In this document: positions 1-64,000 of the stretch, one piece after another
Position numbering within the stretch: the first letter of the stretch is position 1
Layout of the letters: every line of letters begins with the position of its first letter
NCBI GenBank assembly: GCA_964454165.1
Contig: CAYVQJ010000084.1
Span: 44,077-108,076 of the forward strand
Origin: an uncultured Myxococcales bacterium
GTDB lineage: Bacteria > Myxococcota_A > UBA9160 > SZUA-336
Reading direction: 5' to 3'
Length of the DNA stretch: 64,000 nucleotides
Made by a program: the position numbers and the translations under genes
Notes under the pieces: model-generated
Database searches by the model: none
Told to the model about the DNA's origin: nothing
What the model saw: the letters and a program-made list of their open reading frames with translations, nothing else

Positions 1-27
1 TGACGCGGGCCTGTGAGGGGCCGGCGC

Positions 28-456
28 TCAGGCGAGGGGGTTACGCCAGCGCAGACCCGGGAAGCGAGAGAAGTCGCCGTCGTTCGAGTGGAGCTCTGCC
101 TGATGCTCGATCGCCAGCGCGGCGAGGTGGAGATCGCTGGCCAGGGTCCCGAGCGTCCCGACGGCCGCCGCCAGCCCGTCGAGCAAATCGAGGTGACGCG
201 AGCCCGGATTCACGATCTCCACGTGAGGCCGCTCCAGCCACGACCGCACGTGTCCGAGCGCTTTGGCCGGGGTGACGGGAGCGAGGAGAGCGCGCCTGCT
301 CGTCGCGATGCGCAGGTATCCCAGAATGGCGACCCAGGCGAGTCCGACGCGCTCGCTGCCCGATAGGCTCGACTCCCACCACTCCAGCGCTCGCTCGTGT
401 TGCGGCGCAGCGTCGTTGTAGGCGTAGACGAGCAGGTTCACGTCGGGAAGGATCAG
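28..456 (-). CDS. vapC: VapC toxin, PIN-domain ribonuclease (type II TA)
   Basis: C-terminal ~135 aa of the long minus ORF (ILPDVNLLVYAY...HERALEWW...SNDGDFSRFPGL) has the PIN-domain acidic-residue pattern. It lies immediately downstream of and overlaps the vapB stop. No canonical ATG/GTG/TTG near the expected start (nearest is CTG at 456), so the 5' end is uncertain. Confidence 0.65.
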   Translation of the reverse strand: MILPDVNLLVYAYNDAAPQHERALEWWESSLSGSERVGLAWVAILGYLRIATSRRALLAPVTPAKALGHVRSWLERPHVEIVNPGSRHLDLLDGLAAAVGTLGTLASDLHLAALAIEHQAELHSNDGDFSRFPGLRWRNPLA

Positions 457-749
457 CGCCGCCCTCGACTCCGCTCGACGCCGGACGTGAACTCTTCGAC
501 CTCGAGCTCGTCCGAGAGCTGGTTCAGCCGGCTCGGGTCGACGCCGGGCTGGAAGGGGCTGGAGAACGGCTCGACCTTGAAGCGCGTAGCTCGCCGCCCG
601 GGCTTCTCGCCCATGCGCAGGCCACGCCGCAGTGCCGCGTTCAGCACCTGTTTGAGGGAGCTCCCCGTTCGGCGCATCTCGGCGCGCAGCTCGCGGGCGA
701 CGTCCTCGTCGAGGGTCAGCGTCGTGCGCACGACGGCATCTTGATGCAC
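453..749 (-). CDS. vapB: VapB/CopG-like ribbon-helix-helix antitoxin
   Basis: 98 aa; N-terminus TLTLDEDVARELRAEMRRTGSSLKQVLNAALRRGL is the typical RHH antitoxin fold signature; directly upstream of the PIN-domain gene. Confidence 0.7.
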   Translation of the reverse strand: MHQDAVVRTTLTLDEDVARELRAEMRRTGSSLKQVLNAALRRGLRMGEKPGRRATRFKVEPFSSPFQPGVDPSRLNQLSDELEVEEFTSGVERSRGRR

Positions 750-824
750 TCTCGGCCTGACAGCAAGATGCAGGCCAGCCGCTGGCGCCTTTGCCGCTTG
801 GCCGCCCTGGTGGGCTGCGGAGAT

Positions 825-838
825 TCACTGGCCAGTGA
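825..838. promoter_or_regulatory. Perfect 14-bp palindrome TCACTGGCCAGTGA in the vapB/enoyl-CoA hydratase divergent intergenic region; candidate VapB operator
   Basis: Seen directly in the sequence, ~80 bp upstream of the vapB start codon. RHH antitoxins usually autoregulate via inverted repeats in their own promoter. Confidence 0.35.
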
Positions 839-930
839 GCGGCCGGGATGGGCCAGGAATGGTCAGTACCGCCTTCGCCCGTTCCGTCGGTGATATTCTC
901 GCCCCGAGCAGACCGAAGGAAGGGGCGCGC

Positions 931-1737
931 ATGGAATTCGAGACGATCGTCGTCAAGACCGAGGGGCCGCTCGGGCACCTGATCCTGAACCGTCCCGACC
1001 GGCTGAACGCGATCGGCGCGACCATGCTGCGCGAGATCGCGCGTGCCGCGCGCTGGTTCGACGAGCAGGCGGACGTGCGCGTGGTGATCGTGCGCGGCGA
1101 GGGCCGCGCGTTCTCGGCCGGCGCTGACCTGCGCGACACGCCGGTCGGCGCTGCGAACCCCGCGTCGAACGCGCCGTGGCACGTGCGGCGCGAGGTCGGT
1201 CAGCTCGGCCTGCGCATGGCCGACGCGCTCGAGTCCATGCGCGCGATCACGATCGCGCAGGTGCAGGGCTACGCGATCGGCGGCGGCCTGGTCCTGATGA
1301 TCGCCTGCGACCTGCGCGTCGCGGCCGAGGACGCCGTGTTCTCGATCCCCGAGATCGACATCGGCATCCCGCTGGCGTGGGGCGGCATCCCGCGCCTGGT
1401 CCGCGAGATCGGCCCCGCCATGACCAAGGAGCTGGTGATGACCTGCCGCCGCTTCACCCCCGCCGAGGCGCACGCGCTCGGCGTGGTGAACCGCGTCGTC
1501 CCCGCCGCGCGCCTCGACGCCGAGGTGCGCGCGCTCGCCGACACGCTCCTCGCCAAGCCGAGCGTCCCCGTGATCATCACCAAGGAGCACACGAACGCCG
1601 TCACCCGCGCGATGGGCGCCGGCTTCACCGCCTTCGCCGACGGCGACGCGCTCCTCGCCAACGCCTTCGACCCCGCCAGCCGCGAGGCCGCGCGCGCCTA
1701 CCAGGAGAAGACCTTCGGCAAGCGCAGCCGGACCTGA
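931..1737 (+). CDS. enoyl-CoA hydratase/isomerase (crotonase family)
   Basis: Crotonase fold motifs (RPDRLNA, GRAFSAGADL, AQVQGYAIGGGL); RBS GAAGGAAGGGG before ATG 931. Confidence 0.85.
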   Translation: MEFETIVVKTEGPLGHLILNRPDRLNAIGATMLREIARAARWFDEQADVRVVIVRGEGRAFSAGADLRDTPVGAANPASNAPWHVRREVGQLGLRMADALESMRAITIAQVQGYAIGGGLVLMIACDLRVAAEDAVFSIPEIDIGIPLAWGGIPRLVREIGPAMTKELVMTCRRFTPAEAHALGVVNRVVPAARLDAEVRALADTLLAKPSVPVIITKEHTNAVTRAMGAGFTAFADGDALLANAFDPASREAARAYQEKTFGKRSRT

Positions 1738-1741
1738 TCGC

Positions 1742-1993
1742 ATGCGCTCCCGCGACACCTCGCCCGAGGCCCACCGCGTCCAGCTCGAGATCCTGCGCCG
1801 AAGCAGCCTGTCCGAACGGCTGCTCTGCGCTCTGCAGGCGGCGGACGAAGGACGCGAGCTGGTCGCCTGCGGCATCCGCATGCGCCATCCCGACTACGAC
1901 GAGCGAGACGTGCAGCGAGCGCTCCGGCGCCTCTGGCTGGGTGACGAGCTCTTCCGCGCCGCGTACGCCGGGGAGCCGCTGCTCGATCCGTGA
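1742..1993 (+). CDS. hypothetical small protein, GTGA-coupled to the downstream nucleotidyltransferase gene
   Basis: 83-aa ORF starting 5 nt after the enoyl-CoA hydratase stop; its stop overlaps the next start (GTGA). No recognisable motif. Could be the partner of the downstream minimal nucleotidyltransferase. Confidence 0.3.
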   Translation: MRSRDTSPEAHRVQLEILRRSSLSERLLCALQAADEGRELVACGIRMRHPDYDERDVQRALRRLWLGDELFRAAYAGEPLLDP

Positions 1994-2384
1994 GCCACGC
2001 GGACTTGCTGCGCCGCGTGGTGGGCTTTCTCGATGCTGCCGGCGTTCCCTGTATGCTCACTGGCTCGACGGCGAGCAGCGCGAACGGGATGGACCGGGCG
2101 ACACGCGACATCGATCTGGTGATCGAAGGCGATGCGCCTGCGCCGTCAGTTCAACGTGATCGATCTTGCGACCGGCCCGAAGGTCGACGCCGGAGGACGT
2201 GATCCTCTCGAAGCTCGAATGGGCAGCCGCGGGCGGGTCCGAGCGCCAGCTCGAAGACGTGGCAGGGATCCTTTCTGTCCGCGGGTCGCGTCTCGACCGC
2301 GTCTACATCGAACGCTGGGCCCGCGAGCTCGGCCTCGTGGCGCTATGGGAGCAGGCTCGTTCAATGGTGGAGGACGAAGGCTGA
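1990..2384 (+). pseudogene. minimal nucleotidyltransferase (MNT) domain gene split across two frames (frameshift near 2150-2200)
   Basis: ORF 1990-2202 carries the GS...DxD nucleotidyltransferase motif (LTGSTASSANGMDRATRDIDLVIEG). The plausible continuation (EDVILSKLEWAAAGGSERQLEDVAGIL...RVYIERWARELGL) lies in a different frame at 2166-2384. Either a genuine frameshift pseudogene or a sequencing indel. Confidence 0.45.
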
Positions 2385-2422
2385 GCCGCCGAGTACGGGG
2401 CCACGACGCGCGAGAGCTCGTG

Positions 2423-3514
2423 TCAGTGCCCTCCCAGCGCCGAGTGGAGGGCGAGTAGGATCCGTTCGGGCTGAGCGAGTTCGAAGGAACTCCCGCCTGC
2501 CCAGAGCGGGGCATCTAGAGCGAGGTGCTTGTAGAGGCTCGCGGCCACCGCGATCGTCCGCTTCGGCGCGAACTCCAGGCGATGTCGCAGCGCGATGTCC
2601 GCGAGTCGCGCGCTCTGGCTCGGCAAGCGGCCTGCCCAACGGTGAACGAACTTCTCGGCCGGAAGGTGGTTGCTCTTCGCGGTGTTCTGGCGTGCGTGCG
2701 CGAGCACCAGGTTCTCGAGTGTCGAGAGCGCGTGCCGCGACCAGGGAATGAAGTGATCCACGTGGGCGTCCGACATCCGGAGGGTCGCGCCGGAGTAGAA
2801 GCACTGGCCCTTTTGCAGGCTGAGTAGGTCGCGTCGAAGCTCCAGCGACGCGACCTCTCGGGGTGCGCCGAACAGGTGAGCGAGGAGCCGGTCCTGCTCG
2901 CGGTCGAGCCCGTTCAGCGCGGCCACCTTGCGCCCGAACTCGAACTCGATCAGCGGTCGCAGCGCCGGCGAGAATTGGAGCAGGTCGTCGGCGGCGCCGG
3001 GCAAGAGCTCGAGCGTGCACTTCGTCCCCGACGAAGTCCGGGCTGGCCGCGGCTCGTACAGGAAGCTCGCCTTCTGACGACCCAACGTCTGGAGCCGCGG
3101 GATGGGGTTCTTGACCAGGGCCGCCTCGACGCGTTCGACCGCCCGCTCGTACTCAGGCCCGCATGCTGCGATTGCCTGCTCGATCCGCGTGGTCTCGTCC
3201 GCTCCGCTGGCCTTGCGCAGGTCGGCGACTGCTCGAAGGTATACGTGCGGCCCCTTGGCACTCGCGTTGACCTGCGCGAGCGTGATCGCCGAGCCGTCCG
3301 CGCGGACGAACGGCAGCGCGTGCCGCCAGTGCAAGCCGATCACCCGCCGAGCGAGATCGACACTCCGAAGGTGCGGAGGAGGGACGCCGTCCGCGCTGGC
3401 CCCCTCGACGCAGCTGTCGAGGATCGCGAGTAGGAGGGCGAGCTTGTGAGTCCCGTGCTTCGGCCCCTCCGTGACGATCGCAAGGATACGCTCGAGCAAG
3501 GCGCCGGCCATCAA
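2423..3514 (-). CDS. HNH (His-Me finger) endonuclease domain protein with uncharacterised N-terminal domain
   Basis: C-terminal CFYSG...HVDHFIPWSRHALSTLENLVLAHARQNTAKSNHLP matches the HNH_4/Cas9-type HNH motif (D/H-x-D-H-I-P-x-S ... N-x-V-L ... N-x-x-K). 363 aa; co-directional downstream of the LLM/NTF2 pair. Confidence 0.7.
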   Translation of the reverse strand: MMAGALLERILAIVTEGPKHGTHKLALLLAILDSCVEGASADGVPPPHLRSVDLARRVIGLHWRHALPFVRADGSAITLAQVNASAKGPHVYLRAVADLRKASGADETTRIEQAIAACGPEYERAVERVEAALVKNPIPRLQTLGRQKASFLYEPRPARTSSGTKCTLELLPGAADDLLQFSPALRPLIEFEFGRKVAALNGLDREQDRLLAHLFGAPREVASLELRRDLLSLQKGQCFYSGATLRMSDAHVDHFIPWSRHALSTLENLVLAHARQNTAKSNHLPAEKFVHRWAGRLPSQSARLADIALRHRLEFAPKRTIAVAASLYKHLALDAPLWAGGSSFELAQPERILLALHSALGGH

Positions 3515-3538
3515 ATCCTCGCAGGCGAGCCTCTCTGC

Positions 3539-3970
3539 CTACCTTCCCCCCATCTGCCCCGGGACGTGGTTGGAGCAGTGGAAGTGGACCATGCGCCAGT
3601 CGTCGCTGGCGCCCGGCTGGCGCTGCCAGACCTCGGTGCAGCGGGCGTCCTGGGAGACGCGCCCCAGCGGGCCGAAGTCGGCCTCGAAGTGCAGCAGGTA
3701 GGCGACCCATGCGGCGTCGCCGGAGACGCTGACGCGCTCGTCGCGCGCGATGCTCTTCGCGGGCTTGCTGCCCGGAGACACGCTGCGCAGCATGTCCCAG
3801 AGCTCGCAGATGTGATCGACGCCGTAGTAGTTCGACTGGTTCAGGTTCCACCAGGTGAGCGCGTCCTTGCCGGGCGCCATGTGCGCGCGCAGGAACGCGG
3901 TCTCGCCCGTGCAGTTGGCGGCGATGAAGCCGTCGTGCAGCTCGCGGATGCGCTTCTCGTCGGGGGTCAT
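3539..3970 (-). CDS. NTF2-like / SnoaL-like domain protein
   Basis: 144-aa product from MTPDEKRIRELHDGFIAANCTGE... (ATG at 3970 overlapping the upstream stop as ATGA). Composition and pattern are typical of the NTF2-like superfamily. The longer track ORF is upstream run-on. Confidence 0.6.
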   Translation of the reverse strand: MTPDEKRIRELHDGFIAANCTGETAFLRAHMAPGKDALTWWNLNQSNYYGVDHICELWDMLRSVSPGSKPAKSIARDERVSVSGDAAWVAYLLHFEADFGPLGRVSQDARCTEVWQRQPGASDDWRMVHFHCSNHVPGQMGGR

Positions 3971-4953
3971 CGTTGTCCTCCTGCAGCGGGGCGGGCGTCG
4001 GCGAGCGCGCGCACGAGCGCCGGGTGCTCGTCGGGCGCGGCGAAGAGCGCGACGGAGAGCTCGTCGATGCCGGTGGCGGCGTAGGCGGCGAGCGCGTCGC
4101 CGAGGCCGTCGGGCGTGGAGACGAGCGCGATCGCGTCGATCACCTCGGGCGTGAAGACGCGCAGCGCGGCGAACAGGCCGCCGCTCTGCGCGGAGTTGAC
4201 CAGCGCGCCGGGTGCGATCGCGCCGCGCGCCAGGTACTCGGCCATGCCGGGCTCGGCCATCGCAAACAGAGGGAGCACCGACTTGCGCGCGGAGTCGAGA
4301 TCCTTCGCGATCACACCAAGTGCTAACGCGGTGATGCGGAAGTCGCCGCGCGCGCGGCCGGCAGCGGCGAGCTCGCGCTCGATCTCGCGCACGCTGTCTG
4401 CGAGGTACGCGCGCGACGCGCCGACCGAGAGCGAGACGCCGTCGGCGACGCGCGCCGCGGTGCCGAGCATGCGCGGGCGGATCGCCATCAGGTCGAGCGG
4501 CGGCGCGCCGGTCGCGTGCGCGAGCTTGAAGCCGCGAAAGGCGTAGCGCTCGTACGACACGTTCATCTCGGTCCCGGCGAGCGCGGCGCGGAGCGCGCGC
4601 ACGAAGCTCTCGCACGCGCGGGCGGGACCCTCGATCGCCTGCCCGAGCTTCGCGACGAGCCCCGGATCGCCGGTTCCCACGGCCGCGCGCACGCGCCCCG
4701 GGAAGCACTCGCAGAGCGACGCGAGCTCCATCGCGGTCGTGGCGGGGTGTCGCGTTGCTGTCGACAGGCCCACCACGCCGACCTCGAGCCGTTCGCTCTC
4801 CCGCAGGTACAGCGTCGCGGGGACGATCGCGTCGTGGAACCCCACGTGCTCCGCAACCCAGACGCCGTCGAGCCCCGCGCGATCCGCCTCCCGCAGCGCC
4901 GGCAGCGTGCTCGCGATCGGCGCCATCCCCGTAAAGGCCAGCGAGATCCTCAT
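3967..4953 (-). CDS. LLM-class (luciferase-like) flavin-dependent oxidoreductase
   Basis: 328 aa; TIM-barrel luciferase-like monooxygenase pattern (GLDGVWVAEHVGFHD..., F420/FMN-dependent family). Confidence 0.85.
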   Translation of the reverse strand: MRISLAFTGMAPIASTLPALREADRAGLDGVWVAEHVGFHDAIVPATLYLRESERLEVGVVGLSTATRHPATTAMELASLCECFPGRVRAAVGTGDPGLVAKLGQAIEGPARACESFVRALRAALAGTEMNVSYERYAFRGFKLAHATGAPPLDLMAIRPRMLGTAARVADGVSLSVGASRAYLADSVREIERELAAAGRARGDFRITALALGVIAKDLDSARKSVLPLFAMAEPGMAEYLARGAIAPGALVNSAQSGGLFAALRVFTPEVIDAIALVSTPDGLGDALAAYAATGIDELSVALFAAPDEHPALVRALADARPAAGGQR

Positions 4954-4977
4954 CGAGCCATTCTATGCTGGCAACGC

Positions 4978-5100
4978 CTAGTTCCGGTGGTCGAGCCAGG
5001 CGAGGATCTCGGCCGAGAAGCGCTCGAAGCGGTCCGGAGCGCGCAGCAGCACCTCGTGCACGCGGAGTCGCGCCTCGATCGATGCTCGGCGGATCGTCAC
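4978..5100 (-). other. 40-codon ORF downstream of the MNT gene; possible truncated HEPN (HepT-like) remnant
   Basis: GTG overlapping the MNT stop (GTGA). Encodes VTIRRASIEARLRVHEVLLRAPDRFERFSAEILAWLDHRN with a degenerate R-x3-H-E-V resembling the HepT Rx4HxY motif. Only 25 nt remain before the next gene. Confidence 0.2.
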
Positions 5101-5507
5101 AGCGGCCGTCCGAGCAGGTAGTGGTTCTGCACGCGGCGCAGGTGGTTGGTGTCGAGGTAGACCTGGAGCAGGCGTTCCTCCTGGACGTCGGCGGCCTCCG
5201 CGTCGCGGGCGAAGACGCGCCGGCCGCCGTCGATCACCTCGAAGGCGAGCACGGGCGTCTGGTCGCTGACGAGCGAGAGATCGATGGGTAGTTCCGTCGC
5301 TCGGGCGAGGGCCAGGCGAAGTCTCTCGCGGTCGGCGAAGGTCAGCTCCGCGCCCGGCGCGAGGATCAGCGCCACGTCGAGGTTGCTCTTCGGACGCTGC
5401 TCGCCACGCGCGCGCGAGCCGAAGAGGTACGCGGCGAGCACCGCGGACTCGTCACGCACGGCGGCCGCGATCGCGGCATCGGCGCGCGGATCGGCCGGGC
5501 TCTCCAT
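5097..5507 (-). CDS. minimal nucleotidyltransferase (MNT/MntA-like antitoxin-type)
   Basis: 137 aa from MESPADPR...; GS-x-ARG...SNLDVALI motif (FGSRARGEQRPKSNLDVAL). Remaining 5' part of the track ORF is run-on. Confidence 0.75.
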   Translation of the reverse strand: MESPADPRADAAIAAAVRDESAVLAAYLFGSRARGEQRPKSNLDVALILAPGAELTFADRERLRLALARATELPIDLSLVSDQTPVLAFEVIDGGRRVFARDAEAADVQEERLLQVYLDTNHLRRVQNHYLLGRPL

Positions 5508-5557
5508 CGGCTCCAATCTAGCGCCCGTCTCGCGGCGGAGGACGCGCCGGTGAGTCG

Positions 5558-6397
5558 CTACTTGCCGATGCGCGCGAAGTGGGGCGGGCGGCGCTCGAGG
5601 AAGCTCGCCACGCCTTCCTTGAAGTCGGGGCGCCGGCCGCTCTCTGCCATCAGCCGGTTCGCGTCGCGCATCGCCTCGCCGAGCGGGAGCATCAGGTGAC
5701 GGTAGACCTGCTGCTTCATCACCATGAGCGACGTCGGCGAGGTAGTCGCTGCGAGCTCCTCGATGTAGGCGCGCGTCTCGGCGAGCAGCTTCTCGGCGGG
5801 GAACACGCGGTTCGCGAGTCCGATGCGCTCGGCCTCGACGGCGTCCATGCGGCGCGGGCTCCAGAGCAGGTCGAGCGCGCGCGACGGGCCGAGCAGGCGC
5901 GGCAGGATCCAGCTCGCGCCGTGCTCCGCGATCAGGCCGCGCTGTCCGAAGGCGATGGTGAAGCGCGCCTGGTCGCTCGCGAAGCGCAGGTCGCAGAGTG
6001 CCGCGATCGCGAGGCCGAGTCCGGCGACCGGTCCGTTCACGGCGGCGACGAGCGGCTTCCGGATCGAGAGCAGGTAGCCGAACGTCACCTGGAAATCGGG
6101 GCCCAGCGAGGGATCGCCGGGACTGGCTTCCAGCGCAGGATCGCCCTCGAAGCCGCGGCCTCCCGCCTCGCCGGCTGCGGCCTGGGCGGAGAGGCCGCGC
6201 ATGTCGGCGCCCGCGGAGAAGCCGCGCCCCGCGCCGGTGAGAATGATTCCGACGACGCGAGCGTCGCCTTCCGCCGCCGCGAGCGCGTGGCGCAGCTCCG
6301 AGAGCATGCGCCCGGTGAGCGCGTTCAGCTTCTCGGGGCGGTTCAGCGTGATCGTCGCGACCGGCTCGGCGACCTCGTAGAGGATCTCCTGGTACAT
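5558..6397 (-). CDS. enoyl-CoA hydratase/isomerase family protein
   Basis: 279 aa; NRPEKLNAL, GRGFSAGADM, AAVNGPVAGLGL crotonase motifs. Confidence 0.85.
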   Translation of the reverse strand: MYQEILYEVAEPVATITLNRPEKLNALTGRMLSELRHALAAAEGDARVVGIILTGAGRGFSAGADMRGLSAQAAAGEAGGRGFEGDPALEASPGDPSLGPDFQVTFGYLLSIRKPLVAAVNGPVAGLGLAIAALCDLRFASDQARFTIAFGQRGLIAEHGASWILPRLLGPSRALDLLWSPRRMDAVEAERIGLANRVFPAEKLLAETRAYIEELAATTSPTSLMVMKQQVYRHLMLPLGEAMRDANRLMAESGRRPDFKEGVASFLERRPPHFARIGK

Positions 6398-6492
6398 GCG
6401 CGTCTCCTCGTCGTCGCCACAGCCTACGCCGTGCGCGCTGGTTTGGGGAACGCGTCCATTTGCGCGCGGAGTCGGGTAGCGTTGGAGAAAGG

Positions 6493-8031
6493 ATGAGCGA
6501 CCGCGACGCCGAAGCGATCCGCACCTACCACGCCGCCACCTGCCACGACGAGGCGCGCCTGCGCGCGGGTCCCCAGGGGCTCGACTGGGAGAACCAGCCG
6601 ATTCCCTGGAAGCTCTACCGCGGGCTCGAGGCGCTCGCGCTGCCGCATGCGCTCGATCCGGGCAGCGTCCCGGCGCTGCGTGCGCTCGCGCCTCTGGAGT
6701 CCTCCGCGTGTGCGAGCGCGACTCCCGACCTCGCGACCCTGGCGCGTCTGCTCCTTTTCTCGGCGGGCGTCACCAAGCGCAAGCGCGTCCCGGGCGGCGA
6801 GAGGCAGATGCGCGCGTATCCGAACACCGGCGCGCTCTACCACGTGGACCTCTACCTGGTGTGCGGCGCGCTTCCCGGGCTCGATGCGGGCGTCTATCAC
6901 TTCGGCCCACACGACTTCGCGCTGCGGCGGCTGCGTGCGGGCGACTGGCGCGGGGCGTGCGTGGCGGCGAGCGGCGGCGAGCCGCACCTGGCACGGGCTC
7001 CGGCGCTGCTCGTTTCGGGCGCGACGTGGTGGCGCAATGCCTGGAAGTACCGCGCGCGCGCCTATCGCCACGCGTTCTGGGACGCGGGCACGCTGCACGC
7101 GAACCTGCTAGCGCTCGGAGCCGTGGCGAGCCTCGCGCCGCGGCTAGTGCTCGGCTTCGCCGATCGCGACGTCGAGGCGTTGCTCGCGCTCGACCCCGAA
7201 CGCGAGGGTGCGCTCACTATGGTTGCGATCGGCGCGGGCGACGAGGCTTCGCTCGCGCCGAGGCCGGCTCCGCTCGAGCTCGAGACGGAGCCGCTCTCGC
7301 GGCACGAGCTCGACCAGCCGGAGATCCGTGCCGCTCACGCCGCGACGTCGCTGCCGGACGCAGAGGCGGCCTCGCGCTGGCGGGCCGCGGCCGCCCCGCT
7401 CCGGGCGGATCCGCCGGCACGAGGGAAGCTCTTCCCGCTGCCATCCACCGCAGCCGATGCGGCCCCGTCCGAGCCGCTCGCGTCCGTGATCCTGCGGCGC
7501 GGCTCGACTCGCGAGTTCGACGCGCAGGCGTCGCTCTCGCTGGAAGAACTTGCGCGCGTGCTCGACGCGGCGGCGGCAGGCGCGCCCTCCGACTTCGCCG
7601 AGTGGGGCGCCTCGCTCCTCGATCTGTATCTGATCGCGCACGCCGTCGAGGGTCTGCCCCCAGGCGCGTACTACCTGCGGCGCGGCGAGCGCGCGCTCGA
7701 GCTCTTGCGCGAGGGGCACTTCCGGCGCGAGGCCGGCCGGCTCGCACTGGGGCAGCCGCTCGGTGCCGACGCCTGCGCCGACCTCTACTCGCTGTGCGAC
7801 CTCGAGTCCGTGCTCGTGCAGCTCGGCGCCCGCGGCTACCGTGCCGCGCAGCTCGAGGGCGGGATCGCGGGCGGGCGCGCGTACCTGGCGAGCTACGCGC
7901 AGGGCTTCGGCGCGACCGGGCTCACGTTCCTGGACGGCGAGGTCGTCGACTTCTTCTCGCCTCACGCCGCCGGCAAGGCGGTGATGTTCCTCGTCGCGCT
8001 GGGCCGCTCCGCCCGGCGCCGCCGGGACTGA
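6493..8031 (+). CDS. SagB/ThcOx-type dehydrogenase (tandem nitroreductase-like domains)
   Basis: YHAATCH...LDWENQPIPWKLY and KRKRVPGGERQMRAYPNTGALYHVDLYLV are hallmarks of SagB-type dehydrogenase domains; the second half is a second nitroreductase-like domain. RBS GGAGAAAGG before ATG 6493. Confidence 0.8.
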   Translation: MSDRDAEAIRTYHAATCHDEARLRAGPQGLDWENQPIPWKLYRGLEALALPHALDPGSVPALRALAPLESSACASATPDLATLARLLLFSAGVTKRKRVPGGERQMRAYPNTGALYHVDLYLVCGALPGLDAGVYHFGPHDFALRRLRAGDWRGACVAASGGEPHLARAPALLVSGATWWRNAWKYRARAYRHAFWDAGTLHANLLALGAVASLAPRLVLGFADRDVEALLALDPEREGALTMVAIGAGDEASLAPRPAPLELETEPLSRHELDQPEIRAAHAATSLPDAEAASRWRAAAAPLRADPPARGKLFPLPSTAADAAPSEPLASVILRRGSTREFDAQASLSLEELARVLDAAAAGAPSDFAEWGASLLDLYLIAHAVEGLPPGAYYLRRGERALELLREGHFRREAGRLALGQPLGADACADLYSLCDLESVLVQLGARGYRAAQLEGGIAGGRAYLASYAQGFGATGLTFLDGEVVDFFSPHAAGKAVMFLVALGRSARRRRD

Positions 8032-8034
8032 GGC

Positions 8035-8886
8035 TCACGACGGCGGCATCTCCTGGAACTGCGGCAGCCCGTCGCTGATCTCGTACCACGGCGCCTTCGA
8101 GCCGACGTAGATGTTCGCCATGGGCCGCGCAATCGGGTCGTCGTCGAGGCCGCCCGCGGGGATCAGCACCAGCGGCGCCTGCTGGAACACGCGCGGCACC
8201 GGCGAAGCGCACTGGCGGCAGAACGAGTTCCCGAAGAACTGCGCGCCCGCCAGGAAGAACTCCTTCACCTGCTCCTTGCCCGAGAGCCAGCGGAACGCCT
8301 GGTGCGTCACGAAGATCTGTGTCGAGAACGCTGCGCTGCGCGCCTTGCGGCAGCGCGAGCAGTGGCAGCTCCCCATGCGCGGCGGCACGCCGTCGGATTC
8401 CCACGTGACGGTCCCGCAGAGACAGCTCCCCGCGATCGTCCCCGTGCGCGCGAGCTTCGGTCGCGGCGGAGTCGGTAGCTTGGGGTCGGCCCAGCCGGCC
8501 GGCGTGATGTCGTACGCCGTCACGCCGTCTTGGATCTCGAACCACGGCGCCTTGGAGCCGACGTAGATGTGGGCGATGGAGCGCACGCCGGGATCGCCAT
8601 CGAGCAGGCCGGCCGGCATGAACAGGGCGTCGCCGTGCGGAGGTCCCGGGAGCTTGGAGCCGCAGACGGCGCAGAACGCGCGCTTCACTCCGGGTGACGA
8701 CTCGTAGTACGCCTGAGCGCCGTCGCCCTTCTTCCAGCGGAAGCCCGCCGTTGGCGCCCCGACGAAGGTGGAGAACGCGGCGCCGTGCAGCTTGCGGCAG
8801 AAGCTGCAGTGGCAGTGGCCCATCATGTGGAACGGGCCGTCGACCTCGAACGCGAAGCGACCGCAGACGCAGCTTCCGGTGACCAT
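8035..8886 (-). CDS. GFA-family (glutathione-dependent formaldehyde-activating / CENP-V-like) protein, duplicated domain
   Basis: Two repeats of the C-x-C-G...H-C-H-C-S-x-C-R zinc-binding GFA signature (CVCGRFAFEV...HCHCSFCRK and CLCGTVTWES...SCHCSRCRK). Confidence 0.85.
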   Translation of the reverse strand: MVTGSCVCGRFAFEVDGPFHMMGHCHCSFCRKLHGAAFSTFVGAPTAGFRWKKGDGAQAYYESSPGVKRAFCAVCGSKLPGPPHGDALFMPAGLLDGDPGVRSIAHIYVGSKAPWFEIQDGVTAYDITPAGWADPKLPTPPRPKLARTGTIAGSCLCGTVTWESDGVPPRMGSCHCSRCRKARSAAFSTQIFVTHQAFRWLSGKEQVKEFFLAGAQFFGNSFCRQCASPVPRVFQQAPLVLIPAGGLDDDPIARPMANIYVGSKAPWYEISDGLPQFQEMPPS

Positions 8887-8917
8887 CGAAGCCCTCCCCT
8901 CGAGAGGAGCCTCGATT

Positions 8918-10183
8918 CTACGCCGGGGAGAGTTCCAGGTGCTTCGGCCCGCGGACCAGGAAGGAGTCCACCAGCTCGGGCTCGCCCACCGCGCGCAGTC
9001 GGGGCAGGTGCGGCGCCAGCGCCTCGAGCGCCACGCGCGCCTCGAGCCGAGCGAGCGACGCGCCGAGGCAGAAGTGCTTGCCGAAGCCGAACGCGATGTG
9101 CCCCTGTGTGTCGCGGTCCAGGTCGAAGCGGTCGGGATCGGGAAAGCGCCGCTCGTCGCGGTTGGCCGAGCCGATCAGTGCGGCGACGATCGCATCCTTG
9201 GGGATGCACGTGCCCGCGATCTGCACGTCGGCGAGCGCCTTGCGGAACACGAGCTGGATCGGCGGATCCCAGCGCAGCGTCTCCTCGATCACTTGCGGCA
9301 CCAGCGCCGGATCGGCGGCCACGCGCGCGAGGGCTTCCGGGTGGCGCAGCAGCGCGCGCACGGCGTTGCCGATCAGGTTGGTCGTCGTCTCGTTCCCCGC
9401 GACCAGGAGCAACGCGACGAACTGCACCACCTCGCGGTCGCTGAGCCCGACCTCGCCTGCCTGGTTGCCGACGAGCACGCTGACCAGGTCGTCCGTCGGC
9501 GCACGCCGCCGCTGGTGTGCGATGCGCTTCATGTACGAGATCATCTGCGTGAGCGCGCGGCTGAACTCGAGCGAGTAGGGCGTAGCGCGGCCGGCGCCGG
9601 TGGCGTTGTGAATGATCGCGTCCGACCAGCGCTTGAAGTCGCGCTGGCGCTCGGGCTCCACGCCGAGCATCTCGGCGATGATCGTGACGGGGAGCGGAAT
9701 CGCCAGCTCGCCGACCAGCTCCAATCCCTGCCCGCGGCGCAGCTTCTCCAGGCAGGTGTCGACGACCTCCTGCGCGCGCTTCTCCCACGACGCGATCCGC
9801 CGCGGCGTGAAGCCGCGGTTCACGAGAGCGCGCAGCCCGGTGTGCCGCTCGCCGTCCTCCGCGATCAGGTTGCGCGCAGACGCGAACGTGAAGGGATTCA
9901 TGCGCGTGCGCAGGAACATCAGCCCGAGGAAGCGCACCACCGGCCACGAGAGCGGCGGCATCGCGTCCTGGCCGTTGTTCATCAGCATCATGAACATGGC
10001 GCGCGACGAGAACACGTCGTCGCGCCGCAGCACGCTCTGCACGTCGTCGTAGCGCGACACGCACCAGACGTTGGCGCCCGGCGCGAAGTGGACGGGCGCG
10101 CGGTCGCGCAGCTCGCGGAAGTGCGGATACGGATCGCGGCGGAGCTCGGGCAGGAACGGGTCGTAAGCGACGGGGCTGGTCAC
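8918..10183 (-). CDS. cytochrome P450
   Basis: Heme-binding loop FGFGKHFCLGASLA plus AGNETT I-helix and ETLR motifs. GTG start at 10183 with GGAGGA RBS 9 nt upstream, overlapping the upstream stop (GTGA). Track ORF extends further 5' as run-on. Confidence 0.9.
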   Translation of the reverse strand: MTSPVAYDPFLPELRRDPYPHFRELRDRAPVHFAPGANVWCVSRYDDVQSVLRRDDVFSSRAMFMMLMNNGQDAMPPLSWPVVRFLGLMFLRTRMNPFTFASARNLIAEDGERHTGLRALVNRGFTPRRIASWEKRAQEVVDTCLEKLRRGQGLELVGELAIPLPVTIIAEMLGVEPERQRDFKRWSDAIIHNATGAGRATPYSLEFSRALTQMISYMKRIAHQRRRAPTDDLVSVLVGNQAGEVGLSDREVVQFVALLLVAGNETTTNLIGNAVRALLRHPEALARVAADPALVPQVIEETLRWDPPIQLVFRKALADVQIAGTCIPKDAIVAALIGSANRDERRFPDPDRFDLDRDTQGHIAFGFGKHFCLGASLARLEARVALEALAPHLPRLRAVGEPELVDSFLVRGPKHLELSPA

Positions 10184-10485
10184 GGCTCGATCTCCTCCGG
10201 GAAGTCGTCGAACGGGAAGGGCGCCCGCTCCTCGTTGTACGTCACGTAGCGCCCCATACGGTAGCCATACGCGAGCACGCGGTTGGCGAAACGCCGCACC
10301 CGCTCGCTCGGCGGCGCCTTGGTCACGAATGCGACGATCAGGCTGAACGCGACCAGCGTGATCAGCACGGTCTCGACGACCTGGTAGATCAGAATGAAGA
10401 GCAGGCTCTTCACGAGCCGCAGCGTGGTCTCCGGCCGCTCGATCACACCATCCTCGAACTCCGAGCTCTCGACATGCTGGACCAT
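10180..10485 (-). CDS. small membrane protein (DUF4389-like), co-transcribed with the P450
   Basis: 101 aa from MVQHVESSEF...; two hydrophobic helices (LVKSLLFILIYQVVETVLITLVAFSLIVAFV); GAGGAG RBS 6 nt upstream of ATG 10485. Confidence 0.55.
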   Translation of the reverse strand: MVQHVESSEFEDGVIERPETTLRLVKSLLFILIYQVVETVLITLVAFSLIVAFVTKAPPSERVRRFANRVLAYGYRMGRYVTYNEERAPFPFDDFPEEIEP

Positions 10486-10619
10486 TGGTTTCTCCTCGCC
10501 ACAGGCTGACGCAATCCCCATGCCGGCCTCCAGGTCCCCGGGACCTCCGCCGTCGCATCGAGACGGCACAGGTGCAGTGCCAACCAGGCAGCTACCGCAG
10601 CCCCCGGCCGGCAATGGGT

Positions 10620-10731
10620 TGGAAACGAAGTTGGATCCGAGCTCACAGAGGCCAAGCGCATATCATCGATCAAGTACCTGAAATAGCTAATGGTAATTCT
10701 GTCCTCGGCCCTGCCTTGACTTGGAAACGAA
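10620..10731. repeat. Direct 12-mer repeats TTGGAAACGAAG (10620-10631 and 10720-10731) flanking an AT-rich ~85 bp stretch in the P450-operon/fic divergent intergenic region
   Basis: Seen directly. The AT-rich core (atatcatcgatcaagtacctgaaatagctaatggtaattctg) is anomalous in a ~72% GC background. Candidate promoter/regulatory region for fic. Confidence 0.35.
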
Positions 10732-10749
10732 GCGGAACATGATTGTGCC

Positions 10750-11937
10750 ATGGCTGTCCTCTACGAGCTGCCTCGAAGCTGGATTGGCTACGACCCCGCG
10801 ACCCTGCTCCAGCCGCTTTCCGAGGCAAAGGCTGCGCTACTGGCGTTGACTCAGATCCCCTACCAGCGGAGTTGGGCGGACGACCTGCAGCGCATCCAGC
10901 TCAAGCGCGAGGTGGCGGGAACATCGCGCATCGAGGGCGCCGAGTTCACCGAGATGGAGCTGGAGGCCGCGCTCCGGCAGACACCCGAGAACCTCGCAAC
11001 GCGCTCGCAGCGGCAGGCCGCGGCGGCCGTCGCCACCTACCGGTGGATTGCGAAGTTGCCGAGCGATCGCCCGATCGACGAAGCGCTGATCTACGACGTG
11101 CACCGCCGTCTCGTTACGGGTTGCGATGACGACCACTGTCCGCCGGGCATCCTCCGCGGCCGCGACCAGAACGTGACCTTCGGCACGCCGCGCCACCGCG
11201 GCGTCGAGGGCGGCGAGGCGTGCGCCGAGGCGCTGCGCGGACTCGTCGAGTCCACAGCCACGGGCTTCCGCGCACACGATCCGCTCGTGCAGGCATTGGC
11301 GCTGCACTACCACTTGGTGGCGATGCACCCGTTCCTCGACGGCAACGGCCGCACTGCTCGCGCGCTCGAAGCGCTGATGCTGCAGCGCGTCGGGCTGCGC
11401 GACACGCTGTTCATCGCGATGTCGAACTACTATTACGAGGAGAAGCCGGCCTATCTACAGGCGCTCAACGATACGCGCGCCGCGGGCCACGATCTCACGC
11501 CCTTCCTCCGCTTTGCGCTCAAGGGGATCGAGACGCAGTGCCGGCGGCTCTTCGGCGAGATCCGTCTCCACGTCGCCAAGGCTCTGTACCGCAACACCGT
11601 TGCGGATCTCTTCGGTCGGCTTCGGTCACCGCGAAAGCGCGTCATGTCTGCGCGTCACGTGCAGCTCCTGAACCTATTGCTCGACGAGGGTAGCCTGGCT
11701 CTGAGCGCACTCTCGAAAAGAGCGGCGCCTTTCTACGCGCTCAGGAACCCGGAAAAGGCGCTGGTACGCGACCTCAATTACCTGCTTCGCCTCGAGGCCA
11801 TTGCGTTCGTCTCCGAGGGCGACAGCTACATCTTTGGAATCAACCTCGACTGGCCGACGCAGATCACCGAGACGGAGTTCTTCCGCCGCGTGAAGGAGAT
11901 GCCCAAGGGCAAGGTCTACGGCTTCCTCTCGTCCTGA
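10750..11937 (+). CDS. fic: Fic family protein (AMPylase-type; Fic domain with C-terminal winged-helix region)
   Basis: Fic motif HPFLDGNGRTARAL. N-terminal TSRIEGAEFT matches the (S/T)xxxE(G/N) inhibitory-helix motif of class II autoinhibited Fic proteins. Confidence 0.9.
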   Translation: MAVLYELPRSWIGYDPATLLQPLSEAKAALLALTQIPYQRSWADDLQRIQLKREVAGTSRIEGAEFTEMELEAALRQTPENLATRSQRQAAAAVATYRWIAKLPSDRPIDEALIYDVHRRLVTGCDDDHCPPGILRGRDQNVTFGTPRHRGVEGGEACAEALRGLVESTATGFRAHDPLVQALALHYHLVAMHPFLDGNGRTARALEALMLQRVGLRDTLFIAMSNYYYEEKPAYLQALNDTRAAGHDLTPFLRFALKGIETQCRRLFGEIRLHVAKALYRNTVADLFGRLRSPRKRVMSARHVQLLNLLLDEGSLALSALSKRAAPFYALRNPEKALVRDLNYLLRLEAIAFVSEGDSYIFGINLDWPTQITETEFFRRVKEMPKGKVYGFLSS

Positions 11938-11949
11938 TCCCGCGAGCCG

Positions 11950-12762
11950 CTACCTGGTGCGATCGCCCTTCGTGCCCCGGAGCGCGAGGTCGACGCCCGG
12001 GAGGCGGCGCTCCGCGGGGCGCTCGCGCGGGTGGCCGCCCATGTGGGCGGTGACCAGGAAGTCGGCGAAGGCGGACTCCATCGCTGCGGAGAAGCCGACG
12101 AGGTCGTGCATCTTGTTGGTGGCGAGCTTGGCCATGCGCAGCGTGCCGTAGCCCTGCTCGGCGACACGGCGCGCCCACGCCAGCGTCTCGCGCTCCAGGT
12201 CCTGCTTCGGGTAGACGCGGTTCACGAAGCCGAGCGCGCGCGCCTCTTCGGCGTCGATGAAGCGGCTCTCGAACAGCAGCTCCTTCGCCTTGCGGAAGCC
12301 GACGTCGAACGGGATCGAGAAGTACTCCACCTGACCCGCGAGGAAGCGCGCGTCGGGCGAGGCGAAGATCACGTCCATCGCGGCGGCGATCATCCAGCCG
12401 CCGTAGATGCAGTAGCCGCTCACCATCGCGACCGTGGGCTTGGGCAGGTTTCGCCATTTGAGCGTGAGATCGAGGTTGTACTTGCGGAAGGCCTCGTACT
12501 CCTCGATGCCGACCCGCGGCGTGCCGCGCGCCTTGTAGTCGGCGATCTGCTCGGGCGTGCCCAGGTCGTGTCCGGCCGAGAAGTGGTCGCCCTCGCCGCG
12601 CACCACCGCGACGCGGATCGCGCGGTCCTGCTGTGCTCTGTCGAGCGCCACGTCGAGCTCGTCGAGCAGCTGCCAGCTCTGCGCGTTGCGGTAGCGCGGG
12701 CGCGCCAGCGTGACGAGCGCGACCGCCCCGTCGGTCTCGTAGCGAACGTCCTTCAGCTCCAT
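11950..12762 (-). CDS. enoyl-CoA hydratase/isomerase family protein
   Basis: 270 aa; NRPRYRNAQS, GDHFSAGHDL, crotonase fold pattern. Confidence 0.8.
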   Translation of the reverse strand: MELKDVRYETDGAVALVTLARPRYRNAQSWQLLDELDVALDRAQQDRAIRVAVVRGEGDHFSAGHDLGTPEQIADYKARGTPRVGIEEYEAFRKYNLDLTLKWRNLPKPTVAMVSGYCIYGGWMIAAAMDVIFASPDARFLAGQVEYFSIPFDVGFRKAKELLFESRFIDAEEARALGFVNRVYPKQDLERETLAWARRVAEQGYGTLRMAKLATNKMHDLVGFSAAMESAFADFLVTAHMGGHPRERPAERRLPGVDLALRGTKGDRTR

Positions 12763-12805
12763 CGGAGTCCTCCCGGAGTCGCCTCCGGGAGCACTCTACC
12801 CCGGG

Positions 12806-13132
12806 TCAGGTGTCGGAGGAGTCGTCGCGGGGCCAGCGGCCGCTGCGGAAGGCCGTGCCATTGACCCGGGGCTCCGCGAGCCGGAACGCGACGTGCGCGT
12901 AGGCCGGACCAGGTTCAGCGACGCGCGCAAGCGCGCCGTGCTCCTCCCAGACGTCGCGGCCGAGCTCGCCGACGCTTGCGCTCGACTCCAGCCAGAGGGC
13001 GGCCTCCGGGCTTTCCTCGAGGAGCCGCTCGGCGATGGCGCGGTCCCTGGGCGCGAGCTCGCCGTCGAGCAACGCGGACAGGAGCAGCGCCTCGTCTTCG
13101 CTGACGGGCGCCGCGAGTCGTCGTGGGCTCAC
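12806..13132 (-). CDS. anti-sigma factor (small, no obvious TM segment)
   Basis: GTG at 13132 overlapping the sigma-factor stop (GTGA); contains the LSALLDGEL anti-sigma N-terminal motif. Longer track ORF is out-of-context run-on. Confidence 0.55.
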   Translation of the reverse strand: MSPRRLAAPVSEDEALLLSALLDGELAPRDRAIAERLLEESPEAALWLESSASVGELGRDVWEEHGALARVAEPGPAYAHVAFRLAEPRVNGTAFRSGRWPRDDSSDT

Positions 13133-13668
13133 GGCGCGAAGCCCAGCGCAGTGAGCTCTCGCACGAGCCGCCCACGCGCAGCCGCAAGCGACGGGCCGAC
13201 CGTGTTCTGGCTGATTCCCCGGGTCTCCGCGATCGCCTTGTAGGACAAGCCGTCGATCTCCTTCAAGATCCAGATCTCGCGCTGCGCTTCGGGGAGCTCG
13301 GCGAGTGCCTGGAGCAGCGCGCGCCGAATCCGGGCGCAGCCGAGCTCGCGCTCGGGGTCGCTGGGATCCGCATCGTCGCCGAGGGCACGCGCATGCGGGC
13401 GCGCGACCCGCGCGCGCAGGTAGTCGAACGCGGCGTTGCGCGCGATGCGGCACACCCAGCCCGGAAAGCTGCCATCGACGCGCAGGCTACCCCGCTGCGC
13501 CCACAGCCGCTCGATGGCCTGCGAGGCGACGTCCTCGCGATCGGCGGGCGGGGCGATGTAGCGCAGCACGGCCTCGACCTGTCGCCGCGCGATCGACAGC
13601 GCCTGCGCGATCTGCGCCGAATCGAACGGTCGTCCGTGGTCGCGCGTCTCCGGCAAGCCCCCTCCCAA
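13129..13668 (-). CDS. ECF-family RNA polymerase sigma factor (sigma-70 regions 2 and 4)
   Basis: Region 2 (DVASQAIERLWAQRGSLR...FPGWVCRIARNAAFDYLRAR) and region 4 (ILKEIDGLSYKAIAETRGISQNTV) are recognisable; TTG start. Confidence 0.85.
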   Translation of the reverse strand: MGGGLPETRDHGRPFDSAQIAQALSIARRQVEAVLRYIAPPADREDVASQAIERLWAQRGSLRVDGSFPGWVCRIARNAAFDYLRARVARPHARALGDDADPSDPERELGCARIRRALLQALAELPEAQREIWILKEIDGLSYKAIAETRGISQNTVGPSLAAARGRLVRELTALGFAP

Positions 13669-13726
13669 CCGACGACAAGATAGACGTCGCCGGAGGCGGG
13701 ATCGTTAGAGCGAGCCGAACGGCGGC

Positions 13727-14134
13727 CTAGGCGCCGAGCCGGCCGCCGACGAACCCTACGACCTCGGCGGCCAGGTCGACCGCCGTCGCCGCGGCGTCGC
13801 GTGTATAGACGCGCGCGGGGATGCTGTCGGGCAGTCCGTTGGGATAGCGCGTCGGAACGTAGTAGCCGTCGAGGATCGCCCAACGGAGGACGTGCTCTCG
13901 GAGCGCCGGCTCGGCTTCTCCAGCCTCGTGGCAGAGCCGCTCGACGGAGTGGCCGAGGACGATCTCCTCACCTTGCGCGTAGCGCAGCGCCTTCAGGGCC
14001 TTCTCGGCCAGCTGCTGCGCGAGGAAGCAGGCGATGTGATAGCCGCCCTGTTCGGCCAGTGCGCGCGCCCAGCGCAGGTCCTCGACTGCCTGCTCGAGCC
14101 AGCGCCTGCCCTCTTCATGCGGGGTCCTTCTCAA
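13727..14134 (-). CDS. HEPN domain protein (toxin-type partner of the upstream MNT)
   Basis: 135 aa; [21 protein letters not shown] is the classic HEPN helix signature; overlaps the MNT gene 3' end by 20 nt. Confidence 0.8.
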
Positions 14135-14471
14135 CGAGCACTACCTCGCCGGCCAGCGCGTGCCGGAGGAACGGAAGGGAGCGCAGCCGCTCGAACTCGT
14201 CGGGCGTATAGCACAGCAGATCGGCGTCGACCGACAGCGCGAGAAGCGAATAGAGCTGCTCCAGGCGCTTGGCGATGGGCAGACTCGTCTCCATCACCAC
14301 GAGGATGTCGAGATCGGTCAGCAGATCCGCGCGCCCGCGTGCATACGAGCCGAACAGGCTCACGCGGCGGACGTCCGAGCGCGCGCCGAGGCGCTCGCGA
14401 ACCACGCTCACCGCTTCCTCGAGACGGCGCCGGTACGCCGCTCGCTTCTGACTCAGCCCGTGCTCCATCAT
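14115..14471 (-). CDS. minimal nucleotidyltransferase (MNT), antitoxin-type partner of HEPN
   Basis: [21 protein letters not shown] = GS-x-ARG...D-x-D nucleotidyltransferase motif. Confidence 0.85.
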
Positions 14472-14514
14472 CGCAGCCCTTCTGGATCTGCACCGAAGGT
14501 AGCGAGCAGCCCCT

Positions 14515-15591
14515 TCAGGCGATCGGGAGGCGCCGGCCGCCGCTCGCGAGCTCGATGTCGCTGAACTCGGCAGCCCCTTCGCCGTGCTGGAACAGCGCGA
14601 CGGAGATCAGCCAGATCGCGACCACGCGCCGGGGCGGCGCGCCGATCGCGCGCGCGTAGTCGGCGCAGAGGGCGCGCTGCTCGCGCTGCCACGCGCCTAG
14701 CCCGTCGCTGCCGCTGCGCGTTACCAGGTGCGTCTCGCGCGGCGTCCACTGCGGGATCGGGCAGGCGAAGTGCGTCTCGGGCGGCAGGCAGGCGCTCCAG
14801 AAGTACGACAGGTCGCGCCCGTTCTCGAACTCGACCGCGAGCGACAGGTAGTCGTGCTGCAGGAGCTGGTCCTCGGGCTTGGAGGACGGCAGCTCGCGCA
14901 CGCGCCAGCGCCACGCGACCTGCGTGTCGGGCGCAAGCTCGAAGTCGACGGGACGCCGCAGGATCGCGACGTCGTCGCGCAGGTGCGCTGCGATGCCGGG
15001 GCGACCGTCGACGTCGATCGAGCGGTAGGTCTCGCTCTGGCCCAGGAACCACAGGTACTCCCAGCCCGCGGGCGCCTCGATCGGCGCGACCAGGCGCGCG
15101 AGTTCGGCGGCCATCCGCGGCTCTTCGGGCGCGACGCGCCGCAGCGCCTCGAGCCCGGCGCGCGCGCTCCCGCGCCAGCGCAGGATCACCACCTCGAGCT
15201 CGCCGGAGAGCGCAGCGTACGCCTCGGCCGGCGTCGCGAGCGCGCCGTCGCGCGACGACCACTCGCCCTGATAGATGGCCAGCTCGAGCGGCCCGTCGTG
15301 GGGCGCGCGGAAGGTCTGCGTGTCGGCCTGCCCGCTCCAGATCGGGCCGCGCCCGCCCACTCGCGCCCAGAGTGCGTAACGCGGCCGCGACCAGAGCCCG
15401 GCGTCGGCCAGGATCACGACCCGTCCGCTGGCGAGAATGCTGACTTCCTCACCGCGAGCGACGCGGACGCCGGTGTCGCGCCACGGTGGCGTGTTGGCGG
15501 GCACGCAAAGCGTGCGCAGCTCCGCGACGTTCCGTACGCGCTCCGCATCGGTCAGCCGCGCGATCAGCCGTTCCCAGTGCGCCTGCAGCAT
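14515..15591 (-). CDS. hypothetical two-domain protein (C-terminal DUF3047-like region)
   Basis: 358 aa from MLQAHWERLIARL (ATG 15591); C-terminal HDYLSLAVEFENGRDLSYFWSA pattern resembles DUF3047. Track ORF N-terminal extension is Arg-rich run-on. Confidence 0.45.
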   Translation of the reverse strand: MLQAHWERLIARLTDAERVRNVAELRTLCVPANTPPWRDTGVRVARGEEVSILASGRVVILADAGLWSRPRYALWARVGGRGPIWSGQADTQTFRAPHDGPLELAIYQGEWSSRDGALATPAEAYAALSGELEVVILRWRGSARAGLEALRRVAPEEPRMAAELARLVAPIEAPAGWEYLWFLGQSETYRSIDVDGRPGIAAHLRDDVAILRRPVDFELAPDTQVAWRWRVRELPSSKPEDQLLQHDYLSLAVEFENGRDLSYFWSACLPPETHFACPIPQWTPRETHLVTRSGSDGLGAWQREQRALCADYARAIGAPPRRVVAIWLISVALFQHGEGAAEFSDIELASGGRRLPIA

Positions 15592-15608
15592 CTTGCTTCT
15601 TCCTCGCC

Positions 15609-15959
15609 TCAGTCGAGAGGGATGAAGAGCGAGCGGCGGGGCTTTCCGTCCACTGAGCGGCTGATGTGGCCGCGGCCGGTGGTGTCTTCGGCGAGCAGGA
15701 TCGAGCCGGGGCCGAGTCGTCGCTTCTCGCCGCTGCCGACCTCGATCTCGACCTCGCCGTCGAGGTTGATCACGAGCTGGCGGCGCGGCGCGTTGTGCCA
15801 GTCCAGCAGGTAGTCGCCGTCGGTCTCGCGGAAAATCACGCTCGACGCCTTCCACGCGCTCGAGATCCGGCCCATCGCGCCGCGATCGACCAGCGGGACG
15901 TCCACGTCCTCGAAGTGCGACTCGCCGTCGGCCCCGGTGTAGATCCGCAACAGCTTCAC
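15609..15959 (-). CDS. cupin-domain small protein
   Basis: 116 aa from VKLLRIYTGADGESHFEDVD...; beta-rich cupin-like pattern. GTG start overlaps the upstream hydrolase stop (GTGA). Confidence 0.55.
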   Translation of the reverse strand: MKLLRIYTGADGESHFEDVDVPLVDRGAMGRISSAWKASSVIFRETDGDYLLDWHNAPRRQLVINLDGEVEIEVGSGEKRRLGPGSILLAEDTTGRGHISRSVDGKPRRSLFIPLD

Positions 15960-17113
15960 AGTGAGTCGTAGAGCGCGCCGTACAGCGCCTTGGGCCGCGG
16001 GTCGATCAGCCAGATCCCGTTCTTCATCTGGTTCATCGCGTAGCCGAAGCCGAGCTTCGCGTCGGGATCGGCGAAGCCGAGCGAGCCGCCGGCGCCGCCG
16101 TGACCGAACGAGCGCGGGTTGGGGCCCAGCTTCTCTGCGTCCGTCGAGATGAAGAAGCCGAGGCCGAGGCGCGTCGTGAGCGGCAGCACGGCGTCGGGGC
16201 CGTTCGACTGCTCGACCCAGGCGCGGGAGATCGTCTCGGGGCGCAGCAGCTCGACACCGTCCTGTGTTCCGCCGCGCCCGAGTGCGCCGTAGATCCGGGC
16301 GAGCGAGCGCGCGTTCGAGTGGCCGTTGGCGGCAGGCAGCTCCGCGGCGCGCCAGGCGCGGGAGTTCGCCATCTCGGGCGCGAACGGCGGATTCGTGAAC
16401 GCCTTGGCCGCGACGCCTTCCGGGTCCTTCATCAGCTCCGCGAACAGGTTGGGCAGGTTCGGGTCGATCGGCTCCGGGATCAGCTCTGCGACGCGCGCGT
16501 CGAGGCCCGGGCCGAAGCCGATCTCGAAGTCGACGCCGAGCGGGCCGGCGATCTCGCGGCGCACGTACGTGCCGACCGACACGCCGGTGATGCGGCGCAC
16601 GACCTCTCCCACGAGCCAGCCGAACGTCAGCGCGTGGTAGCCGTGGCGAGTGCCGGGCGTCCACCAGGGCTTCTGCTCGGCGAGCGCCTCGGTCATGGCG
16701 CTCCACGAGTACAGGGCCTCGGGCGCCAGCGGCTTCTGCACCGCTGGCAGTCCGGCGCGGTGCGAGAGCAGCCAGCGCACCGGGAGGGTGGCCTTGCCGG
16801 CCTGCGCGAACTCCGGCCAGTAGCGCGCGACGGGAGCGTCGAGATCGAGCAGCCCGCGCTCGACCAGCCGCAGCGCCGCGAGCGCGGTGATGCCCTTGGT
16901 GGTCGAGAACACGTTCACGAGCGTGTCGCGGTCCCAGGGTCGCGTGCGGCTGGCGTCGGCGTGACCGGCCCAGAGGTCGATTACCGTTCTGCCGTCGAGC
17001 ACGGCGGAGACCGACGCCCCCGTCTCCTCGCCCTGTGCAAAGTGCGCGGCGAACACCTCCTGGACGCGCTTGAACCGGGGATCACAGCTGCCGTGGATCT
17101 CGAGCGCCGGCAT
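15956..17113 (-). CDS. serine hydrolase, class C beta-lactamase / EstB-like esterase family
   Basis: S-x-x-K active-site motif (FSTTKG), YxN-like and HGGxG regions (FGHGGAGGSLGFADP). Confidence 0.85.
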   Translation of the reverse strand: MPALEIHGSCDPRFKRVQEVFAAHFAQGEETGASVSAVLDGRTVIDLWAGHADASRTRPWDRDTLVNVFSTTKGITALAALRLVERGLLDLDAPVARYWPEFAQAGKATLPVRWLLSHRAGLPAVQKPLAPEALYSWSAMTEALAEQKPWWTPGTRHGYHALTFGWLVGEVVRRITGVSVGTYVRREIAGPLGVDFEIGFGPGLDARVAELIPEPIDPNLPNLFAELMKDPEGVAAKAFTNPPFAPEMANSRAWRAAELPAANGHSNARSLARIYGALGRGGTQDGVELLRPETISRAWVEQSNGPDAVLPLTTRLGLGFFISTDAEKLGPNPRSFGHGGAGGSLGFADPDAKLGFGYAMNQMKNGIWLIDPRPKALYGALYDSL

Positions 17114-17171
17114 GAGGCCTCCTCCGTGAATGCGCGCATCCTATCAGCGGGATGCGCCTCGGAGGGGTGCT

Positions 17172-19184
17172 TCAGTGCCCGCGGCCGCGCGGCTCCTTGT
17201 CTTCGCGCTGGCGATCGTGCGAGCGGTGCTCCGGCTCGTCGGGCGGCGTGGAGGCTTCTGCAGGCGGCGCGGACTCGGGCCGTCTCTCCCTGTGCTCGCG
17301 GGGCTCCGCACGGAACACGCGGTTCGCCGGCTCGCCCGGCAGCTCGCTCTGCGGCTGGCGCTCGCGCGTCCGCGTCTCGCTGCGCTCCCGCGAGGGCCGC
17401 GGCTGCTCTCGCGGCTCAGGAGCGCGTGCCTCGCGCTGCTCGGGTGGGGCGGAGCGCGTGGGCTCTGCCTGGCGCTCGGAGCGACTCCGCTCCCGCTGCG
17501 TCGGCTCGGGCGCTGCCGTGGGTTCCGGCGCGCGACGGCTGGATGCGCGGCGCTCGCGCACATCGTCGAAGCGCGGCGGCGGCGCAGGGGCCGCTCGCTT
17601 CTCCGCGCCGTGCCGGCCGAAGGGCGGACGCTCCGCCGCTTCCTGCCCGCGGGGAGGCGGCTCGCGCGGCACCACGCGCGCAGGGGGATGCTCGCCTGGA
17701 ACGTCCGCACGCGAGCGGCGCGACTTCGTCTCGGCCTCGTTACGCCGATCCAGCTCAGGGACCGCGGCCCGGCGCGGCTCGCGCGTCGCGACGACGGCGC
17801 GTTCGACGTCGCCACGCGGCGGCCGCTTCGCGCGCCGATCGGTCCCGACCAGACTGCGCTGGCTCGGCCGGACGCCGAAGTCGCGCTCGCCGATCGGGCG
17901 CAGCTTCGCGGTATCGAGCTTCGCGAGGCGAGCTTCGTGCACTCGACGCCGGCCGAAGTCGCCGCGATCGACGGCGACGATCGCGCCCTTGTGCGAAGCG
18001 TGCGAGTACTTCGAGATCTCCTTCACGTGGACGATCGTGGTGTGATGGATCACCACGTTGTTGACCACGCGCGGTCCGCCCCAGCCCGCCCAGCGCGCGT
18101 GGTGGCGCCAGTGCGACGGTCCCCACCACGGCACGAGCGGCTCGCCCCAGCCGAGCGCGACCCAGCCGAAGCGATGACCGAAGCCGATCGACAACGTAGG
18201 CGTGCCGTAGAAGGCGACGAGCGCGGGCGCGTAGTACACGCGCCGGACGCGCGGGCCCGGGCACCACGCCCAGAAGCGATCGACGTATACCCAGCGCCCG
18301 TAGTGAAACGGGGCCCAGCCCCAGGGCGCGTCGTCCACCCACGTCCAGCCGTAGTAGGGGTCGTAGATCCAGTCGCCCGCGCTGTAGGGCACCCAGCCGC
18401 CGACCACGCGCGGCACCCACACGGGGCCGTACGACGCAACCACGCGCCAGCTCCCGTAGTGATCGAGATCGTCGACGCCGTACACACCCGCGGGCACGTA
18501 GCGCGAGCTCTGCGCCTCGATCTGCGCGTCGGTGCGCGCGTAGTTCCAGCGGTCCCAGTCGTCGAGGTACGGCGCCGCGTAGGTCTCGAGCACGGGATCG
18601 TCCGTGCTCGAGATCACGACCTGCTCGCTCGGCGCGATCGTCGCCTGTGCGCCGCTCGCCGTGGTCACGTTCGCGAAGCCGCCGCGGCGGCTGGAGAGGC
18701 GCGTCGTGTCGTCGTTTACGTGGAAGCGGTAGTAGCCGGTGCGCTCGATCGTGAAGGCGCCGTGCGGCGTGGCGACCTCGAGCGTCCAGCCCGCGGGCAG
18801 GCTGCGCAGATCGAGCGACGCCGTACCGTTTGCCAGCCGGAGCTGCAGGTAGTCGGGCTCGAGCGTCAGGAGACCCAGCTGCGTGCGCTCGCCGGCTCGC
18901 GCGAAGGCACGCCCGCCGATCTGGATCTCCAGGTTGGAGTCGTCGCCGGCGTAGAGCTCGTCGCCCTCGGCCAGCGGGGTATTGGTGCGCGCTGGAGCCC
19001 AGTCCGCGGCGCCACTGCGCCAGAAAGACACTTCGCCGTCTGCCAGCGACAGGCGCGGGGGCGTGCGCTCGAACCCCAGCGCCTCGTCGTCGTCCGCCCG
19101 AGCCGCGCCGGTCGGCAACAGCCAGAGCAAGAGCGCGACTGCAGCCGCGGAAAGCAAATTTCGGGGTCTCAGGAAGCTCCACAT
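17172..19184 (-). CDS. secreted FecR-domain protein with Trp/Tyr-rich middle domain and long Arg/Glu/Pro-rich low-complexity C-terminal tail
   Basis: Signal peptide MWSFLRPRNLLSAAAVALLLWLLPTGAARA (ATG 19184). FecR-like beta-sandwich region (GEVSFWRSGAADWAPARTNTPLAEGDELYAGDDSNLEIQIGG). W/Y-rich segment (YDPYYGWTWVDDAPWGWAPFHYGRWVYVDRFWAWCPG). The 3' ~240 codons are highly charged low complexity and may partly be run-on. Confidence 0.6.
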   Translation of the reverse strand: MWSFLRPRNLLSAAAVALLLWLLPTGAARADDDEALGFERTPPRLSLADGEVSFWRSGAADWAPARTNTPLAEGDELYAGDDSNLEIQIGGRAFARAGERTQLGLLTLEPDYLQLRLANGTASLDLRSLPAGWTLEVATPHGAFTIERTGYYRFHVNDDTTRLSSRRGGFANVTTASGAQATIAPSEQVVISSTDDPVLETYAAPYLDDWDRWNYARTDAQIEAQSSRYVPAGVYGVDDLDHYGSWRVVASYGPVWVPRVVGGWVPYSAGDWIYDPYYGWTWVDDAPWGWAPFHYGRWVYVDRFWAWCPGPRVRRVYYAPALVAFYGTPTLSIGFGHRFGWVALGWGEPLVPWWGPSHWRHHARWAGWGGPRVVNNVVIHHTTIVHVKEISKYSHASHKGAIVAVDRGDFGRRRVHEARLAKLDTAKLRPIGERDFGVRPSQRSLVGTDRRAKRPPRGDVERAVVATREPRRAAVPELDRRNEAETKSRRSRADVPGEHPPARVVPREPPPRGQEAAERPPFGRHGAEKRAAPAPPPRFDDVRERRASSRRAPEPTAAPEPTQRERSRSERQAEPTRSAPPEQREARAPEPREQPRPSRERSETRTRERQPQSELPGEPANRVFRAEPREHRERRPESAPPAEASTPPDEPEHRSHDRQREDKEPRGRGH

Positions 19185-19327
19185 CTCGAGAGCTTCGACC
19201 CCGACCGCCCCTGGAACGTTCAGGTACGGCAAGCGGCTGCCCCCCTCCCCGCGCGGGGCTGGGACGGACCAAAGGCGCAAGATCCCGAGCGTCGTACGCC
19301 GGACCACTGTAATGTAGGCTGGCGAAA

Positions 19328-21508
19328 ATGGTGTGGCGGGCCCCAATGCGTGCCCCGATCCCAAGCCGCCGGAGCCTCCCGCGTGCGACGGTCGTGCTCG
19401 CCCTGCTGCTCGCTGCCGGATTCGCCGCGTCGCCCTTCGTGCTTGGCGGCTGCAACAGCCCGGTGCAGGGCGGCAGGCGCAACGTCGAGCTAGGGGCCGA
19501 CCTCAGCTTCGACGGCTTGACCGGCTCGTTCAGCGTGAGCGGCACCGCCGACCTGGTCGTTCCGATCGCCGACGGATTCACCGGGGCGATCATCGCTCCC
19601 GCCGGCTTCAATCCGAACATCGACGCGATCACGCTCAACGGCGTACCCGTGCCGATCACGACGGTGGTCAGCCCCACCTCTCGAGCGCTGCTCACCAACG
19701 AGGCTCAGGCCCAGGGTGTGTATGGACCAGGCGAGTCGCTGGTCTTCTTTACCACCACGACCCCGGTCGTGATCCAGGACGGCGACCGAATCGAGGTCGC
19801 GGCGACGGTGGTCACGACCGCGGGGCCGGCCCAGTCGCCGCAGGTCGGCTTCATCGCGACGAACAACGCCGACCTGGCCGACGGCGCGCCGCTCGTCAAC
19901 GCGCAGGTCGCCGACATCCTCGGGGCCTTCCAACCCGGCGGCGATCCCTCTCGGCTGCCGCCCGGCGCTGCGGCCTGGGAGGCGGTGAACCCCGAGATCG
20001 CGCATTCCGATGGCATCCGCGCGCTTCCGGGTGCACCGAACCCGCAAGGCTGGCCCGTGCTGCACCCGCTGCAGCTCTCCGCGCTCGGTCTCTCCTTTGC
20101 CGCACCCAACGTGTGCTTCGCGATTGCCGGCCACGGCTACTGCACGGGGTGCAGCCCGCCTCATGCCGACCCCGCTCCGGGCCCGCCCGCGACTGTTTCG
20201 GCGTGCGGGCACCTCGTGGTCAAGTTCCTGCCGAATCTAACGGCGACGCTCGAGGCGCCGCCGCAGACGTTCGTCCTCTCGGGTGGCTCCGTCTCGCTTA
20301 CCGCGACCGTGTCGACGACCGGGCTCCTGGTGCGCCGGCTCGACTTCCGGTCGGACGGGGTCACCTTCACCTCGGCGCCCATCCCGCCCGGGGCCTCCAC
20401 GGCGCTCTACACGCCGCTGTCGGTGTCTCAGACGTCGAATGTCCAGCTGGACGTACTCGCGGTGGACTGGGACGGCCTGACCTATGTCACCCCGCCGCAG
20501 ACGCTCACCGTGGTGGCGCCCCTCGGACAGACCGTCGACGTCCCGCTGTCCGCCGTGATCGCAGGGACGGGGATCAGCGCGACGTCGACGCTAACGGGGG
20601 GACTTCCGCCCTTCGTCGCTGAGCTTCGCTTCGACGACCTGCTCGTCGACACGGTTGAAGGCAGCGCCGGCCCGTTCACGCTCGTGTTCGACACGCCGTC
20701 TGCGAGCCCGCTCACGACCGGAACGCTGAGCGTGCAGACCATCGACTCGGCGGGTCAAGTGGTTTCGCAGAGCTCGTCGGTGACGATCGTACCGCCGATC
20801 GGAGCCGCCCTGAATCTCTCGGCCAGCGCCGTGCCCGCCGGGAGCTCGGTGAGTGCCACGGTCACGGTTCTCGGCGGCCTGCCACCGATCACCGCTCAGG
20901 CGCTCGTCGATGGCAGCCTCTCCGGCACACCCCAGACCGGGGCGTCGCCGTTCGTCTTCGTGATCCCGACTGTGCCCGGCGCACCGACCAGGGTGTACTC
21001 CGTCGCAGGGACGGCACGCGACGCGATGGTTCTGCCGCAGTCCGTGACGACAACCGCGAGCTCGTTCACCGCCACGGGCCCCGAGACCCGGCCGCAGGTC
21101 GTGCTGGTCGCCCCACCCCCCGAGATCCAGGTGATCGCTGGCCAGGGCCTCACGATGACGGCGAGCGTCCAGCTCGGTTATGGCGGGATCCCGCTGGTCG
21201 TGTTCCGACAAGGAACCCAGATCGTCGGGGCCGACACCGACGGCGCCAACGGCTTCTCGATTATCTACGCGGTGCCACTTCCGCAAGGCGGCGGCGCTAC
21301 GCAGGGGATTCCGGTGAGCCTGACGGCCGAGGCGACCGACTCGATCGGGCAGGTGGGTGTATCGCCGCCGGTCCAGATCTTCGTGGTATCCGCCGCGGTC
21401 TCGATTCCGGTGATCGGCGCGGCGGCCGTTGCGGCGCTCGTGGCGCTCCTCGGGGGCGTGGGAGCGTGGCTGCTCTGGCAGCGGCGGCGGAGCACACCGC
21501 TCGCCTAG
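19328..21508 (+). CDS. lipoprotein with repeated Ig-like/beta-sandwich segments and C-terminal transmembrane anchor
   Basis: Signal peptide with lipobox FVLGGC; Thr/Val/Ser-rich repetitive beta-strand segments; C-terminal VIGAAAVAALVALLGGVGAWLLWQRRRS anchor. Confidence 0.7.
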   Translation: MVWRAPMRAPIPSRRSLPRATVVLALLLAAGFAASPFVLGGCNSPVQGGRRNVELGADLSFDGLTGSFSVSGTADLVVPIADGFTGAIIAPAGFNPNIDAITLNGVPVPITTVVSPTSRALLTNEAQAQGVYGPGESLVFFTTTTPVVIQDGDRIEVAATVVTTAGPAQSPQVGFIATNNADLADGAPLVNAQVADILGAFQPGGDPSRLPPGAAAWEAVNPEIAHSDGIRALPGAPNPQGWPVLHPLQLSALGLSFAAPNVCFAIAGHGYCTGCSPPHADPAPGPPATVSACGHLVVKFLPNLTATLEAPPQTFVLSGGSVSLTATVSTTGLLVRRLDFRSDGVTFTSAPIPPGASTALYTPLSVSQTSNVQLDVLAVDWDGLTYVTPPQTLTVVAPLGQTVDVPLSAVIAGTGISATSTLTGGLPPFVAELRFDDLLVDTVEGSAGPFTLVFDTPSASPLTTGTLSVQTIDSAGQVVSQSSSVTIVPPIGAALNLSASAVPAGSSVSATVTVLGGLPPITAQALVDGSLSGTPQTGASPFVFVIPTVPGAPTRVYSVAGTARDAMVLPQSVTTTASSFTATGPETRPQVVLVAPPPEIQVIAGQGLTMTASVQLGYGGIPLVVFRQGTQIVGADTDGANGFSIIYAVPLPQGGGATQGIPVSLTAEATDSIGQVGVSPPVQIFVVSAAVSIPVIGAAAVAALVALLGGVGAWLLWQRRRSTPLA

Positions 21509-23871
21509 CGCGTCCCGGCGGCCTGCCGCTCGAGACGCTCCACGCCCTGGCGCGCCACCAGGTTGCGCGGCTCCAGTGAAGCCGCGCGCCGGTACGCCGC
21601 GAGCGCAGCGGTCTCCTGCTGGCGCGCGCGAGAGAGGAGCGCGGCGCTCGCTTCCTCCGGTGCAGCCGTCTTCGCCTCCTCGCGCGAGCGCCGTGCGAGC
21701 AGCTCCTGCGCGGCGGCCCGATGCGTCCATGCGGAGTGGTCCGCGGGATTGCCTGCGACCGCCTGCTCCGCGAGGGCGAGCGCGTGCTCCAGCTCGTCGC
21801 GCAGGAAGTACGCGCCCGCGAGGGTGAGGCGGGCGGCCGCGGGGCCTGTCACGCGCTCCTGCTGCCACTCTGCGTCGGCCGCGGCCTGCAGCGCTTCACG
21901 CGCGCGCTCGAAGCTCGACTCGCGCAGCGCGACGAGCCCGAGCGTGAGATGGGCGGGACCGAAGCTCGGGTAGAGCTCGGCGGCGCGGGTGGCGAGCCTG
22001 CGCGCGCGCTCCAGGTCGCCCAGCGCGAGCGCGGCGTTTGCGGCGTCGCGCAGGATGTTCGCGTTCGCCGGATCGAGCGCGAGCGCGCGGTCGTAGGCAT
22101 CGCGTGCCTCGTGGACGGCGGCGTCCGCCGGGGCTAGCGCCGCGAGGGCTTGCGCCGTGCGTGCGAGATTCGACCAGGCGTAGCCGCGCTCCGCGAGCGA
22201 AAGCGCCTGCGCGTGGGCCTCGCGCGCCCGCAAGAGGTGGGAGCGCGCGCCGCCCGCCGCGCCGCTGGCCAGCTGCTCGTGCGCCGCGCCGAGCAGCACC
22301 CAGGCGCTCTCGTGGCGAGGATCGAGCGCCACGGCGTGCTCGAGCCGCTCGACGGCGGCTGCCGGTGCGCCGAGCGCGAGCGCGCGCTCGCCGTCCGCCA
22401 GAAGCACGTTCGCGCGCAGCGGCACCGCCACCCCGGCGGCGAGCGCGACGGCTACGAGTCCCCAGGCGAGCGACTGCAGCGCGCGCAGTGCGAGGGTCGC
22501 GCGCGGCGCGGGCGTCTCCAAGCGCGCTGCGTCGCCGACGCGCGAGAGCAGCGCGACGTAGCTCGTGGCGAGCGTGCCGAGCGCGATCACCGTGAAGCTG
22601 AAGAGCCCCTGTACGACGAAGGCAATCAGCCCCGCTGCCAGCGCAATCGCGAGGGCGGCCTCGGGTCCGGCTCGGACTGCGCGGCGGAGCGTCCGGAGCA
22701 GCGCGAACCCGAGCGCCGCATACGCGGCAAGCCCGACGCTTCCCTGTGTCGCCGCGATCTGCAGCAGCGAAGCGTGCGCGCGCTTGGCGTTGCCGTTCCA
22801 CTCGACCAGCCAGTAGCCCGGCTCGCGATAGCGGTCGAAGCCGACGCCGAACGCGTCGAGCCCCACGCCGAGCACAGGCTGGTCGAGGAACATCGCGAGC
22901 GCGGCTCGCCAGATGTAGATGCGAGGCTCGTCCGAGAGCGACGCGAGCGACGCCAGGCGCTCGCCGGCGAACGGCAACGCCTCGCCGAGCGGAGCGCCGT
23001 GCGGGAGCGCGGCGAGTGCGAGGCCGCCCGCGGCGAGCGGGATCGCCGCCACCAGCGCGCGCGCGGCAGCGCGCTCACCGGCCCAGAGCCAGCCCACGGC
23101 GAGCGATAGGTGTGCGGCCCCGAGCGCGAGCCAGACCGCGCGCGTGAGCGAGAGCGCGCAGAGCAGCGCGCAGAGCACGGCGAGTGCGACGGCCGCGAGC
23201 GCCATGCCCTTCCTGCCCGTGCGCCACGACGCGAGCGCGAGCCAGGCGGCGAGCGGGTACACGGTCGCGAGGTACGCGCCGAGGAAGTTGGGCCGGCCCA
23301 GCGTCCCGATCGGGCGGATCCCGAAGTCCGGGTCCCAGGCAAGCGGGTCGAGGCGGACGACCTGGACGCCTGCGTAGGCGCAGACGACGAGCGCTCCCGC
23401 GAGCGTGGCGGCAACGAGCACGCGGCGGGCGCGCCGGCTCTCCGCACACGAGCGGGTGGCGAAGAAGAGCACAGCGTAGGCGGTCACGCTCTCCAGGCCG
23501 AGCCAGCTCCGATCCGCGCCGACGACCGAGGTCCAGCGACTCTCGCTCCAGATGGTCGACGCGAGCGCCGAGAGCAGCAGACCGAGCACGCCCCAGCACA
23601 GGGGATCGCGGCGCCACTCCGCGTCCAGGCGCGTCGCGGAGAGAGCGCGAGAGAGCCACGCGCACGCGCCGACCCCTGCGATGAGTAGCGCTGCGGTGTG
23701 GAGCAGAACGACCTTCGGGTACTCGAACGGGTCGTGCGTGCGCGTGGAGAGCGCGCTGGCGGAGAGCGCTGCGTGCAGCGCGACGATCCAGAGCAGCGCC
23801 CGCGCGCGGCGCTCAGCCACGCGCGCGTCCCGGGCTCCGGCGTCGTTGGTCCGTGCTGGCAAGCCAGACAC
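21505..23871 (-). CDS. O-antigen ligase (Wzy_C) family membrane protein fused to C-terminal TPR repeats
   Basis: Polytopic N-terminal half with the NAKRAHASLLQIAATQG motif characteristic of O-antigen ligase/Wzy_C; C-terminal ~330 aa Ala/Leu-rich TPR-like repeats. 3' end overlaps the convergent lipoprotein gene by 4 nt. Confidence 0.8.
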   Translation of the reverse strand: MSGLPARTNDAGARDARVAERRARALLWIVALHAALSASALSTRTHDPFEYPKVVLLHTAALLIAGVGACAWLSRALSATRLDAEWRRDPLCWGVLGLLLSALASTIWSESRWTSVVGADRSWLGLESVTAYAVLFFATRSCAESRRARRVLVAATLAGALVVCAYAGVQVVRLDPLAWDPDFGIRPIGTLGRPNFLGAYLATVYPLAAWLALASWRTGRKGMALAAVALAVLCALLCALSLTRAVWLALGAAHLSLAVGWLWAGERAAARALVAAIPLAAGGLALAALPHGAPLGEALPFAGERLASLASLSDEPRIYIWRAALAMFLDQPVLGVGLDAFGVGFDRYREPGYWLVEWNGNAKRAHASLLQIAATQGSVGLAAYAALGFALLRTLRRAVRAGPEAALAIALAAGLIAFVVQGLFSFTVIALGTLATSYVALLSRVGDAARLETPAPRATLALRALQSLAWGLVAVALAAGVAVPLRANVLLADGERALALGAPAAAVERLEHAVALDPRHESAWVLLGAAHEQLASGAAGGARSHLLRAREAHAQALSLAERGYAWSNLARTAQALAALAPADAAVHEARDAYDRALALDPANANILRDAANAALALGDLERARRLATRAAELYPSFGPAHLTLGLVALRESSFERAREALQAAADAEWQQERVTGPAAARLTLAGAYFLRDELEHALALAEQAVAGNPADHSAWTHRAAAQELLARRSREEAKTAAPEEASAALLSRARQQETAALAAYRRAASLEPRNLVARQGVERLERQAAGTR

Positions 23872-24592
23872 ACGCGAGTGTCGCGAGAAGCGCGCTGGTC
23901 CACTGCGCCTCGCTGAGCCCGAGCGCCAGCGGCCGGGCGGTGCGCACGAACTCGATCGCGAAGCGCGCGGCGGCGGCGAGGGCGAGATAGCGCATGAAGA
24001 TCTCGCCGTCCCTCGCGACGCGGGAGCGCGCCCGCCAGAGCGCGCCTGCGATCGCGAGCAGCGCGAGCAGCTCGTAGAGGGCAGCGGGATGCACGCGCAC
24101 TCCGGCCGGATGCGGCCAGCCCGCGACCGCGTTCACGTACGCGACGCCCCACGGGAGCTGCGTCGGGGTCCCCCAGTCGCCGTCGCCCGCGAGGTGGCAG
24201 CCGATCCGCCCGATGGCGAGCCCGACCGCGAGGGCGGGCGCGGCGCTGTCAGCGGCGGAGAGCCAGCGCACGCGGTAGCGGCGGATCGGCCAGCCGGTCG
24301 CGAGCACTCCACCGAGAAGCCCCCCGTACCAGACCAATCCCGACCCGCTCGCGACGAAGCCGACGGGATCGGCCGCGAACGCCTCGGGGTGCTGGAACGC
24401 GAGGTGGATCCGCGCACCGACGAGCCCCCCGACCAGGCCGCATAGCACGATCCACCACGCCAGCTCCGCCGGCACCTGCTTGCGCCGGAAGTCTGCGTGC
24501 ATCACGAGCCCACCGGCGAGGAACGCGAGCGAGAGCATCAGCCCGAAGGACTGGATGGCGACCCCGCGGATCTCGAGCAGTACCGGAAGCAC
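23813..24592 (-). CDS. lgt: prolipoprotein diacylglyceryl transferase
   Basis: WYGGLLGG and GRIGCHLAGDGDWG (Lgt signature G-R-I-G-N-F-I-N-G-E-like). GTG 24592 with AGGAA RBS 11 nt upstream; 3' end overlaps the ligase start region. Confidence 0.8.
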   Translation of the reverse strand: MLPVLLEIRGVAIQSFGLMLSLAFLAGGLVMHADFRRKQVPAELAWWIVLCGLVGGLVGARIHLAFQHPEAFAADPVGFVASGSGLVWYGGLLGGVLATGWPIRRYRVRWLSAADSAAPALAVGLAIGRIGCHLAGDGDWGTPTQLPWGVAYVNAVAGWPHPAGVRVHPAALYELLALLAIAGALWRARSRVARDGEIFMRYLALAAAARFAIEFVRTARPLALGLSEAQWTSALLATLACVWLASTDQRRRSPGRARG

Positions 24593-24684
24593 GCCGAGAG
24601 TGTTCCTCCGCGCGGCGCGCGAGGAAAGTCCGCCCCGACAGGGCGGACGAGTACAATGAGCGCAACGACGAGAGGAGGCCCCCA

Positions 24685-25905
24685 ATGCAAGTTGCGCCGG
24701 TCACCGGGCTCGGGGACGAGATCAACGAGATCCGTCTCCGCACGGCAGAGATTGTCACCAAGGAGATCATCCCCAACGAGAATTCGCTGCGGTACGGCAG
24801 CGGCGACAAGCGCCGCGACCTGTTCCGCGGCATCCAGGCGAAGGTCAAGCAGGCCGGCCTCTGGGCGCCCCACCTTCCCGAGGAATACGGCGGGATGGGG
24901 ATCGGGTTCCTGAAGCACGCCTACATGAACGAGATCACGGCGTGGAGCCCGTTCTCGGGCGCGCTCTTCGGCTGCCAGGCGCCGAACTCCGGCAACCAGA
25001 CGATCCTGGTGAAGTACGGGACGCCCGAGCAGAAGAAGCAGTTCCTCGAGCCGTTGGTGCGCGGCGAGATCGAGTCGTGCTTCTCGATGACGGAGCCCAA
25101 CCAGCCGGGCTCGGACCCGTACGCGATCCAGACGCGCGCGGTTCGCGACGGCAACGACTGGGTGATCAACGGGCACAAGTGGTTCACGTCCAACGCGCGG
25201 CGCGCCGCGTTCGCGATCGTGATGTGCCGCACCGAGGGCGACGACGACAGCGGCTCGCGCGACCGCATGACGCAGATCATCGTGCCGATGGACACCAAGG
25301 GCGTGAACATCGTGCGCAGCGTGCCGGTGTGGGGGCACGAGCAGGGCGACCACTGCGAGATCCTCTACGAGAACGTGCGCGTGCCCGTGGAGAACGCGCT
25401 CGGGCGGCGCGGCAGCGGGCACCAGGCGGCTCAGGATCGCCTCGGCGCCGGTCGCGTGTTCCACTGCATGAGCTCGGTCGGCCAGATGTGGCGCGCGTTC
25501 GACCTGATGGTGCGCCGCTCGATGGACCGCGAGGTGCACGGCGGCAAGCTCGAGACCAAGCAGTTCGTGCAGGGCTTCATCGCCGACTCGTACATGGACA
25601 TCCAGAGCGCGAGGCTCATGACGCTGCACTGCGCGCACCAGATGGAGGCGGGCGTGGACCCGCGCACGATGATCTCGGCGATCAAGATCTTCGTACCGGC
25701 GGCGCTCGAGCGCGTGGCCGATCGCGCGATCCAGGTCTGGGGCGCGGCGGGCGTCTCTTCGGACCTGCCGCTCGAGGGCATGTACCGCGGCGCGCGCACG
25801 CTGCGCATCGCCGACGGCCCCGACGAGGTGCACCGCATCCTGATCGCCAAGAACGTGCTCAAGCGCTTGCACGCCGGTGAGTCGTGGGACTTCGGGGTGA
25901 TGTGA
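24685..25905 (+). CDS. acyl-CoA dehydrogenase
   Basis: 406 aa; ACAD N/M/C-domain pattern (CFSMTEPNQPGSDP, IFVPAALERVADRAIQVWGAAGV). Confidence 0.9.
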   Translation: MQVAPVTGLGDEINEIRLRTAEIVTKEIIPNENSLRYGSGDKRRDLFRGIQAKVKQAGLWAPHLPEEYGGMGIGFLKHAYMNEITAWSPFSGALFGCQAPNSGNQTILVKYGTPEQKKQFLEPLVRGEIESCFSMTEPNQPGSDPYAIQTRAVRDGNDWVINGHKWFTSNARRAAFAIVMCRTEGDDDSGSRDRMTQIIVPMDTKGVNIVRSVPVWGHEQGDHCEILYENVRVPVENALGRRGSGHQAAQDRLGAGRVFHCMSSVGQMWRAFDLMVRRSMDREVHGGKLETKQFVQGFIADSYMDIQSARLMTLHCAHQMEAGVDPRTMISAIKIFVPAALERVADRAIQVWGAAGVSSDLPLEGMYRGARTLRIADGPDEVHRILIAKNVLKRLHAGESWDFGVM

Positions 25906-26429
25906 TGGCCGTGAAGAAATTCCCGATCGAAGCGGGAGCGATCGCGCTGTTCGCGCGCTCGGTCAACGATCCCAACCCGATCTACTACGACGAGGACCAC
26001 GCGAAGAAGACGGAGGTCGGCGGGCTGATCGCCCCGCCCACGTTCACGCAGTCGTCGGCGCAGTTCGATCCCGACTGGATGCTGCGGCCGCGCATCGACC
26101 AGCCCTGGCTCGGGTCGGGCAGGGAGCCGACCGGCCTGGTGCGGCGCGCGCCGGCCGAGTCGAGCGGCGGCGGCGGCGGACGGCCGAGCGGCGCGGCCGC
26201 CGGCGGCCTGCACGCCGAGCAGCACTTCGAGTACCTCCGGCCGCTGCACCCGGGAGATGTTCTTCGGGCCGAGACCAAGCCGGGCAAAAGCTGGGAGAAG
26301 GAGGGGAAGCGCGGCGGCAAGCTGCACTTCTCCGAGACCGTGACCGAGTTCTTCGACCCCCAGGGCCAGCTCGTGGTGCGGGCGCGCGGCGTCGGCGTGC
26401 GCACCGAGCGCGTGATCGAGCAGAAGTAG
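25905..26429 (+). CDS. MaoC-like (hot-dog fold) hydratase, N-terminal-type subunit
   Basis: ATG overlaps the ACAD stop (TGATG); MaoC_dehydrat_N-like pattern; Gly-rich linker. Confidence 0.75.
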   Translation: MAVKKFPIEAGAIALFARSVNDPNPIYYDEDHAKKTEVGGLIAPPTFTQSSAQFDPDWMLRPRIDQPWLGSGREPTGLVRRAPAESSGGGGGRPSGAAAGGLHAEQHFEYLRPLHPGDVLRAETKPGKSWEKEGKRGGKLHFSETVTEFFDPQGQLVVRARGVGVRTERVIEQK

Positions 26430-26438
26430 GAGGCAGTC

Positions 26439-26861
26439 ATGGCGCTCAAGCGAAAAGAGCTAGAGGTGGGCAGCGCGCGCGAAGAGGTCGTGGTCGACAA
26501 CCTCACGCGCACCCAGCTCGTGATGTACGCGGGGACGTCCGGCGACTACAACCCGGTCCACAGCGACGAGGTGTTCGCGACCAAGGTCGCGGGCTATCCG
26601 ACGGTGTTCGCGCACGGGATGCTCACCATGGGCCTGACCGCGCGCATGCTCACCAACTGGGTCGGGGACGGGCGGCTCACGCGCTACGGCGTGCGCTTCG
26701 TCTCGCAGGTCTGGCCGGGCGACACGCTCACGGCGCGCGCGAAGGTCGAGACGCTGCGCGACGAGAACGGCGTCGCGCTCGCCGACCTCGAGGTGGTGAC
26801 GACGAACCAGAACGGCCAGGAGGTCGTGCGCGGCTACGCCACGGCTCGGCTCGATCCATGA
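26439..26861 (+). CDS. MaoC family dehydratase (hot-dog fold)
   Basis: YAGTSGDYNPVHSDEVFA is the MaoC dehydratase signature. Confidence 0.85.
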   Translation: MALKRKELEVGSAREEVVVDNLTRTQLVMYAGTSGDYNPVHSDEVFATKVAGYPTVFAHGMLTMGLTARMLTNWVGDGRLTRYGVRFVSQVWPGDTLTARAKVETLRDENGVALADLEVVTTNQNGQEVVRGYATARLDP

Positions 26862-27727
26862 GCGTGCGCGAAGGGAAGCTCACCGGCTTCGAGCTCGAGC
26901 TTCACGAGCCGGGCATCGCGCTCATCCGCTTCGCGGAGCCCGAGCGGCTGAACGGCATGACCTACCCGATGAAGCGCGACCTGATCGAGACGTTGACCCA
27001 GGCGCAGATGGACGACGCCGTGCGCGTGGTGGTCTTCACCGGCTCGGGACGCGCGTTCTCGGCGGGCGACGACATCTCGGGCCACCGGCGCGAGGGCGCC
27101 GGCCCGGGCTTGGTGCCGCCGATCCACGAGGGCCACCGCAACGCGATCGGCACCTACGACGCGCTGCGCGCGCTGTCGCAGGCGCTGAACGTCGCGGTGC
27201 GCAACCTCGACAAGCTGTCGATCGCCGCGATCAACGGCGTGGCGATCCAGACCGGCTTCTCGTTGGCACTCTCCTGCGACTTCCGCATCGCCTCGGCCGA
27301 CGCGCGCATGGGCAGCGCCACGCTGCGCTTCGGCCTGCTGCCCGACGAAGGCGGCCAGTACCTGCTGGTGCAGCTCCTCGGCGTCGCGAGCACGCTGGAC
27401 TTCCTGATGCGCAAGCGCATCGTCTCAGCGAGCGAGGCGCTCGAGCTCGGCCTGGTCCACGAGGTGACGCCGCCGGACAAGCTCCTGGAGCGCGCGCTCG
27501 ACTTCGCGCGCGAGCTCGCCGAAGGACCGCAGGTCGCCATGCGCCTGCTCAAGCGCTCGATCTACAACGCCGCCGAGCTGTCGTTCGCGCAGGCCTGCGA
27601 CGAGATCGCTGCGAAGACTGCTGTCAGTGACCACCATCCCGACGCGCGCGAGGGCGTCGCCGCGTTCCAGCAGAAGCGCAGCCCGCGCTTCAACGAGTGG
27701 CTGGACAAGGAGAAACGGTCGACCTAG
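26858..27727 (+). CDS. enoyl-CoA hydratase/isomerase family protein
   Basis: ATGA overlap with the upstream gene; crotonase motifs GSGRAFSAGDD, AINGVAIQTGFSLALSCD. Confidence 0.85.
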   Translation: MSVREGKLTGFELELHEPGIALIRFAEPERLNGMTYPMKRDLIETLTQAQMDDAVRVVVFTGSGRAFSAGDDISGHRREGAGPGLVPPIHEGHRNAIGTYDALRALSQALNVAVRNLDKLSIAAINGVAIQTGFSLALSCDFRIASADARMGSATLRFGLLPDEGGQYLLVQLLGVASTLDFLMRKRIVSASEALELGLVHEVTPPDKLLERALDFARELAEGPQVAMRLLKRSIYNAAELSFAQACDEIAAKTAVSDHHPDAREGVAAFQQKRSPRFNEWLDKEKRST

Positions 27728-27787
27728 CCGCGTCACGTGCTGCTCGGTCCGACCACTCTCGTAACGAGAGTTGAAGCCGGAGCGGCA

Positions 27788-30700
27788 GTGAGTCGAGTCC
27801 TGATCGCGCTCCTCGTGATCGCAATGAGCGCGCCGGCCGGCGCGGCGCTGGTTCCCTACGAGGCAGTCGACGGCAGCGCCGGGACTGCGCGCGGCAACAA
27901 CCTGGTGGACGTGACCGCCACCAACGCGTGTGGGTTCACCATCGTCGCCGGGAACATCAACCTGACGGGCTGCCGCGACCGCAACGGGGTGCTGTGCCCC
28001 ACGAACGCTGCGTGCGACCTGGACCGCGTGCCCGCCGGGCGCTGCACGCTCGGCAACAATGCCGCGTGCCTGTGGCCGAACGGCGCCGGGTTCTGCACCG
28101 CCGATGGCAACGTCGGCTGCCTGGTGAACCTCGACTGTACGAACAAGGGACTCGCGGGCACCTGCGACACCAGCCAATGCCCGGGCGGAGACTGCAGCGG
28201 GTGCGCCTGCCAGGGCACCGACGACACTCTTGCAACGTTCGAGACGAACGCCGGGCGCTGCGGCGGAACCATCGGTGTCTGTTCCGACGGAGACAGCGAG
28301 TTCGCATACGCACCCTCGATCTCCGGCGGGCTCTGCTTCAACCTCGTCGCGCCTACGGACCGGCCGTTCAACTGCGGTCTCGAGGCGGGCCAGGCGCTGA
28401 CGGGAGCGCGCTCGTCCTTCGAGAATCCCCCGATCTCGCCGTCGCTACAGCGCGAGTCGCCCGCGGGTCCGATCGTCGAGCTGCGCACGACGCAGGTGTA
28501 CGACATCGGGGCCCTGGAACCCGGGCGCGGCAGCATCCGCCGCTTCTCGCTGCTGGCGGATTCCTACTGGGAGGATCCGACCTGGTCGGACAAGACCCTG
28601 ACGGGCGCTGCGGCGAACGCGCACATCTGGACCCTGTGGTGCGACACGCCGACGGGCTGGTCGACGGACGACAACCTGCCGAATGGGCAGAGCTGCTGGA
28701 ACTCGACGGCCAACTCGATCGGATACATCTGGACCCAGGACGTTCCGGCCAACGACTTCCTTCCAGCCGGGTCGCTCACGACGAACCTCGATGTCGACAT
28801 GAACGGTGTCGCGGATTGCCCGCCGCACTGCGGTTTGAACTACGACCTGCACACGTTGGAGCAGCTCGCGCTCGAGGCCGTGCTTCGCCTCGACGTACGT
28901 GCGGGAGCTCAGCTCGCGCTGGAGTCGTTCGTCGATGGCCCGGCGGGCGCGGGAGATCTGGTCGCGGTCGCGAGCGTCGTCAGCCACGTGTGGCTGCCCG
29001 CGATCGATCAGCGCTGCTGGATGGGCGGCGATCCCGAGGCCATCTGCTCGACCTGCGTGGGCGGCCTTTGCAGCGGCTACCTGGCGCTCAGCTGCACCGT
29101 GGGCCGCGACTGTGCGCTCTACACCGGACGCTGTAGCGACAGCGAGCAACCCTGCAACCCGGCCGGCGCCGGCACGGCGTGCCCGGGCGCACAGCTCTGC
29201 CGCTCCTGCGTAGGCGTATTCGCGAGCGGGCTGTGCGTCGGCATCGGCGGCGCCTGCCGTCTCGACTCCGACTGCGCCAACAACAACTGCGGCGACCAGA
29301 ACGGAAACAACATCTATCCGGAGCCGACCGCCCACAACCCGCTCGCGATCCCGGTCGGCTACAACACCTACGGCTTCGCCGAGCTCGAGCTCGAGACCAG
29401 GTGCAACCCGACCCGCCCCGGGCGCCTCGGCCTGGTCACCCACTTCGGACGAGCACTGGCGGCGCCGCTCGCGCTGCTGGTGACGACCGGCGCTGCCGCA
29501 ACCGAGGTGCGCGATCCCGACCTGGGGGGCGCTCCAGCTCCGAATGACACCGGCGCTCTAGGCCTTGTGAGTGGCGCAGCGGTCGGAATCGCAGCTTGGG
29601 GTGGCTATCCCCTGGAAAACGGCAGCTACGCGGTCGGAACGGTGTTTCCCGTCGATCCGACCGGTCCGCCGTGCTGCGCTGCCACGGGAAACGTGACCGG
29701 CGTGCTCGACAAGGCGACGGAGAGCGTGCGACCCGTGATCACGGAGAATGCCGGCGCGATCACCTGGCCCGAGGGGAGCGCTGGGTCGGTACAGACAGCG
29801 CCGTTGCGCACCTCGGGCTGGGGAGGCGGAGCGAACCGAACCCCCGGCTGCCCCGGGGACAGCTCGCTCGTCGGCGCGCCCGCGCCGGATCCCGGACCGT
29901 GCAACGATCCTCTCGGGGGATCGTCGTTCTGTACCGGCGGCGACTGCGAAGGCAACACCGGCGCGGACGACGTGCGCACCACGGCGACGATCGGCGGTGT
30001 GGCGAATGTCCCTGCGCTCAACGCCCGGGCGAAGGTCCCCGACCGGTTCGCGACGGGAACCTCGGCCCCGACGCTCTACGGTGTGGCCACATTCACGGGC
30101 CTGGACGTGGACGTGCTCTCGCCGAGCGACACGGATTTCTCGGCCGCTGTCGAACTCCTGCACTGCCCGATGATCGGCGCGTGCAGCGAGGCGCCGACGC
30201 AGGACTGCATCCGCGACGCGGATTGCGGTGCGGGAAACACCTGCCTGAACCGCGTCAAGCGCTGCGTGACGCTGGAGCCCGACTGCGAGGACCCCGACAT
30301 GGATGGGGTCTACGTGTGCGCCGGGGGTGACAACTGCCCCGATAGGTTCAATCCCGACCAAGCGAACTTCGAAGGAGACGCGCTCGGCGACGCGTGCGAT
30401 GCCTGTGAGACGGTCGTGAACGCCGGCGTGGACACCGACATGGACGGGGTGGACAACGCGTGCGACACCTGCACCAACCAGGGGAACCCGCAGCTCGCCG
30501 GGACGCCGGTGCTGAACCGCACCTTCGTCAGCCACCAGCGCGACGACGACGCGGACGGCCGCGGCAACCGCTGCGACTTCGACTACAACAACACGGGCGT
30601 TGCGATCACCGCCGGGGACTTCAACGACATGAAGTTCTCGCTGCTTCCGAGCTCGGGTTTCACTGCGCTGAACACTTGCGGCGCCACGACGGCCGAGGGT

Positions 30701-30946
30701 GGATCGGGCGCCACGCAGCCGTGCGGCGAGTTCGATCACGACGGCATGGGTTCGACGGTCAGCGCCGGAGATTTCAACCTGTCGAAGGCGGCCGTTGCGG
30801 CAGGCGGTGTGATCAACACCAACTTCCCGAAGTGCACGGCCTGCACAGTCGGCACTGGCTGGTCGAATGTGATCGGCCCGGGAGCTCGCCTCGGGCGGCC
30901 GGTCTGCCAGACCGCCGTCCCCGGGCGCTGCGTCTTCGCGCCTTGA
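27788..30946 (+). CDS. large secreted Cys-rich protein with thrombospondin type-3-like calcium-binding repeats and a conserved ~200-aa C-terminal domain
   Basis: GTG 27788 with GGAG RBS; signal peptide VSRVLIALLVIAMSAPAGAA; many D-x-D-x-D-G-x-x-D-x-C repeats (DPDMDGV, DTDMDGVDNACDTC, DDDADGRGNRCDFD). The C-terminal domain is shared with the 57808-59724 paralog. Confidence 0.75.
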   Translation: MSRVLIALLVIAMSAPAGAALVPYEAVDGSAGTARGNNLVDVTATNACGFTIVAGNINLTGCRDRNGVLCPTNAACDLDRVPAGRCTLGNNAACLWPNGAGFCTADGNVGCLVNLDCTNKGLAGTCDTSQCPGGDCSGCACQGTDDTLATFETNAGRCGGTIGVCSDGDSEFAYAPSISGGLCFNLVAPTDRPFNCGLEAGQALTGARSSFENPPISPSLQRESPAGPIVELRTTQVYDIGALEPGRGSIRRFSLLADSYWEDPTWSDKTLTGAAANAHIWTLWCDTPTGWSTDDNLPNGQSCWNSTANSIGYIWTQDVPANDFLPAGSLTTNLDVDMNGVADCPPHCGLNYDLHTLEQLALEAVLRLDVRAGAQLALESFVDGPAGAGDLVAVASVVSHVWLPAIDQRCWMGGDPEAICSTCVGGLCSGYLALSCTVGRDCALYTGRCSDSEQPCNPAGAGTACPGAQLCRSCVGVFASGLCVGIGGACRLDSDCANNNCGDQNGNNIYPEPTAHNPLAIPVGYNTYGFAELELETRCNPTRPGRLGLVTHFGRALAAPLALLVTTGAAATEVRDPDLGGAPAPNDTGALGLVSGAAVGIAAWGGYPLENGSYAVGTVFPVDPTGPPCCAATGNVTGVLDKATESVRPVITENAGAITWPEGSAGSVQTAPLRTSGWGGGANRTPGCPGDSSLVGAPAPDPGPCNDPLGGSSFCTGGDCEGNTGADDVRTTATIGGVANVPALNARAKVPDRFATGTSAPTLYGVATFTGLDVDVLSPSDTDFSAAVELLHCPMIGACSEAPTQDCIRDADCGAGNTCLNRVKRCVTLEPDCEDPDMDGVYVCAGGDNCPDRFNPDQANFEGDALGDACDACETVVNAGVDTDMDGVDNACDTCTNQGNPQLAGTPVLNRTFVSHQRDDDADGRGNRCDFDYNNTGVAITAGDFNDMKFSLLPSSGFTALNTCGATTAEGGSGATQPCGEFDHDGMGSTVSAGDFNLSKAAVAAGGVINTNFPKCTACTVGTGWSNVIGPGARLGRPVCQTAVPGRCVFAP

Positions 30947-31046
30947 GGTCCGGCCTGAGCCGCGATGGCTGTCGCCAAGCGGCCTTCGCTCGGCTGCGCC
31001 TCGCTGCGCGCGCTTCGCGCTTGCGAGGTAGGCTCTCGGCTCGACG

Positions 31047-31745
31047 ATGATCTGTCTGTCGTTCGACAACCTCGGCGGCATCGCGGAGGGTGACTTCGAT
31101 CCGGCGCATCCGGCGCTGGCGGTCGGGCTGCCGCGCATCCTGGCACTGCTCGAGCGTCTCGGTGTGCGCGCGACCTTCTTCGTCGAAGGCCACGCGGGGG
31201 AGATCTTTCCCGACGCCGTGCGGGCGATCGCGCGTGCCGGGCACGAGGTCGCGCTGCACGCGTGGCAGCACGAGCAGTGGGGAGCACTCGCGCCCGCGGA
31301 GGAGGAGCGTCTACTTGCGCTTGGCGTAGACGCGCTGACGAAGCTGCTCGGCGCGCCGCCGCGCGGGTTCCGCCCGCCCGGAGGCAAGCTCACCGACGCG
31401 AGCGCCGAACTCTTCGCCGCACACGGGATCGCGTGGGTCTCGACCGCGGAAGGGCACACTCGCGGGCTGGCGGGCGCGGCGTTTACCTGGCGTCGCGTAG
31501 ACGCCACGAACACGATCCCGCGCCTCGGTGGGCGTGAGACCCCGGAGCAGTGCTTCGCGCGCTGGCTCGACGAGGCGCGCGCGCACGAATCCCGCTCGCC
31601 CGAGGCTCCGTGGGTCACCGTGGCGCACCCGTTCTGCGCGGGTCTCGACCCGGCGTGGCCGGCGTTCGAGCGCTTCGCCGAGGCGCTCGCCCATGCGGTC
31701 GGACCTGCTGCATTCCACACGTTGGGCGACGCCTCGGCGGTGTAG
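31047..31745 (+). CDS. polysaccharide deacetylase (NodB-homology) family protein
   Basis: RATFFVEGH...HEVALHAWQHE matches the NodB motifs. Confidence 0.8.
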   Translation: MICLSFDNLGGIAEGDFDPAHPALAVGLPRILALLERLGVRATFFVEGHAGEIFPDAVRAIARAGHEVALHAWQHEQWGALAPAEEERLLALGVDALTKLLGAPPRGFRPPGGKLTDASAELFAAHGIAWVSTAEGHTRGLAGAAFTWRRVDATNTIPRLGGRETPEQCFARWLDEARAHESRSPEAPWVTVAHPFCAGLDPAWPAFERFAEALAHAVGPAAFHTLGDASAV

Positions 31746-31766
31746 GATCGCCCGAGGGAGGAGCCG

Positions 31767-33314
31767 ATGAACCCGATCGTTGTTACGCAGCAGGGCAAGC
31801 TTGAAGGCCTCGAGCGCGGCGGCATGCAGGTGTTCCTGGGCATTCCGTACGCCGCCCCGCCGGTAGGAGCGCGCCGCTGGCTGCCGCCCGCCCCGCCCGA
31901 GCGCTGGTCCGGCGTGCGGCGCGCGCAGACCGCCTCGCCCGCGGCGCCGCAGAACCCGATCCCCATCGACATCCTGCCGATCCTGAAGCTCGACGGCCCG
32001 CAGAGCGAAGATTGCCTGTACCTCAACGTCTGGACGCCCGCGCTCGACGGCGCGCAGCGCCCCGTGCTGTTCTGGATCCACGGCGGTGGCTTCACGATCG
32101 GCTCCGGCACGCAGCTCCTCGAGGACTACGACGGTTCCCTCGCGAGGCGAGGCGACTGCGTGATGGTGTCGATCAACTACCGTCTGGGCCCGCTCGGCTT
32201 CCTGAATCTGCGCGAGCTCACGAACGGCGCGATCCCGGCGTGCGGCAACGAGGGGCTGCTCGATCAGATCGCCGCGCTCGCGTGGGTGCGCGACAACATC
32301 GCGTCGTTCGGCGGCGATCCCGACAACGTGACGATCTTCGGCGAGTCGGCCGGCGGCATGAGCGTGGGGTCGCTGTGCGGCATGCCCGCTGCGGCGGGCC
32401 TGTTCCACAAGGCGATCCCGCAGAGCGGCGCGACCAACACCGCGAGCTCGCTCGGGCGCGCGGTGAAGGTGGCCGAGCGCTGCGCGGGGATCCTCGGCAC
32501 GCGCGACGCCGCCGTGCTGCGCGCGCTAGACGTGCCGACGCTGCTCGCGCTCCAGCCCAAGCTCGTGCCGGGACCGGGCCAGCAGGACCCGGAGATCGGC
32601 GCGATGCCGTTCCAGCCGTGCGTGGACGGCGACGAGCTGCCGACCAGCGCGATCGAGGCAGTGCGGCGCGGGCTGGCGCGCGGCGTCGCGCTGCTCGTCG
32701 GCGCGACGAGCGAAGAGTGGAAGCTGTTCGGCGCGATCGACCCCACGCTCCAGACGCTGGACGAGGCGCGCCTCGGACCGCTCTGCGCGTCGCGCGCGCC
32801 TGGCGGTGAGAGCATCGTGTCGGCGTACCGCACCGCCCGTGCGGCACGCGGACAGAGCACGACGCCGCGCGAGCTGTTCATGGCATTCGAGACCGACCGC
32901 GTGTTCCGCGTCCCGGCACAGCGCATGCTCGAAGCGCAGGCCGCGCACGAGCGCCGGCTGTACTCGTATCTCGTCACGTGGCCCTCGCCCGCGTTCGGCG
33001 GGATGCTCGGCGCCTGTCACGCCGTCGAGCTCGGGCCGCTGTTCGGGATCCACGACAAGACGCCGGTGCTCGCCGACTTCTTCGGACGCGGCCCGGCGGC
33101 CGACGCGCTCTCGCGGGCGATGCAGGAGGCGTGGACTGCCTTCGCGAAGAGCGGCGATCCGAGTGGACCGTCGCTCGGCCGCTGGCCCGCCTGGGACGCA
33201 GCGCGCCGCGCCACCATGCTGCTCGGCGAAAAGTGCTCGGTGGAGCACGATCCGCTCGGCGCCGAGCGCCAGGCGTGGGACGGTGCACCCGACGCCGTCA
33301 TCGGCACTCTCTAG
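31767..33314 (+). CDS. carboxylesterase type B (para-nitrobenzyl-esterase-like)
   Basis: FWIHGGGF oxyanion-hole region and nucleophile elbow GESAGG. Confidence 0.9.
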   Translation: MNPIVVTQQGKLEGLERGGMQVFLGIPYAAPPVGARRWLPPAPPERWSGVRRAQTASPAAPQNPIPIDILPILKLDGPQSEDCLYLNVWTPALDGAQRPVLFWIHGGGFTIGSGTQLLEDYDGSLARRGDCVMVSINYRLGPLGFLNLRELTNGAIPACGNEGLLDQIAALAWVRDNIASFGGDPDNVTIFGESAGGMSVGSLCGMPAAAGLFHKAIPQSGATNTASSLGRAVKVAERCAGILGTRDAAVLRALDVPTLLALQPKLVPGPGQQDPEIGAMPFQPCVDGDELPTSAIEAVRRGLARGVALLVGATSEEWKLFGAIDPTLQTLDEARLGPLCASRAPGGESIVSAYRTARAARGQSTTPRELFMAFETDRVFRVPAQRMLEAQAAHERRLYSYLVTWPSPAFGGMLGACHAVELGPLFGIHDKTPVLADFFGRGPAADALSRAMQEAWTAFAKSGDPSGPSLGRWPAWDAARRATMLLGEKCSVEHDPLGAERQAWDGAPDAVIGTL

Positions 33315-33344
33315 CCCACAACGCATCCAGCGGAGGAAATCCCG

Positions 33345-34232
33345 ATGCCCAGCTCACAACACGAAATGGTCGTTCAGATGCTCGTCGCGCGGCCGCGGCC
33401 GCAGAACCCGACGCTCGCCGAGATGCGCGCCGGCTTCGAGGCGCTCGTCCAGATGTTCCCGGTGCCGGCGGACGTCGTGCGCGAGCCCGTCCAGGTCGGG
33501 CGCATCGCGGCGGAGTGGGTGAGTGTCCCCGGCAGCCGCAGCGATCGCGCCGTGCTGTACCTGCACGGCGGCGGCTACGTGATCGGCTCGCTGAACACGC
33601 ACCGAGAGCTGGCGTCGCGCATTGCGCGGGCGACGCAGACGCGCGTGCTCATGATCGACTACCGGCTCGCGCCGGAGCACCCGTTCCCGGCCGCGGTCGA
33701 CGATGCGACCGCCGCCTATCGCTGGCTGCTCGCGAGCGGGCTCCCGGCCGGTCGTATCGCAGTGATGGGCGACTCGGCCGGAGGCGGGCTCACGCTCGCC
33801 ACGCTGCTCGCGCTGCGCGGTGGGCGCGATCCGCTCCCCGCGGCGGGAGTCTGCCTGTCGCCGTGGACCGACCTCGAGGGAACCGGCGCCTCGGCCCAGC
33901 CGGGCGGCGCCGACGATCCCCTGCTCGAGCTCGCGGGCCTGCGCGAGATGGGCCGCCACTACGCGGCGCACGACCCGCGCAATCCGCTTGCGGCACCCTT
34001 GCACGCGGACTTTCGAGGACTTCCGCCACTACTGCTCCAGGTCGGCACGCGCGAGCTCCTGCTCGACGACTCCACGCGCGTGGCCCAGAAGGCGAAGGCC
34101 GCCGGCGTGGACGTGACGCTCGAGAAGTGGGACGGCCTGATCCACGTCTGGCAGCTCTTCGGCCCCACGGTCCCCGAAGCCGAGCAAGCCGTCGCCCGCA
34201 TCGGCGAGTTCGTCCGCAAGCACGTGGGATAG
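33345..34232 (+). CDS. alpha/beta hydrolase, hormone-sensitive-lipase-like esterase family
   Basis: HGGGY oxyanion motif and GDSAGG nucleophile elbow. Confidence 0.9.
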   Translation: MPSSQHEMVVQMLVARPRPQNPTLAEMRAGFEALVQMFPVPADVVREPVQVGRIAAEWVSVPGSRSDRAVLYLHGGGYVIGSLNTHRELASRIARATQTRVLMIDYRLAPEHPFPAAVDDATAAYRWLLASGLPAGRIAVMGDSAGGGLTLATLLALRGGRDPLPAAGVCLSPWTDLEGTGASAQPGGADDPLLELAGLREMGRHYAAHDPRNPLAAPLHADFRGLPPLLLQVGTRELLLDDSTRVAQKAKAAGVDVTLEKWDGLIHVWQLFGPTVPEAEQAVARIGEFVRKHVG

Positions 34233-34242
34233 CCGTTCAGGC

Positions 34243-35046
34243 TCAAGCGGGAGTCGTTCGGAACTCCGCGTAGACGCCGAAGTGGTCGGAGGGCCAGACT
34301 CCGGCGTCGGCGCTGTCGCACACGACCTGACAGCGCTCGATCCGGCCGACGCCGTCGGGGCGCGGCGGCGTTGCGAACACGTAGTCGATGCGGCGGTCGG
34401 GCTCCTGACCGACGCGCGCGTAGTCGTTGCGGTTGCACCAGGTGATGCCGGGCCCACCGTCGCCCGCATAGCGCCACGCATCCATGAAGTAGACACTGCG
34501 GCTGTCGAGTGACTGCAGCCCGGTCACGTAGCGGATCTCCGCAGAGTCAGGCTCGCCGTTCCAGTCGCCGGCCATCACGGCCGGGAAGCCGCCGCGCGGC
34601 CGCCGCCGCAGCGCGAGCGCGCAGACCGCGGCCGCCTGCTTCTCGCGCAGGAAGCCGTGGTGCCCGCGCCAGGCCAGGTGCGTGACGTTCATGCACAGCG
34701 GACCGAACGGCGCGTCGATCGTCACCGAGAGCGCGACGCGGCGCTCGTCGTCCGCCATCGGCAGATAGAGCTCCTCGCGCTCGCGGATCGGCCAGCGACT
34801 GGCGATCGCGTTGCCGAATGCGAACGAGCGGTCCTCCCAGAAGTCCACCGCCTTCAGGAAGTCGAGGTGGTACGGGCGCCCTTCGAACAGCACGGCGAGC
34901 TGATCGAGCCCGGGTCCGCGTAGAACCTCCTGCAGCGCGACCACATCGGGATCGAGCCGGTCGAGCCAGGCCCGAATGCGCCCGGCGCGCTCCGGCCAGG
35001 GCCCGCTGCGATTCCAGATGTTCAGGGTGAGCACGCGCAGGGTCAT
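34243..35046 (-). CDS. endonuclease/exonuclease/phosphatase (EEP) family protein
   Basis: 267 aa from MTLRVLTLNIW (ATG 35046); EEP motifs (VVALQEV, SDHFGV). Confidence 0.8.
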   Translation of the reverse strand: MTLRVLTLNIWNRSGPWPERAGRIRAWLDRLDPDVVALQEVLRGPGLDQLAVLFEGRPYHLDFLKAVDFWEDRSFAFGNAIASRWPIREREELYLPMADDERRVALSVTIDAPFGPLCMNVTHLAWRGHHGFLREKQAAAVCALALRRRPRGGFPAVMAGDWNGEPDSAEIRYVTGLQSLDSRSVYFMDAWRYAGDGGPGITWCNRNDYARVGQEPDRRIDYVFATPPRPDGVGRIERCQVVCDSADAGVWPSDHFGVYAEFRTTPA

Positions 35047-35154
35047 CGCGAAGATCCTACCCGGGCGGGCCCGGCGCTTGCACGATGCGGTCGCAGCCAC
35101 GCCGGGCGCGTGCTCGCGTCGAGCGACGCGGCCGGGGTGCAGGGGAGAGCTTTC

Positions 35155-36669
35155 ATGTGCAAGCGGATGCTGGCGGCGACTCTCGGACTCGCGCTCGCGG
35201 CCCCCGTGGCGGCGGCGACCGGCGGCGATCTCGCCGCCGAGCTCCGCGCGATTCTCGAGCAGGAGCGGGAGCGGAGCGGGGTTCCCGCGCTCTCTCTTGC
35301 GCTGGTCCAGGACGGGGCGCTGGCGGCGGAGGTCGCGTCGGGATACGCGGACGTAGAAGCGCGACGCGAAGCGACCCCGGACACGGTGTTCGGCGGGGCG
35401 TCGGTGTCCAAGCTGATGACGGCCACGCTCGTGATGCGCGCGGTCGAGCGCGGCGCGCTCGAGCTCGATGCGCCGGCGAATCGCCACCTGCCGTCCGAGC
35501 GCTGGATCCGCGACGCGGCAGGCGCGCCGGTCGACGCGACGCTGCGCCAGATGCTGACGCACACCTCGGGTATTCCCGTGAGCTGGGCGGGTATCCAGTT
35601 CGAAGCCGACGATGGCACGCCCGACCTCGTCGAGTTCCTCGCGCAGGGTCTCCGCACGATCCGCGCCCCGGGCGAGAAGATCATCTACGCCAACGACGCG
35701 TACGGCCTGCTCGGCTATTTGGCCGCGCAGGCGGCTGGGCGCGACTTCGCCGAGCTCGCGCGCGACGAGCTGTTCGCGCCGCTCAGCATGAGCAGCTCGA
35801 GCTTCCGCCGCGCTCCGGAGCTCGCGGCCAGGAGCGCGCGCGGCTACGGTGGCTACTTCGGCGGCGACGAGCCGCTCGGCGCGCCGTTCGAGAGCGTCGT
35901 CAATCCCGCCGGGTCGCTGGTCACGACCCCGCGCGATCTCACGCGGTTCGCGCGCATGGTGCTCGGGCGCGGCGAGCTCGACGGCGTCCGCATCCTGAGT
36001 GCCGACACGCTCGCGGAGATGCTCCGGCTGCAGGCGAGATCGCATCCGGCGCACGACGAGGGCTACGGCCTCGGCTTCATGGTTCGCGAGCGGGGTGCCC
36101 GCAAGCAGGTCTGGCACGATGGCGATCTCCCGGGGGTCGCCGCGCGCGTACTACTCCTGCCCGCGCAAGGCGCCGCCGTGGCGGTGCTCGCCAACAAGAA
36201 CGACCACGATCCGGTGAACCGCGCCGCGCGTCGCGCGCTCGCGCTGGTCGCCGGCGCCGAGAAGATCTCCGCTCCGACGCCCGACGTGAGCGCGCTCTCG
36301 GCGTGGAGCGGCACGTATCGCGCCGCGGACATGGTGCCGCCGCGGCTCGGCTTCCTCGAGCTGCTGTTCAACGTGGAGGTGACGGCGCGGGACGGGCACC
36401 TGGTCGGCTACATGCCCATCATCGGCCAGGAGCTCGAGCTGCAACCCCTCGGCGGCGACCGCTTCCGCATCCTCGGCGGCGTCCTCGACGACTCCACGCT
36501 GGTCTTCGCCCGCGACGCGCTCTACGCGAGCTTCGTCGAGATGCGCCGCATCGGCCCCTGGCAGAGCGCCCGCGCGCTCCTCGCCTATGCCGCGCTGCTC
36601 GGTGTCGCCGCCTTGGTCAGCATCGGCTGGCTGGGCGTTCGCCTCGTCCGGCGGCTACGCGCTGGCTGA
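35155..36669 (+). CDS. secreted serine hydrolase (beta-lactamase-related) with C-terminal TM anchor
   Basis: Signal peptide MCKRMLAATLGLALAAPVAA; S-x-x-K motif (ASVSK); C-terminal hydrophobic segment LLAYAALLGVAALVSIGWLGV. Confidence 0.85.
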   Translation: MCKRMLAATLGLALAAPVAAATGGDLAAELRAILEQERERSGVPALSLALVQDGALAAEVASGYADVEARREATPDTVFGGASVSKLMTATLVMRAVERGALELDAPANRHLPSERWIRDAAGAPVDATLRQMLTHTSGIPVSWAGIQFEADDGTPDLVEFLAQGLRTIRAPGEKIIYANDAYGLLGYLAAQAAGRDFAELARDELFAPLSMSSSSFRRAPELAARSARGYGGYFGGDEPLGAPFESVVNPAGSLVTTPRDLTRFARMVLGRGELDGVRILSADTLAEMLRLQARSHPAHDEGYGLGFMVRERGARKQVWHDGDLPGVAARVLLLPAQGAAVAVLANKNDHDPVNRAARRALALVAGAEKISAPTPDVSALSAWSGTYRAADMVPPRLGFLELLFNVEVTARDGHLVGYMPIIGQELELQPLGGDRFRILGGVLDDSTLVFARDALYASFVEMRRIGPWQSARALLAYAALLGVAALVSIGWLGVRLVRRLRAG

Positions 36670-37848
36670 CGCCTTCGGCTCCGGCTTCGTCGGGGTCTGG
36701 TTGCTCGGCAGGTTGTAGTGGGAGACGTCGATCTCCTCGAGCTCGATCTCGCGCGCGAGCACGCGCTCCTTCCAGGCGAGAAGCTCGGGGTGGCGCGCCT
36801 GGAACTCGGGCATCACCTCGCGGCCGAACAGCTCGAGCGAGGAGCAGATGTCCTCGTGCGTGTTGTTGCCGGCCTGGTTCAAGAGGATCACCTGATCGAC
36901 GTGCGACTCCTCGAAGCGATGCAGGCGCTCGCGCAGCGTGGCCGGTGAGCCGATCAGCGCGGTCCCGCGCCGGCGCTGGCCTTCCGGCGACTGCTTCCAC
37001 TGGAGGTACTCGTTCCACAGGTTCACGGTGCCGGGCTTCACCGGGCCGTGGCGGTTGTAGAAGAGCAGCGCGAACTGGAAGAAGGTCCAGCCTTCGGCCT
37101 TGCGCTCGGCTTCCTGGTCGGTCTCGGCGCACATGAAGCCGGACACGACCGCGATCTGCGGATTGGTCTGGTAGTCGCAGAGCTTCTCGAGGCGGCGGGT
37201 GTAGGCGTTGTAGTAGCAGTGCACCCAGGCCTTCGCGGCGTCGGCGCTCATGAACTGGAAGCCGAGCACGCCGAGGCCGCGGCGTCCCGCCATCTCGATC
37301 GTGTCGAGCTGCGAGCACGCGACCCAGAGCGGCGGGTGCGGGCGCTGCAGCGGCTTGGGCAGCACGTTGCGCAGCGGGAAGTCGAAGTACTCGCCGTGGT
37401 ACTCCCAGCCTTCGCTCCAGAACATGGGCAGCGTCGCGCGCACGGCGTCTTCCCAGACCGCGCGCTTGTCGCGGAATTTGCGGCCGAACGGATGCAGCTC
37501 GGTCACGCTCGAGCCTTCGCCGATGCCGAGCTCGACGCGCCCGTGCGAGACCAGGTCGAGCGTCGCGACGCGCTCGGCCACGCGCGCCGGATGGTTCGTG
37601 GTGAGCTGGACGATCCCGTGCCCGAGGCGGATGCGCTTCGTACGCTGGCTCGCCGCCGCCAGGAACACCTCGGGAGCCGACGAGTGCGAGTACTCCTCCA
37701 GGAAGTGGTGCTCCACCTCCCACGCGTAGTCGTAGCCAAGCCCGTCGGCCAGCTCGATCTGGTCCAGCGAGTGCTGCAGCAGCCGGTACTCGCTGCCCTC
37801 GTCCCAGGGGCGTGGAATCTGGTGCTCGTAGAAGATCCCGAACTTCAT
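36655..37848 (-). CDS. LLM-class flavin-dependent oxidoreductase
   Basis: MKFGIFYEH..., luciferase-like TIM-barrel pattern; 3' end overlaps the convergent hydrolase by 15 nt. Confidence 0.85.
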   Translation of the reverse strand: MKFGIFYEHQIPRPWDEGSEYRLLQHSLDQIELADGLGYDYAWEVEHHFLEEYSHSSAPEVFLAAASQRTKRIRLGHGIVQLTTNHPARVAERVATLDLVSHGRVELGIGEGSSVTELHPFGRKFRDKRAVWEDAVRATLPMFWSEGWEYHGEYFDFPLRNVLPKPLQRPHPPLWVACSQLDTIEMAGRRGLGVLGFQFMSADAAKAWVHCYYNAYTRRLEKLCDYQTNPQIAVVSGFMCAETDQEAERKAEGWTFFQFALLFYNRHGPVKPGTVNLWNEYLQWKQSPEGQRRRGTALIGSPATLRERLHRFEESHVDQVILLNQAGNNTHEDICSSLELFGREVMPEFQARHPELLAWKERVLAREIELEEIDVSHYNLPSNQTPTKPEPKASASA

Positions 37849-37987
37849 GCTGCCTCCGGCGTCCGGCGCCGCGGCCATTCTAGGCAGCGCGCCCGCGATC
37901 TCGGGAAAGTTCCCGCCTGTGGGGAGTTCCCGGCACTACGGGAAGGGCGTAAGATCCGCGCGCCTGAAACACGTTCTAGGGTGCTGG

Positions 37988-40273
37988 ATGCTGCGTTGGC
38001 TGTGGATCTCGTGTGTGCTGATGGTGCCCCTGCCGGTGGCTGCGGCGCGCTTGATCCTGAACGAGCTGAACGCGGTCAGCGCCAGCAACTACCTGTACGG
38101 AGGCACCGCAGCCGCTGATGAATCGGGTGGTCAGGCGGCCGATCCGTTCTTCGGGCGCAGCCTCGGAAATGGTGGCGACTGGCTCGAGCTGGTCGCGATC
38201 GGCGATGGGCTGGACGTCCGGGGCTGGACGCTCGACTTCTACGAGCTGGGCGTATTCCGGACCCGCCTGACACTCTCCTCGAGCCCCCTCTGGGGGAACC
38301 TCGCGGCGGGCACGCTGATCACGATCGCAGAGGACGTGCCCGAGGACGCGGGCTACGACCCCGCGGCCGGCGACTGGTGGATCCAGGCACGGGCCGGGAC
38401 GGCGGGCGGCGGCGCGCTCGTGAGCGCCCTCGACTTTCCGGCCTCGCACGACGACTGGCAGCTCGTGATCCGCGACGCGGCCGGGAATGGGGTCTTCGGC
38501 CCCGTGGGCGAGGCCATCGCCGGCGCCGGCGTGAACTCGCGCGAGACCTTCCGGCTCGAGGCGGATCCGAGCGCGATCGTCGCCCCGAGCTCGGCGAGCT
38601 ACAACGACGCGGTCTCGAGCTCGTTCGGCGCGCCGAACCTCTACGCCGCGGGAGCGGTCACGCAGGACTTCTCCGCGCTGCGCCTGGGACTCCCGCTGCC
38701 CGACCAGGACGGCGACGGCGTCGCCGACGACGGCGACTTCTCCGGGATCGCCGGCGACGCGCCCTGCGCGACGAATGCCGGGACAGGCTGCGACGACAAC
38801 TGCCCCGTCTTCGGGAACCCCGGCCAGGGAGATACCGGAGTGGTCGGCGGCGCGGGGTCGGACGGCCGCGGCGACGCCTGCCAGTGCGGCGACGTGAACG
38901 ACGACGGCGCGGTCACCGCCAACGACGCGTCCGATCTGCGCGCCTGGCTGGCGTCGGCGCTGGCGCCGCTCCCGGGTGTGTCGAAGTGCGGCGTCGTGAA
39001 CGACGGCCGTTGCAGCGTGGCGGACGCGAGCGTGCTCCAGCGCACGACGCTCGCCGGCCTCGGTCCCGCGATCGCGCCCGTGTGTCTCGCAGCGACGCCT
39101 CCGGCGTCCTCGGCGGACATCTACTTCGACCCGACGCGCGTGCTCGACATCGAGGTCACCATGTCGCCCGCGGACTTCGACACGCTGCGCACGCAGACCC
39201 GGTACATCTACGCGTATCTCTACTCGCCGACCTGCGGCGACGGGCCGTTTCCGAGCCCCTACACCTGGTTCCCCGCGACGGTGCGCGTGGACGGCGTCAC
39301 GGTCCCGCAGACCGGCATCCGCAAGAAGGGCTTCGTCGGGTCGCTCTCCGTGACGAAGCCCGCGCTCAAGCTCGACTTCGGCCAGTACGTCGGCGGCCGC
39401 ACGCTGAACGGCCTCGGCTCGATGACGCTCAACAACGCGCGCCAGGACCCCACGTACCTGAAGCAGTGCCTCGGCGCGATGATGCTCTCCGACGCCGGCT
39501 TGCCGGTCGGGCGCTGCAGCTTCGCGAACGTACGCGTGAACGGCGAGAACCTGGGCCTCTACGTGCACGTCGAGGAGTACAAGACGCCGTTCCTCACGCG
39601 CGCCTTCGGGAGCGCGGCCGGCAAGCTCTACGAGGGCACGCTCTCCGACTTCTGGCCCGGCGAGTGGCGCAACACCTTCGAGATCGAAGGTGCAGCAGCG
39701 GCCGACACGACCGAGCTCGACGCGCTGGTCGACGCGCTCCAGCTCCCCGACGGACAGGTGCTGCCGGCAGTCGAGGCGCTGGTGGACGTGCCCGCGTTCA
39801 TCGACTTCTGGGCCGCGAGCGCCTTGATCGGGGACTGGGACGGCTACACCAACAACCAGAACAACTTCTGGATCTACCTGCGCCCGGGCCAGGGGCGCTT
39901 TCATTTCCTGCCGTGGGGTATCGACGACGTGCTGGGTCGCGGCAATCCCGCCTTCTACGAGGACGCGGTGAACGCGCCCGCCGTCGTGCCGCGCTCGACG
40001 CTCGCGCGCCGGCTGTACGGTCAGCTCGACACCCAGATCGCGTTCATCGCGCGTCTCGTTTACCTGGCGCAGTCGGTGTGGAATCCGGTGCGCTATCTGG
40101 CGGAGATCGATCGCATCCAGGCGCTGATCACGCCGTACACGGGCGACCTCACGGCTTCACTCGTGCCGGTCCGCCAGTGGATCGCGCTACGACAGGGGCG
40201 GGTCGAGGCGGAGCTCGCCAACGGTCCCCCCGTCTGGTCCGAGGACCAGCGCGATCATCCCTGCGTGTACTGA
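37988..40273 (+). CDS. CotH kinase-family protein with N-terminal lamin-tail domain and dockerin/thrombospondin-like Ca-binding repeats
   Basis: Signal peptide MLRWLWISCVLMVPLPVAAA; LTD pattern (LILNELNAV...GDWLELV); DQDGDGVADDGD and CGDVNDDGAVTANDASDL repeats; CotH core (FWIYLRPGQGRFHFLPWGIDDVLG). Confidence 0.8.
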   Translation: MLRWLWISCVLMVPLPVAAARLILNELNAVSASNYLYGGTAAADESGGQAADPFFGRSLGNGGDWLELVAIGDGLDVRGWTLDFYELGVFRTRLTLSSSPLWGNLAAGTLITIAEDVPEDAGYDPAAGDWWIQARAGTAGGGALVSALDFPASHDDWQLVIRDAAGNGVFGPVGEAIAGAGVNSRETFRLEADPSAIVAPSSASYNDAVSSSFGAPNLYAAGAVTQDFSALRLGLPLPDQDGDGVADDGDFSGIAGDAPCATNAGTGCDDNCPVFGNPGQGDTGVVGGAGSDGRGDACQCGDVNDDGAVTANDASDLRAWLASALAPLPGVSKCGVVNDGRCSVADASVLQRTTLAGLGPAIAPVCLAATPPASSADIYFDPTRVLDIEVTMSPADFDTLRTQTRYIYAYLYSPTCGDGPFPSPYTWFPATVRVDGVTVPQTGIRKKGFVGSLSVTKPALKLDFGQYVGGRTLNGLGSMTLNNARQDPTYLKQCLGAMMLSDAGLPVGRCSFANVRVNGENLGLYVHVEEYKTPFLTRAFGSAAGKLYEGTLSDFWPGEWRNTFEIEGAAAADTTELDALVDALQLPDGQVLPAVEALVDVPAFIDFWAASALIGDWDGYTNNQNNFWIYLRPGQGRFHFLPWGIDDVLGRGNPAFYEDAVNAPAVVPRSTLARRLYGQLDTQIAFIARLVYLAQSVWNPVRYLAEIDRIQALITPYTGDLTASLVPVRQWIALRQGRVEAELANGPPVWSEDQRDHPCVY

Positions 40274-41379
40274 GCCTCGGGCAGACGCCAGGCCGGCTCG
40301 GTCTGCGCGCCGCCGAGCGCCAGGTCCGCGGCGATGCAGCCGATCGCGGGCACGAACTTGAAGCCGTGGCCCGAGCACGGCGAGCACACCACGAACGGGC
40401 CGCGGCGGTCGAGCAGGAAGTGCTCGTCGGGTGTGCTCGTGTAGAGGCAGGGCGTGGCTTCGACGGGCGTCGGGTCGAGCCCGGGGAACCACTCCGCGAC
40501 GTAGCGCGACAGTCGCGCGAGCTGCCCGCGATCGATCCCGCCCGGCGCATCCGGATGCAACGCCTCGCCCGCGCCGTGCTCTCCGACCTTCACGCCCAGG
40601 CCGGGCGCGAGCAGCCCGTAGGTCGCGAAGCCGAGGTGCCTGGCGGCGCTTGCCGCGTCTGCACCGCCGTGATGGATGAACGCCGGCCACGGCTGGTCGG
40701 GAGTCCGCGGCGCGAAGTGAGCCGGGAGCTCACGCGTCACGCGGAGCGGCGGCAACGCGACGAGGTCCCGGAGCAGCATTCCGACCCAGGCCCCCGCGGC
40801 GACGACGACCGTACCCGCGCGATCCTCGCCTCGCGCGGTCGTCACGAGCACGCCGTCGCCGTCGATGCGCAACGCGAGCACCTTCTCCCCGAAGCGAAGC
40901 TCGGCGCCATCCCGCGAGCACAGCCGCTGCAGCGCCGCGACGGTCGCCTGCGCCCGGCAGCGCCCGCCTTCGGGGCTAAAGACGACCGCGGCGCCGAAGC
41001 GCATCCCGGGCCAGCGCCGCGCGGCCTCTGCGGGCGACAGCCGCTCGAAGGGTCGACGGGCAGCCCGGAGGTTGGCGGCGATTGCGTCGACCGCCGCCGG
41101 CGCGCCGTGGTCGAGCTGACCGTCCTGATCGAGCAGCGTCTCGCCGGCCAGGCACTCGAGCTCGCGCCAGAGTGGCAGCGCCTGGAGTGCTAACGCTACG
41201 TAGCGGGGATCGCGGTACGCCACGCGGAAGATGCGCGCGCTGCCGTGCGAGCTGCCGCGCGCGTGGCCGGGTTGGAACTGCTCGAGCAGCAACACCGAGC
41301 GCCCGCGGCGCGCGAGCTGCCACGCCGTCGCCGAGCCCATCGCCCCCGCGCCGACGACGATCGCGTCGTAGGCGCTCAA
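40255..41379 (-). CDS. monomeric sarcosine oxidase / N-methyl-tryptophan oxidase-like FAD-dependent oxidoreductase
   Basis: Rossmann YDAIVVGAGAMGSATAW near the N-terminus; covalent-FAD-type motif SPCSGHGFKF. Probable TTG start at 41379 overlapping the upstream amidohydrolase stop (TTGA); track N-terminal extension is run-on. Confidence 0.8.
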   Translation of the reverse strand: MSAYDAIVVGAGAMGSATAWQLARRGRSVLLLEQFQPGHARGSSHGSARIFRVAYRDPRYVALALQALPLWRELECLAGETLLDQDGQLDHGAPAAVDAIAANLRAARRPFERLSPAEAARRWPGMRFGAAVVFSPEGGRCRAQATVAALQRLCSRDGAELRFGEKVLALRIDGDGVLVTTARGEDRAGTVVVAAGAWVGMLLRDLVALPPLRVTRELPAHFAPRTPDQPWPAFIHHGGADAASAARHLGFATYGLLAPGLGVKVGEHGAGEALHPDAPGGIDRGQLARLSRYVAEWFPGLDPTPVEATPCLYTSTPDEHFLLDRRGPFVVCSPCSGHGFKFVPAIGCIAADLALGGAQTEPAWRLPEAQYTQG

Positions 41380-42539
41380 CGCGCGAGCGCCGTCCCCATC
41401 AGGTCCACGAAGTTGTCGCAGTAGAAGCGCTGCTTCGCCTGCTCGGAGGCTCCCGCCAGGCTCGCCTCGAAGCGCCGCAGCGGATTCCGGCCCCCTTCGA
41501 CGTGCGGGTAGTCCGACGAGAACAAGCAAACCTCGTCGCCGGCCTGCGAGGTGATCCAGCCAACGTCCTCCGCCGGGTACGGCGTCACGCGGATCTGGCG
41601 GCGCACGTACTCGCTCGGCCGCAGCGACAGCTTCCGCAGGCGCTCTTCCGACTTCATGAACGCGTCCTGCGCCGAGTCGAGCTGGCGCATCCAGCCCGGC
41701 AGCCAGGAGGCGCCCTGCTCGATCACGCCGCAGCGCAGCCGCGGGAAGCGCTCGAACACGCCATCGATGATCAGCGTGGCCAGCGTCTGCATCACCGGAT
41801 AGGGGATCGCCATGTAGTCGACGGAGCGGAAGTTCTCGTCGCCGCCGTGGAAGTCGGTGACGCGCGGCAGGCCGTTCTCGAAGTAGCTCGGGTCGAGCAG
41901 CTCGCCTCCGCCGCCGACGTGGAACACGATCGGGATGCCGGCCTCCTGCGCCTGCGCCCAAACCGCGTCGAGCGCCACGTGGCTCGGCGAGTGCCCCTTC
42001 GGGCAGGCGGACGCGACCAGCAGCGCAGCGGCGCCGAGCTCGATCGCCTCGCGCGCGACTACGGGTGCCTGCGCCAGGTCGCGGAGCGGCACGTAGAGCG
42101 TCGGCAGCAGCCGGCGATCGGCGCTGCAGAAGTCGGCCAGCGCGCGGTTGTGTGCGCGCGCCATGCCGTAGCTGTACGCGATGTCATCGCCACGCTCGGC
42201 GCGGCAGAGCGCGCCGTTCAGGAAGGTGTTGAAGACGAGCTGGCTCGAGAAGCCGAGCAGGTCGAGCGCGCGCGAGCGGTCCTCCTTCAAGAAGGACCCG
42301 GTCGCGCTCCAGTTCTTGCGCTGCATGATCTCGGCTTCGTCGGCGGCGCGGTACGCCGGGTCGCGGTGCCGGCGCCGCCAGACGTCGATGAAGCTCTCCT
42401 CGCCGGGCTTGACCCGCGCGACGTCGAGCGGGCGCAGCTTCTCGCGCAGCGCGGCGTCGGCGAAAGGGAACAGCCAGTCCGGGGTCTCCATCACGTGCGA
42501 GTCCGCGTCGTGATAGATCCGTCCGCTCGCGTAGGGCAT
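41376..42539 (-). CDS. amidohydrolase-2 (ACMSD-like metal-dependent hydrolase) family protein
   Basis: 387 aa; TIM-barrel amidohydrolase_2 pattern (IVFHVGGGGE, SSDYPHVEG). Confidence 0.85.
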   Translation of the reverse strand: MPYASGRIYHDADSHVMETPDWLFPFADAALREKLRPLDVARVKPGEESFIDVWRRRHRDPAYRAADEAEIMQRKNWSATGSFLKEDRSRALDLLGFSSQLVFNTFLNGALCRAERGDDIAYSYGMARAHNRALADFCSADRRLLPTLYVPLRDLAQAPVVAREAIELGAAALLVASACPKGHSPSHVALDAVWAQAQEAGIPIVFHVGGGGELLDPSYFENGLPRVTDFHGGDENFRSVDYMAIPYPVMQTLATLIIDGVFERFPRLRCGVIEQGASWLPGWMRQLDSAQDAFMKSEERLRKLSLRPSEYVRRQIRVTPYPAEDVGWITSQAGDEVCLFSSDYPHVEGGRNPLRRFEASLAGASEQAKQRFYCDNFVDLMGTALAR

Positions 42540-42595
42540 CGCTCGGGCCTCCGTCGGCGAGAGCCTAGACGGAGGCCCGACCGAACGGAAGCGGG

Positions 42596-42991
42596 TCAGC
42601 TCGCGCGAACTTCGATGCGGCGGGCGCGGGCGGCGGCGGCCTTCGGCAGCTCGATCTCGAGCACGCCATCGGTCACCCGGGCTCGGATGCGGTCCAGATC
42701 GACGGTCTCGCCGACCCGGAAGCTGCGCTGCCAGTTCCCGACGTTGTACTCGGTGTAGAGCGGCGCGAGGTCGGCGTAGTCGCCGACGTCCACGCGCCCT
42801 TCGAGCGTGAGCACGCCGTTGTCCAGCCGCACGTCCACCGACTTCTCGTCGACGCCCGGCACGTCGGCCCAGAGCCAGAGCGCCTCCGCGGTCTCGGCGA
42901 TGTCTACGCTGGGCATGTAAACGCGCCCGGGGCGCGTGGTCTCCTGCTTCGAGACCTCCTGCTTTTTCACGGGAACCACTTCGGTCTGCAT
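42596..42991 (-). CDS. Hsp20/alpha-crystallin family small heat-shock protein
   Basis: Alpha-crystallin domain pattern (DIAETAEALWLWADVPGVDEKSVDVRLDNGVLTLEG...GVLEIELPK). Confidence 0.85.
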   Translation of the reverse strand: MQTEVVPVKKQEVSKQETTRPGRVYMPSVDIAETAEALWLWADVPGVDEKSVDVRLDNGVLTLEGRVDVGDYADLAPLYTEYNVGNWQRSFRVGETVDLDRIRARVTDGVLEIELPKAAAARARRIEVRAS

Positions 42992-43014
42992 CTTGGTCTC
43001 CTATCTCAGGTCAG

Positions 43015-43455
43015 TCATGCTGCCTGGATGGCGATCTGGCGCGGCTTCGCCTCTTCGCGCCGGGGCACGCGGATCGTGAGCACGCCGTTCTTGTGGCTGG
43101 CCGCCGCGCGCGACGGATCCAACTCGGGCGGCAGGCGCAGCGAACGCGAGAACTCTCCCGACCAGCGCTCGCGGCGGTGGAAGCTGCCCTGCGCCGGGTG
43201 CGGTACGTCGCGCTTCGCCGAGATCGTCAGTGTGTCGCCGTTGCTCTCCACCTTGATCGACTCCTGCGCGACGCCGGGGAGCTCCACTCGAAGCGCGGTC
43301 TCGTCCTTCCCGCCGAACACGTTCACGGGCGGGAAGACTCCACGGCCGGAAGGCCCGAGGGCGAACCAGCCCACCTCGCGCTCGAGCGCCTGCTCTAGCT
43401 CGTCCTGCAGGCGGCGAAGCGCATCGAATGGCTCGAAGGTGACGCCGAATGACAT
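43015..43455 (-). CDS. Hsp20/alpha-crystallin family small heat-shock protein
   Basis: ACD pattern (ALRVELPGVAQESIKVESNGDTLTISAKR...GVLTIRVPR). Confidence 0.85.
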   Translation of the reverse strand: MSFGVTFEPFDALRRLQDELEQALEREVGWFALGPSGRGVFPPVNVFGGKDETALRVELPGVAQESIKVESNGDTLTISAKRDVPHPAQGSFHRRERWSGEFSRSLRLPPELDPSRAAASHKNGVLTIRVPRREEAKPRQIAIQAA

Positions 43456-43500
43456 GTTCTCGTTCCTCCTCTGTGACAGAGCCTCGGCACCGGCCGTGGT

Positions 43501-43518
43501 CCGTCAAGCGCTTGACGG
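43501..43518. promoter_or_regulatory. Perfect 18-bp palindrome CCGTCAAGCGCTTGACGG between the divergent Hsp20 and short-chain dehydrogenase genes; candidate repressor operator
   Basis: Seen directly; 46-63 bp upstream of the Hsp20 start and ~72 bp upstream of the dehydrogenase start. Carries TTGAC -35-like hexamers in both orientations. Does not match CIRCE or HAIR consensus. Confidence 0.35.
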
Positions 43519-43589
43519 CGCCGGTTCGGGGCCTACGCAGTTTGGTGGCACGGTTGACGGGACTGCCAGCCGGCTGGTCAGATCGGCGC

Positions 43590-44423
43590 ATGGGTCGTCT
43601 GGAAGGCAAGGTGGCGCTCGTCACCGGCGGCGCGAGCGGGATCGGCGAGCGAACCACGCGCCTGTTCGTGGAGGAGGGCGCTCGCGTCCTGGTGGCCGAC
43701 CTGCAGGAAGAGCGCGGGCGCGCGGTGGCCGCGAGCCTCGGCAAGCACGCGGCGTTTTGCCGCACCGAGGTGAGCCGCGAGGACCAGGTGCGGGCGGCCG
43801 TGGCAGCGTCCGTCGCCGCGTTCGGGCGCCTGGACGTGCTCGTGAACAACGCGGGATTCGGCGGTGCGCTCGGGCCGCTCGAGAGCACGCCCGTCGAGGA
43901 GTGGGACGTGACCTTCGCCGTGCTGGTGCGCGGGCCGTTCCTCGGCATGAAGCACGCCGCGCCGGCGCTGCGCGCGGCGGGCGGCGGGGCCGTGGTCAAC
44001 ATCGCGAGCGTGGCGGGGCAGGTCGGTGGCTTCGGCCCGCACGCCTACAGCGCCGCGAAGGCCGCGCTGATCCAGCTCACGCGCACGGCGGCGCTCGAGC
44101 TCGCCGAGCAGAGCACGCGCGTGAACGCGATCTGCCCGGGCTTCATCGCCACTCCCCTCGCGACCAACACCGTCGGCCGGCCTGACGCGGGCATCGCGAA
44201 GGCCAAGCCCGCGATGTCACGCGCCCAGCCGATCGCGCGCGCGGGTGAGCCCGACGACATCGCGCAGGCCGTGCTCTGGCTCGCGAGCGACGCTGCGGGG
44301 TTCGTGACGGGTCAGACGCTCGTCGTCGACGGCGGGCTCACGGCTGGCCGGCGCTGGAGCGAGCAGCCGGAGTTCGTGCGGCAGCATCGTCCTCTGCGCG
44401 TGTATCGGCCGGAGGGCTACTAG
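43590..44423 (+). CDS. short-chain dehydrogenase/reductase (SDR)
   Basis: TGGASGIG Rossmann motif, NNAG, YSAAK catalytic Y-x-x-x-K. Confidence 0.85.
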   Translation: MGRLEGKVALVTGGASGIGERTTRLFVEEGARVLVADLQEERGRAVAASLGKHAAFCRTEVSREDQVRAAVAASVAAFGRLDVLVNNAGFGGALGPLESTPVEEWDVTFAVLVRGPFLGMKHAAPALRAAGGGAVVNIASVAGQVGGFGPHAYSAAKAALIQLTRTAALELAEQSTRVNAICPGFIATPLATNTVGRPDAGIAKAKPAMSRAQPIARAGEPDDIAQAVLWLASDAAGFVTGQTLVVDGGLTAGRRWSEQPEFVRQHRPLRVYRPEGY

Positions 44424-47400
44424 CGGCGTCTTCCTCGGCCTGCGCGGCGAGCAGCGACGACGCCACCTTGGGGCGCAGGATCGAGTAGAAGGCCGGCACC
44501 ACGGTGATCGCGCCGAGCATGTTGATCACCATCAGGATCGTGAGCAGCCACGCCATCTCGGCCTGGAAGCGCAGCGTCGAGAAGCTCCAGAACACGATCC
44601 CGCCCACGACCGTCGTCACGGTGAACGTGACCGCCATGCCGGTGGTGCGGATCGCGCGCCGGATCGCCTCGTCGATGTCCCCGCGCGTCGAGACCACCTC
44701 CTGCCGGATGCGATCGACGATGAAGATCGCGTAGTCCACGCCGATCCCGACGCCTACCGACTGGACGGGCAAGGTGTTCACGTTCAGGCCGAGCCCGGCG
44801 ACCGCCATGTACGCCAGCGAGAGCAGCGTCGCGGTCATGATCTGGAGCAGGATGATCCCGCCGGAGATCGCGGACCGGTACGTGAGCGAGTGCATCACGA
44901 AGATCACCAGGAAGATCAACGAGATGTTCGCGAGGTGCGCGCGCTCGACCTCGTCGTTCACGGCGGCCAGGATGCCCATCAGGCCGCCAGCCATGGTGAA
45001 CTGCACGCCGCGCGCCCAGGACTGCGTGGGCTGGAATACCGGATCGGGCTCGCGCCCCTTCAGGTCCTGCACCAGGAGCCGGTTCGTCTCGACCGCGACC
45101 GCGCGGATGCCGAGCTCGGGCTCCTCCCACCACTGGTCCACCGCGGACGCGTCGAAGGCTTCGAGCTCCTTCGGCCAGGTGAAGACCTCGCCGGGACGGA
45201 CCTCGTCCTTCGCCTGCACGTACTGCTGCGTCGCCTTCGCGCCGAAGTCCTCGAGCCAGGGCGGGGCGCCGTCCGCCTGCACCTGCTTCACCGCGGAGTC
45301 GACGTAGCTGCCGTCCTCCTGGCGCAGCCGCACGCGCAGCGTATGCGCGCGCCGGGGCAGCACCGGGCCGAGCACGTAGTAAAGGAAGTCCTTGAGCGCC
45401 TCGGGGTGGAGCGCGCCGGTGTCGGGGGCTGCGTGGTTCGGATCGAGCCGGATCGCGACGAGCCCGAGCGGGTTCTCCTCGACGAAGCGAGACGCGATCT
45501 GAACGGCGCGACGGATCGTCTCGCCCTTGTGGTCCGGGAAGAAGACGGTGGTGCTCGCGGCGCGCCCGTCCGGCGTCAGGAACAGGTTGAGCGCGCCGGG
45601 CGGGCTGGCGTTGCGCACCTGGAAGATCGTGCCGCGCACGCGGCCGGTGTCCTCGGGGAGCGTCTCGAACTTCGGATCGCCGTAGCGCAGCTGCGAGCCC
45701 ACGGTGCGCATGATCGGCACCAGCGAGATGGCGCCGCGCGCGCCGGCGCGCGTGGTGAGCTCGCGTTCGAGCCGCTCCATCAGCGCCAGGGGCTCGAGGT
45801 CGCTCGCGGAGCCGTCGCGGTCGCCATCGGCGTAGACGATCAGCGCGTCGGCGCCGCCGAACTTCTTGGTGATCTCGGCCGCGGCCTGGTTGAACGGGTG
45901 ATCCGGCCAGAACAGCGTGGTCCCGGGAGCCGCCTCGCCGATCTGCGAGTAGAACAACGTGATCCACGCCGACACGGCGAAGGTCGCGACCGTGACGCCC
46001 GCGACCGCCCACTTGCCGAACGGATCGGTGGTCAGATTCCCGACAGCACGCGTGAAGCGGATCATGAACCTGGGCACGAAGTGGTGCCAGTCGCGCGGCG
46101 GCGGGAACCAGCAGATCAGGATCGGGTGCATCAGCTCGACGGTGAACACGATCGCGCCGACCCAGAAGGCGCCGAAGATGCCGAGGCTGCGCATCTGCGG
46201 GATCGTGGTGACGAGGATCATCAGCAGCCCCGCCACGTCGGTGAGCACGCCGAGCGTTCCCGGGATCATGAGCTCGGCCATGGCGGTGGTCGCGGCGTGG
46301 AGCTTGGCGTCGTGCTCGTTGTCGAACTGGTCGTGGATCGCCTCGTAGTCCTCGAAGAAACGCTCGGCCATCTGCACCGTGTGCGACACCGCGCGCGCCG
46401 TGATGATCATCGGGATCACCAGGATCAGCGGATCGAAGGTCAGGCCCGCCCAGCCCGTGAAGCCGAGGCCCCAGACGACCGTGGTGCCGGCGCAGATCAG
46501 CGGGATCGCCACGCCGTGGCCGCGCCGGAAGTAGAGCCAGAGCAGCGCGAAGATCGCCACCACGGCGAGGCCGACGAAGATCACGATCTCCTTGGCGTGC
46601 TGCAGGATCCAGCCGGTCAGGATCGGGATACCCGTGACGTAGACCTCGGTGTTCCCGTCCGACTCGCGGGCCTGGATCTTCATCACGTGGTCGAACACCG
46701 CCTGGAAGATCGCGCGGTGGTCCAGGCGGTCCGTCACGAAGCCGGCCGTGACGAGCGCCGCCTTCTCGTCGGTCGAGACCAGGTTCCCGAGCACGAAGGG
46801 GATCTTCTCGTGGACCGCCGTGCGCACCAGATCGGCCTCTTCCTGCGTCTGCGGCATCTCCTCGATCAGGAAGCCGCCGATCATCGCGCCCGAGGGCTCG
46901 ATGTCGACCACGCGCGTGCTCTCGTGCGTGAGCGAGCGGATGTAGTAGTGGTTGATCGGGTAGCTCGGGTACTTGTCGTCGAGCGCGTCATCGATCTGCT
47001 TGGGCGTGAGCATGCCCGCGTCGCGCAGCTCGGCGCGCAGGGCGCGGCGCTCGTCGCCGTGCGCCTCGTAGTCCCAGCCGTCGAGCGACTTGGTGATGCG
47101 GTCGATCTTCTGCAGGTTCTCGGGGGTGAAGATCGTCCCGTCTTTCACCACCATCGCGATCGCGATCAGTGTCGAGTTGCCGAAGCGCCCCGCGAACTTG
47201 TCCTGGGCGTGGATGAAGGGGTGCTCGGGGAACAGGTCGCGCGCGTTCGTGTTCAGCCGCACAGCGGGACCCGGCAGCGCCTTGCCCACTGCCGTGAACA
47301 CGCCGTTCGCGATGGGGTAGGCGAAGAAGAGCGTGACGAGCCCCATCAGCGCGCCGATCGCGTTGCGGTTGCGCACCACGAAGCGCGCCAGAACCAGCGT

Positions 47401-47436
47401 GGAGCGCGGGGCCGGGGTGTGGTCAGCGGGCTGCAT
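44338..47436 (-). CDS. MMPL/RND-superfamily transporter (two 6-TM bundles with large periplasmic loops)
   Basis: 1032 aa; duplicated MMPL-type membrane domains; 3' end overlaps the convergent dehydrogenase gene by 86 nt. Confidence 0.85.
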   Translation of the reverse strand: MQPADHTPAPRSTLVLARFVVRNRNAIGALMGLVTLFFAYPIANGVFTAVGKALPGPAVRLNTNARDLFPEHPFIHAQDKFAGRFGNSTLIAIAMVVKDGTIFTPENLQKIDRITKSLDGWDYEAHGDERRALRAELRDAGMLTPKQIDDALDDKYPSYPINHYYIRSLTHESTRVVDIEPSGAMIGGFLIEEMPQTQEEADLVRTAVHEKIPFVLGNLVSTDEKAALVTAGFVTDRLDHRAIFQAVFDHVMKIQARESDGNTEVYVTGIPILTGWILQHAKEIVIFVGLAVVAIFALLWLYFRRGHGVAIPLICAGTTVVWGLGFTGWAGLTFDPLILVIPMIITARAVSHTVQMAERFFEDYEAIHDQFDNEHDAKLHAATTAMAELMIPGTLGVLTDVAGLLMILVTTIPQMRSLGIFGAFWVGAIVFTVELMHPILICWFPPPRDWHHFVPRFMIRFTRAVGNLTTDPFGKWAVAGVTVATFAVSAWITLFYSQIGEAAPGTTLFWPDHPFNQAAAEITKKFGGADALIVYADGDRDGSASDLEPLALMERLERELTTRAGARGAISLVPIMRTVGSQLRYGDPKFETLPEDTGRVRGTIFQVRNASPPGALNLFLTPDGRAASTTVFFPDHKGETIRRAVQIASRFVEENPLGLVAIRLDPNHAAPDTGALHPEALKDFLYYVLGPVLPRRAHTLRVRLRQEDGSYVDSAVKQVQADGAPPWLEDFGAKATQQYVQAKDEVRPGEVFTWPKELEAFDASAVDQWWEEPELGIRAVAVETNRLLVQDLKGREPDPVFQPTQSWARGVQFTMAGGLMGILAAVNDEVERAHLANISLIFLVIFVMHSLTYRSAISGGIILLQIMTATLLSLAYMAVAGLGLNVNTLPVQSVGVGIGVDYAIFIVDRIRQEVVSTRGDIDEAIRRAIRTTGMAVTFTVTTVVGGIVFWSFSTLRFQAEMAWLLTILMVINMLGAITVVPAFYSILRPKVASSLLAAQAEEDAASSPPADTRAEDDAAARTPAARSSAGQP

Positions 47437-47554
47437 CGGGTCTCCGCGCGGCGATGGCCGGGCTGCGCAGTCTAGTGTCAGCGTCTACGCGCGGGCAAAG
47501 GACGCGCTGCCGCTTCCCGGCTGCGGGGCGGAACCTCGTACGCAGGGGGAGGCG

Positions 47555-48424
47555 CTAACTCGTGCGGCGGCGCAGGGCGGCGAGGCCAGCGAGGCCGAGG
47601 CCGAGCAGCAGGACCGAAGACGGCTCCGGAATCGGATCCGAGTCGGTCATGAAGCGCTGCTCGATCACGCTGATGTGCGCGATCCCGTGCCCGATCCCGA
47701 TCCCGTCCCGGTTGCGGATGAAGCGGCGCCAGTTGCACCAGCAATCGCCTTCGCCGCCGCAATCGCCGTCGTGGTCCCACTCATCATCGCCGTCCCCATC
47801 GTGCTCCGAGCCGCGGGCATGGCGCTGCCACCCCGGCGGAACCTCGCCGTCCCAGCCGTGGTGCTCGCCGCGCTCCCAGCCGTAGTGATTGCCCTGGTCC
47901 TCGTGGCGCCGTCGCCGGACGCTCTCGAGCAGGATGTCCTTGGTGACGTGCAGCGTGTTCGCGCCGTCGCCGAGGCTCGCGCTATCGCTCGTCCGCGTGG
48001 AGGTGCGGGTGTCGAACACGCCGAGCGCCACCCCGGGAAATTCGTCGATGGTCTCCGCGATCGAAGCCGAGGAGTTGCCGCCGGCAGCGAAGCCCGTGAA
48101 TGCGAGCTCCACCGCCACGATTCGGTCGCTCGAGGTCACGGTGTAGTCGAGGACGATGTCGAGCGTCTTTCCCCGGGTGACGACGATGGGGCCCACCAGC
48201 CGGAAGCCGTCGTGGTCGAACTCGATCTCGATCAGATCGATGTCGAAGCTCCGGGTGCCCGTCACGGTCACCGAGAAGTCCGAAAAGCTGAGGTTGCTGC
48301 CCTCGGCGGAGAAGGTCCCCGGGCTGCCGTTTACGTCGCTGAGCGACAGCGCTCGCGCGAGCGAAGGGTCAAGGGCAAGAAGGCAGACGAATAGCCCAAC
48401 GAGATGATTCCACCGGTTTCGCAC
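47555..48424 (-). CDS. PEP-CTERM sorting-domain secreted protein with His/Asp-rich region
   Basis: C-terminus PIPEPSSVLLLGLGLAGLAALRRRTS = PEP motif + TM helix + Arg cluster. Signal peptide from VRNRWNHLVGLFVCLLAL (GTG 48424). HEDQGNHYGWERGEHHGWDG...EHDGDGDDEWDHDGDC acidic/His-rich stretch. Confidence 0.7.
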   Translation of the reverse strand: MRNRWNHLVGLFVCLLALDPSLARALSLSDVNGSPGTFSAEGSNLSFSDFSVTVTGTRSFDIDLIEIEFDHDGFRLVGPIVVTRGKTLDIVLDYTVTSSDRIVAVELAFTGFAAGGNSSASIAETIDEFPGVALGVFDTRTSTRTSDSASLGDGANTLHVTKDILLESVRRRRHEDQGNHYGWERGEHHGWDGEVPPGWQRHARGSEHDGDGDDEWDHDGDCGGEGDCWCNWRRFIRNRDGIGIGHGIAHISVIEQRFMTDSDPIPEPSSVLLLGLGLAGLAALRRRTS

Positions 48425-48548
48425 GCTCCTGCATCTCCCTGTAACCCTCCAGGGAAAGCGCGAGCTCCAGAAGCGCGCGAATCGGGCGGGGTCCCGCGCA
48501 AACGGAAACCCCAACCTTCATGGGTACAGTAACCGAAACCGGGGTCTG

Positions 48549-49817
48549 GTGTCGCGGGAAATCTTGTGGCCGGACGATGTCATAGGTGTGACGGCCCGAG
48601 CGGACCCCCGAGGACCCGTGGGGCGGCGCCTGCGCGCCGGGCTGCGGCGCCACGGGCTGGTCTGGCGCCCCAGAGCCGTCCGCCGCTGGGTGCGCTCGCG
48701 AGCCCTGCGGTTCACGGACGGGAACCGGGTGGCGGTCCTGGAGGACGGTCGCAACGGCCTCGGCGCCATGCTCCAGGCGGTCGAGGCGGCCAAGTCCCGG
48801 ATCCACCTGGAGACGTACACGCTACGCGCCGACCGGATCGGCGCCTGCTTCCTGGACGCCCTCGAGGAGCGCGCTCGCGCCGGCGTCGAGGTGCGCGTGC
48901 TCTACGACGCGCTCGGCTCCCGTGGGCTCGAGGACGCGGCGCTCGCGGGGCTGCGCGCCGCCGGCGGGCAGGTCGTCGCGTTCAACCCGCTCTGGCGCGT
49001 GTGGCCGCGCTTCGCGCCGCGCCGCCGCGACCACCGCAAGATCCTGGTCATCGATGGCGCGATCGCGTTCACGGGCGGCCTCAACATCGGCGACGAGTAC
49101 TGGGGTGGGATCGGGCCCGGCAACGCCGGCTGGCGCGACACACACCTGTGCATCGAAGGGCCCGCGGTGCGCGACCTCGAGGCGGTGTTCCTCGAGAGCT
49201 GGTTCCGCGCCGACGGTCCGGACATCGCCTGGCACGCCCTGCTCGAGGGCGAGCGCCCGAAACAGGGGGACGTGCGCTGCGCGGTGCTCGCCGACGGCCC
49301 GTCCTATCGCCGGCGCCGCATGCGCGACCTCTTGCTATCGGCGCTCGAAGAGGCCCGCGGCCAGGTGCGTCTGCAGAGCCCCTACTTCGCGCCGGGACGG
49401 CGCGTGCTCGACTCGCTTGCCGACGCCAGCCGGCGCGGGGTGAAGGTCGAGCTGCTGCTCGCGGGGCGCACTGACCATCCCGTGCTGCGCCGCGCGGTGC
49501 GCTCGATCCTGCCGCGCCTGCTCGAGTGCGGCGTGTCAGTCTACGAGTACGAGCCGGCCATGATGCACGCCAAGGTCGGGCTGTACGACGACGCCTGGGC
49601 GACGGTCGGCACCTCGAACCTGGACCGCCAGAGCTTCGAGCACAGCTACGAGGTCAACCTGATCCTCGAGGGTGGGGGCGTGCCGGCGCGCCTGCGCGAG
49701 CGCTTCGAGCGCGACCGCACGCAGGCGCGGCGCATCGATACTGCGTCGCTGGCGGCACGCGGGCCCTGGGAGCGCTTCGTGGATCGGCTCGCCGCGCTCG
49801 TGCTGCTCTTTGTGTAG
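48549..49817 (+). CDS. phospholipase D / cardiolipin-synthase family protein (two HKD motifs)
   Basis: HRKILVIDG and HAKVGLYDD HxKxxxxD motifs. Exact start uncertain (GTG 48549 or downstream). Confidence 0.8.
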   Translation: MSREILWPDDVIGVTARADPRGPVGRRLRAGLRRHGLVWRPRAVRRWVRSRALRFTDGNRVAVLEDGRNGLGAMLQAVEAAKSRIHLETYTLRADRIGACFLDALEERARAGVEVRVLYDALGSRGLEDAALAGLRAAGGQVVAFNPLWRVWPRFAPRRRDHRKILVIDGAIAFTGGLNIGDEYWGGIGPGNAGWRDTHLCIEGPAVRDLEAVFLESWFRADGPDIAWHALLEGERPKQGDVRCAVLADGPSYRRRRMRDLLLSALEEARGQVRLQSPYFAPGRRVLDSLADASRRGVKVELLLAGRTDHPVLRRAVRSILPRLLECGVSVYEYEPAMMHAKVGLYDDAWATVGTSNLDRQSFEHSYEVNLILEGGGVPARLRERFERDRTQARRIDTASLAARGPWERFVDRLAALVLLFV

Positions 49818-51053
49818 CTAAACTTCTTCGAGGGTCAGCAGCTCCTCGATGCGCTGGCGGCGGCGGATCAGGCGCGCCTGCTCGCCGTCGACGAGCACCT
49901 CGGGCGCGAGCGGCCGCGAGTTGTAGTTGCCGGCCATCGCCGCGCCGTAGGCCCCGGCGTCGTGCAGCACCAGCAGGTCGCCGACTTCGGCGCGCGCCAG
50001 CTCGCGCGGAACGACCACGCCGCCTTCGCTCTGGGTGAACACGTCGCCCGACTCGCACAGCGGTCCCGCGACCACGGTCGGCTCGCCGGGACCGTCGAGG
50101 CGTCCTGCCCCGCGGCGGACGATCGAGATCTCGTGGTGGCTGCCGTAGAGAGCCGGCCGCGCCAGATCGTTGAAGCCCGCGTCGACCAGCACGAAGCGCT
50201 GGCCGCCCGTCCGCTTCGTCGCGCGCACCTCGGTGAGCAGCAAACCGGCCTCGGCGACCAGGTAGCGCCCGGGCTCGATCTCGAGCGACACCGGGTGGCC
50301 GACGATGCCCTCGATCTCGTGGCGCGCCGCGTCCCAGAGCCGGTGCAGCTCGCGCGTGTCGATCCGCGCCTCGCCCGGGTGGTAAGGGATGGGCAGCCCG
50401 CCGCCGCCGGAGATCGCACGCAGGTCGCGGCCCGACGCGCGCACCAGCTCGACCATCGCCGAGCACACGCGCCGCAGGTGTTCGACGTCGGTCCCGGAGC
50501 CGATGTGCATGTGCAGGCCGACCAGGTCCAGCCGGTGCTCGTCGACGTGCTTCCAGGCGTCGCGCAGATTGGCGTGCCAGATGCCGTGCTTGCTCCACTC
50601 ACCGCCGGTGTTGGTCTTGCGGCTGTGGCCGTGCCCGAAGCCCGGGTTCACGCGCAGCCAGACGCGGTGGCCGGGGTGGCGTCGGCCGAGCTGCGCGAGC
50701 ATGTCCTCGGATCCCGCGTTCACCGGGATGTCGCACTCGATCACGCGCTCGAGCGTGCGGGCGTCGAGCACGTCTGCCGCGTAGACGATGCCCGCGGGCT
50801 GGCCCGCGCCGCTCCATCCCGCGCGCAGCGCGCGCTCGATCTCGCCCAGCGAGACCGCGTCCACCAGACAGCCGAGGCTGCGCAGCAGCTCGAGCACGTG
50901 CACATTCGAGCTGGCCTTCTGCGCGTAGCGGATCACGTCGAACGCGCGCAGCTCGGCGACGCGGGCGCGGATCAACGCGGCATCGTAAACGTACACCGGC
51001 GTGCCGTGCTCGGCGGCGATGCGCTCGAGGAGTGCGGCGTCGATCGGCTTCAT
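49818..51053 (-). CDS. lysA: diaminopimelate decarboxylase
   Basis: PLP fold-III decarboxylase pattern (YAQKASSNVHVLELL..., GLHMHIGSG, CESGD, EPGRYLV). Confidence 0.9.
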   Translation of the reverse strand: MKPIDAALLERIAAEHGTPVYVYDAALIRARVAELRAFDVIRYAQKASSNVHVLELLRSLGCLVDAVSLGEIERALRAGWSGAGQPAGIVYAADVLDARTLERVIECDIPVNAGSEDMLAQLGRRHPGHRVWLRVNPGFGHGHSRKTNTGGEWSKHGIWHANLRDAWKHVDEHRLDLVGLHMHIGSGTDVEHLRRVCSAMVELVRASGRDLRAISGGGGLPIPYHPGEARIDTRELHRLWDAARHEIEGIVGHPVSLEIEPGRYLVAEAGLLLTEVRATKRTGGQRFVLVDAGFNDLARPALYGSHHEISIVRRGAGRLDGPGEPTVVAGPLCESGDVFTQSEGGVVVPRELARAEVGDLLVLHDAGAYGAAMAGNYNSRPLAPEVLVDGEQARLIRRRQRIEELLTLEEV

Positions 51054-51079
51054 GCTTCCGCCAGACTACAGTACCGGAC

Positions 51080-53167
51080 GTGGATCCGATCGTCGCCGAG
51101 GAGCTCGCGCTGCTCGAGCAGGTCCTCGGCGTGCTGCGCCGCTCGACGGGACCGCGTCCGCCCTCGGAGGCCGCGGTGGTCGGCGAGCTGGTGCGCATCC
51201 GCGATTCGCTGGTCTCGGGCGACGAGTCGAAGGACCGGCTGGCGCTCGAGGACGAGTGGCAGCGCTATCAGGCGCTGCTCGCGCAGCTCCGGCGCTCGCG
51301 CGAGAGCACGCTCGGCGTGGATCCCGACGCGCCGTACTTCGCGCACCTGCGGCTGCGCGACGAGCGCGGCGAGCGCGATCTGTGTCTGGGCCGCGCCACG
51401 CGGATCGAGGCCGGGGTGCGCATCGTGGACTGGCGCAACGCGCCGATCTCGCGCGTGTTCTACCGCTACCAGCAGGGCGACGAGTACGAAGAGGAGATGG
51501 GCGGGCGGCTGCACGCAGGGGTCGTTTCCGCGCGCCGTACCGTGGCGGTCGCGCACGGCCGCCTCGAGCGAGTGGACGCGCCGGAGGGATCGTTCTCGCT
51601 CGACCCGCGCGCCTCGGACGGCTGGCGCCGGCTCGAGCGCGAGAGCGCGCACCTCGGCGGCGGCGAGGGCAGCGCGGTGCGCGTGTACGGCGCCGCGGAG
51701 GGCCGCGGGCGGCGGCTGGGCACCGACACCGGGGGCGGGCGCCGCCGCGGCGACAAGCGCCTGCCCGAGATCTCCGCGCTGATCGACCCGGTTCAGTTCG
51801 AGGCGATCGCGCGGCCCGACTCGGGGATCGTGGTCGTGCGCGGCAGCGCGGGCTCGGGCAAGACCACCGTCGCGCTACACCGAATCGCGTGGCTGGCGTA
51901 CGCGGACGAACGCGTCGACTCACCGGCCACGCAGTTCCTGACCTTCTCGCCCGCGCTCTGCGAGTACGTGCGTAACGTGCTGCCCGCGCTTGGCGTGCGG
52001 CGCGCGCGCGTCGCGACGTTCGAGGCCTGGACGCACGCGCAGCGCCGGCGACTGTTTCCCGAGCTGCCGCGCGAGGTGCGCGACGACACGCCGACGCCCG
52101 CGCGGCGCCTGAAGCTGCACCCGGTCCTGGCGCGCGTGCTGGAGGAGCACATCAAGGACACGCCCGGCGAGCGCACGGCAGAGCAGGTGATCGACGACTG
52201 GGCCAGCGCGCTCACCGTGCGCGACCGCCTCGCGCGCGCCTTCCGTGAGCGCGCGCCCGACGCCTTCCGCGGCGACGAGCTCGCGCGCGCCGTCGACTGG
52301 TGCCGCGAGCGCGTGGACGAGCTGAACGCGCTCGCCGACGGCGACCCGGTCGTCGAGGCTGCACTCGACGCGGAAGACGAGGCGCTGCTGCTGCGCGCCT
52401 GGCAGCTCCGCATCGGCCCGCTGCCGGACCGCTTGAACCGGCCGCTGCGCTATCGCCACCTGGCGATCGACGAGGCGCAGGACTTCTCTCCGCTCGAGCT
52501 GCGCCTGCTGCTCGAGTGTCTCGACGAGCGCGGGAGCGCCACGCTGGCCGGCGACGCGCAGCAGCAGGTGTTCACCGAGAGCGGCTTCGAGTCGTGGCAG
52601 GAGCTGCTCGCCGAGATCGGCGCATCCGCGGCCGAGGTCGACACGTTGCGCGTCTCGTACCGCTCGACCGAGCCGATCGTGCGTTTCGCACACGCGCTGC
52701 TCGGCGATCTCGCCGAGGAGGACGCTCCACCGCGCGCAACCCGGCACGGTCCACCCGTCGAGCTGTTCGAGTTCCACGACCCCGGCGCTTGCGTGGCGTT
52801 CCTGTCCGACGCGCTCAAGGAGCTGGCGCGAGCCGAGCCCCTCGCTTCGGTCGCGGTGCTCGCCGCGTCGCCGGCAGCCGCGGCCCTCTACCACGACGGC
52901 TTCGTGCAGGCGGAGGTGCCGCGCCTGCACCGCGTGGAGCAGTACGACTTCCGCTTCACCCCCGGTGTCGAGGTCGCCGAGATCGAGCAGGCCAAGGGCC
53001 TCGAGTTCGACTACGTGGTGCTGGTCGACGTCTCGGACGAGGCCTTCCCGCCGACGCCACTCGCGCGCCGCCTGCTCCACGTCGGCGCCACGCGCGCCAT
53101 GCACCAGCTCTGGCTCACGAGCATCGGCCCCCCCGCCGCGCTGGTGCGTCGCGCTTCCGGCGCGTAG
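51080..53167 (+). CDS. UvrD-like/HelD-like superfamily-1 DNA helicase
   Basis: Walker A GSAGSGKTT; DEAQDF (motif II); VSYRSTEPIV region. Start chosen at GTG 51080 to avoid overlap with the divergent lysA. Confidence 0.8.
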   Translation: MDPIVAEELALLEQVLGVLRRSTGPRPPSEAAVVGELVRIRDSLVSGDESKDRLALEDEWQRYQALLAQLRRSRESTLGVDPDAPYFAHLRLRDERGERDLCLGRATRIEAGVRIVDWRNAPISRVFYRYQQGDEYEEEMGGRLHAGVVSARRTVAVAHGRLERVDAPEGSFSLDPRASDGWRRLERESAHLGGGEGSAVRVYGAAEGRGRRLGTDTGGGRRRGDKRLPEISALIDPVQFEAIARPDSGIVVVRGSAGSGKTTVALHRIAWLAYADERVDSPATQFLTFSPALCEYVRNVLPALGVRRARVATFEAWTHAQRRRLFPELPREVRDDTPTPARRLKLHPVLARVLEEHIKDTPGERTAEQVIDDWASALTVRDRLARAFRERAPDAFRGDELARAVDWCRERVDELNALADGDPVVEAALDAEDEALLLRAWQLRIGPLPDRLNRPLRYRHLAIDEAQDFSPLELRLLLECLDERGSATLAGDAQQQVFTESGFESWQELLAEIGASAAEVDTLRVSYRSTEPIVRFAHALLGDLAEEDAPPRATRHGPPVELFEFHDPGACVAFLSDALKELARAEPLASVAVLAASPAAAALYHDGFVQAEVPRLHRVEQYDFRFTPGVEVAEIEQAKGLEFDYVVLVDVSDEAFPPTPLARRLLHVGATRAMHQLWLTSIGPPAALVRRASGA

Positions 53168-53254
53168 TTGACGCGGCGCGTAATCGCTCGAAGTCGAAAA
53201 TAGTTGCGCCACGCGCTTGCTCGTCGACCACACTCCACTTCTGGAGGGAACGAC

Positions 53255-53620
53255 ATGTCGACGGTCAGGACGGCCTTTCTGGCTCTGGCGCTCGCGAGCG
53301 TGGCGTTGCTCAGCCCGGCGCGGGGCGGGGCCGCGATCTGCGGCTTCCCGGGTGTGGTGCTCGCGGGCGCATTCGCCGGCGGTTTTGGCTGGGTCACGCT
53401 GTTTTCTCCCATCGCGCCGTTCCCGCTCACCGGGATCGCGAGCACCCTGCTCGCCGGACCGATCGGTCCCGCGTGCATGGACATGTGGACGACGGCGGCG
53501 CTCGGGCCGCCTCCGCCGAACTTCCTGGCGGTCTGGGGTACCGGGCCCGGGTTGTGCGCGGGTGCATGCTCGGCGGTCGCGGTGTCCTGTTCCGCAACGC
53601 TCTGCGCGGCGTATCCGTGA
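53255..53620 (+). CDS. small secreted hydrophobic Gly/Ala/Pro-rich protein with 7 Cys
   Basis: RBS GGAGGG 6 nt before ATG 53255; signal peptide MSTVRTAFLALALASVALLSPARG. Mature ~97 aa, low complexity, Cys-rich (AICGFPG..., GPACMDMW, LCAGACSAVAVSCSATLCAAYP). Stop overlaps the next start (GTGA). Confidence 0.5.
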   Translation: MSTVRTAFLALALASVALLSPARGGAAICGFPGVVLAGAFAGGFGWVTLFSPIAPFPLTGIASTLLAGPIGPACMDMWTTAALGPPPPNFLAVWGTGPGLCAGACSAVAVSCSATLCAAYP

Positions 53621-54276
53621 GCGCACGGCGTCGGCTCACTGCGCCGGCGCTGTCGCTCCTCGTTGCGCTCTCGGGCTGTGAGCCGAGTGCTATGCCGGGA
53701 CCGGAAGCGAGCGCCGCTGCCACGGGGTCCGAGGTCGCGATCACGCCGGTGGTCGCGCCGTCGGCGGCGAGCCTGTACGGCGACGACGTCTCGCGCCTGC
53801 GCTACCAGGGTCGCAGCGACGACGAGACGCTCGTCGCGTCCAGCGCCGGGCCGTACGTCCGCGTGGGTGAGTTCAACGCCTGGCTCGGCAGCTATCCCCT
53901 GCGCATCACGAGCGACGACCTGCCTGCCGCGCGACGACAGGCGCTCGAGCAGCTCGTCACGTTCAAGCTCTTCGTCGCGAAGGCGCGTGCGAGTGGCTAC
54001 GAGGAGCGCCTGGGCAAGGCGTCGGATCAGAGGTCACTGGCGTTCGCGTACATTCGCGACCAGGTCACCGACGTCGCGTCCATCTCCGACGAAGCCGCGC
54101 GCCAGTACGAGTCCGGGCATCCGGAGCTGCTGGCGCAGATCGGCTCCGACGACGTCCCTGTCGACGTGCGAACGCTGGCCATCAAGGGCTCGATGCGCGG
54201 GGAGCAGCTCTGGACGCGCGTCCAGGAGTGGATGACCGAGGCCGGGATCCGTTACGAGGAGGGGGCTCTGCAATGA
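53617..54276 (+). CDS. lipoprotein with SurA-N-like / PpiC-type chaperone-like domain
   Basis: GTG 53617; lipobox LLVALSGC. Pattern resembling the SurA N-terminal chaperone domain (family assignment tentative). Stop overlaps the next start (ATGA). Confidence 0.5.
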   Translation: MSARRRLTAPALSLLVALSGCEPSAMPGPEASAAATGSEVAITPVVAPSAASLYGDDVSRLRYQGRSDDETLVASSAGPYVRVGEFNAWLGSYPLRITSDDLPAARRQALEQLVTFKLFVAKARASGYEERLGKASDQRSLAFAYIRDQVTDVASISDEAARQYESGHPELLAQIGSDDVPVDVRTLAIKGSMRGEQLWTRVQEWMTEAGIRYEEGALQ

Positions 54277-54938
54277 GTGGGATCGCGCTTGCGGGTCGGA
54301 GTCTGGCGCCGCTCGTCGCGGCCCTCCTGGTGGCGCACGGGCCCGCCGGGGCGCAGGAGGTGCCACCCGACGAGTCCGCGCGCACAGCACAGCTCACGAT
54401 CGACGCCGTCTCCGGCAACCTGCTCGCGGTCTCGCCCGCGCTGACCGGGCGCGGGCCGGGTCCGAGCGACGAGAGCGCACAGGTCGCGGCGACGGTCGTC
54501 GACGAGGTGAACGGCGACTTTCTCTCGGCGCCGCCGCTCGGCACTTCGAAGGGCGCGATCGACCGCACGGCCGACGCGAACGCCACGCTCGTCGACGCCG
54601 TCAACGGCTCGCTGCTTTCGTCCGCGCCGAACTCGGCGAACCACGGCGCGGTGGACCACGCAGCCGACGTCGCCGCGACGTCCGTCGATGCGAACACGGG
54701 GGACTTGCTGAGCGCCCCGCCGACGTCGACGTCGCTTGCGAGTCAGGGCGCGCGCAACCACGCCGTCAACGTCGCGGCCATGGTGGTCGACGCCGTGCTG
54801 GGATCGCTCACCACAGCACCTGCTCAGTTCGTCTTCCCGGAGGTGCCGGTTCCTGCGCTCGCGCTCTGGTCCGCGCTTGCGCTCGGGGCTCTGCTCGTGG
54901 CCGGCGGCTGGCGCCGAGCGCGACGCGCAGCGTCCTGA
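54273..54938 (+). CDS. secreted tandem-repeat protein with PEP-CTERM-like C-terminal anchor
   Basis: Signal peptide MSGIALAGRSLAPLVAALLVAHGPAGAQE; four ~40-aa repeats (x-VD-A-VNG-x-LLSAPP...). C-terminus FPEVPVPALALWSALALGALLVAGGWRRARRAAS = P-E-x-P motif + TM helix + Arg cluster. Confidence 0.5.
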   Translation: MSGIALAGRSLAPLVAALLVAHGPAGAQEVPPDESARTAQLTIDAVSGNLLAVSPALTGRGPGPSDESAQVAATVVDEVNGDFLSAPPLGTSKGAIDRTADANATLVDAVNGSLLSSAPNSANHGAVDHAADVAATSVDANTGDLLSAPPTSTSLASQGARNHAVNVAAMVVDAVLGSLTTAPAQFVFPEVPVPALALWSALALGALLVAGGWRRARRAAS

Positions 54939-55135
54939 GCCGCGGCGCGCAGACAGGTTCGCGACGAGGAGCTGGCAGCAGCGGATCTTCGCCTCGTTCG
55001 CCGCGCCGATCGCGAGCCCGCGCGCGCGGCGCGAACCGCGCGCGCGTTCGGAAAGAACACGTCGGGCCCGGCCAGGTAGACGCGCAGAGGTCGGGCCATC
55101 GCGCGAGTCTACGCGCGGAGCGGTAGGCTCTCGCG

Positions 55136-56353
55136 ATGACCACCCCCCTCGCCGACGATCCCTGGAAGGGCGCTAACCCCGTCGACCCCGCGTTTCGGCG
55201 CGATCCGTATCCCGCGCTGGCCCGGCTGCGCGAGCTCGATCCGGTCAACGCCACGCCGTTCGGCGTCTGGCGGCTCACCCGCTACGACGACTGCGTGCGC
55301 CTGCTGCGCCACTCGGGCGCCGGCGTGCGCCGCTCCGATGGCACCACGATGCGCAGCGCCGCGATGCCAGAGCAGTTCGTCGACGAGTTCATGCTGCAGC
55401 GCGACCCGCCGGCGCACACGCGCTTGCGCAAGCTCGTCTCCAGGGCCTTCACGCCGCGTGCGGTCGAGCGGCTGCGGCCGCGCATCGAGGCGATCGCGCA
55501 CGAGCAGGTGGATGCCGCGCTGCGCCGCGGTCGCATGGACGCGATCGCCGACTTAGCACTCCCGGTGCCTGCGACGCTGATCTGCGAGATGATGGGTGTG
55601 CCCGCCTCCGACCGCGACCGCTTCACCGAGTGGACCACGCGCACCACCCACTTGCTCGCCGCGCCGTTCCAGCCGCCCGACGTCGTCAAGGACGCGCTCG
55701 AGGCTGCCGGCGCGCTGCGGGGCTACTTCGAGGAGCGGATCGCCTCTCGCCGCGGCTCGCGCATCGACGACCTGCTCGGCGACCTGATCGCAGCGGAGGA
55801 AGAGGGTGATCGGCTCTCGCCGAGCGAGCTGCTCGCGCACGCTTCGGGCCTACTCGTTGCCGGCTTCGAGACCACGATCGGCCTCGTCGGCAACGGCATC
55901 CTCGCGCTGATCCGGAATCCCGCAGAGCAGGAGCGCCTGCGCGCGCAGCCCACGCTGCTGCCGGCCGCCGTCGAGGAGTGTTTGCGCTTCGACGGACCGA
56001 TCATGCTCACCGTGCGCATCCCGCGCGAGGACCTCGAGATCGGCGGCAAGACCATCCCGAAGGACGCGACCGTGATGGCGATGCTCGCCGCGGCCAATCG
56101 CGATCCCGCGAAGTTCCCCGAGCCGGATCGCTTCGACGTCGGGCGCCGGCCCAACGAGCACCTGGCCTTCGGCGGCGGCGTGCACTTCTGCCTCGGCTCG
56201 CATCTGGCGCGGATGGAGGCCGAGATCGCGATCGGGACGCTGCTCGCGCGCACCAAGAACCTGCGCTTGCAGGCACCCGACGCCGAGCTCGAGATGGGCG
56301 CGTCGCTCTTCCGCGTGCTGGCGCGCCTGCCGATCGCATTCGACGCGGCGTGA
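55136..56353 (+). CDS. cytochrome P450
   Basis: FGGGVHFCLGSHLARME heme loop, AGFETT I-helix, ECLRF. Confidence 0.9.
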   Translation: MTTPLADDPWKGANPVDPAFRRDPYPALARLRELDPVNATPFGVWRLTRYDDCVRLLRHSGAGVRRSDGTTMRSAAMPEQFVDEFMLQRDPPAHTRLRKLVSRAFTPRAVERLRPRIEAIAHEQVDAALRRGRMDAIADLALPVPATLICEMMGVPASDRDRFTEWTTRTTHLLAAPFQPPDVVKDALEAAGALRGYFEERIASRRGSRIDDLLGDLIAAEEEGDRLSPSELLAHASGLLVAGFETTIGLVGNGILALIRNPAEQERLRAQPTLLPAAVEECLRFDGPIMLTVRIPREDLEIGGKTIPKDATVMAMLAAANRDPAKFPEPDRFDVGRRPNEHLAFGGGVHFCLGSHLARMEAEIAIGTLLARTKNLRLQAPDAELEMGASLFRVLARLPIAFDAA

Positions 56354-56381
56354 CGCGACGCGCGCTGGTAGGCTGTCGTCG

Positions 56382-56990
56382 ATGTCGATCCTGGTGGCGC
56401 GGCACGGCGAGACGGAGCTGAATGCCGCGCGCGTGCTGCAGCACCCGGGCACGCCGCTCTCGCAGCGCGGGATCGCACAGGCGGATCGCCTCGCGGAGCG
56501 GCTCGAGCCGCTCGGCGTGGAGCGCATCCTGTCGAGCGACTACGCGCGTGCGCGCATGACCGCGGAGCGGCTCGCGGCGCGCTTCGGGGTGCCGATCGAA
56601 GTCGATCCGCTGCTGCGCGAGCGCAACTTCGGCGACGTGCGCGGCCGACCGTACAGCGAGCTGCCGCCAGACCTGTTCGGACCCGATTACGAACCGCCCG
56701 GTGGCGAGACCTGGGCCCAGTTCTTCGGGCGCGTCGATGCAGCCTGGCAGCGCGTCGCGCGCGTCGCGAGCGCCACGCCGGGGAATCTCGCGGTGATCAC
56801 GCACGGTCTGGTCTGCGCCGGATTCGTCGAGCGCCACCTGCGTCGGCCCGACGCTGCACCGACCCCGCGCGGCTGGGGCAACACATCACTGACGATCGCC
56901 GAGAGCGCTCCCCCCTGGGCCATCCGTGTCTTGAACTGCACCGCTCACCTCGACGCCGCGACCCTCGCCCCCGAGGGCGGCCGCGCCTAG
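56382..56990 (+). CDS. histidine phosphatase (phosphoglycerate-mutase-like) family protein
   Basis: N-terminal ILVARHGETELN = RHG catalytic motif. Confidence 0.85.
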   Translation: MSILVARHGETELNAARVLQHPGTPLSQRGIAQADRLAERLEPLGVERILSSDYARARMTAERLAARFGVPIEVDPLLRERNFGDVRGRPYSELPPDLFGPDYEPPGGETWAQFFGRVDAAWQRVARVASATPGNLAVITHGLVCAGFVERHLRRPDAAPTPRGWGNTSLTIAESAPPWAIRVLNCTAHLDAATLAPEGGRA

Positions 56991-57193
56991 AGAGGCGGCA
57001 GCTCCGATGCGAGGCTCGAGCCTTGCGGCCGTGCCAGGACGGTGGCCTTGGAACGGCAGGTTGCCACCGAATTGCAGCTTGACTTTCTCACTTGAACTCG
57101 CGACAAGAGTTGCAGAGCCAGATCGAGGCCGCATGGCGTCGGTCGGCACTCGGCGGCATCAAGGAAATGACCGGGCGCCGGGAGGTAGAGGGA

Positions 57194-57811
57194 ATGGAGA
57201 GAGGACTGATTCGCGATCTGCGGGTGTACCTTGTCGCTGCCGCGCTGGGCACGCTAAGCGGTGGATTCGCGTCGGCACAAGACAATCAGCCGCAGGGCCC
57301 CCAGCTCCCGAAGGCGGCACTCAGCACCTCAAGCGGCGCAGCCTCTGCCCCCGCGCCTCGACCAAGAGAGCTCACGCTTCCGAAGAGGGGGGTTCTTCGT
57401 AGCGCCACTATCGTCGGCCGCAGCGGGGACCCGATCGAGCTAGAGGCGTTGTCGGAGAGCGACCGGCAGCAGGTCCTACGAAGCCTCGGTGCCGGGATGT
57501 CCCCGAGCGAGATCGACCAGCATCGAGCGTACGTCGCTGACCTCTACCAACTCGGCGGGATTTCGCAGGGTACGTGGGAATACACAGCCGGGCGCCAGTG
57601 CATGTACGGACCAGCACCAGCGCCGGTGGGTGTGACAGAGGACAAGCTCAAGAGGATCGTGGACCAGAACCGCAACCTCCCCGCCCGCGACCTGTGGAAG
57701 TTGGTGATGTCACTGCCTCCGGAGACACCGACCACGGCGGAACCCCGCCCCTTGATCGTCCGCCTCGGCGCGCCCGACGGCCCGAATTGCGTGGGACTCT
57801 CCGAGCGGTGA
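57194..57811 (+). CDS. secreted hypothetical protein (lower-GC islet)
   Basis: RBS GGGAGG before ATG 57194; signal peptide MERGLIRDLRVYLVAAALGTLSGGFASAQD. ~63% GC vs ~72% background; stop overlaps the next start (GTGA). Confidence 0.5.
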   Translation: MERGLIRDLRVYLVAAALGTLSGGFASAQDNQPQGPQLPKAALSTSSGAASAPAPRPRELTLPKRGVLRSATIVGRSGDPIELEALSESDRQQVLRSLGAGMSPSEIDQHRAYVADLYQLGGISQGTWEYTAGRQCMYGPAPAPVGVTEDKLKRIVDQNRNLPARDLWKLVMSLPPETPTTAEPRPLIVRLGAPDGPNCVGLSER

Positions 57812-59724
57812 TTTACGTCCTCCTCTTCGCAATCGGTGCGTTGTTGCCGCTGAGCGCTCGCGCCGAATGCACTTCTGACCCATGGATCGACGGGCTGCGG
57901 CTTCCGGGCCTCGGAGGGCGACAATTCCCTGCGTTGACGAGCTTCGGCGTTATCGGATTAGTTCCAAACGCGCCCACGCCACTTCAGTGGGGGGACGCTC
58001 GCGTGTGGGCCGAGTCTGTCTTCGTACATGACGACCCTTTCTCCGTGACCTGGCAAGACTCAGCGTGCTGTATCTGGTTCACGAATCCCATTCCAGTTGG
58101 GACCTTTACTGACCCCTATTGCACGTTCATCGACGCTGTAAGCAATGAGGTTTGCACCCCCGGGTACGATGGCTGGATCGTAGTTGTCTCTGGGTGGGAC
58201 TTTACTTGGTGCCCGGGGACGGACATGTGCCTGGCCGACGCTGCCGACGGAAGCCGTGTGCTGTACGTAAAGGCCGGCTCGCTTCCGTACAGCCCGCCGG
58301 AATCTGGTCTCGGAAACGTCGTAGCTACGGGCATCGGCTGGCTGTTCGCTGGGCTGCCGTTCTCCCAGTTCATTGACGACACCATGCTCTCCCTCGCCGC
58401 CAGCGATGAGGGGAACGAGACGATCACGGTCTCTCAGTGTGCCGCGCTTCGGGGTGGGATGGGACGCGAACTTGGAACAACGTGCCTTTGCGCTCTCGAT
58501 CCGATCCCAAGCGTACCACCGAATAACGGTGCACCGTGCCAGTGCCCGTACTTCGAGCAGCCTCCCCAGGTGTGGGCCTGCCTCGACGGCAGGTGCACGA
58601 CGTTCTACGAAGTTCCGGCGCCGGATTGCCTGTGCATGTTGGGCGACAGCGACAGCGACGGAATCTGCAGCAATGGTGATTGCATCGGTGGCGCTTGCAC
58701 GGCGACGTCGTTTGAAGTCGCCCCGGAAAATCCTCGATGCGCCTGTCTGAACGGGATGTCAGAGGGACCTGGCGGTGTACCGCCGCCCCCCTGCGACGAT
58801 AACTGCAGGTCTGTGTCGAACGGAGGGCAAGCGGATCAAGATAACGACCAGGTCGGCGATGCGTGCGACAACTGCCCGAGCTTCTACAACAGCGACCAGG
58901 TGAACCGCCACGGGGGCGGGCCTGGGGATGCGTGCGACGACCCCGATGGGGATGGGTTAACCGACAAGACTGAGCTGACATCCTCCCTAACTAACCCGGA
59001 CGATGCTGATACAGACAATGACGGGATCGTTGATGGGATCGAATTTCTGGGACCGGACGGAAGCCCCGGGACAGGAGATGAGTCCAACCCACTGCTGAGT
59101 GACTCGGACGGGGATTCAGTTCCAGACGGGACGGACAACTGCCGCACGATCGCGAACGTGTCGCAAGCGAACTTCGACGGGGATGCGCTGGGAGATGCCT
59201 GCGACGCGTGCGCCACTCTCGCCGATCTCGGCACGGACCCAGATATGGACGGGGTCGACTCCGCATGTGACACGTGCACGTCCACTTTTAATCTGAGACT
59301 GCAGGGTACGCCCGGCGCGAACCGGACGCGCATGAGTGGCCAGGCAGATGACGATGCGGATGGCCGCGGTAACTCGTGTGACTTCGACTACGATAATGCC
59401 GGTGCTGTGATCATTGCGGCTGATTTCAATCAGATTAAGGCGTCTGTAGGTAAACTCGTATCTGCGTCGAATTGCGGTGCCGCACCCACGGATAACCAAC
59501 GCTGTGGCGAGTTCGACCACGATCAGGCGGGAGCGGCCGTGAGTGCCGGCGACTTCAACCAGGCAAAGGGCGCCGTGGGGAAGGTGATTAGTACAACGTA
59601 TCCGAAATGCGCAGCGTGCAGTGTCGGCACCGGCTGGTCTAATGTGCTTGGCAGCGGCGGCGAACGAATCGGTCGACCGGTCTGTGAATCGGCGGTTGCC
59701 GGTGCCTGCCAGTATGCGCCGTAG
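57808..59724 (+). CDS. secreted Cys-rich thrombospondin-type-3-repeat protein; paralog (C-terminal ~200 aa) of 27788-30946
   Basis: Signal peptide VIYVLLFAIGALLPLSARA. TSP3-like DxDxDG repeats. C-terminal domain near-colinear with the 27788 gene (NFDGDALGDACDAC...DDDADGRGNSCDFDYDN...CGEFDHD...AGDFNQAK...CAACSVGTGWSNVLG...GRPVCESAVAGACQYAP). ~57-58% GC. Confidence 0.7.
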   Translation: MIYVLLFAIGALLPLSARAECTSDPWIDGLRLPGLGGRQFPALTSFGVIGLVPNAPTPLQWGDARVWAESVFVHDDPFSVTWQDSACCIWFTNPIPVGTFTDPYCTFIDAVSNEVCTPGYDGWIVVVSGWDFTWCPGTDMCLADAADGSRVLYVKAGSLPYSPPESGLGNVVATGIGWLFAGLPFSQFIDDTMLSLAASDEGNETITVSQCAALRGGMGRELGTTCLCALDPIPSVPPNNGAPCQCPYFEQPPQVWACLDGRCTTFYEVPAPDCLCMLGDSDSDGICSNGDCIGGACTATSFEVAPENPRCACLNGMSEGPGGVPPPPCDDNCRSVSNGGQADQDNDQVGDACDNCPSFYNSDQVNRHGGGPGDACDDPDGDGLTDKTELTSSLTNPDDADTDNDGIVDGIEFLGPDGSPGTGDESNPLLSDSDGDSVPDGTDNCRTIANVSQANFDGDALGDACDACATLADLGTDPDMDGVDSACDTCTSTFNLRLQGTPGANRTRMSGQADDDADGRGNSCDFDYDNAGAVIIAADFNQIKASVGKLVSASNCGAAPTDNQRCGEFDHDQAGAAVSAGDFNQAKGAVGKVISTTYPKCAACSVGTGWSNVLGSGGERIGRPVCESAVAGACQYAP

Positions 59725-59787
59725 ACTGGGGGACGTCCGATGCACGGATGGTGGGGTGCATACCTCAGCACCTCGATCGGCTGCTCC

Positions 59788-60875
59788 TAGTGTCCCGCAA
59801 CTGAAGTTGGGTGAATTAACTTCGAGTCTGGCCCGTCCCCCATGCGAGCTGCTCTCATGGAGGACCACCGATGGCTCGAGGACGACCCAAGGCCCCGCTC
59901 TCGCGCTCGGACGATGAACGTCGCGTGCTCGAGGGCTACACGCGCCAGCGCGAGATCGCCCAGCAACTGGCGCTGCGCGCCCGCATCGTGCTCGGCTGCG
60001 CCGCGGGAGCGGAGAACGAGGCCGTCGGCGAGAAGCTCGGCGTGCATCCCGTGACGGTCGGCGAATGGCGGGCGCGCTTCCTGCGCGACCGGCTCCGGGG
60101 TTTGTCCGACGCACCCCGTTCCGGCGCCCCGCGCAGCATGAGCGACGAGCAGGTGGAGCGCGTCGTGAAGCTCACGCTGGAGGCGACGCCGCGCAATGCG
60201 ACGCTCTCGCTGCAGCCGCATCGCGTCGAGAGCTTCCGGCTCTCCAACGATCCCACCTGAACGGGCGATGGTGCTGTGCGTCGACGAGAAGTCGCAGATC
60301 CAGGCGCTCGATCGCACGCAGCCGATGCTGCCGCTGCGTCCGGGCCAGCCGGGGCGGCGCAGCCACGACTACCGACGCCACGGCACCACCTCGTTGTTCG
60401 CCGCACTCGACGTGGCCTCGGGGTCCGTGCTGGGCAAGTGCTACCGGCGGCACCGCTCCCAGGAGTTCCTCGACTTCCTCAAGCGAATCGACAGCGCCGT
60501 GCCCGTCGGGCTCGACCTGCACCTGATCCTCGACAACTACTCCACGCACAAGACCGAGAAGGTGAGGAGCTGGCTGGCCCGCCATCCCCGCTTCCAGCTG
60601 CACTTCACGCCGACCTACAGCTCCTGGATCAACCTCGTCGAGCGCTTCTTCGCACTGCTCTCGGAGCAGTGGCTCAAGCGCGGCGCGCACCGCAGCACCT
60701 TCGAGCTGGAGCAGGCGATCCTGCACTACATCGAGCATGGCAACCGCAACCCCAAGCCGTTCGTCTGGACCAAGACCGCCGACCAGATCCTCGAGACGAT
60801 CGCCCGCTTCTGCCAGGGCACCCTCGCCGCGCACGCGCCCGATTCACTCAAGCGAACTTCAGGCACGGGACACTA
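59788..60875. mobile_element. IS630-family insertion sequence (~1.09 kb) with imperfect terminal inverted repeats and flanking TA
   Basis: Left end TA|GTGTCCCGcaaCTGAAGTT... at 59788; right end ...AACTTCAGgcaCGGGACAC|TA at 60875 (reverse complement matches the left end 18/22). TA target duplication is typical of IS630/Tc1-mariner. Encodes the two transposase ORFs below. Confidence 0.8.
59871..60260 (+). CDS. IS630-family transposase, N-terminal HTH part (frame 0)
   Basis: HTH region and HRVESFRLSNDP, resembling the conserved IS630 KPHRVETFKLSTDP segment. Appears to lack ~20 aa of the second HTH relative to typical family members (from memory of the family). Confidence 0.7.
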   Translation: MARGRPKAPLSRSDDERRVLEGYTRQREIAQQLALRARIVLGCAAGAENEAVGEKLGVHPVTVGEWRARFLRDRLRGLSDAPRSGAPRSMSDEQVERVVKLTLEATPRNATLSLQPHRVESFRLSNDPT

Positions 60876-60876
60876 G
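60196..60876 (+). CDS. IS630-family transposase, DDE catalytic part (frame +1 relative to N-terminal ORF)
   Basis: VLCVDEKSQIQALDRTQP, ILDNYSTHK, TPTYSSWINLVERFFA = DDE motifs of IS630 transposases. Frame change relative to the N-terminal ORF occurs ~60240-60265. Confidence 0.8.
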   Translation: MRRSRCSRIASRASGSPTIPPERAMVLCVDEKSQIQALDRTQPMLPLRPGQPGRRSHDYRRHGTTSLFAALDVASGSVLGKCYRRHRSQEFLDFLKRIDSAVPVGLDLHLILDNYSTHKTEKVRSWLARHPRFQLHFTPTYSSWINLVERFFALLSEQWLKRGAHRSTFELEQAILHYIEHGNRNPKPFVWTKTADQILETIARFCQGTLAAHAPDSLKRTSGTGH

Positions 60877-60895
60877 GACCTCCGCCGTGGGCGAG

Positions 60896-61765
60896 ATGGA
60901 TGGCAAGCAAGTAGTCGTGACCGGGGCCACGTCCGGGATCGGACGCGTCACCGCGAAGGCGCTCGCGCGCAAGGGAGCCGCGCTTGCGATCGTCTGCCGC
61001 GACGCGGCGAAGGGCCACGCGCTGGCCGCGGAGATCCGCTCCGGCTCGGCCGAGCCGAGGGTGGACGTGTTCTTGGCCGATCTCTCGAAGCAGGCCGACG
61101 TGCGCCGCGTCGCCGTGGAGCTGCTCGAGCGCTGCCCCCGGATCGACGTGCTCGTGAACAATGCTGGCATCGTGAACGTGCGCCGCGAGCTCACCGACGA
61201 CGGTCTCGAGGCGACCTTCGCGACCAATCACCTGGCGTATTACCTGCTCACGCGGCTGCTGCTGGAGCGCCTCGTCGCGTCGGCGCCCGCGCGGATCGTC
61301 AACGTGGCTTCCGACGCGCACCGCTTCGGAACGCTCGACCCTGACGACCTGCAGAACGCGAAGCGCTACCGCAGCATGTCCGTCTACGGCCAGTCGAAGC
61401 TTTGCAATCTGCTGTTCAGCTACGAGCTGGCGCGGCGGCTCGAGGGGACCGGCGTGACGGTGAACGCGCTCCACCCGGGCACAGTGCGAACCGGGCTCGG
61501 GCGCAACAACGGCGGCCTGCTCGGGCTCTTGCCCGCGATCCTCGGGCTCTTCTTCCGCACGCCGGAGAAGGGCGCGCAGACGTCGATCTGGCTGGCCTCG
61601 TCGCCCGACGTGAAGGATGTCTCGGGCAAGTACTTCTACGACCTGCGCGAGCACCGCTCGAACGACGCGTCGCGCGACCGCGAGCTCTCGCGGCGGCTAT
61701 GGGACGAGAGCGCCAGACTCGTCGGGCTTCAGTCGTCCAGCCCCGGCATGCGGACGGGGGCGTAG
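60896..61765 (+). CDS. SDR-family oxidoreductase (retinol-dehydrogenase-like)
   Basis: VTGATSGIG, NNAG, YGQSK (Y-x-x-x-K). The IS630 right end lies ~20 bp upstream of its start codon. Confidence 0.85.
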   Translation: MDGKQVVVTGATSGIGRVTAKALARKGAALAIVCRDAAKGHALAAEIRSGSAEPRVDVFLADLSKQADVRRVAVELLERCPRIDVLVNNAGIVNVRRELTDDGLEATFATNHLAYYLLTRLLLERLVASAPARIVNVASDAHRFGTLDPDDLQNAKRYRSMSVYGQSKLCNLLFSYELARRLEGTGVTVNALHPGTVRTGLGRNNGGLLGLLPAILGLFFRTPEKGAQTSIWLASSPDVKDVSGKYFYDLREHRSNDASRDRELSRRLWDESARLVGLQSSSPGMRTGA

Positions 61766-62847
61766 TAGCGGCGCTCGCCGAGCGCGTCGACGCGCCCCCA
61801 GAACTCGGGACCGCCCGCGGCCATCGGGTCGCCGAGCGCCAGACGCTGCCGGAAGAAGCACCAGCTCTCGGGCCGCAGGCGCACGGCTTCCTCGAGGAAC
61901 GGCGCGGCCTCGGTCGCGCGGCCGTGTGCGTGAAGCCACTGGCCGAGCCGGAAGCTCGCGGTCGCGCGCGCGTCGTCGTTGCTCGGCGCCGCCAGGCGGT
62001 CGCGCGCTTCCGTGGGCGCGACCACGTAAGGGCTCTCCGCCCCGAGCCGCACCCAGTCGCGGATCGCGTCGTGGTACACCGCACGGCGTCGCCCGTACTC
62101 GGCGATCACGTCGGGCGCGAGCGCGAACGTCTTCCGGTCCATCGCGCGGAAGCCGTCGAAGGCGCTCGAGGGCTCGGGCGGGCGCACGATCCGGCCCTGC
62201 TCGTCGATCCAGACTGCGATCGGCACGTTCAGCATGTCGTAGAGCGCCGCGACGCGGTGCTCGCGATCCACGAGCGACGGATGCGTGGGCTTCGCGGCGC
62301 GAATCCACGGGCCCGCTGCGTCGGCTCCGGCGCTATCGAGCGCGACGGTGATCGGGACGAAGCCCTGCGGTCCGAGCTCCGCGTACAGTGCCTGCCACCC
62401 GGGCAGGTCCATGCGGCAGCCTCACCACGAGGCCCAGCTCACCACGATCACCTTCTTGCCGCGGTGATCGGACAGGCGATGCGTGCGGCCGTCCAGGTCG
62501 GGGAGCTCGAAGTCGGGCGCTTCGAGGGACGCGAGCGCGGCGCGCCGGTCCCCGCTGGCTTCCCCGATCGACCACACGTCGCCCGACGTCGTGCGCAGCA
62601 GCGGCTGCCTGCGCTGGCGCGCCAGAGCGGCGAGATCGAAGCTGCGCTCGGGGCCGGCGCCGCGCACGAATTCGGCCTCGCGGCCCCGCGGCAGCGGTAC
62701 GCAGAGCGAGCCGCGGCAGGCGCCCTCGGGCTTCAAGGTCCAGCCGGACGCCACCTCGAGCTCTTCGAGCGGGATCCAGAGCGACTCGCCGTCGACGCGC
62801 GCGCCCTTCGCGTGCCCGGTGCCCTCCTCGTTCAGGATCGTCGTCAT
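61729..62847 (-). CDS. TlpA/redoxin-like thioredoxin-fold protein interrupted by a single in-frame TGA at the active-site Cys position (selenoprotein candidate or pseudogene)
   Basis: ORFs 62422-62847 and 61729-62412 are in the same frame, separated only by TGA at 62422-62424. Read-through gives ...APDFELPDLDGRTHRLSDHRGKKVIVVSWASW-[TGA]-GCRMDLPGWQALYAELGPQGFVPITVALD..., colinear with TlpA/ResA WCxxC proteins. The TGA sits where the first Cys is expected; motif reads W-U-G-C, one residue shorter than canonical. Confidence 0.5.
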
Positions 62848-63191
62848 CGCCGCCTCCGTGTCTTGCGCGATTGTACTCGCGCACGGGGTCTCCAGGCGTA
62901 GCGGTCGAGATCGACCCGGCCGCGGGCGTCGAAGCGGACGCCCTCCGCCTCCAGTCGGTCGCGCTGCTCGAAGTCGCCGGCGGAGGAGCGGCGCGGCGAG
63001 ACCTGGCCGCGGACGTTGATCACGCGCTGCCAGGGCACCGAGGTCGGGTCACTGACGAGCGCCGCCAGGGCCCAGCCGACCTCCCGGGCGCCGTGCGGCA
63101 GCCCCGCGAGCTCGGCGACCTGCCCGTACGTCGCCACGCGCCCTCGCGGAATGCGCGACACCACGCGGTAGATCTGCTTCCAGCGCGACAC
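62844..63191 (-). CDS. alkyltransferase-like (ATL) protein, MGMT-family DNA-binding domain with Trp replacing the acceptor Cys
   Basis: IYRVVSRIPRGRVATYGQVAELAG...VPWQRVINVRG: MGMT helix-turn-helix plus P-W-Q-R-V in place of the P-C-H-R-V active site, the hallmark of ATL proteins. GTG start ~63191; track ORF 5' extension is antisense run-on of the dioxygenase gene. Confidence 0.65.
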   Translation of the reverse strand: MSRWKQIYRVVSRIPRGRVATYGQVAELAGLPHGAREVGWALAALVSDPTSVPWQRVINVRGQVSPRRSSAGDFEQRDRLEAEGVRFDARGRVDLDRYAWRPRARVQSRKTRRRR

Positions 63192-63236
63192 CTCGCGCGC
63201 TTTACACCGAGGGAGCGCGAAAGGCAAAATCCGCGC

Positions 63237-64000
63237 ATGGCAATCTCGCAGCTCGGCTACCTGGGTCTCTCCGTCGGCAAGCTCGAGGAGTGGGAGAAGC
63301 TCGCGACGCGCGTGCTTGGCCTCGAGGTCGGGCGGCGCGGCGACGACGGCTCGCTCTTCCTGCGCATGGACGAGTACGACTGGCGGATCGCGCTGCATCC
63401 GGGCGCCGCGGACGACGTGGCGTATCTGGGCTGGGAGGTACCGGACGAGGAGGCGCTGGCCGAGGCTGTCGACCGCCTGAAGCAGCATGGTGCGACCGTG
63501 CGCGACGGCGACGCCGCAAAGCTCGAGGCCCGCGGCGTCTGCGGGCTGGTGGACGTGGTCGATCCGGCGGGCGTCGCGCACGAGATCTACTACGGCCCAC
63601 GCGTGCGCTTCGAGCAGCCGTTCCGCCCGTCGCGCGCGCACTCGGGCTTCCTGACCGGCTCGCTCGGCATCGGCCACGCCGTGCTGGTGATCCCCGACGC
63701 CGAGGCGGGTCTGCGCTTCTACCGCGACGCGCTCGGCTTCCGGATCAGCGACTACATCTTCCTGCGGCCGGCGCCGAACTTCGAGCTCAAGCTCCACTTC
63801 ATGCACGCCAACCCGCGCCACCACTCGCTGGCGTTCGCGCAGGCGCCGCTGCCGAAGCGGCTGAACCACTTCATGCTGCAGGTGCGCGAGCTCGACGACG
63901 TGGGCAAGGCACTCGACCTGTGCGCCGAGCACGGGGTGCCGATCGCGCAGACGCTCGGGCGCCACACCAACGACCACATGGTGTCGTTCTACCTGCGCAC
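63237..64000 (+). CDS. extradiol ring-cleavage dioxygenase (catechol/biphenyl-diol 2,3-dioxygenase-type, VOC superfamily), 3'-truncated by window end
   Basis: MAISQLGYLGLSVGKLEEWEKLATRVLGLEV... two VOC modules (GHAVLVIPD, HHSLAF, NHFMLQV). No stop before the window end. Confidence 0.8.
   Translation, partial: MAISQLGYLGLSVGKLEEWEKLATRVLGLEVGRRGDDGSLFLRMDEYDWRIALHPGAADDVAYLGWEVPDEEALAEAVDRLKQHGATVRDGDAAKLEARGVCGLVDVVDPAGVAHEIYYGPRVRFEQPFRPSRAHSGFLTGSLGIGHAVLVIPDAEAGLRFYRDALGFRISDYIFLRPAPNFELKLHFMHANPRHHSLAFAQAPLPKRLNHFMLQVRELDDVGKALDLCAEHGVPIAQTLGRHTNDHMVSFYLR

Follow-up and report, generated by a model that had tools for sequence, protein, structure and literature searches.

In characterised members of the MenAT family, MenT toxins add nucleotides to the acceptor ends of tRNAs and the active site is blocked by MenA1, and in characterised HepT/MntA systems MntA poly-AMPylates the tyrosine of the Rx4HxY motif, neutralising the HepT RNase. 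MenAT1 of Mycobacterium tuberculosis (Rv0078B/Rv0078A) combines MenA1, a helical antitoxin of 68 aa, with the nucleotidyltransferase (NTase) toxin MenT1, which extends tRNA acceptor stems (PMC10435456). In the type VII HepT/MntA system of Shewanella oneidensis, polyadenylylation by MntA neutralises a HEPN RNase (PMC7641770; PDB 5YEP). SoFic, a class II Fic AMP-transferase, has been reported as a single-gene anti-phage system, and AS1, a downstream 47-aa antitoxin, has been described in E. coli (PMC12249575). ScoMcrA, SprMcrA and Hga are SBD-HNH restriction endonucleases dependent on DNA phosphorothioation (PMC6224610, PMC7470945, PMC7461809). All these systems, as well as the VapBC43-like type II toxin-antitoxin (TA) system of M. 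tuberculosis (7VWO) and the COG1708/COG2250 MNT-HEPN pairs represented by structural-genomics proteins (TT1696, TM0613, ST-type HEPN), were compared with the locus described here.

Toxin-antitoxin content of the region

The window, i.e. the whole 64-kb stretch of DNA analysed, derives from an uncultured Myxococcota-like bacterium with a GC content of roughly 71%. Six modules (four TA pairs, a self-inhibited Fic protein and a lone HNH nuclease) were located in its first 15 kb, where an earlier note had placed them. Every element listed there was present (vapBC, a broken NTase gene with a small ORF, HNH, MNT with a 40-codon ORF, Fic, and MNT-HEPN with sigma/anti-sigma), with two labels corrected below. 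Together, the ten genes (eight TA genes plus Fic and HNH) fall within 14.4 kb; under uniform placement of six loci in 64 kb, so short a span has a probability of ~0.003 (6r^5-5r^6, r=0.226). Comparison of the TA, Fic and HNH proteins, together with the intact HepT and MenT of the relative L169, to every ORF of the window (phmmer) yielded no match in the other 48 kb beyond the known loci, and ten additional genes past 17 kb showed no TA family when scanned with Pfam. The term hotspot is used here relative to the 64-kb window and not to genome-wide TA density, and the window start falls inside the TA cluster. Positions 2623-9089 are 100% identical in Logan assemblies of two sequencing runs, which excludes a single-assembly artefact as the source of the HepT deletion and of the HNH and SagB-like junctions.

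The mean GC3 of the TA/defence genes (0.858, n=8) was lower than that of the other window genes (0.913, n=50; Mann-Whitney p=4.6e-5), which could reflect low expression instead of foreign origin. GC3 was also low in the sigma/anti-sigma genes (0.87-0.88) and in SagB-like (0.89). In 17 kb, a single sigma70-like promoter match was obtained, at 10716-10743, ahead of Fic.

Decayed modules shared with relatives

1742..1993, plus strand: MenA1-like antitoxin (Rv0078B-related), intact 83-codon ORF (Pfam PF18993, 2.3e-5)
1990..2384, plus strand: decayed MenT1-like nucleotidyltransferase toxin, three frames joined by two deletions
4978..5100, minus strand: HepT toxin remnant, 40 codons, residues 1-12 joined in frame to 115-142
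5097..5507, minus strand: MntA-type minimal nucleotidyltransferase (MNT) antitoxin (type VII TA), intact ORF (NCBIfam MntA_antitoxin)

The pair at 1742-2384 had been described as a frameshifted MNT gene with a coupled small ORF. The broken gene and the overlapping upstream ORF were both recovered, joined at GTGA, but an MNT antitoxin identity for 1990-2384 was rejected, as the NTase is a MenT-type toxin of the MenAT family. As in MenAT1, a small ORF with a match to the Rv0078B Pfam family precedes a gene of NTase fold and runs into its start; the ORF differs in scoring under the Pfam cut-off (24.7 against 27.1 bits on PF18993). In L169, an 83-aa ORF that is 72% identical to it lies ahead of an intact MenT-like gene and shows the same weak PF18993 match. 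The profile of the toxin family, which conserves T-x-D-x-D, K and D positions, found its best solved-structure match in MenT1 (8AN4, 2e-8). The family is nevertheless distant from MenT1, the N-terminal 96 profile positions alone aligning, and solved structures searched with a single MenT-like sequence gave no match. The window copy further differs in being a pseudogene: relative to intact 187-aa relatives it has lost 80 bp and 92 bp (blastn blocks against L169 and L172), leaving segments 1-48, 73-93 and 123-187 in frames 1, 2 and 3, respectively (tblastn). Intact homologues are 183-192 aa long. All three relatives have MenA-MenT in this place; two copies are intact, and that of L173 is reduced to a 27-residue MenT remnant.

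The MNT at 5097-5507 exceeds the NCBIfam MntA equivalog cut-off (70.1 bits against 60) and, as in S. oneidensis, MntA is followed by HepT with a 4-nt overlap. The earlier reading of an orphan MNT with a 40-codon HEPN-like remnant was accurate as to both parts, but the remnant is not a plain truncation; it is a HepT with an internal in-frame loss of 306 bp (102 codons) that took out the Rx4HxY RNase active-site motif. The deletion maps to L169 2847-3152, with 4 bp of microhomology (blastn blocks). Relatives encode a HepT of 142 aa (PF01934) that retains the motif (RNVLVHAY), while the 40 codons of the window copy lack it. The window MntA also departs from the S. oneidensis protein in the GSX10DXD motif, where the first catalytic Asp is replaced by Asn (SNLD, against SDLD in relatives); in the alignment to the MntA structure 5YEP (2.3e-4) this N stands opposite D. 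MntA-HepT is intact in two of the three relatives and absent from L172. With these deletions, the MenT and HepT copies in the window would be dead toxins.

Modules with intact open reading frames

28..456, minus strand: vapC, PIN-domain RNase toxin of a type II TA (Pfam PIN, 2.7e-10; acidic residues present)
453..749, minus strand: vapB, putative ribbon-helix-helix (RHH) antitoxin (Pfam RHH_1, E 0.0017, 18.7 bits, below the 20.5 cut-off)
2423..3514, minus strand: solitary HNH nuclease, 363 aa (HNH_4 match, residues 238-285), with an N-terminal winged-helix-type module
10750..11937, plus strand: class II Fic AMP-transferase of SoFic-like architecture (Pfam Fic, 2.5e-14; PADLOC SoFic, 1e-43, residues 6-346)
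13727..14134, minus strand: HEPN-domain protein (PF05168 / TT1696 type), predicted toxin (Pfam HEPN, 1.8e-23)
14115..14471, minus strand: minimal nucleotidyltransferase partner of HEPN (Pfam NTP_transf_2, 1.3e-9; GSX10DXD intact, GS..TDLD)

The assignment of vapBC was confirmed, with vapC passing the TIGR00028 subfamily model (124.8 bits against a cut-off of 73.6) and vapB giving a weak RHH match. Among solved structures, M. tuberculosis VapC43 (7VWO, 2e-18) matches best, aligning over the full-length PIN domain (residues 3-141 on 3-141), and the VapBC43-like arrangement is retained, in which the gene of an RHH-like partner lies upstream and its stop overlaps the toxin start. In contrast to that system, VapB is recognised weakly, its putative assignment being based on position and overlap with vapC, and the expected vapC start position (456-454) reads CTG instead of ATG or GTG, the overlap with the vapB stop reading CTGA. 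ATG, GTG or TTG was not found in the 45 codons upstream of the first Asp of vapC.

The HNH_4 match bears out the predicted nuclease at 2423-3514, with core residues D253, H254, N268 and N277. Like the SBD-HNH type IV enzymes ScoMcrA, SprMcrA and Hga, the protein would carry a DNA-recognition domain at its N terminus, ahead of a Cas9-like HNH core, and it is encoded by a solitary gene without a cognate methylase. It may be a restriction enzyme of the modification-dependent, type IV-like kind. A profile search (E<=10) did not find SBD similarity, and Foldseek matched the HNH core and nothing else. The N-terminal domain fits sulfur-binding domains no better than generic winged helices. The window copy has HWRH where the family has a YWPQ motif. 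In distant homologues on plasmids, the nuclease is accompanied by a small SAM methyltransferase or a HIT protein, partners that a type IV enzyme can do without.

As predicted, the Fic protein is of class II, with the motif HPFLDGNGRTAR at residues 193-204 and the N-terminal inhibitory-helix motif TSRIEG at 58-63. It shares with SoFic the HPFxDGNGRxxR core and the (S/T)xxxE(G/N) inhibitory motif on one polypeptide. In the PADLOC check proposed by the earlier note, run on the ten TA, Fic and HNH proteins, it matched the full-length SoFic model over most of its own length, but no other named system was recovered: the MNTs matched candidate family PDC-S09 alone and HNH matched through its catalytic motif alone. 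Unlike SoFic, it scores below the cut-off of the NCBIfam SoFic equivalog (53 bits, with 550 required), and in sequence searches its alignments to solved SoFic structures are confined to residues 176-266. The convergent ECH3 stop is only 12 bp away, leaving no space for an AS1-like gene downstream. By analogy to SoFic, the protein may act in abortive infection.

The predicted overlapping MNT-HEPN pair at 13727-14471, next to an ECF sigma/anti-sigma pair, was likewise found, with an overlap of 20 nt. The HEPN protein resembles the COG1708/COG2250 pairs in its full-length PF05168 match, its fit to TT1696 (1UFB, 8e-22) and its overlapping upstream MNT with GSX10DXD. It differs at the Rx4H position, which reads RYPNGL, with Leu in place of His, while TT1696 has RYPDAH; RYPNGL recurs in a copy of 97% identity from a different sample. 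With the canonical His missing, the protein may not be an RNase toxin.

Conserved backbone and variable cassettes

5558-6397: ECH2, backbone metabolic gene (Pfam), kept in relatives
8035-8886: GFA, backbone metabolic gene (Pfam), kept in relatives
11950-12762: ECH3, backbone metabolic gene (Pfam), kept in relatives
12806-13132, minus strand: putative anti-sigma factor, next to the ECF sigma gene
13129-13668, minus strand: ECF sigma factor (Sigma70_r2 and r4_2 matches)
931-1737: ECH1, variable metabolic cassette (Pfam)
3539-4953: SnoaL-LLM, variable metabolic cassette (Pfam)
6493-8031: SagB-like, variable metabolic cassette (Pfam)
8918-10485: P450-DUF4389, variable metabolic cassette (Pfam)

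The comparison comprised four genomes or contigs including the window, all metagenome-derived; presence or absence of the cassettes was scored in L169, L172 and L173, with the vapBC-ECH1 left flank covered by one relative. The modules sit between conserved fat-metabolism genes, and the ECH2, ECH3, LLM and SnoaL proteins of the relatives are 91-95% identical to those of the window. The sigma/anti-sigma genes are syntenic in all three (70-79% and 42-49% identical, respectively) and are conserved backbone genes outside any TA module.

HNH (cassette 2333-3542), Fic (10531-11957) and HEPN-MNT (13709-14514) are found in this genome only; their slots in the three relatives are empty or hold a beta-helix gene or a PQQ-propeller gene. 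The Fic slot between DUF4389 and ECH3 is 133 bp in L172 and holds a Beta_helix gene in L173, while the slot between sigma and DUF3047 holds HEPN-MNT here and, in relatives, a PQQ beta-propeller gene, which is absent from the entire window. The metabolic cassettes SnoaL-LLM, SagB-like, P450-DUF4389 and DUF3047-cupin vary like the TA modules and come and go in shared slots as often. Cassette boundaries fall within spacers of 6-155 bp, and deletion remnants in relatives were seen for cupin (L172), GFA and SagB-like (L163), DUF4389 (L162) and MenT (L173). Core conservation of the modules at the same positions was not observed; they are accessory and vary one by one. This supports the earlier proposal of repeated acquisition and erosion, with modules gained and decayed at different times.

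Origin of the clustering

The results are best explained, with a probability of about 75%, by an indel-prone chromosome stretch (1-15.6 kb) in which backbone slots gain and lose short cassettes and TA modules decay in place. The different contents of individual slots (Fic, Beta_helix or nothing; HEPN-MNT or PQQ) indicate that the slots are locally indel-prone. The gain of one mobile genomic or defence island as a block, with TA modules as addiction and defence cargo, appears highly improbable. Within the 64-kb window, dense TA content is restricted to 14.4 kb, the TA genes have lower GC3, and, the cluster being already under way at the window start, a boundary with an integrase could adjoin upstream. 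However, three relatives from which most modules are absent have the intervening backbone genes in collinear order at 91-95% identity, and the genomes differ module by module. Positions 1-17 kb contain no integrase, tRNA gene or transposase, flanking direct repeats were looked for and not found, and the single transposase of the window is 45 kb away. Of the defence/addiction island proposed in the earlier note, the accessory nature of the modules is supported, the island label only in part: mobility genes and repeats are missing from 1-17 kb, Fic is the sole one of the ten scanned proteins to match a named defence system over most of its length, metabolic cassettes come and go equally often, and HEPN-MNT adjoins the sigma/anti-sigma pair in this genome alone.

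Alternatively, the clustering may have no local cause: this genome may simply abound in TA modules, like many large Myxococcota and actinobacterial genomes, with the window catching several by chance. The families are unrelated and non-interacting (the MNTs at 5097-5507 and 14115-14471 have no mutual match at E<1), and the pattern was picked post hoc by a reader scanning for such patterns. This explanation is considered unlikely, as these TA families were not found in the other 48 kb, the span is improbably short under uniform placement, and the same slots are polymorphic in relatives, pointing to a locally raised indel rate. Somewhat less likely still is the retention of the modules as post-segregational, anti-deletion addiction elements stabilising neighbouring accessory metabolic genes, a role proposed for superintegron TA cassettes. 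TA modules do alternate with variable cassettes, SnoaL-LLM lying by MntA-HepT and MenAT and P450-DUF4389 by Fic, but two toxins are deleted and a third is without a canonical start, yet the adjoining metabolic genes are intact. Furthermore, SnoaL-LLM is kept without MntA-HepT in L172, and P450-DUF4389 without Fic in L172 and L173.

Under the preferred reading of an indel-prone stretch, a continuous backbone (ECH2, GFA, ECH3, anti-sigma/sigma and genes beyond) would be interrupted by short intergenic slots that repeatedly take in and shed one- or two-gene cassettes, part metabolic and part selfish or conflict genes, arriving independently at different times. Older modules would be those common to relatives, with toxins dead here (MenA1/MenT1-like, MntA/HepT), followed by those with intact ORFs in this genome only of the four compared (Fic, HNH and the TT1696-type MNT-HEPN), with which vapBC is tentatively placed. 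Whether a given difference is a gain or a loss is suggested by parsimony rather than by a phylogeny. Turnover probably proceeds via illegitimate or flank-homology recombination, and decay via microhomology-mediated deletion with the toxin lost first. Gene identities, lesions and the occurrence of modules in relatives were established directly, whereas biochemical activities are predicted from characterised families: the Fic AMP-transferase would be kept off by the Glu of its own inhibitory helix (TSRIEG), and the winged helix of the HNH nuclease would serve as its DNA-recognition module. The locus would thus represent an ordinary gain-and-decay hotspot, populated by new members of already known families and not by a new kind of system.

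Gene content and clustering

Gene order in the first 17 kb of the window, which has an overall GC content of ~71%, was derived by combining a GC3-based gene call with scans against Pfam, NCBIfam, and PADLOC. The earlier note's module list proved right in positions and broad families under this gene call and these scans.

Genes at 1-17 kb of the window (coordinates, strand, assignment)
28-456, minus, vapC
453-749, minus, vapB
931-1737, plus, enoyl-CoA hydratase ECH1
1742-1993, plus, MenA1-like ORF
1990-2384, plus, broken nucleotidyltransferase
2423-3514, minus, HNH nuclease
3539-3970, minus, SnoaL-like
3967-4953, minus, luciferase-like monooxygenase (LLM)
4978-5100, minus, 40-codon ORF (HepT remnant)
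5097-5507, minus, MNT (MntA)
5558-6397, minus, enoyl-CoA hydratase ECH2
6493-8031, plus, SagB-type nitroreductase
8035-8886, minus, double GFA
8918-10183, minus, P450
10180-10485, minus, DUF4389
10750-11937, plus, Fic
11950-12762, minus, enoyl-CoA hydratase ECH3
12806-13132, minus, putative anti-sigma factor
13129-13668, minus, ECF sigma factor
13727-14134, minus, HEPN
14115-14471, minus, MNT (HEPN partner)
14515-15591, minus, DUF3047
15609-15959, minus, cupin-like
15956-17113, minus, beta-lactamase family

All eight toxin-antitoxin (TA) genes, the Fic gene, and the HNH gene are contained in 14.4 kb, and by our own calculation the probability of so short a span is ~0.003 for six loci placed uniformly in 64 kb. 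Searches with phmmer of the TA, Fic, and HNH proteins and of a relative's intact HepT and MenT against all window ORFs returned nothing beyond the known loci, and among ten more genes past 17 kb that were scanned with Pfam none belonged to a TA family. GC3 averaged 0.858 across the TA/defence genes (n=8), below the 0.913 of the remaining 50 genes (Mann-Whitney p=4.6e-5). Rfam and tRNA scans of the window were empty. Homologues of the P450 were named as Myxococcota MAG-derived.

State of the individual modules

VapC has a PIN domain (Pfam PIN, 2.7e-10; TIGR00028, 124.8 bits against a cut-off of 73.6) with the acidic residues of a PIN toxin in place (Asp/Glu at 3, 33, 106, and 124-126), and resembles VapC43 (7VWO) in a full-length alignment (2e-18). 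Its putative partner antitoxin in a type II module, vapB, is an upstream 98-aa ORF that overlaps vapC and has a weak RHH_1 match (18.7 bits against a cut-off of 20.5). The vapC codon opposite Met1 of VapC43 is CTG and overlaps the vapB stop as CTGA (window 439-456, minus strand); no canonical start codon precedes the first catalytic Asp within 45 codons, and use of the next GTG (441-439) would cost that residue. Given the CTG start, translation of full-length VapC may be weak.

The MenA1-like ORF (1742-1993) matched PF18993, the Rv0078B/MenA1 family, at 24.7 bits, below the curated cut-off of 27.1, and the same weak match was obtained for the orthologous ORFs at loci L169, L170, and L171. The protein reconstructed from 1990-2384 has homologues of 183-192 aa, some with weak Pfam matches to DUF6036, AbiEii, or NTP_transf_5. 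A profile of 32 family members had MenT1 of M. tuberculosis (8AN4) as its top solved-structure match (2e-8); the remnant as a single sequence matched no solved structure. The toxin of MenAT1 is its nucleotidyltransferase, which extends tRNA acceptor stems and whose active site is blocked by the small helical MenA1 (PMC10435456). In tblastn, intact homologues aligned to the window over residues 1-48 in frame 1, 73-93 in frame 2, and 123-187 in frame 3; residues ~49-72 and 94-122 are missing, and with two frame changes the catalytic core is not intact. The frame changes stem from one deletion of 80 bp and another of 92 bp, seen in blastn against syntenic relatives. The gene at 1990-2384 is thus a pseudogene of the MenT-type (DUF1814/AbiEii-related) toxin family; the MenT1 profile match and the Rv0078B-like upstream ORF contradict its earlier labeling as an MNT. 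With two deletions in MenT and an intact MenA1-like ORF upstream, the module would comprise an intact antitoxin ORF and a dead toxin.

The type VII MntA-HepT pair (4978-5507) also carries a deletion. HepT in relatives is a 142-aa PF01934 (DUF86) protein carrying RNVLVHAY, an Rx4HxY motif, and the 40-codon ORF of the window retains its residues 1-12 and 115-142, joined in frame. The deletion spans 306 bp, shows 4 bp of microhomology, and has removed the Rx4HxY motif, leaving the window copy without its RNase site. The HEPN-like remnant of the earlier note is an internally deleted HepT. MntA (5097-5507) scored above its NCBIfam equivalog cut-off (70.1 versus 60); its GSX10DXD motif reads GS-X10-NLD, with Asn for the first catalytic Asp (residues 41-44, SNLD); the corresponding residues in relatives and in MntA of S. 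oneidensis are SD(L/I)D. The substitution is compatible with decay after deletion of the HepT partner and may reflect relaxed selection following toxin loss. Logan assemblies of two runs (SRR9952630 and SRR9952632) were 100% identical to the window across 2623-9089, so that the lesions and junctions in this interval are not artefacts of one assembly.

The second MNT-HEPN pair (13727-14471), of the COG1708/COG2250 kind, has both genes intact, adjacent, and overlapping by 20 nt. HEPN matched PF05168 over its full length (1.8e-23), and its MNT partner (14115-14471) matched PF01909 (1.3e-9) with GSX10DXD intact. HEPN is of the TT1696/TM0613 type (match to 1UFB, 8e-22), but where TT1696 has RYPDAH the window protein has RYPNGL, with Leu in place of the Rx4H His, and the R-x(4-6)-H RNase motif is absent throughout the protein. 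The RYPNGL-type site was also present in a 97% identical HEPN copy from another sample.

The Fic protein has the core HPFLDGNGRTAR at 193-204, conforming to HxFx(D/E)GNGRxxR, and on the same chain the N-terminal inhibitory motif TSRIEG at 58-63, conforming to (S/T)xxxE(G/N); together these place it in class II. It matched the PADLOC SoFic model at 1e-43 over 6-346 and fell short of the NCBIfam SoFic equivalog (53 versus 550). SoFic is reported to be a toxic AMP-transferase working through abortive infection, and in E. coli a small downstream antitoxin is described (PMC12249575), whereas just 12 bp follow the Fic gene in the window. Across the 17 kb a sigma70-like promoter was matched once, immediately 5' of Fic and within the Fic cassette. 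Fic relatives on plasmids and phages were at most 25-29% identical, so a donor could not be inferred.

The HNH protein (2423-3514) contains the D-H...N...N catalytic core. Its N-terminal domain profile matched no solved structure, and Foldseek against PDB recovered solely the HNH core. The family comprises proteins of ~360 aa in 715 representative clusters at E<=1e-10. Plasmid homologues at 25-30% identity were located at L174 3411-5098, L175 3553-5020, and L176 3363-5002; upstream lies a ~197-aa class I SAM methyltransferase gene in Pseudoalteromonas and Acinetobacter, and a HIT-family gene in Polaromonas. In two cases the partner gene overlaps the homologue, and a type I-F CRISPR-Cas locus directly adjoins the pair in A. 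lwoffii. From this gene arrangement, the homologue and its partner could be an undescribed two-gene system.

Comparison with syntenic relatives

Three loci syntenic with the window were found by way of MenT-like homologues together with proteins from the LLM and ECH3 clusters at 90% identity. Backbone proteins were 91-95% identical between these relatives and the window.

Gene order at the three syntenic loci
L169 (GCA_040960765.1): MenA, MenT intact, HepT + MntA intact, ECH2, GFA, ECH3, anti-sigma, sigma, PQQ propeller, DUF3047, cupin, DUF6600
L172 (JGI 3300037422): MenA (cut by contig end), MenT intact, SnoaL, LLM, ECH2, GFA, P450, DUF4389, ECH3, anti-sigma, sigma, PQQ, guanylate cyclase, beta-lactamase family
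L173 (JGI 3300037479): 27-residue MenT remnant, SnoaL, LLM, HepT + MntA intact, ECH2, GFA, P450, DUF4389, Beta_helix gene, ECH3, anti-sigma, sigma, PQQ

Four cassettes, delimited by blastn blocks, occurred at only one of the four loci compared, that of the window: HNH (2333-3542), SagB-like (6418-8037), Fic (10531-11957), and HEPN-MNT (13709-14514). Each stands in for a 6-155 bp spacer or for another gene. MntA-HepT, SnoaL-LLM, P450-DUF4389, DUF3047-cupin, and the beta-lactamase-family gene varied in presence across the four loci, and the PQQ and Beta_helix genes were absent from the entire 64-kb window. From its distribution, MenAT is predicted to be ancestral to the locus. In L172 (8697-9754) a guanylate cyclase gene occupies the place of DUF3047, and the cupin gene is reduced to end remnants of just 19 and 20 residues, an internal deletion like that of the window HepT. 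In L169 (12116-12741) an acyl-CoA dehydrogenase gene directly follows DUF6600; in the window (19394-24592) three extra genes separate DUF6600 from the acyl-CoA dehydrogenase gene (24685-25905), so that cassette variation extends beyond the TA-rich stretch.

Relatives of the P450 (L162-L168, 72-90% identity) were in unrelated contexts and supplied remnant evidence only. Those with P450s 88-90% identical retained remnants of DUF4389 (L162 9823-10001) and of GFA with the SagB-like C-terminus (L163 11306-11710). The unrelated positions and the remnants indicate that metabolic cassettes, too, move and decay. When the SagB-like gene was used as an anchor in genome and metagenome contigs, its best relatives were ~60% identical and without synteny; as a window-specific cassette, the gene is a poor anchor. 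A homologue search with ECH1, LLM, ECH3, and DUF3047 concatenated as one query yielded nothing at E<=1e-40. ECH1 (931-1737), ECH2 (5558-6397), and ECH3 (11950-12762) are paralogues ~30-35% identical, each adjoining a TA or Fic module. This adjacency looks coincidental, since two of the three belong to the backbone in relatives without a neighboring module.

Features elsewhere in the window

A stretch of low GC (0.61-0.65) at 57000-60900 contains a 716-aa ORF (57574-59724) rich in Asp/Gly/Cys repeats, adjoined by an IS630-family transposase in two ORFs (59871-60260, HTH; 60268-60876, DDE_3), and is probably a separate recent insertion. The AhpC/TSA-like gene at 61729-62847 (minus strand) seemingly consists of two ORFs (62422-62847 and 61729-62412) and may be a frameshifted pseudogene. 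The GFA gene contains an internal direct repeat (8062-8168 and 8518-8624, 73% identity), explained by its two tandem GFA domains.

Defence island or indel hotspot

The earlier reading of this stretch as a defence island is justified in part only, with one SoFic-like match and one possible type IV-like nuclease in its favor. Ten proteins (TA, Fic, and HNH) were scanned with PADLOC, and among them the scan gave one named system (SoFic-like) and candidate PDC-S09 matches, while the HNH protein matched through its motif alone; mobility genes are lacking, and the variable slots hold as many metabolic as TA cassettes. No integrase, transposase, tRNA, or flanking repeats were found at 1-17 kb, the sole transposase of the window being the split IS630 at 59.9-60.9 kb, and the cassettes vary singly, not block-wise as expected of a mobile island. 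Integron-like or repeat-bounded cassettes were rejected because the cassette borders have neither shared repeats nor attC-like elements. The TA modules may or may not act in defence. Two further proposals fared better: repeated acquisition and erosion is directly supported by the four-way comparison of loci, and accessory status stands, as core conservation at the same positions, set beforehand as the observation to count against it, was not seen there.

The description that fits the locus best is that of an indel hotspot, where selfish TA, Fic, and HNH cassettes insert and afterwards degrade, the toxin going first. Older TA modules would lose the toxin through short microhomology deletions, and the antitoxin would linger. 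A bolder composite proposal, which we consider unlikely, is that the HNH family represents uncharacterised, fairly widespread modification-sensing nucleases, whose N-terminal winged-helix is a divergent relative of the sulfur-binding domains of phosphorothioate-dependent type IV restriction enzymes and which in other bacteria are partnered by a HIT protein or a small SAM methyltransferase, and, separately, that the short intergenic slots are recombination hotspots swapping single-gene cassettes among related Myxococcota by an undescribed mechanism. Every component comes from known families, and the HNH family is the sole one with some discovery potential.

No new mechanism is revealed by the locus. 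Two easily made annotation errors are corrected, namely the labeling of a MenT-type toxin as an 'MNT antitoxin' and the overlooking of an internally deleted HepT. The four related genomes form a natural series in which the same TA pair is intact, broken, or a remnant at one position, useful for teaching and annotation, and the locus offers a small-scale picture of TA/defence-type genes as single cassettes in the intergenic slots of a conserved metabolic locus.

Follow-up and report, generated by a model that had tools for sequence, protein, structure and literature searches.

Exosortase systems are widespread; to our knowledge, their chemistry is largely unknown, including the acceptor of the substrate and the helper proteins that are required. 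The described systems closest to the locus reported here are the XrtH systems (TIGR04177), with their IPTL-CTERM or midcut-by-XrtH substrates, and the PEP-CTERM/XrtA (EpsH) systems, with their helper EpsD (TIGR02925). We take XrtH to be the enzyme that RefSeq names 'exosortase H, IPTLxxWG-CTERM-specific', which would fit the gene adjacency described below. Small, hydrophobic and disulfide-bonded surface-coat proteins are represented by the fungal hydrophobins and the chaplins of Streptomyces. At the bacterial surface, the S-layer protein mela_00855 of Methylomirabilis lanthanidiphila contains an IPTL-CTERM sorting domain (PMC8671808); therefore, this class of signal can mark a major surface-layer protein (PMC8671808).

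The locus compared here with these systems lies in a 64-kb stretch of DNA with a G+C content of ca. 71% (hereafter, the window), and consists of three consecutive genes on the plus strand. Gene 1 (53255-53620) encodes the precursor of a small secreted protein of 121 aa; gene 2 (53617-54276), with a GTG start, a lipoprotein of 219 aa; and gene 3 (54273-54938) a secreted repeat protein of 221 aa. The three ORFs and their overlaps, GTGA at 53617-53620 and ATGA at 54273-54276, correspond exactly, in coordinates and letters, to those in a preliminary description of this DNA, except that gene 1 had been assigned 122 aa. Direct reading of the plus strand revealed a Shine-Dalgarno-like GGAGGG (53243-53248) 6 nt upstream of the ATG of gene 1 and a second such sequence, GAGGAGGGGG (54256-54265), within the 3' end of gene 2 and upstream of the ATG of gene 3. 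The GC3 reaches 0.85–0.87 in the proposed frame of each gene (0.85 for gene 1 and 0.87 for gene 3), with the high-GC3 frame shifting at both junctions. Homologues exist for the three genes; a word-indexed protein search retrieved four close homologues for gene 1, five for gene 2 and one for gene 3, and comparison of close relatives yielded dN/dS values of 0.31–0.48 across all three genes. A scan of positions 52900-55300 detected no DNA tandem repeats, sigma-70 promoters, intrinsic terminators or Rfam families.

We fetched the contigs carrying gene 1 homologues, obtaining 18 loci that could be evaluated for gene 2 and 10 that were long enough for gene 3. Gene 2 was found directly after gene 1 in all 18 loci, and gene 3 after gene 2 in the 10 longer ones, with identities for gene 1 as low as 33%; the three-gene arrangement, whose conservation the preliminary description had proposed to examine, is indeed kept in relatives. 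The GTGA overlap between genes 1 and 2 occurs in about 11–12 of 14 distinct loci, and the one between genes 2 and 3 is kept less consistently. Even the most distant trio, from locus L010, was recognizable in tblastn comparisons with the window (E values of 3e-8, 5e-41 and 1.7e-9 for genes 1, 2 and 3, respectively). The flanking genes differ between loci and include those for a HelD-like helicase, ThiS, a P450, a TauE-like protein and a nucleoside deoxyribosyltransferase, indicating that the conserved unit is the trio itself. In scans for further occurrences, we found the trio in only one MAG among the GTDB representative genomes, labelled Deltaproteobacteria bacterium, and in two additional metagenomic contigs; where the names of the records reveal the source of the samples, the relatives come from soil or farmland. 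The cassette is very rare and known solely from metagenomes and MAGs. As to its expression, the trio had been described as a co-translated module of exported proteins; the overlaps are real and the cassette is strictly conserved, and we consider that the genes are probably co-transcribed and translationally coupled, forming a module of exported proteins tied to exosortases.

The product of gene 1 starts with a Sec signal peptide of ca. 27–28 aa, as had been noted, followed by a mature protein of ca. 94–95 aa that begins with (A)-I-C-G-F-P-G, ends with Y-P and is composed of Gly, Ala and Pro in 46% of its residues. The protein contains six cysteines (C29, C74, C101, C105, C112 and C117), one fewer than originally counted. 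On the opposite strand, an ORF lying over gene 1 (53011-53484) shows a similar GC3. The four closest homologues display 70–73% identity, and an exhaustive profile search of 1.84 billion representative proteins retrieved only 15 further clusters, all of 120–137 aa. Alignment of the family showed that, after the signal peptide, the mature protein opens with a near-invariant A-x-C-G-[F]-P-[G], and that the motifs G-x-V-x-L-[FY], P-F and P-P-N-F, a C-terminal cluster of cysteines and a terminal [FY]-P are also conserved. Family members contain either six or four cysteines, and C74 and C117 never occur one without the other, suggesting that these two residues pair in a disulfide. The protein of the window probably carries three disulfides, with C74-C117 and two pairs among C29, C101, C105 and C112 as the predicted bonds. 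Neither the single sequence nor a profile of the family, built with 22 homologues, produced any match in Pfam, NCBIfam or PDB, in agreement with the initial impression that there is no recognizable domain, and gene 1 defines a tiny family with no existing model. An AlphaFold prediction had been proposed to look for a disulfide-rich fold, and the AF2 model obtained from five sequences had a pLDDT of 42, being unusable.

The extreme hydrophobicity attributed to the gene 1 product is a property of the window lineage, in which the GRAVY is 1.05 and the mature protein has a single charged residue, but does not extend to distant homologues, which contain 5–12 charged residues. The latter indicates that gene 1 encodes a soluble secreted protein and not a membrane protein. 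We specifically rejected a polytopic membrane protein, given that charged or polar residues appear inside the hydrophobic stretches of distant homologues, and also a lipoprotein, because most members have I, L, M or H at position −1 relative to the Cys. The preliminary description would have been undermined by gene 1 being a spurious ORF; this can be ruled out by the existence of homologues with conserved cysteines and motifs, by the fixed synteny and by dN/dS values of 0.31–0.41 for this gene alone.

The lipoprotein nature proposed for gene 2 was confirmed, as its signal (L-L-V-A-L-S-G-C22) includes a lipobox, L-S-G-C, conforming to the bacterial lipoprotein pattern [LVI][ASTVI][GAS]C, and in all orthologues the Cys is preceded by G or A and, before that, by a hydrophobic stretch. 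Gene callers place the start of gene 2 at the ATG in 53692; however, we prefer the GTG start, and hence the overlap with gene 1, because the lipobox has a counterpart in every orthologue. The sole family match of gene 2 was to EpsD (TIGR02925), with 22.9 bits (cutoff 108.9) and an E value of 5e-5, spanning profile positions 29–135 of 232. The matched portion corresponds only to the N-terminal, chaperone half of EpsD, short of what defines a full EpsD, and no rotamase/isomerase domain was found in Pfam, with too few residues left beyond the matched part to hold one. An AF2 model built from six sequences contained a confident core (pLDDT 70–90 over residues ~70–216), consisting of a hairpin, long helices and a closing strand. 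The SurA-N-like pattern previously recognized in this protein had no counterpart in Pfam, which gave no SurA_N-type match at E ≤ 1, and Foldseek against PDB returned nothing significant, the best SurA match having an E value of 1.9 and TMq of 0.39. Likewise, a profile of eight orthologues failed to find SurA among the PDB sequences. A SurA-like fold for the chaperone module (residues ~70–216) is moderately supported, and the protein has no isomerase domain.

Gene 3 encodes a protein with a signal peptide, cleaved at about A-G-A/Q-E, that is 59% identical to its orthologue P0012; further orthologues occur in loci L005, L009, L010, L012, L018 and L019. The body of the protein comprises tandem acidic repeats (54393-54827, plus strand) with the core x-V-D-x-V-x-G-x-L-L-S-A-P-P ... 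G-A-x-D-x-x-A-D. Their existence, already appreciated in the preliminary description, was corroborated by a half-against-half comparison (z = 26), although there are five repeats of 31–34 aa, with anchors at residues 43, 76, 107, 138 and 172, instead of four of ~40 aa. Tandem Repeats Finder did not detect these repeats at the DNA level. The C-terminus (54849-54926, plus strand) is a tripartite, sorting-type tail, with the motif V193-P-A-L-A-L-W-S, the helix A-L-A-L-G-A-L-L-V-A-G-G-W and the Arg cluster R-R-A-R-R, which ends three residues before the stop. This layout, which agrees with that of exosortase-type signals in general, was common to the six gene 3 orthologues examined, and orthologues that are only ~30% identical elsewhere preserve the proline motif preceding the helix as well as the Arg cluster following it.

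With the full-length gene 3 protein we obtained no match to any sorting-domain model, including TIGR02595 (PEP-CTERM) at E ≤ 1, and we then scanned isolated tails. The tail from the window did not match TIGR02595 even at E ≤ 10 (cutoff 16 bits), whereas two positive controls did, a protein encoded elsewhere in the window (47555-48514; 25.2 bits) and the L005 tail (19.7 bits). Its only matches, both weak and, as with every model match of this tail, below the curated cutoff, were to midcut_by_XrtH (13.6 bits) and to IPTL_CTERM (TIGR04174; 11.7 bits, E value of 0.25, cutoff 20.5), the latter covering model positions 1–26 of 27 and starting from V-P-A-L. Higher scores were reached by the tails from P0012 (IPTL_CTERM, 17.0 bits, E value of 0.0055, also under the cutoff of 20.5), L010 (midcut_by_XrtH, 19.5 bits; IPTL_CTERM, 10.5 bits) and L018 (midcut_by_XrtH, 17.1 bits), which reads T-P-T-L-T-F-W-G. 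The exception was L005, with a genuine V-P-E-P, a TM helix and RHRR, scoring above the cutoff for PEP_CTERM; it follows that the enzyme acting on the tail may not be the same in every lineage. The dipeptide P-E is retained in gene 3 of the window and in P0012, and is absent from the tails of L010, L012 and L018. The tail had been interpreted as a variant of the PEP-CTERM signal, and of this interpretation the motif, the TM helix and RRARR are present, but TIGR02595 fails and the models that do match begin at V-P-A-L. By its sequence, it is an exosortase-type signal resembling the IPTL-CTERM class, although below threshold, and the register in the window lineage is probably V-P-A-L-x-x-W-S and not P-E-V.

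In two distant relatives, L010 and L018, an exosortase gene is located directly after the trio. The enzyme from L010 (2540-3085) scores above the cutoffs for PF09721 (36.7 bits, cutoff 25.7), TIGR04177 XrtH (88.5 bits, cutoff 86) and TIGR04178 (51.2 bits, cutoff 23), and that from L018 (2421-2957) does so for TIGR04178 (38.7 bits, cutoff 23) and falls marginally under the cutoff of 86 for TIGR04177 (84.7 bits). Both are short, of ~180 aa, and retain the Cys, Arg and His positions. The enzymes accompanying the cassette thus far appear to belong to the short XrtH type, and not to the EpsH/XrtA type that had been anticipated. In both loci the exosortase is followed by a gene for a polytopic membrane protein, one of them, in L010, with a SEC-C tail and a faint match to XrtH_assoc (E value of 0.09) and the other with a TPR tail; no relationship could be detected between these two fifth genes. 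The presence of exosortase and membrane protein genes after the trio in L010 and L018 suggests that the ancestral cassette plausibly had five genes. Conversely, of the five independent loci whose sequence extends past gene 3, three (the window, L005 and L019) carry unrelated genes and no exosortase there, the next gene encoding a P450, a different membrane protein and a nucleoside deoxyribosyltransferase, respectively. The P450 gene (55136-56353) is not conserved beside the trio in L005, L010, L018 or L019, and we discarded it as a part of the module.

We did not find an exosortase in the 64-kb window, either in a scan of ~48 ORFs or in tblastn searches with the L010 and L018 enzymes. Nevertheless, the window includes the canonical PEP-CTERM protein used above as a control, indicating that the source genome uses exosortase sorting and that some exosortase exists in it. 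This neighbouring gene had been identified correctly, save for its coordinates, since it occupies 47555-48514, on the minus strand, and not 47555-48424.

We consider that these three genes are probably the core of a rare and conserved cell-surface cassette linked to exosortases. The uncharacterized cell-surface module envisaged initially survives in this form, stripped of the PEP-CTERM reading of the tail and of the EpsH/XrtA type of enzyme. In the process that we propose, the three products would be exported from the cytoplasm via Sec, and the tail of the gene 3 protein (V-P-A-L-x-x-W-S, TM helix and Arg cluster) would hold the repeat protein in the inner membrane. A short XrtH-type exosortase, which in the source genome would be encoded outside the window, might then cut the gene 3 protein at the motif and hand it on for attachment to the surface. 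The membrane-tethered lipoprotein encoded by gene 2 would keep its client soluble in the periplasm; this client would most likely be the product of gene 1, whose GTGA overlap with gene 2 is conserved in most relatives. Finally, the gene 1 protein would be delivered to the surface, to assemble there on the gene 3 protein or together with it. The data demonstrate the genes, their export signals, their conserved linkage, the adjacent exosortase in relatives and the class to which the tail belongs. We infer the pairing of chaperone and client, the cleavage by the exosortase and the assembly at the surface, and the same applies to the term "substrate-like" given to gene 1 in the preliminary description.

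A different possibility is that the gene 3 tail is a degenerate PEP-CTERM signal, based on P-E-V and served by a general exosortase of the EpsH/XrtA type, with gene 2 acting as an EpsD-like helper. It would be in keeping with the canonical PEP-CTERM protein encoded 5 kb upstream (47555-48514, minus strand), with the L005 orthologue surpassing the TIGR02595 cutoff (19.7 versus 16 bits), with EpsD being the sole family match of gene 2, with the conservation of P-E in the window protein and P0012, and with the lack of an exosortase adjoining the trio in the window, L005 or L019. We nonetheless regard it as rather unlikely, because the isolated tail from the window has no match to TIGR02595 even under permissive conditions (E ≤ 10), the models that align to it begin at V-P-A-L, four residues past P-E, P-E is missing altogether from the tails of L010, L012 and L018, and the cassette is physically linked to exosortases of the XrtH type.

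It is distinctly improbable that sorting does not take place in the window lineage, in which case the gene 3 tail would be a plain membrane anchor, the repeats would face the periplasm and the trio would form a periplasmic or inner-membrane complex. The conservation of the proline motif and the Arg cluster across orthologues that are ~30% identical elsewhere, as well as the exosortase genes adjoining the trio in L010 and L018, argue against such an anchor, despite the subthreshold scores of all sorting-domain matches in the window, its lack of an exosortase and the absence of an adjacent one from three of five lineages. Lastly, a secreted Cys-rich toxin, bacteriocin or RiPP-like peptide encoded by gene 1, with genes 2 and 3 for immunity or handling and the P450 for modification, agrees with a small, Cys-rich, secreted product and with the weak similarity of the P450 (55136-56353) to RiPP-associated P450s, among many others, but is very improbable, because the P450 is not conserved beside the trio, gene 1 starts with a Sec signal of the usual kind and not with a leader peptide, and there is no conserved maturase, ABC exporter or immunity-type gene.

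Returning to the exosortase-linked surface cassette, a more specific version of it would make the gene 1 family a new type of disulfide-stapled, hydrophobin-like surface-coat or co-substrate protein (~95 aa), carried by its own SurA-like lipoprotein devoid of a PPIase domain and joined to, or assembled on, the repeat protein by an XrtH-type exosortase. We view this version as quite unlikely; if it were true, the cassette could reveal what exosortases attach their substrates to. In its fullest form, the cassette encodes the small Cys protein and the chaperone-like lipoprotein, together with just one repeat substrate, the short exosortase and its partner in the membrane, and such a set of five genes, with one substrate and one enzyme, would be a tractable exosortase model. 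In practice, its use is limited by the great rarity of the family and by the lack of the exosortase gene in the window.

As regards known periplasmic chaperones, gene 2 differs from SurA, PpiD, PrsA and PEB4-Cj1289 in showing no detectable sequence similarity to them, in lacking a parvulin domain and in being lipid-anchored, and the Foldseek comparison was not significant. The gene 1 protein resembles hydrophobins and chaplins by functional analogy, in being secreted, with a mature form of ~94 aa, a GRAVY of 1.05 and an even number of conserved cysteines; it has no sequence or structural relationship to these proteins, its Cys pattern is different and its hydrophobicity is lineage-specific. 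The likeness of gene 3 to the S-layer protein mela_00855 is one of signal class, and neither the repeat architecture nor the two partner genes were reported for that protein (PMC8671808).

The cassette shares with the PEP-CTERM/XrtA and EpsD systems a signal made up of a motif, a TM helix and an Arg cluster, and a neighbouring gene for a periplasmic helper related to SurA, and one of its gene 3 orthologues, that of L005, has a genuine PEP-CTERM tail. In contrast, gene 2 represents only the N-terminal part of EpsD (22.9 versus 108.9 bits), without the isomerase domain, the tail of the window protein fails TIGR02595 and no genes for polysaccharide synthesis flank the trio. The XrtH systems resemble the cassette in having, in its relatives, an exosortase of ~180 aa, whose XrtH scores (88.5 and 84.7 bits) lie about the cutoff of 86, followed by a membrane protein, and in the alignment of the gene 3 tails from the window, P0012, L010 and L018 to IPTL_CTERM or midcut_by_XrtH. 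They differ in that all the scores of these tails remain below the cutoffs, in that there is no XrtH in the window, and in that genes 1 and 2 do not match any XrtH-associated model. Genes 1 and 2 define two protein families without counterparts in Pfam, NCBIfam or PDB, and the cassette joins the dedicated exosortase/substrate cassettes, adding to them two partner families that had not been modelled.

In L019, a close relative that carries the three-gene cassette, gene 3 and a histidine-phosphatase gene flank an intact nucleoside 2-deoxyribosyltransferase gene (203 aa, PF05014), and in the window its place is occupied by the P450 gene (55136-56353). This difference suggests a replacement or insertion event downstream of gene 3. 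A remnant of a deoxyribosyltransferase gene lies on the minus strand at 54939-55123, in which only residues ~3-25 and ~65-92 are recognisable, each in a different frame. An imperfect inverted repeat (55094-55141; 19-nt arms, 84% complementary, 10 nt apart) spans the P450 start codon.

L010, the most distant of the relatives, has a transposase-like ORF of 260 aa (3854-4636, minus strand) directly past the five-gene cassette, made up of the three genes, a short XrtH-type exosortase gene and the gene of a polytopic membrane protein. The presence of this putative transposase-like ORF is a hint of possible mobility of the cassette.

Elsewhere in the window, a 726-aa ORF (19328-21508, plus strand), with no Pfam domain, ends in a tripartite tail consisting of S-I-P-V-I-G, a hydrophobic helix and Q-R-R-R. 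This tail scored below threshold against PVV_CTERM (19.3 bits versus a cutoff of 27), with further sub-threshold matches to midcut_by_XrtH (13.6 bits) and IPTL_CTERM (7.9 bits). The ORF may encode a second non-PEP exosortase-type substrate of the source genome. The canonical PEP-CTERM protein (47555-48514, minus strand) has a tail of P-I-P-E-P, a TM helix and RRR, and its central region contains many His, Asp, Gly and Trp residues; the longest ORF opens with a TTG, but the gene probably starts further downstream. Also on the minus strand, a gene for a 788-aa protein that fuses a Wzy_C/O-antigen-ligase-like domain to TPR repeats (21505-23871) adjoins lgt, the prolipoprotein diacylglyceryl transferase gene (23813-24685). 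The fusion weakly matches PrsT (E 1.4e-8) as well as the exosortase A-associated O-glycosylation ligase (E 6e-8), both of them families of PEP-CTERM systems.

A minus-strand pair of HEPN and nucleotidyltransferase (MNT-like) genes (13727-14471), of a kind typical of toxin-antitoxin modules, is adjoined by an ECF sigma factor gene.

Two large proteins encoded on the plus strand (27737-30946 and 57574-59724) have a near-identical, Cys-containing C-terminal end, ...F-P-K-C-x-A-C-x-V-G-T-G-W-S-N-V...C...C-x-[FY]-A-P, and both are matched by the Omp28-related selenoprotein domain model. The second of them contains thrombospondin-type repeats, resembling the MYXO-CTERM protein MtsC.

Follow-up and report, generated by a model that had tools for sequence, protein, structure and literature searches.

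A small islet of two predicted secreted-protein genes, probably acquired horizontally, beside an IS630-family element in an uncultured high-GC lineage

Genomic islets are small horizontally acquired islands of less than 10 kb. The locus described here resembles them in its atypical composition, its presence or absence at a conserved pair of flanking genes, its surface or secreted cargo and the IS lying nearby, but differs in that no integrase, tRNA target, flanking direct repeats or known donor was found, and in that it occupies an operon spacer of about 10 nt. The larger of its two predicted proteins, ORF2, has a likeness to bacterial thrombospondin type 3 (TSP3) proteins, which are secreted and carry Asp-rich, calcium-binding repeats. 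Thousands of modular TSP3 relatives carry varied N-terminal enzymes; unlike known TSP3 proteins, however, ORF2 has an N-terminal domain and a C-terminal tail that fall outside every library searched. It is also distinct from the MtsC-type cell-cohesion protein of myxobacteria (NF047638), against which it scores 81 bits, through the repeat region only, where the cut-off is 350, and it carries neither a MYXO-CTERM nor a PEP-CTERM anchor, its C-terminus (..CQYAP) being devoid of a hydrophobic anchor. The neighboring IS shares with the IS630/Tc1/mariner superfamily an HTH + DDE_3 transposase, short terminal inverted repeats and a TA duplication in CTAG, but this copy, of 1084 bp, differs from the family in that its transposase has suffered two internal deletions and a frameshift. 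A 2-bp target-site duplication and a CTAG target are described for IS630 (PMC2577343, Table 1).

The window, by which we mean the whole 64-kb stretch of DNA that was analyzed, contains the block of interest between genes for a histidine phosphatase (HisPhos) and a short-chain dehydrogenase (SDR). We consider it likely that the sequence from 56991 to about 59789, together with no more than 12 nt on the right of the IS, constitutes a small horizontally acquired islet, and that the IS630 element arrived later and separately. The flanks and the islet are made up as follows:

56382–56990, + strand: HisPhos, left flank (Pfam His_Phos_1, E 2.8e-37)
56991–57193, + strand: non-coding islet leader of 203 nt, starting straight after the HisPhos stop, with no match in the related contigs L082 and L083
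57194–57811, + strand: ORF1, an open reading frame for a 205-aa predicted secreted protein (MERGLIRDLRVYLVAAALGTLSGGFASA/QD)
57787–59724, + strand: ORF2, a Cys-rich, predicted secreted TSP3-repeat protein of 645 aa (from TTG 57787) or 638 aa (from GTG 57808)
57865–58785, + strand: N-terminal domain of ORF2, residues 27–333, with 21 Cys
58786–59322, + strand: putative thrombospondin type 3 repeats of ORF2, residues ~334–512, Asp-rich and calcium-binding (Pfam TSP_3)
59323–59721, + strand: C-terminal tail domain of ORF2, 133 aa, short-loop subtype, delimited by alignments
59725–59789, + strand: spacer of 65 nt after ORF2, GC 63%, ending in the left TA copy at 59788–59789 (cTA)
60896–61765, + strand: SDR, right flank (Pfam adh_short, E 9.5e-37)

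A fall in GC content across 57000–59790 had been reported in a preliminary description of this DNA, and calculation bore it out: GC is 62.5% in this interval versus 70.6% on average across the window (sd among 2.8-kb windows, 2.2%), making it the lowest-GC 2.8-kb stretch in the 64 kb, with 300-nt windows inside it ranging from 57 to 67%. Windowed GC and codon adaptation, the comparison proposed at that time, both revealed a non-uniform composition. Against a host reference consisting of 35 genes of the window (GC3 mean 0.877, sd 0.046, minimum 0.783), GC3 is 0.757 in ORF1 (z -2.6) and 0.684 in ORF2 (z -4.2), both lower than in every host gene, and a CAI-like index is likewise atypical for both (z -2.6 and -3.2, respectively). 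The deficit is located at synonymous sites, that is, at codon position 3 (ORF1 has a GC content of 0.69/0.54/0.76 by codon position), while the flanking genes are normal in GC3 (HisPhos 0.877, SDR 0.921). GC is 63.7% over 56991–57194; the leader carries a GGGAGG upstream of the ORF1 ATG, and a promoter and terminator scan of it returned no consensus promoter or terminator. An Rfam search gave no match.

Relatives at this locus comprised two short metagenome contigs, of 2.7 and 1.2 kb (L082 and L083; ~80–85% nucleotide identity), in which the gap between the HisPhos TAG and the SDR ATG is 8 nt and 11 nt, respectively, and positions 56991–60887, comprising islet and IS, are therefore absent from them. 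L082 aligns to 56401–56990 of the window and then jumps to 60888–61797. Its HisPhos is 88% identical at the amino acid level, the blastn alignment stopping at 56990; the TAG stop at 56988–56990 thus supplies the last base in common with the relatives, whose homology, again by blastn, picks up at 60888. SDR amino acid identity is 81% to one related protein (P0126) and 77% to another (P0127). The preliminary description had asked whether the region is an insertion between these two genes: relative to both contigs compared it is additional sequence, and the islet is not at the same locus in either. The more distant SDR contigs (outgroups L095 and L096) have no HisPhos neighbor, and a synteny search through the P450 gene yielded 80 loci, at most 65% identical, with no neighbors in common. 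The best matches of the P450 and SDR genes are to Binatia or Myxococcota-like genomes. L082 also has a deletion near the locus, spanning window positions 61798–62842.

Absence from two relatives might also reflect loss. The cassette could be ancestral to the clade, with a deletion in the one or more lineages leading to L082 and L083; its low GC3 would then have come about because lineage-specific secreted proteins evolve fast under weak constraint. The SDR tree does not settle the direction of change: it joins L082 and L083 as sisters in 118 of 200 bootstraps (59%), and as this weakly favors a sister relationship, parsimony does not distinguish one loss from one gain. The other nearby deletion in L082 and the fact that the tail domain is native to the lineage also speak for loss. 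However, none of the 35 host genes falls below a GC3 of 0.78, whereas ORF1 stands at 0.76 and ORF2 at 0.68; the same tail domain has a GC3 of 0.86–0.94 in a gene upstream in the window and in another contig, L098; and the deletion would have had to leave a tidy spacer of 8–11 nt. We therefore regard loss as unlikely.

In the preferred reading, that of horizontal acquisition, the islet would have been inserted in the ~10-nt spacer of the HisPhos–SDR pair, directly 3' of the HisPhos stop, having entered either through illegitimate recombination or through homologous exchange with a strain in which it was already present. Its two cargo genes, ORF1 and the overlapping ORF2 after it, would form an operon in the same orientation as the neighboring genes. 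The islet ends show no integrase, tRNA gene or significant direct or inverted repeat, the sole mobility gene being that of the separate IS630, and searches produced neither a donor nor a second copy of the cassette. Because the other genes bearing the tail domain lie on high-GC contigs, two of them on a single contig of a relative, the donor was probably a related lineage of lower GC.

That the block carries two secreted-protein genes, as first described, agrees with the signal-peptide-like N-termini predicted for ORF1 and ORF2 by inspection and hydropathy. ORF1, also called as a 205-aa gene in Logan assemblies, belongs to no Pfam or NCBIfam family, and a homologue search among 5.8 billion proteins recovered only ORF1 itself. 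The GTG start of ORF2 at 57808 overlaps the ORF1 stop as GTGA. Its predicted signal peptide ends in ..LSARA/EC, the protein contains 38 Cys, and the NCBI annotation (P0001) covers only its last 499 aa. The N-terminal domain of ORF2 has no Pfam or PDB match, and tblastn retrieved nothing for it in plasmids, phages, IMG/VR or 1.3 Mb of collected loci; both large protein searches were swamped by TSP3 matches, which limits the negative result for this domain. The query of the sensitive search was residues 1–438, which include the first TSP3 repeats, and all 150 listed matches were TSP3 proteins (ORF2 itself among them). Among the matches listed, those other than ORF2 itself cover only residues past ~330. 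An AlphaFold model of the domain was too poor for a fold search (pLDDT 35.8). For the repeats, 10,828 representative proteins match ORF2, and all 149 of the listed non-self matches do so via residues 334–438. PF02412 (Pfam TSP_3) is carried by nearly all listed homologues, and ORF2 itself scores 20.9 bits against it (E 2.8e-4; cut-off 25).

Taken together, the atypical synonymous codon usage, the absence of the block in two relatives and the lack of detected relatives for ORF1 and the ORF2 N-terminal domain support the horizontal acquisition proposed in the preliminary description. That the locus is an ordinary small acquired islet, a delimited gene gain, is well supported.

The features of the element that adjoins the islet are:

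59790–60873, + strand: IS630-family element of 1084 bp, with IRL at 59790–59808 and IRR at 60855–60873
59871–60260, + strand: orfA (HTH; PF13565, E 5.9e-10)
60262–60876, + strand: orfB (DDE_3; PF13358, E 9e-24), in a different reading frame from orfA, the frame being open from 60196
60874–60875, no strand: right copy of the TA target duplication, in the context TAg; without the IS the sequence reads cTAg

An IS630 element beginning at 59788 had been proposed. Its identity was substantiated by the HTH and DDE_3 domains, the inverted repeats and the TA duplication, but its start lies at 59790, as the TA at 59788–59789 is the target duplication. The terminal inverted repeats are 19 nt long and agree at 16 of these positions (0 matches expected from chance), and orfB scores 163 bits against the NCBIfam model transpos_IS630 (NF033545; cut-off 100). 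Positions 79–144 of that profile are absent from the transposase; relative to an intact 361-aa IS630 transposase, 24 aa are gone at one point, and about 15 aa are gone, together with a frameshift, at another. Judged from these two internal deletions, the element is evidently a decayed copy with a disabled transposase and, given the deletions and the frameshift, should be incapable of moving unaided. Neither further copies of the deleted variant beyond this locus nor a second IS630 copy within the 64-kb window were detected, and orfA was found only here. TA is present on both sides of the element, at 59788–59789 (cTA) and 60874–60875 (TAg), and since this duplication within CTAG is intact, it points to simple transposition into continuous sequence rather than to a recombination scar.

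These features bear on whether the cassette was carried in or picked up by the IS630, the two moving as a single unit through one-ended or composite transposition into the CTAG at the HisPhos stop, or whether the islet recombined at a resident IS, which would amount to the IS-mediated rearrangement that the preliminary description had offered as an option. Such a role would account for the position of the IS, ~12 nt or less from where the block missing in the relatives ends on the right, for the TA flanking 56990–60873 on both sides (in the HisPhos TAG on the left and at 60874–60875 on the right) and for the 5-mer CCTAG at both 56986–56990 and 59786–59790. However, every TAG stop contains TA, so the outer "duplication" is nearly uninformative, and the IS has a complete TA/CTAG signature of its own at 59788 and 60875. 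Furthermore, the left end of the islet is unlike either IS end: its IRL score is below that of nearly all shuffles, and the sole IRR match, found by eye, is a 7-mer ~40 nt inside the islet. Finally, GC3 differs strongly between islet and IS, the latter being host-like (0.86 and 0.93), and the window holds only this single, internally deleted copy. IS-mediated capture is therefore not supported, and we judge any such role improbable; the IS630 is best seen as a bystander beside the islet and not as its vehicle. Following acquisition of the islet, it would have transposed alone, entering a CTAG that lies 64 nt past the end of ORF2 and ~20 nt before the SDR start, duplicated the TA and then decayed via the two internal deletions. 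Its closeness to the right end of the inserted block (~12 nt or less) fits chance in an intergenic space of 85 nt, although this by itself does not prove independence.

The preliminary description also regarded ORF2 as a xenolog-like copy of a gene about 30 kb upstream:

27737–30946, + strand: upstream gene with a C-terminal module in common with ORF2, its tail (30518–30943) being of the long-loop subtype

The near-colinearity of the two C-termini is real (58% identity over 217 aa, E 2e-65), and this is the best match of ORF2 in the window, with a GC content of 61.2% in the homologous segment of ORF2 versus 67.0% in that of the upstream gene. The idea of a copy is right in part: no more than these ~210 C-terminal residues are shared, synonymous sites are saturated (pS 0.74), and the ORF2 tail belongs to the other subtype. 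That tail consists of two D-x-D..G..DFNxxK loops followed by a Cys-rich end (..PKCAAC..GRPVC..C.YAP). It is 67% identical to the tail of a gene on L098 (g352, 14243–15301), with which it shares three indels and groups, and 59–61% identical to four long-loop tails, including 61% to that of the upstream gene. No Pfam or PDB match was obtained for it, its AlphaFold model was too poor for a fold search (pLDDT 31.8), and a metagenome scan with a tail profile recovered one true relative only (L087, on a 1.5-kb contig). Both tail subtypes occur on one relative's contig, and the split between them therefore predates these genomes. The upstream gene has a host-like GC3 of 0.855 and a full-length orthologue (P0002, 69% identical), and g352 has a GC3 of 0.94; the low GC3 of ORF2 is thus not a property of the tail domain. 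The proposed comparison of substitution rates between the two tails gave a dN of 0.32, a saturated dS and a nominal dN/dS of ~0.1, which marks ORF2 as a real gene under constraint.

It is consequently very improbable that ORF2 arose by in-genome duplication of the 3' part of the upstream gene joined to new sequence, with the islet representing a local rearrangement. The identity of 58% over 217 aa would favor this, but the saturated synonymous sites, the tail tree, which places ORF2 nearer to g352, the prior split of the subtypes and a GC3 difference of 0.2 all oppose it. A chimera created during assembly or binning, with its join at the repeated IS, is conceivable in a metagenome-assembled contig with an IS at one edge of the islet but extremely improbable, as the HisPhos–ORF1 junction (L001, L085) and the ORF2–IS–SDR junction (L084) each recur with 100% identity in independent unitigs of three sequencing runs and are therefore not an assembly artefact.

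With the islet taken as horizontally acquired, ORF2 is probably located outside the cell or on its surface, with the tail acting in attachment or targeting. Genes bearing the tail elsewhere lie on high-GC contigs and have unrelated N-terminal domains, the cargo fused to it comprising a thermolysin-like protease, a 900-aa Cys-rich domain, a 170-aa domain and the ORF2 N-terminal domain. More speculatively, and in our view rather doubtful, this rare, lineage-restricted tail might be a new C-terminal module that comes in two subtypes and serves in attachment or targeting; through it, the islet would deliver new cargo to a surface-display system of the host, with ORF1 as a dedicated partner. The two D-x-D..G..D-F-N-x-x-K loop-helix motifs of the tail resemble the calcium loops of dockerins and EF-hands by eye only; neither tail matched Dockerin (PF00404) up to an E-value of 10, and the resemblance is a lead, not a result.

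The islet challenges no current idea. It offers a clean, fully delimited case in which an uncultured high-GC lineage has probably gained genes recently, with the insertion point narrowed to an operon spacer of 10 nt and the neighboring IS a bystander, and it adds two predicted secreted proteins, mostly without detectable relatives, and a rare C-terminal domain to characterize.

As the preliminary description had proposed, GC content falls across the stretch from 57000 to 59790 (the islet), in which two predicted secreted-protein genes, ORF1 and ORF2, follow a histidine phosphatase gene (HisPhos) and precede an IS630 element (the IS) and a short-chain dehydrogenase gene (SDR). Sliding GC is 70–75% up to ~56950, 57–67% over 57000–59800, and ~70% again by 60900; at 62.5%, the islet is the lowest among all 2.8-kb windows of the 64 kb (mean 70.6%, sd 2.2%). 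The anomaly sits in the third codon position, GC1 and GC2 of the two genes being unremarkable: GC3 is 0.757 in ORF1 and 0.684 in ORF2, versus a mean of 0.877 in 35 host genes (sd 0.046, minimum 0.783), and is normal in the flanking HisPhos (0.877) and SDR (0.921) genes. Codon adaptation is likewise atypical, a CAI-like index referenced to the window's own genes giving z-scores of -2.6 and -3.2 for ORF1 and ORF2. The features of the locus are as follows, with ORF2 residues counted from TTG 57787:

56382–56990, HisPhos
57194–57811, ORF1, 205 aa
TTG 57787 (645 aa) or GTG 57808 (638 aa) to 59724, ORF2
ORF2 residues 27–333, N-domain with 21 Cys
ORF2 residues about 334–512, thrombospondin type 3 (TSP3) repeats, Asp-rich, calcium-binding type
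ORF2 residues 513–645, C-terminal tail, 133 aa
59790–60873, IS630 element, 1084 bp

Both genes are predicted to encode secreted proteins, in line with the initial reading: ORF1, with GGGAGG 5' of its ATG, has a signal-peptide-like N-terminus ending ASA/QD, and the hydrophobic leader of ORF2 ends ..LSARA/EC with either start. The GTG start of ORF2, which is the gene call in the Logan assemblies, overlaps the ORF1 stop as GTGA. The NCBI record (P0001) comprises the last 499 aa of ORF2, starting at an internal ATG, so that the signal peptide is lost together with about 146 residues; the longer form is supported by the Logan call (638 aa) and by a coding-type GC pattern at 57808–58224. ORF1 and the ORF2 N-domain are without detectable relatives, no Pfam, NCBIfam or PDB match was found for ORF1, the N-domain or the tail, and neither of two structure predictions gave a usable model.

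Relatives were found with a fused HisPhos+SDR query and their contigs then retrieved; the close SDR relatives are P0126 (81%) and P0127 (77%). On the first relative's contig, L082 (GC 74%), bases 1–590 correspond to 56401–56990 (85% identity) and bases 600–1510 to 60888–61797 (82% identity). Since only 8 nt in L082 and 11 nt in the second contig, L083, separate the HisPhos TAG from the SDR ATG, 56991–60887, that is, islet and IS, is missing from both relatives examined. This puts the insertion point in the operon spacer, immediately 3' of the HisPhos stop codon. Each junction is matched at 100% identity by unitigs of three sequencing runs, so an assembly chimera is excluded.

Beyond SDR, two called ORFs at 61729–62847 (minus strand; 141 and 227 aa) form one frame with a single in-frame TGA (62422–62424) within a redoxin-type motif, ..VVSWASW-[TGA]-GCRMDLPGW.. 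(AhpC/TSA start); this frame of 373 codons probably encodes a thioredoxin-fold protein that contains selenocysteine. A hairpin found 16 nt 3' of the TGA, CCUGCC-CGGGU-GGCAGG, has a folding energy no better than shuffled (z -0.2), and an Rfam search at this gene gave no match. L082 has only a 21-aa remnant of it (1477–1563 versus window 61798–62842), a second presence/absence difference directly right of SDR; the 3' part is kept in L083. Across the wider window (37832–40273 and 21505–24132 among others), envelope and secreted functions are abundant; they include a CotH-domain protein, a protein with Wzy_C and TPR domains, an MMPL transporter and a PLD-like protein.

The IS630 element reported on the right of the islet is confirmed by 19-nt terminal inverted repeats, by TA on each side (context cTA...TAg), a 2-bp duplication in CTAG being typical of IS630 (PMC2577343, Table 1), and by a transposase divided into orfA (HTH) and orfB (DDE_3). 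Of the NCBIfam model for IS630, only positions 2–78 and 145–296 are matched. An alignment to the complete, 361-aa IS630 transposase of a Roseomonas plasmid reveals 24 aa missing in frame (HWSSRGMARASGLSVSTVQRIWRA) and about 15 aa missing with a shift of reading frame; with these two losses the copy is defective. Its GC3 is host-like (0.86 and 0.93), the window holds no second copy, and the orfA variant is on record at this locus only. Unitigs break inside the element in two of the three runs (L001 ends at 60298, L085 ends at 60367, L086 starts at 60764), which hints at related IS630 copies elsewhere in the genome or community.

The suggestion that this element captured or rearranged the islet is very improbable. 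CCTAG is present at both 56986–90 and 59786–90, and the whole block is bracketed by TA; however, TA occurs in every TAG stop codon, and excising the IS in silico restores a continuous cTAg, so that the flanking sequences were contiguous when it inserted and it represents a simple insertion, not a recombination joint. Moreover, the left edge of the islet is similar to neither end of the IS, and no significant inverted repeats were found at the islet termini. The CCTAG at the HisPhos stop (left islet edge) and at the left IS edge may have arisen by chance. This stop reads gcgTAG in both relatives versus gccTAG in the window, creating CTAG. Because all genes from P450 to SDR are co-directional, transcription could plausibly read through them, and the IS could plausibly be polar on SDR.

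The ORF2 C-terminus had been described as a diverged duplicate of that of an upstream gene (27737–30946, plus strand). The likeness stands, at 58% identity over 217 C-terminal residues, and with saturated synonymous sites (pS 0.74) and a dN of 0.32 the split is old and under purifying selection. Most of the >1000 database matches to ORF2 are to the TSP3 repeats only; the rare 133-aa tail was found in six proteins: ORF2, the upstream gene, its full-length orthologue P0002 (69% identity), P0010 (thermolysin-like N-terminus plus tail), one on contig L087, and a 352-aa gene at 14243–15301 of L098, the contig of P0002. When the six tails were aligned, ORF2 grouped with the L098 gene (67% identity, three common indels), while the other four formed a long-loop group, each 59–61% identical to ORF2. 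Given this grouping, and both subtypes occurring on a single relative's contig, we rejected the ORF2 tail as a copy of the upstream gene; by sequence, it is a parallel subfamily native to the broader lineage. A host-related donor of lower GC would fit. On L098 (10001–15301; a JGI relative's contig), P0002 (long-loop) and the 352-aa gene (short-loop) flank a 199-aa protein whose C-terminal end is PEP-CTERM-like by eye (..TPEPAAMVFLGLGFASLAFLRRHAA); the proximity of the two tail-bearing genes indicates that the family tends to cluster. In the window, 47555–48517 (minus strand) encodes a PEP-CTERM protein.

The SDR tree leaves the sisterhood of L082 and L083 unresolved and the HisPhos neighbour is missing in more distant SDR contigs, so that parsimony alone has no power to separate gain from loss. 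We consider it likely that the islet was gained rather than lost, because of its synonymous-site composition, the absence of detectable relatives of ORF1 and the ORF2 N-domain, the tidy 8–11 nt spacer in both relatives, and a tail-domain GC3 of 0.86–0.94 in every other gene that could be examined. Of the two origins first offered, horizontal acquisition is therefore retained and IS-mediated rearrangement is not: the islet is real and well delimited, and is probably a recent horizontal gain adjoining an unrelated, decayed IS630 element. From their architecture, we infer that ORF1 and ORF2 would be exported and co-translated with one another; ORF2 would bind calcium outside the cell or at its surface, and its tail may serve in attachment or targeting.
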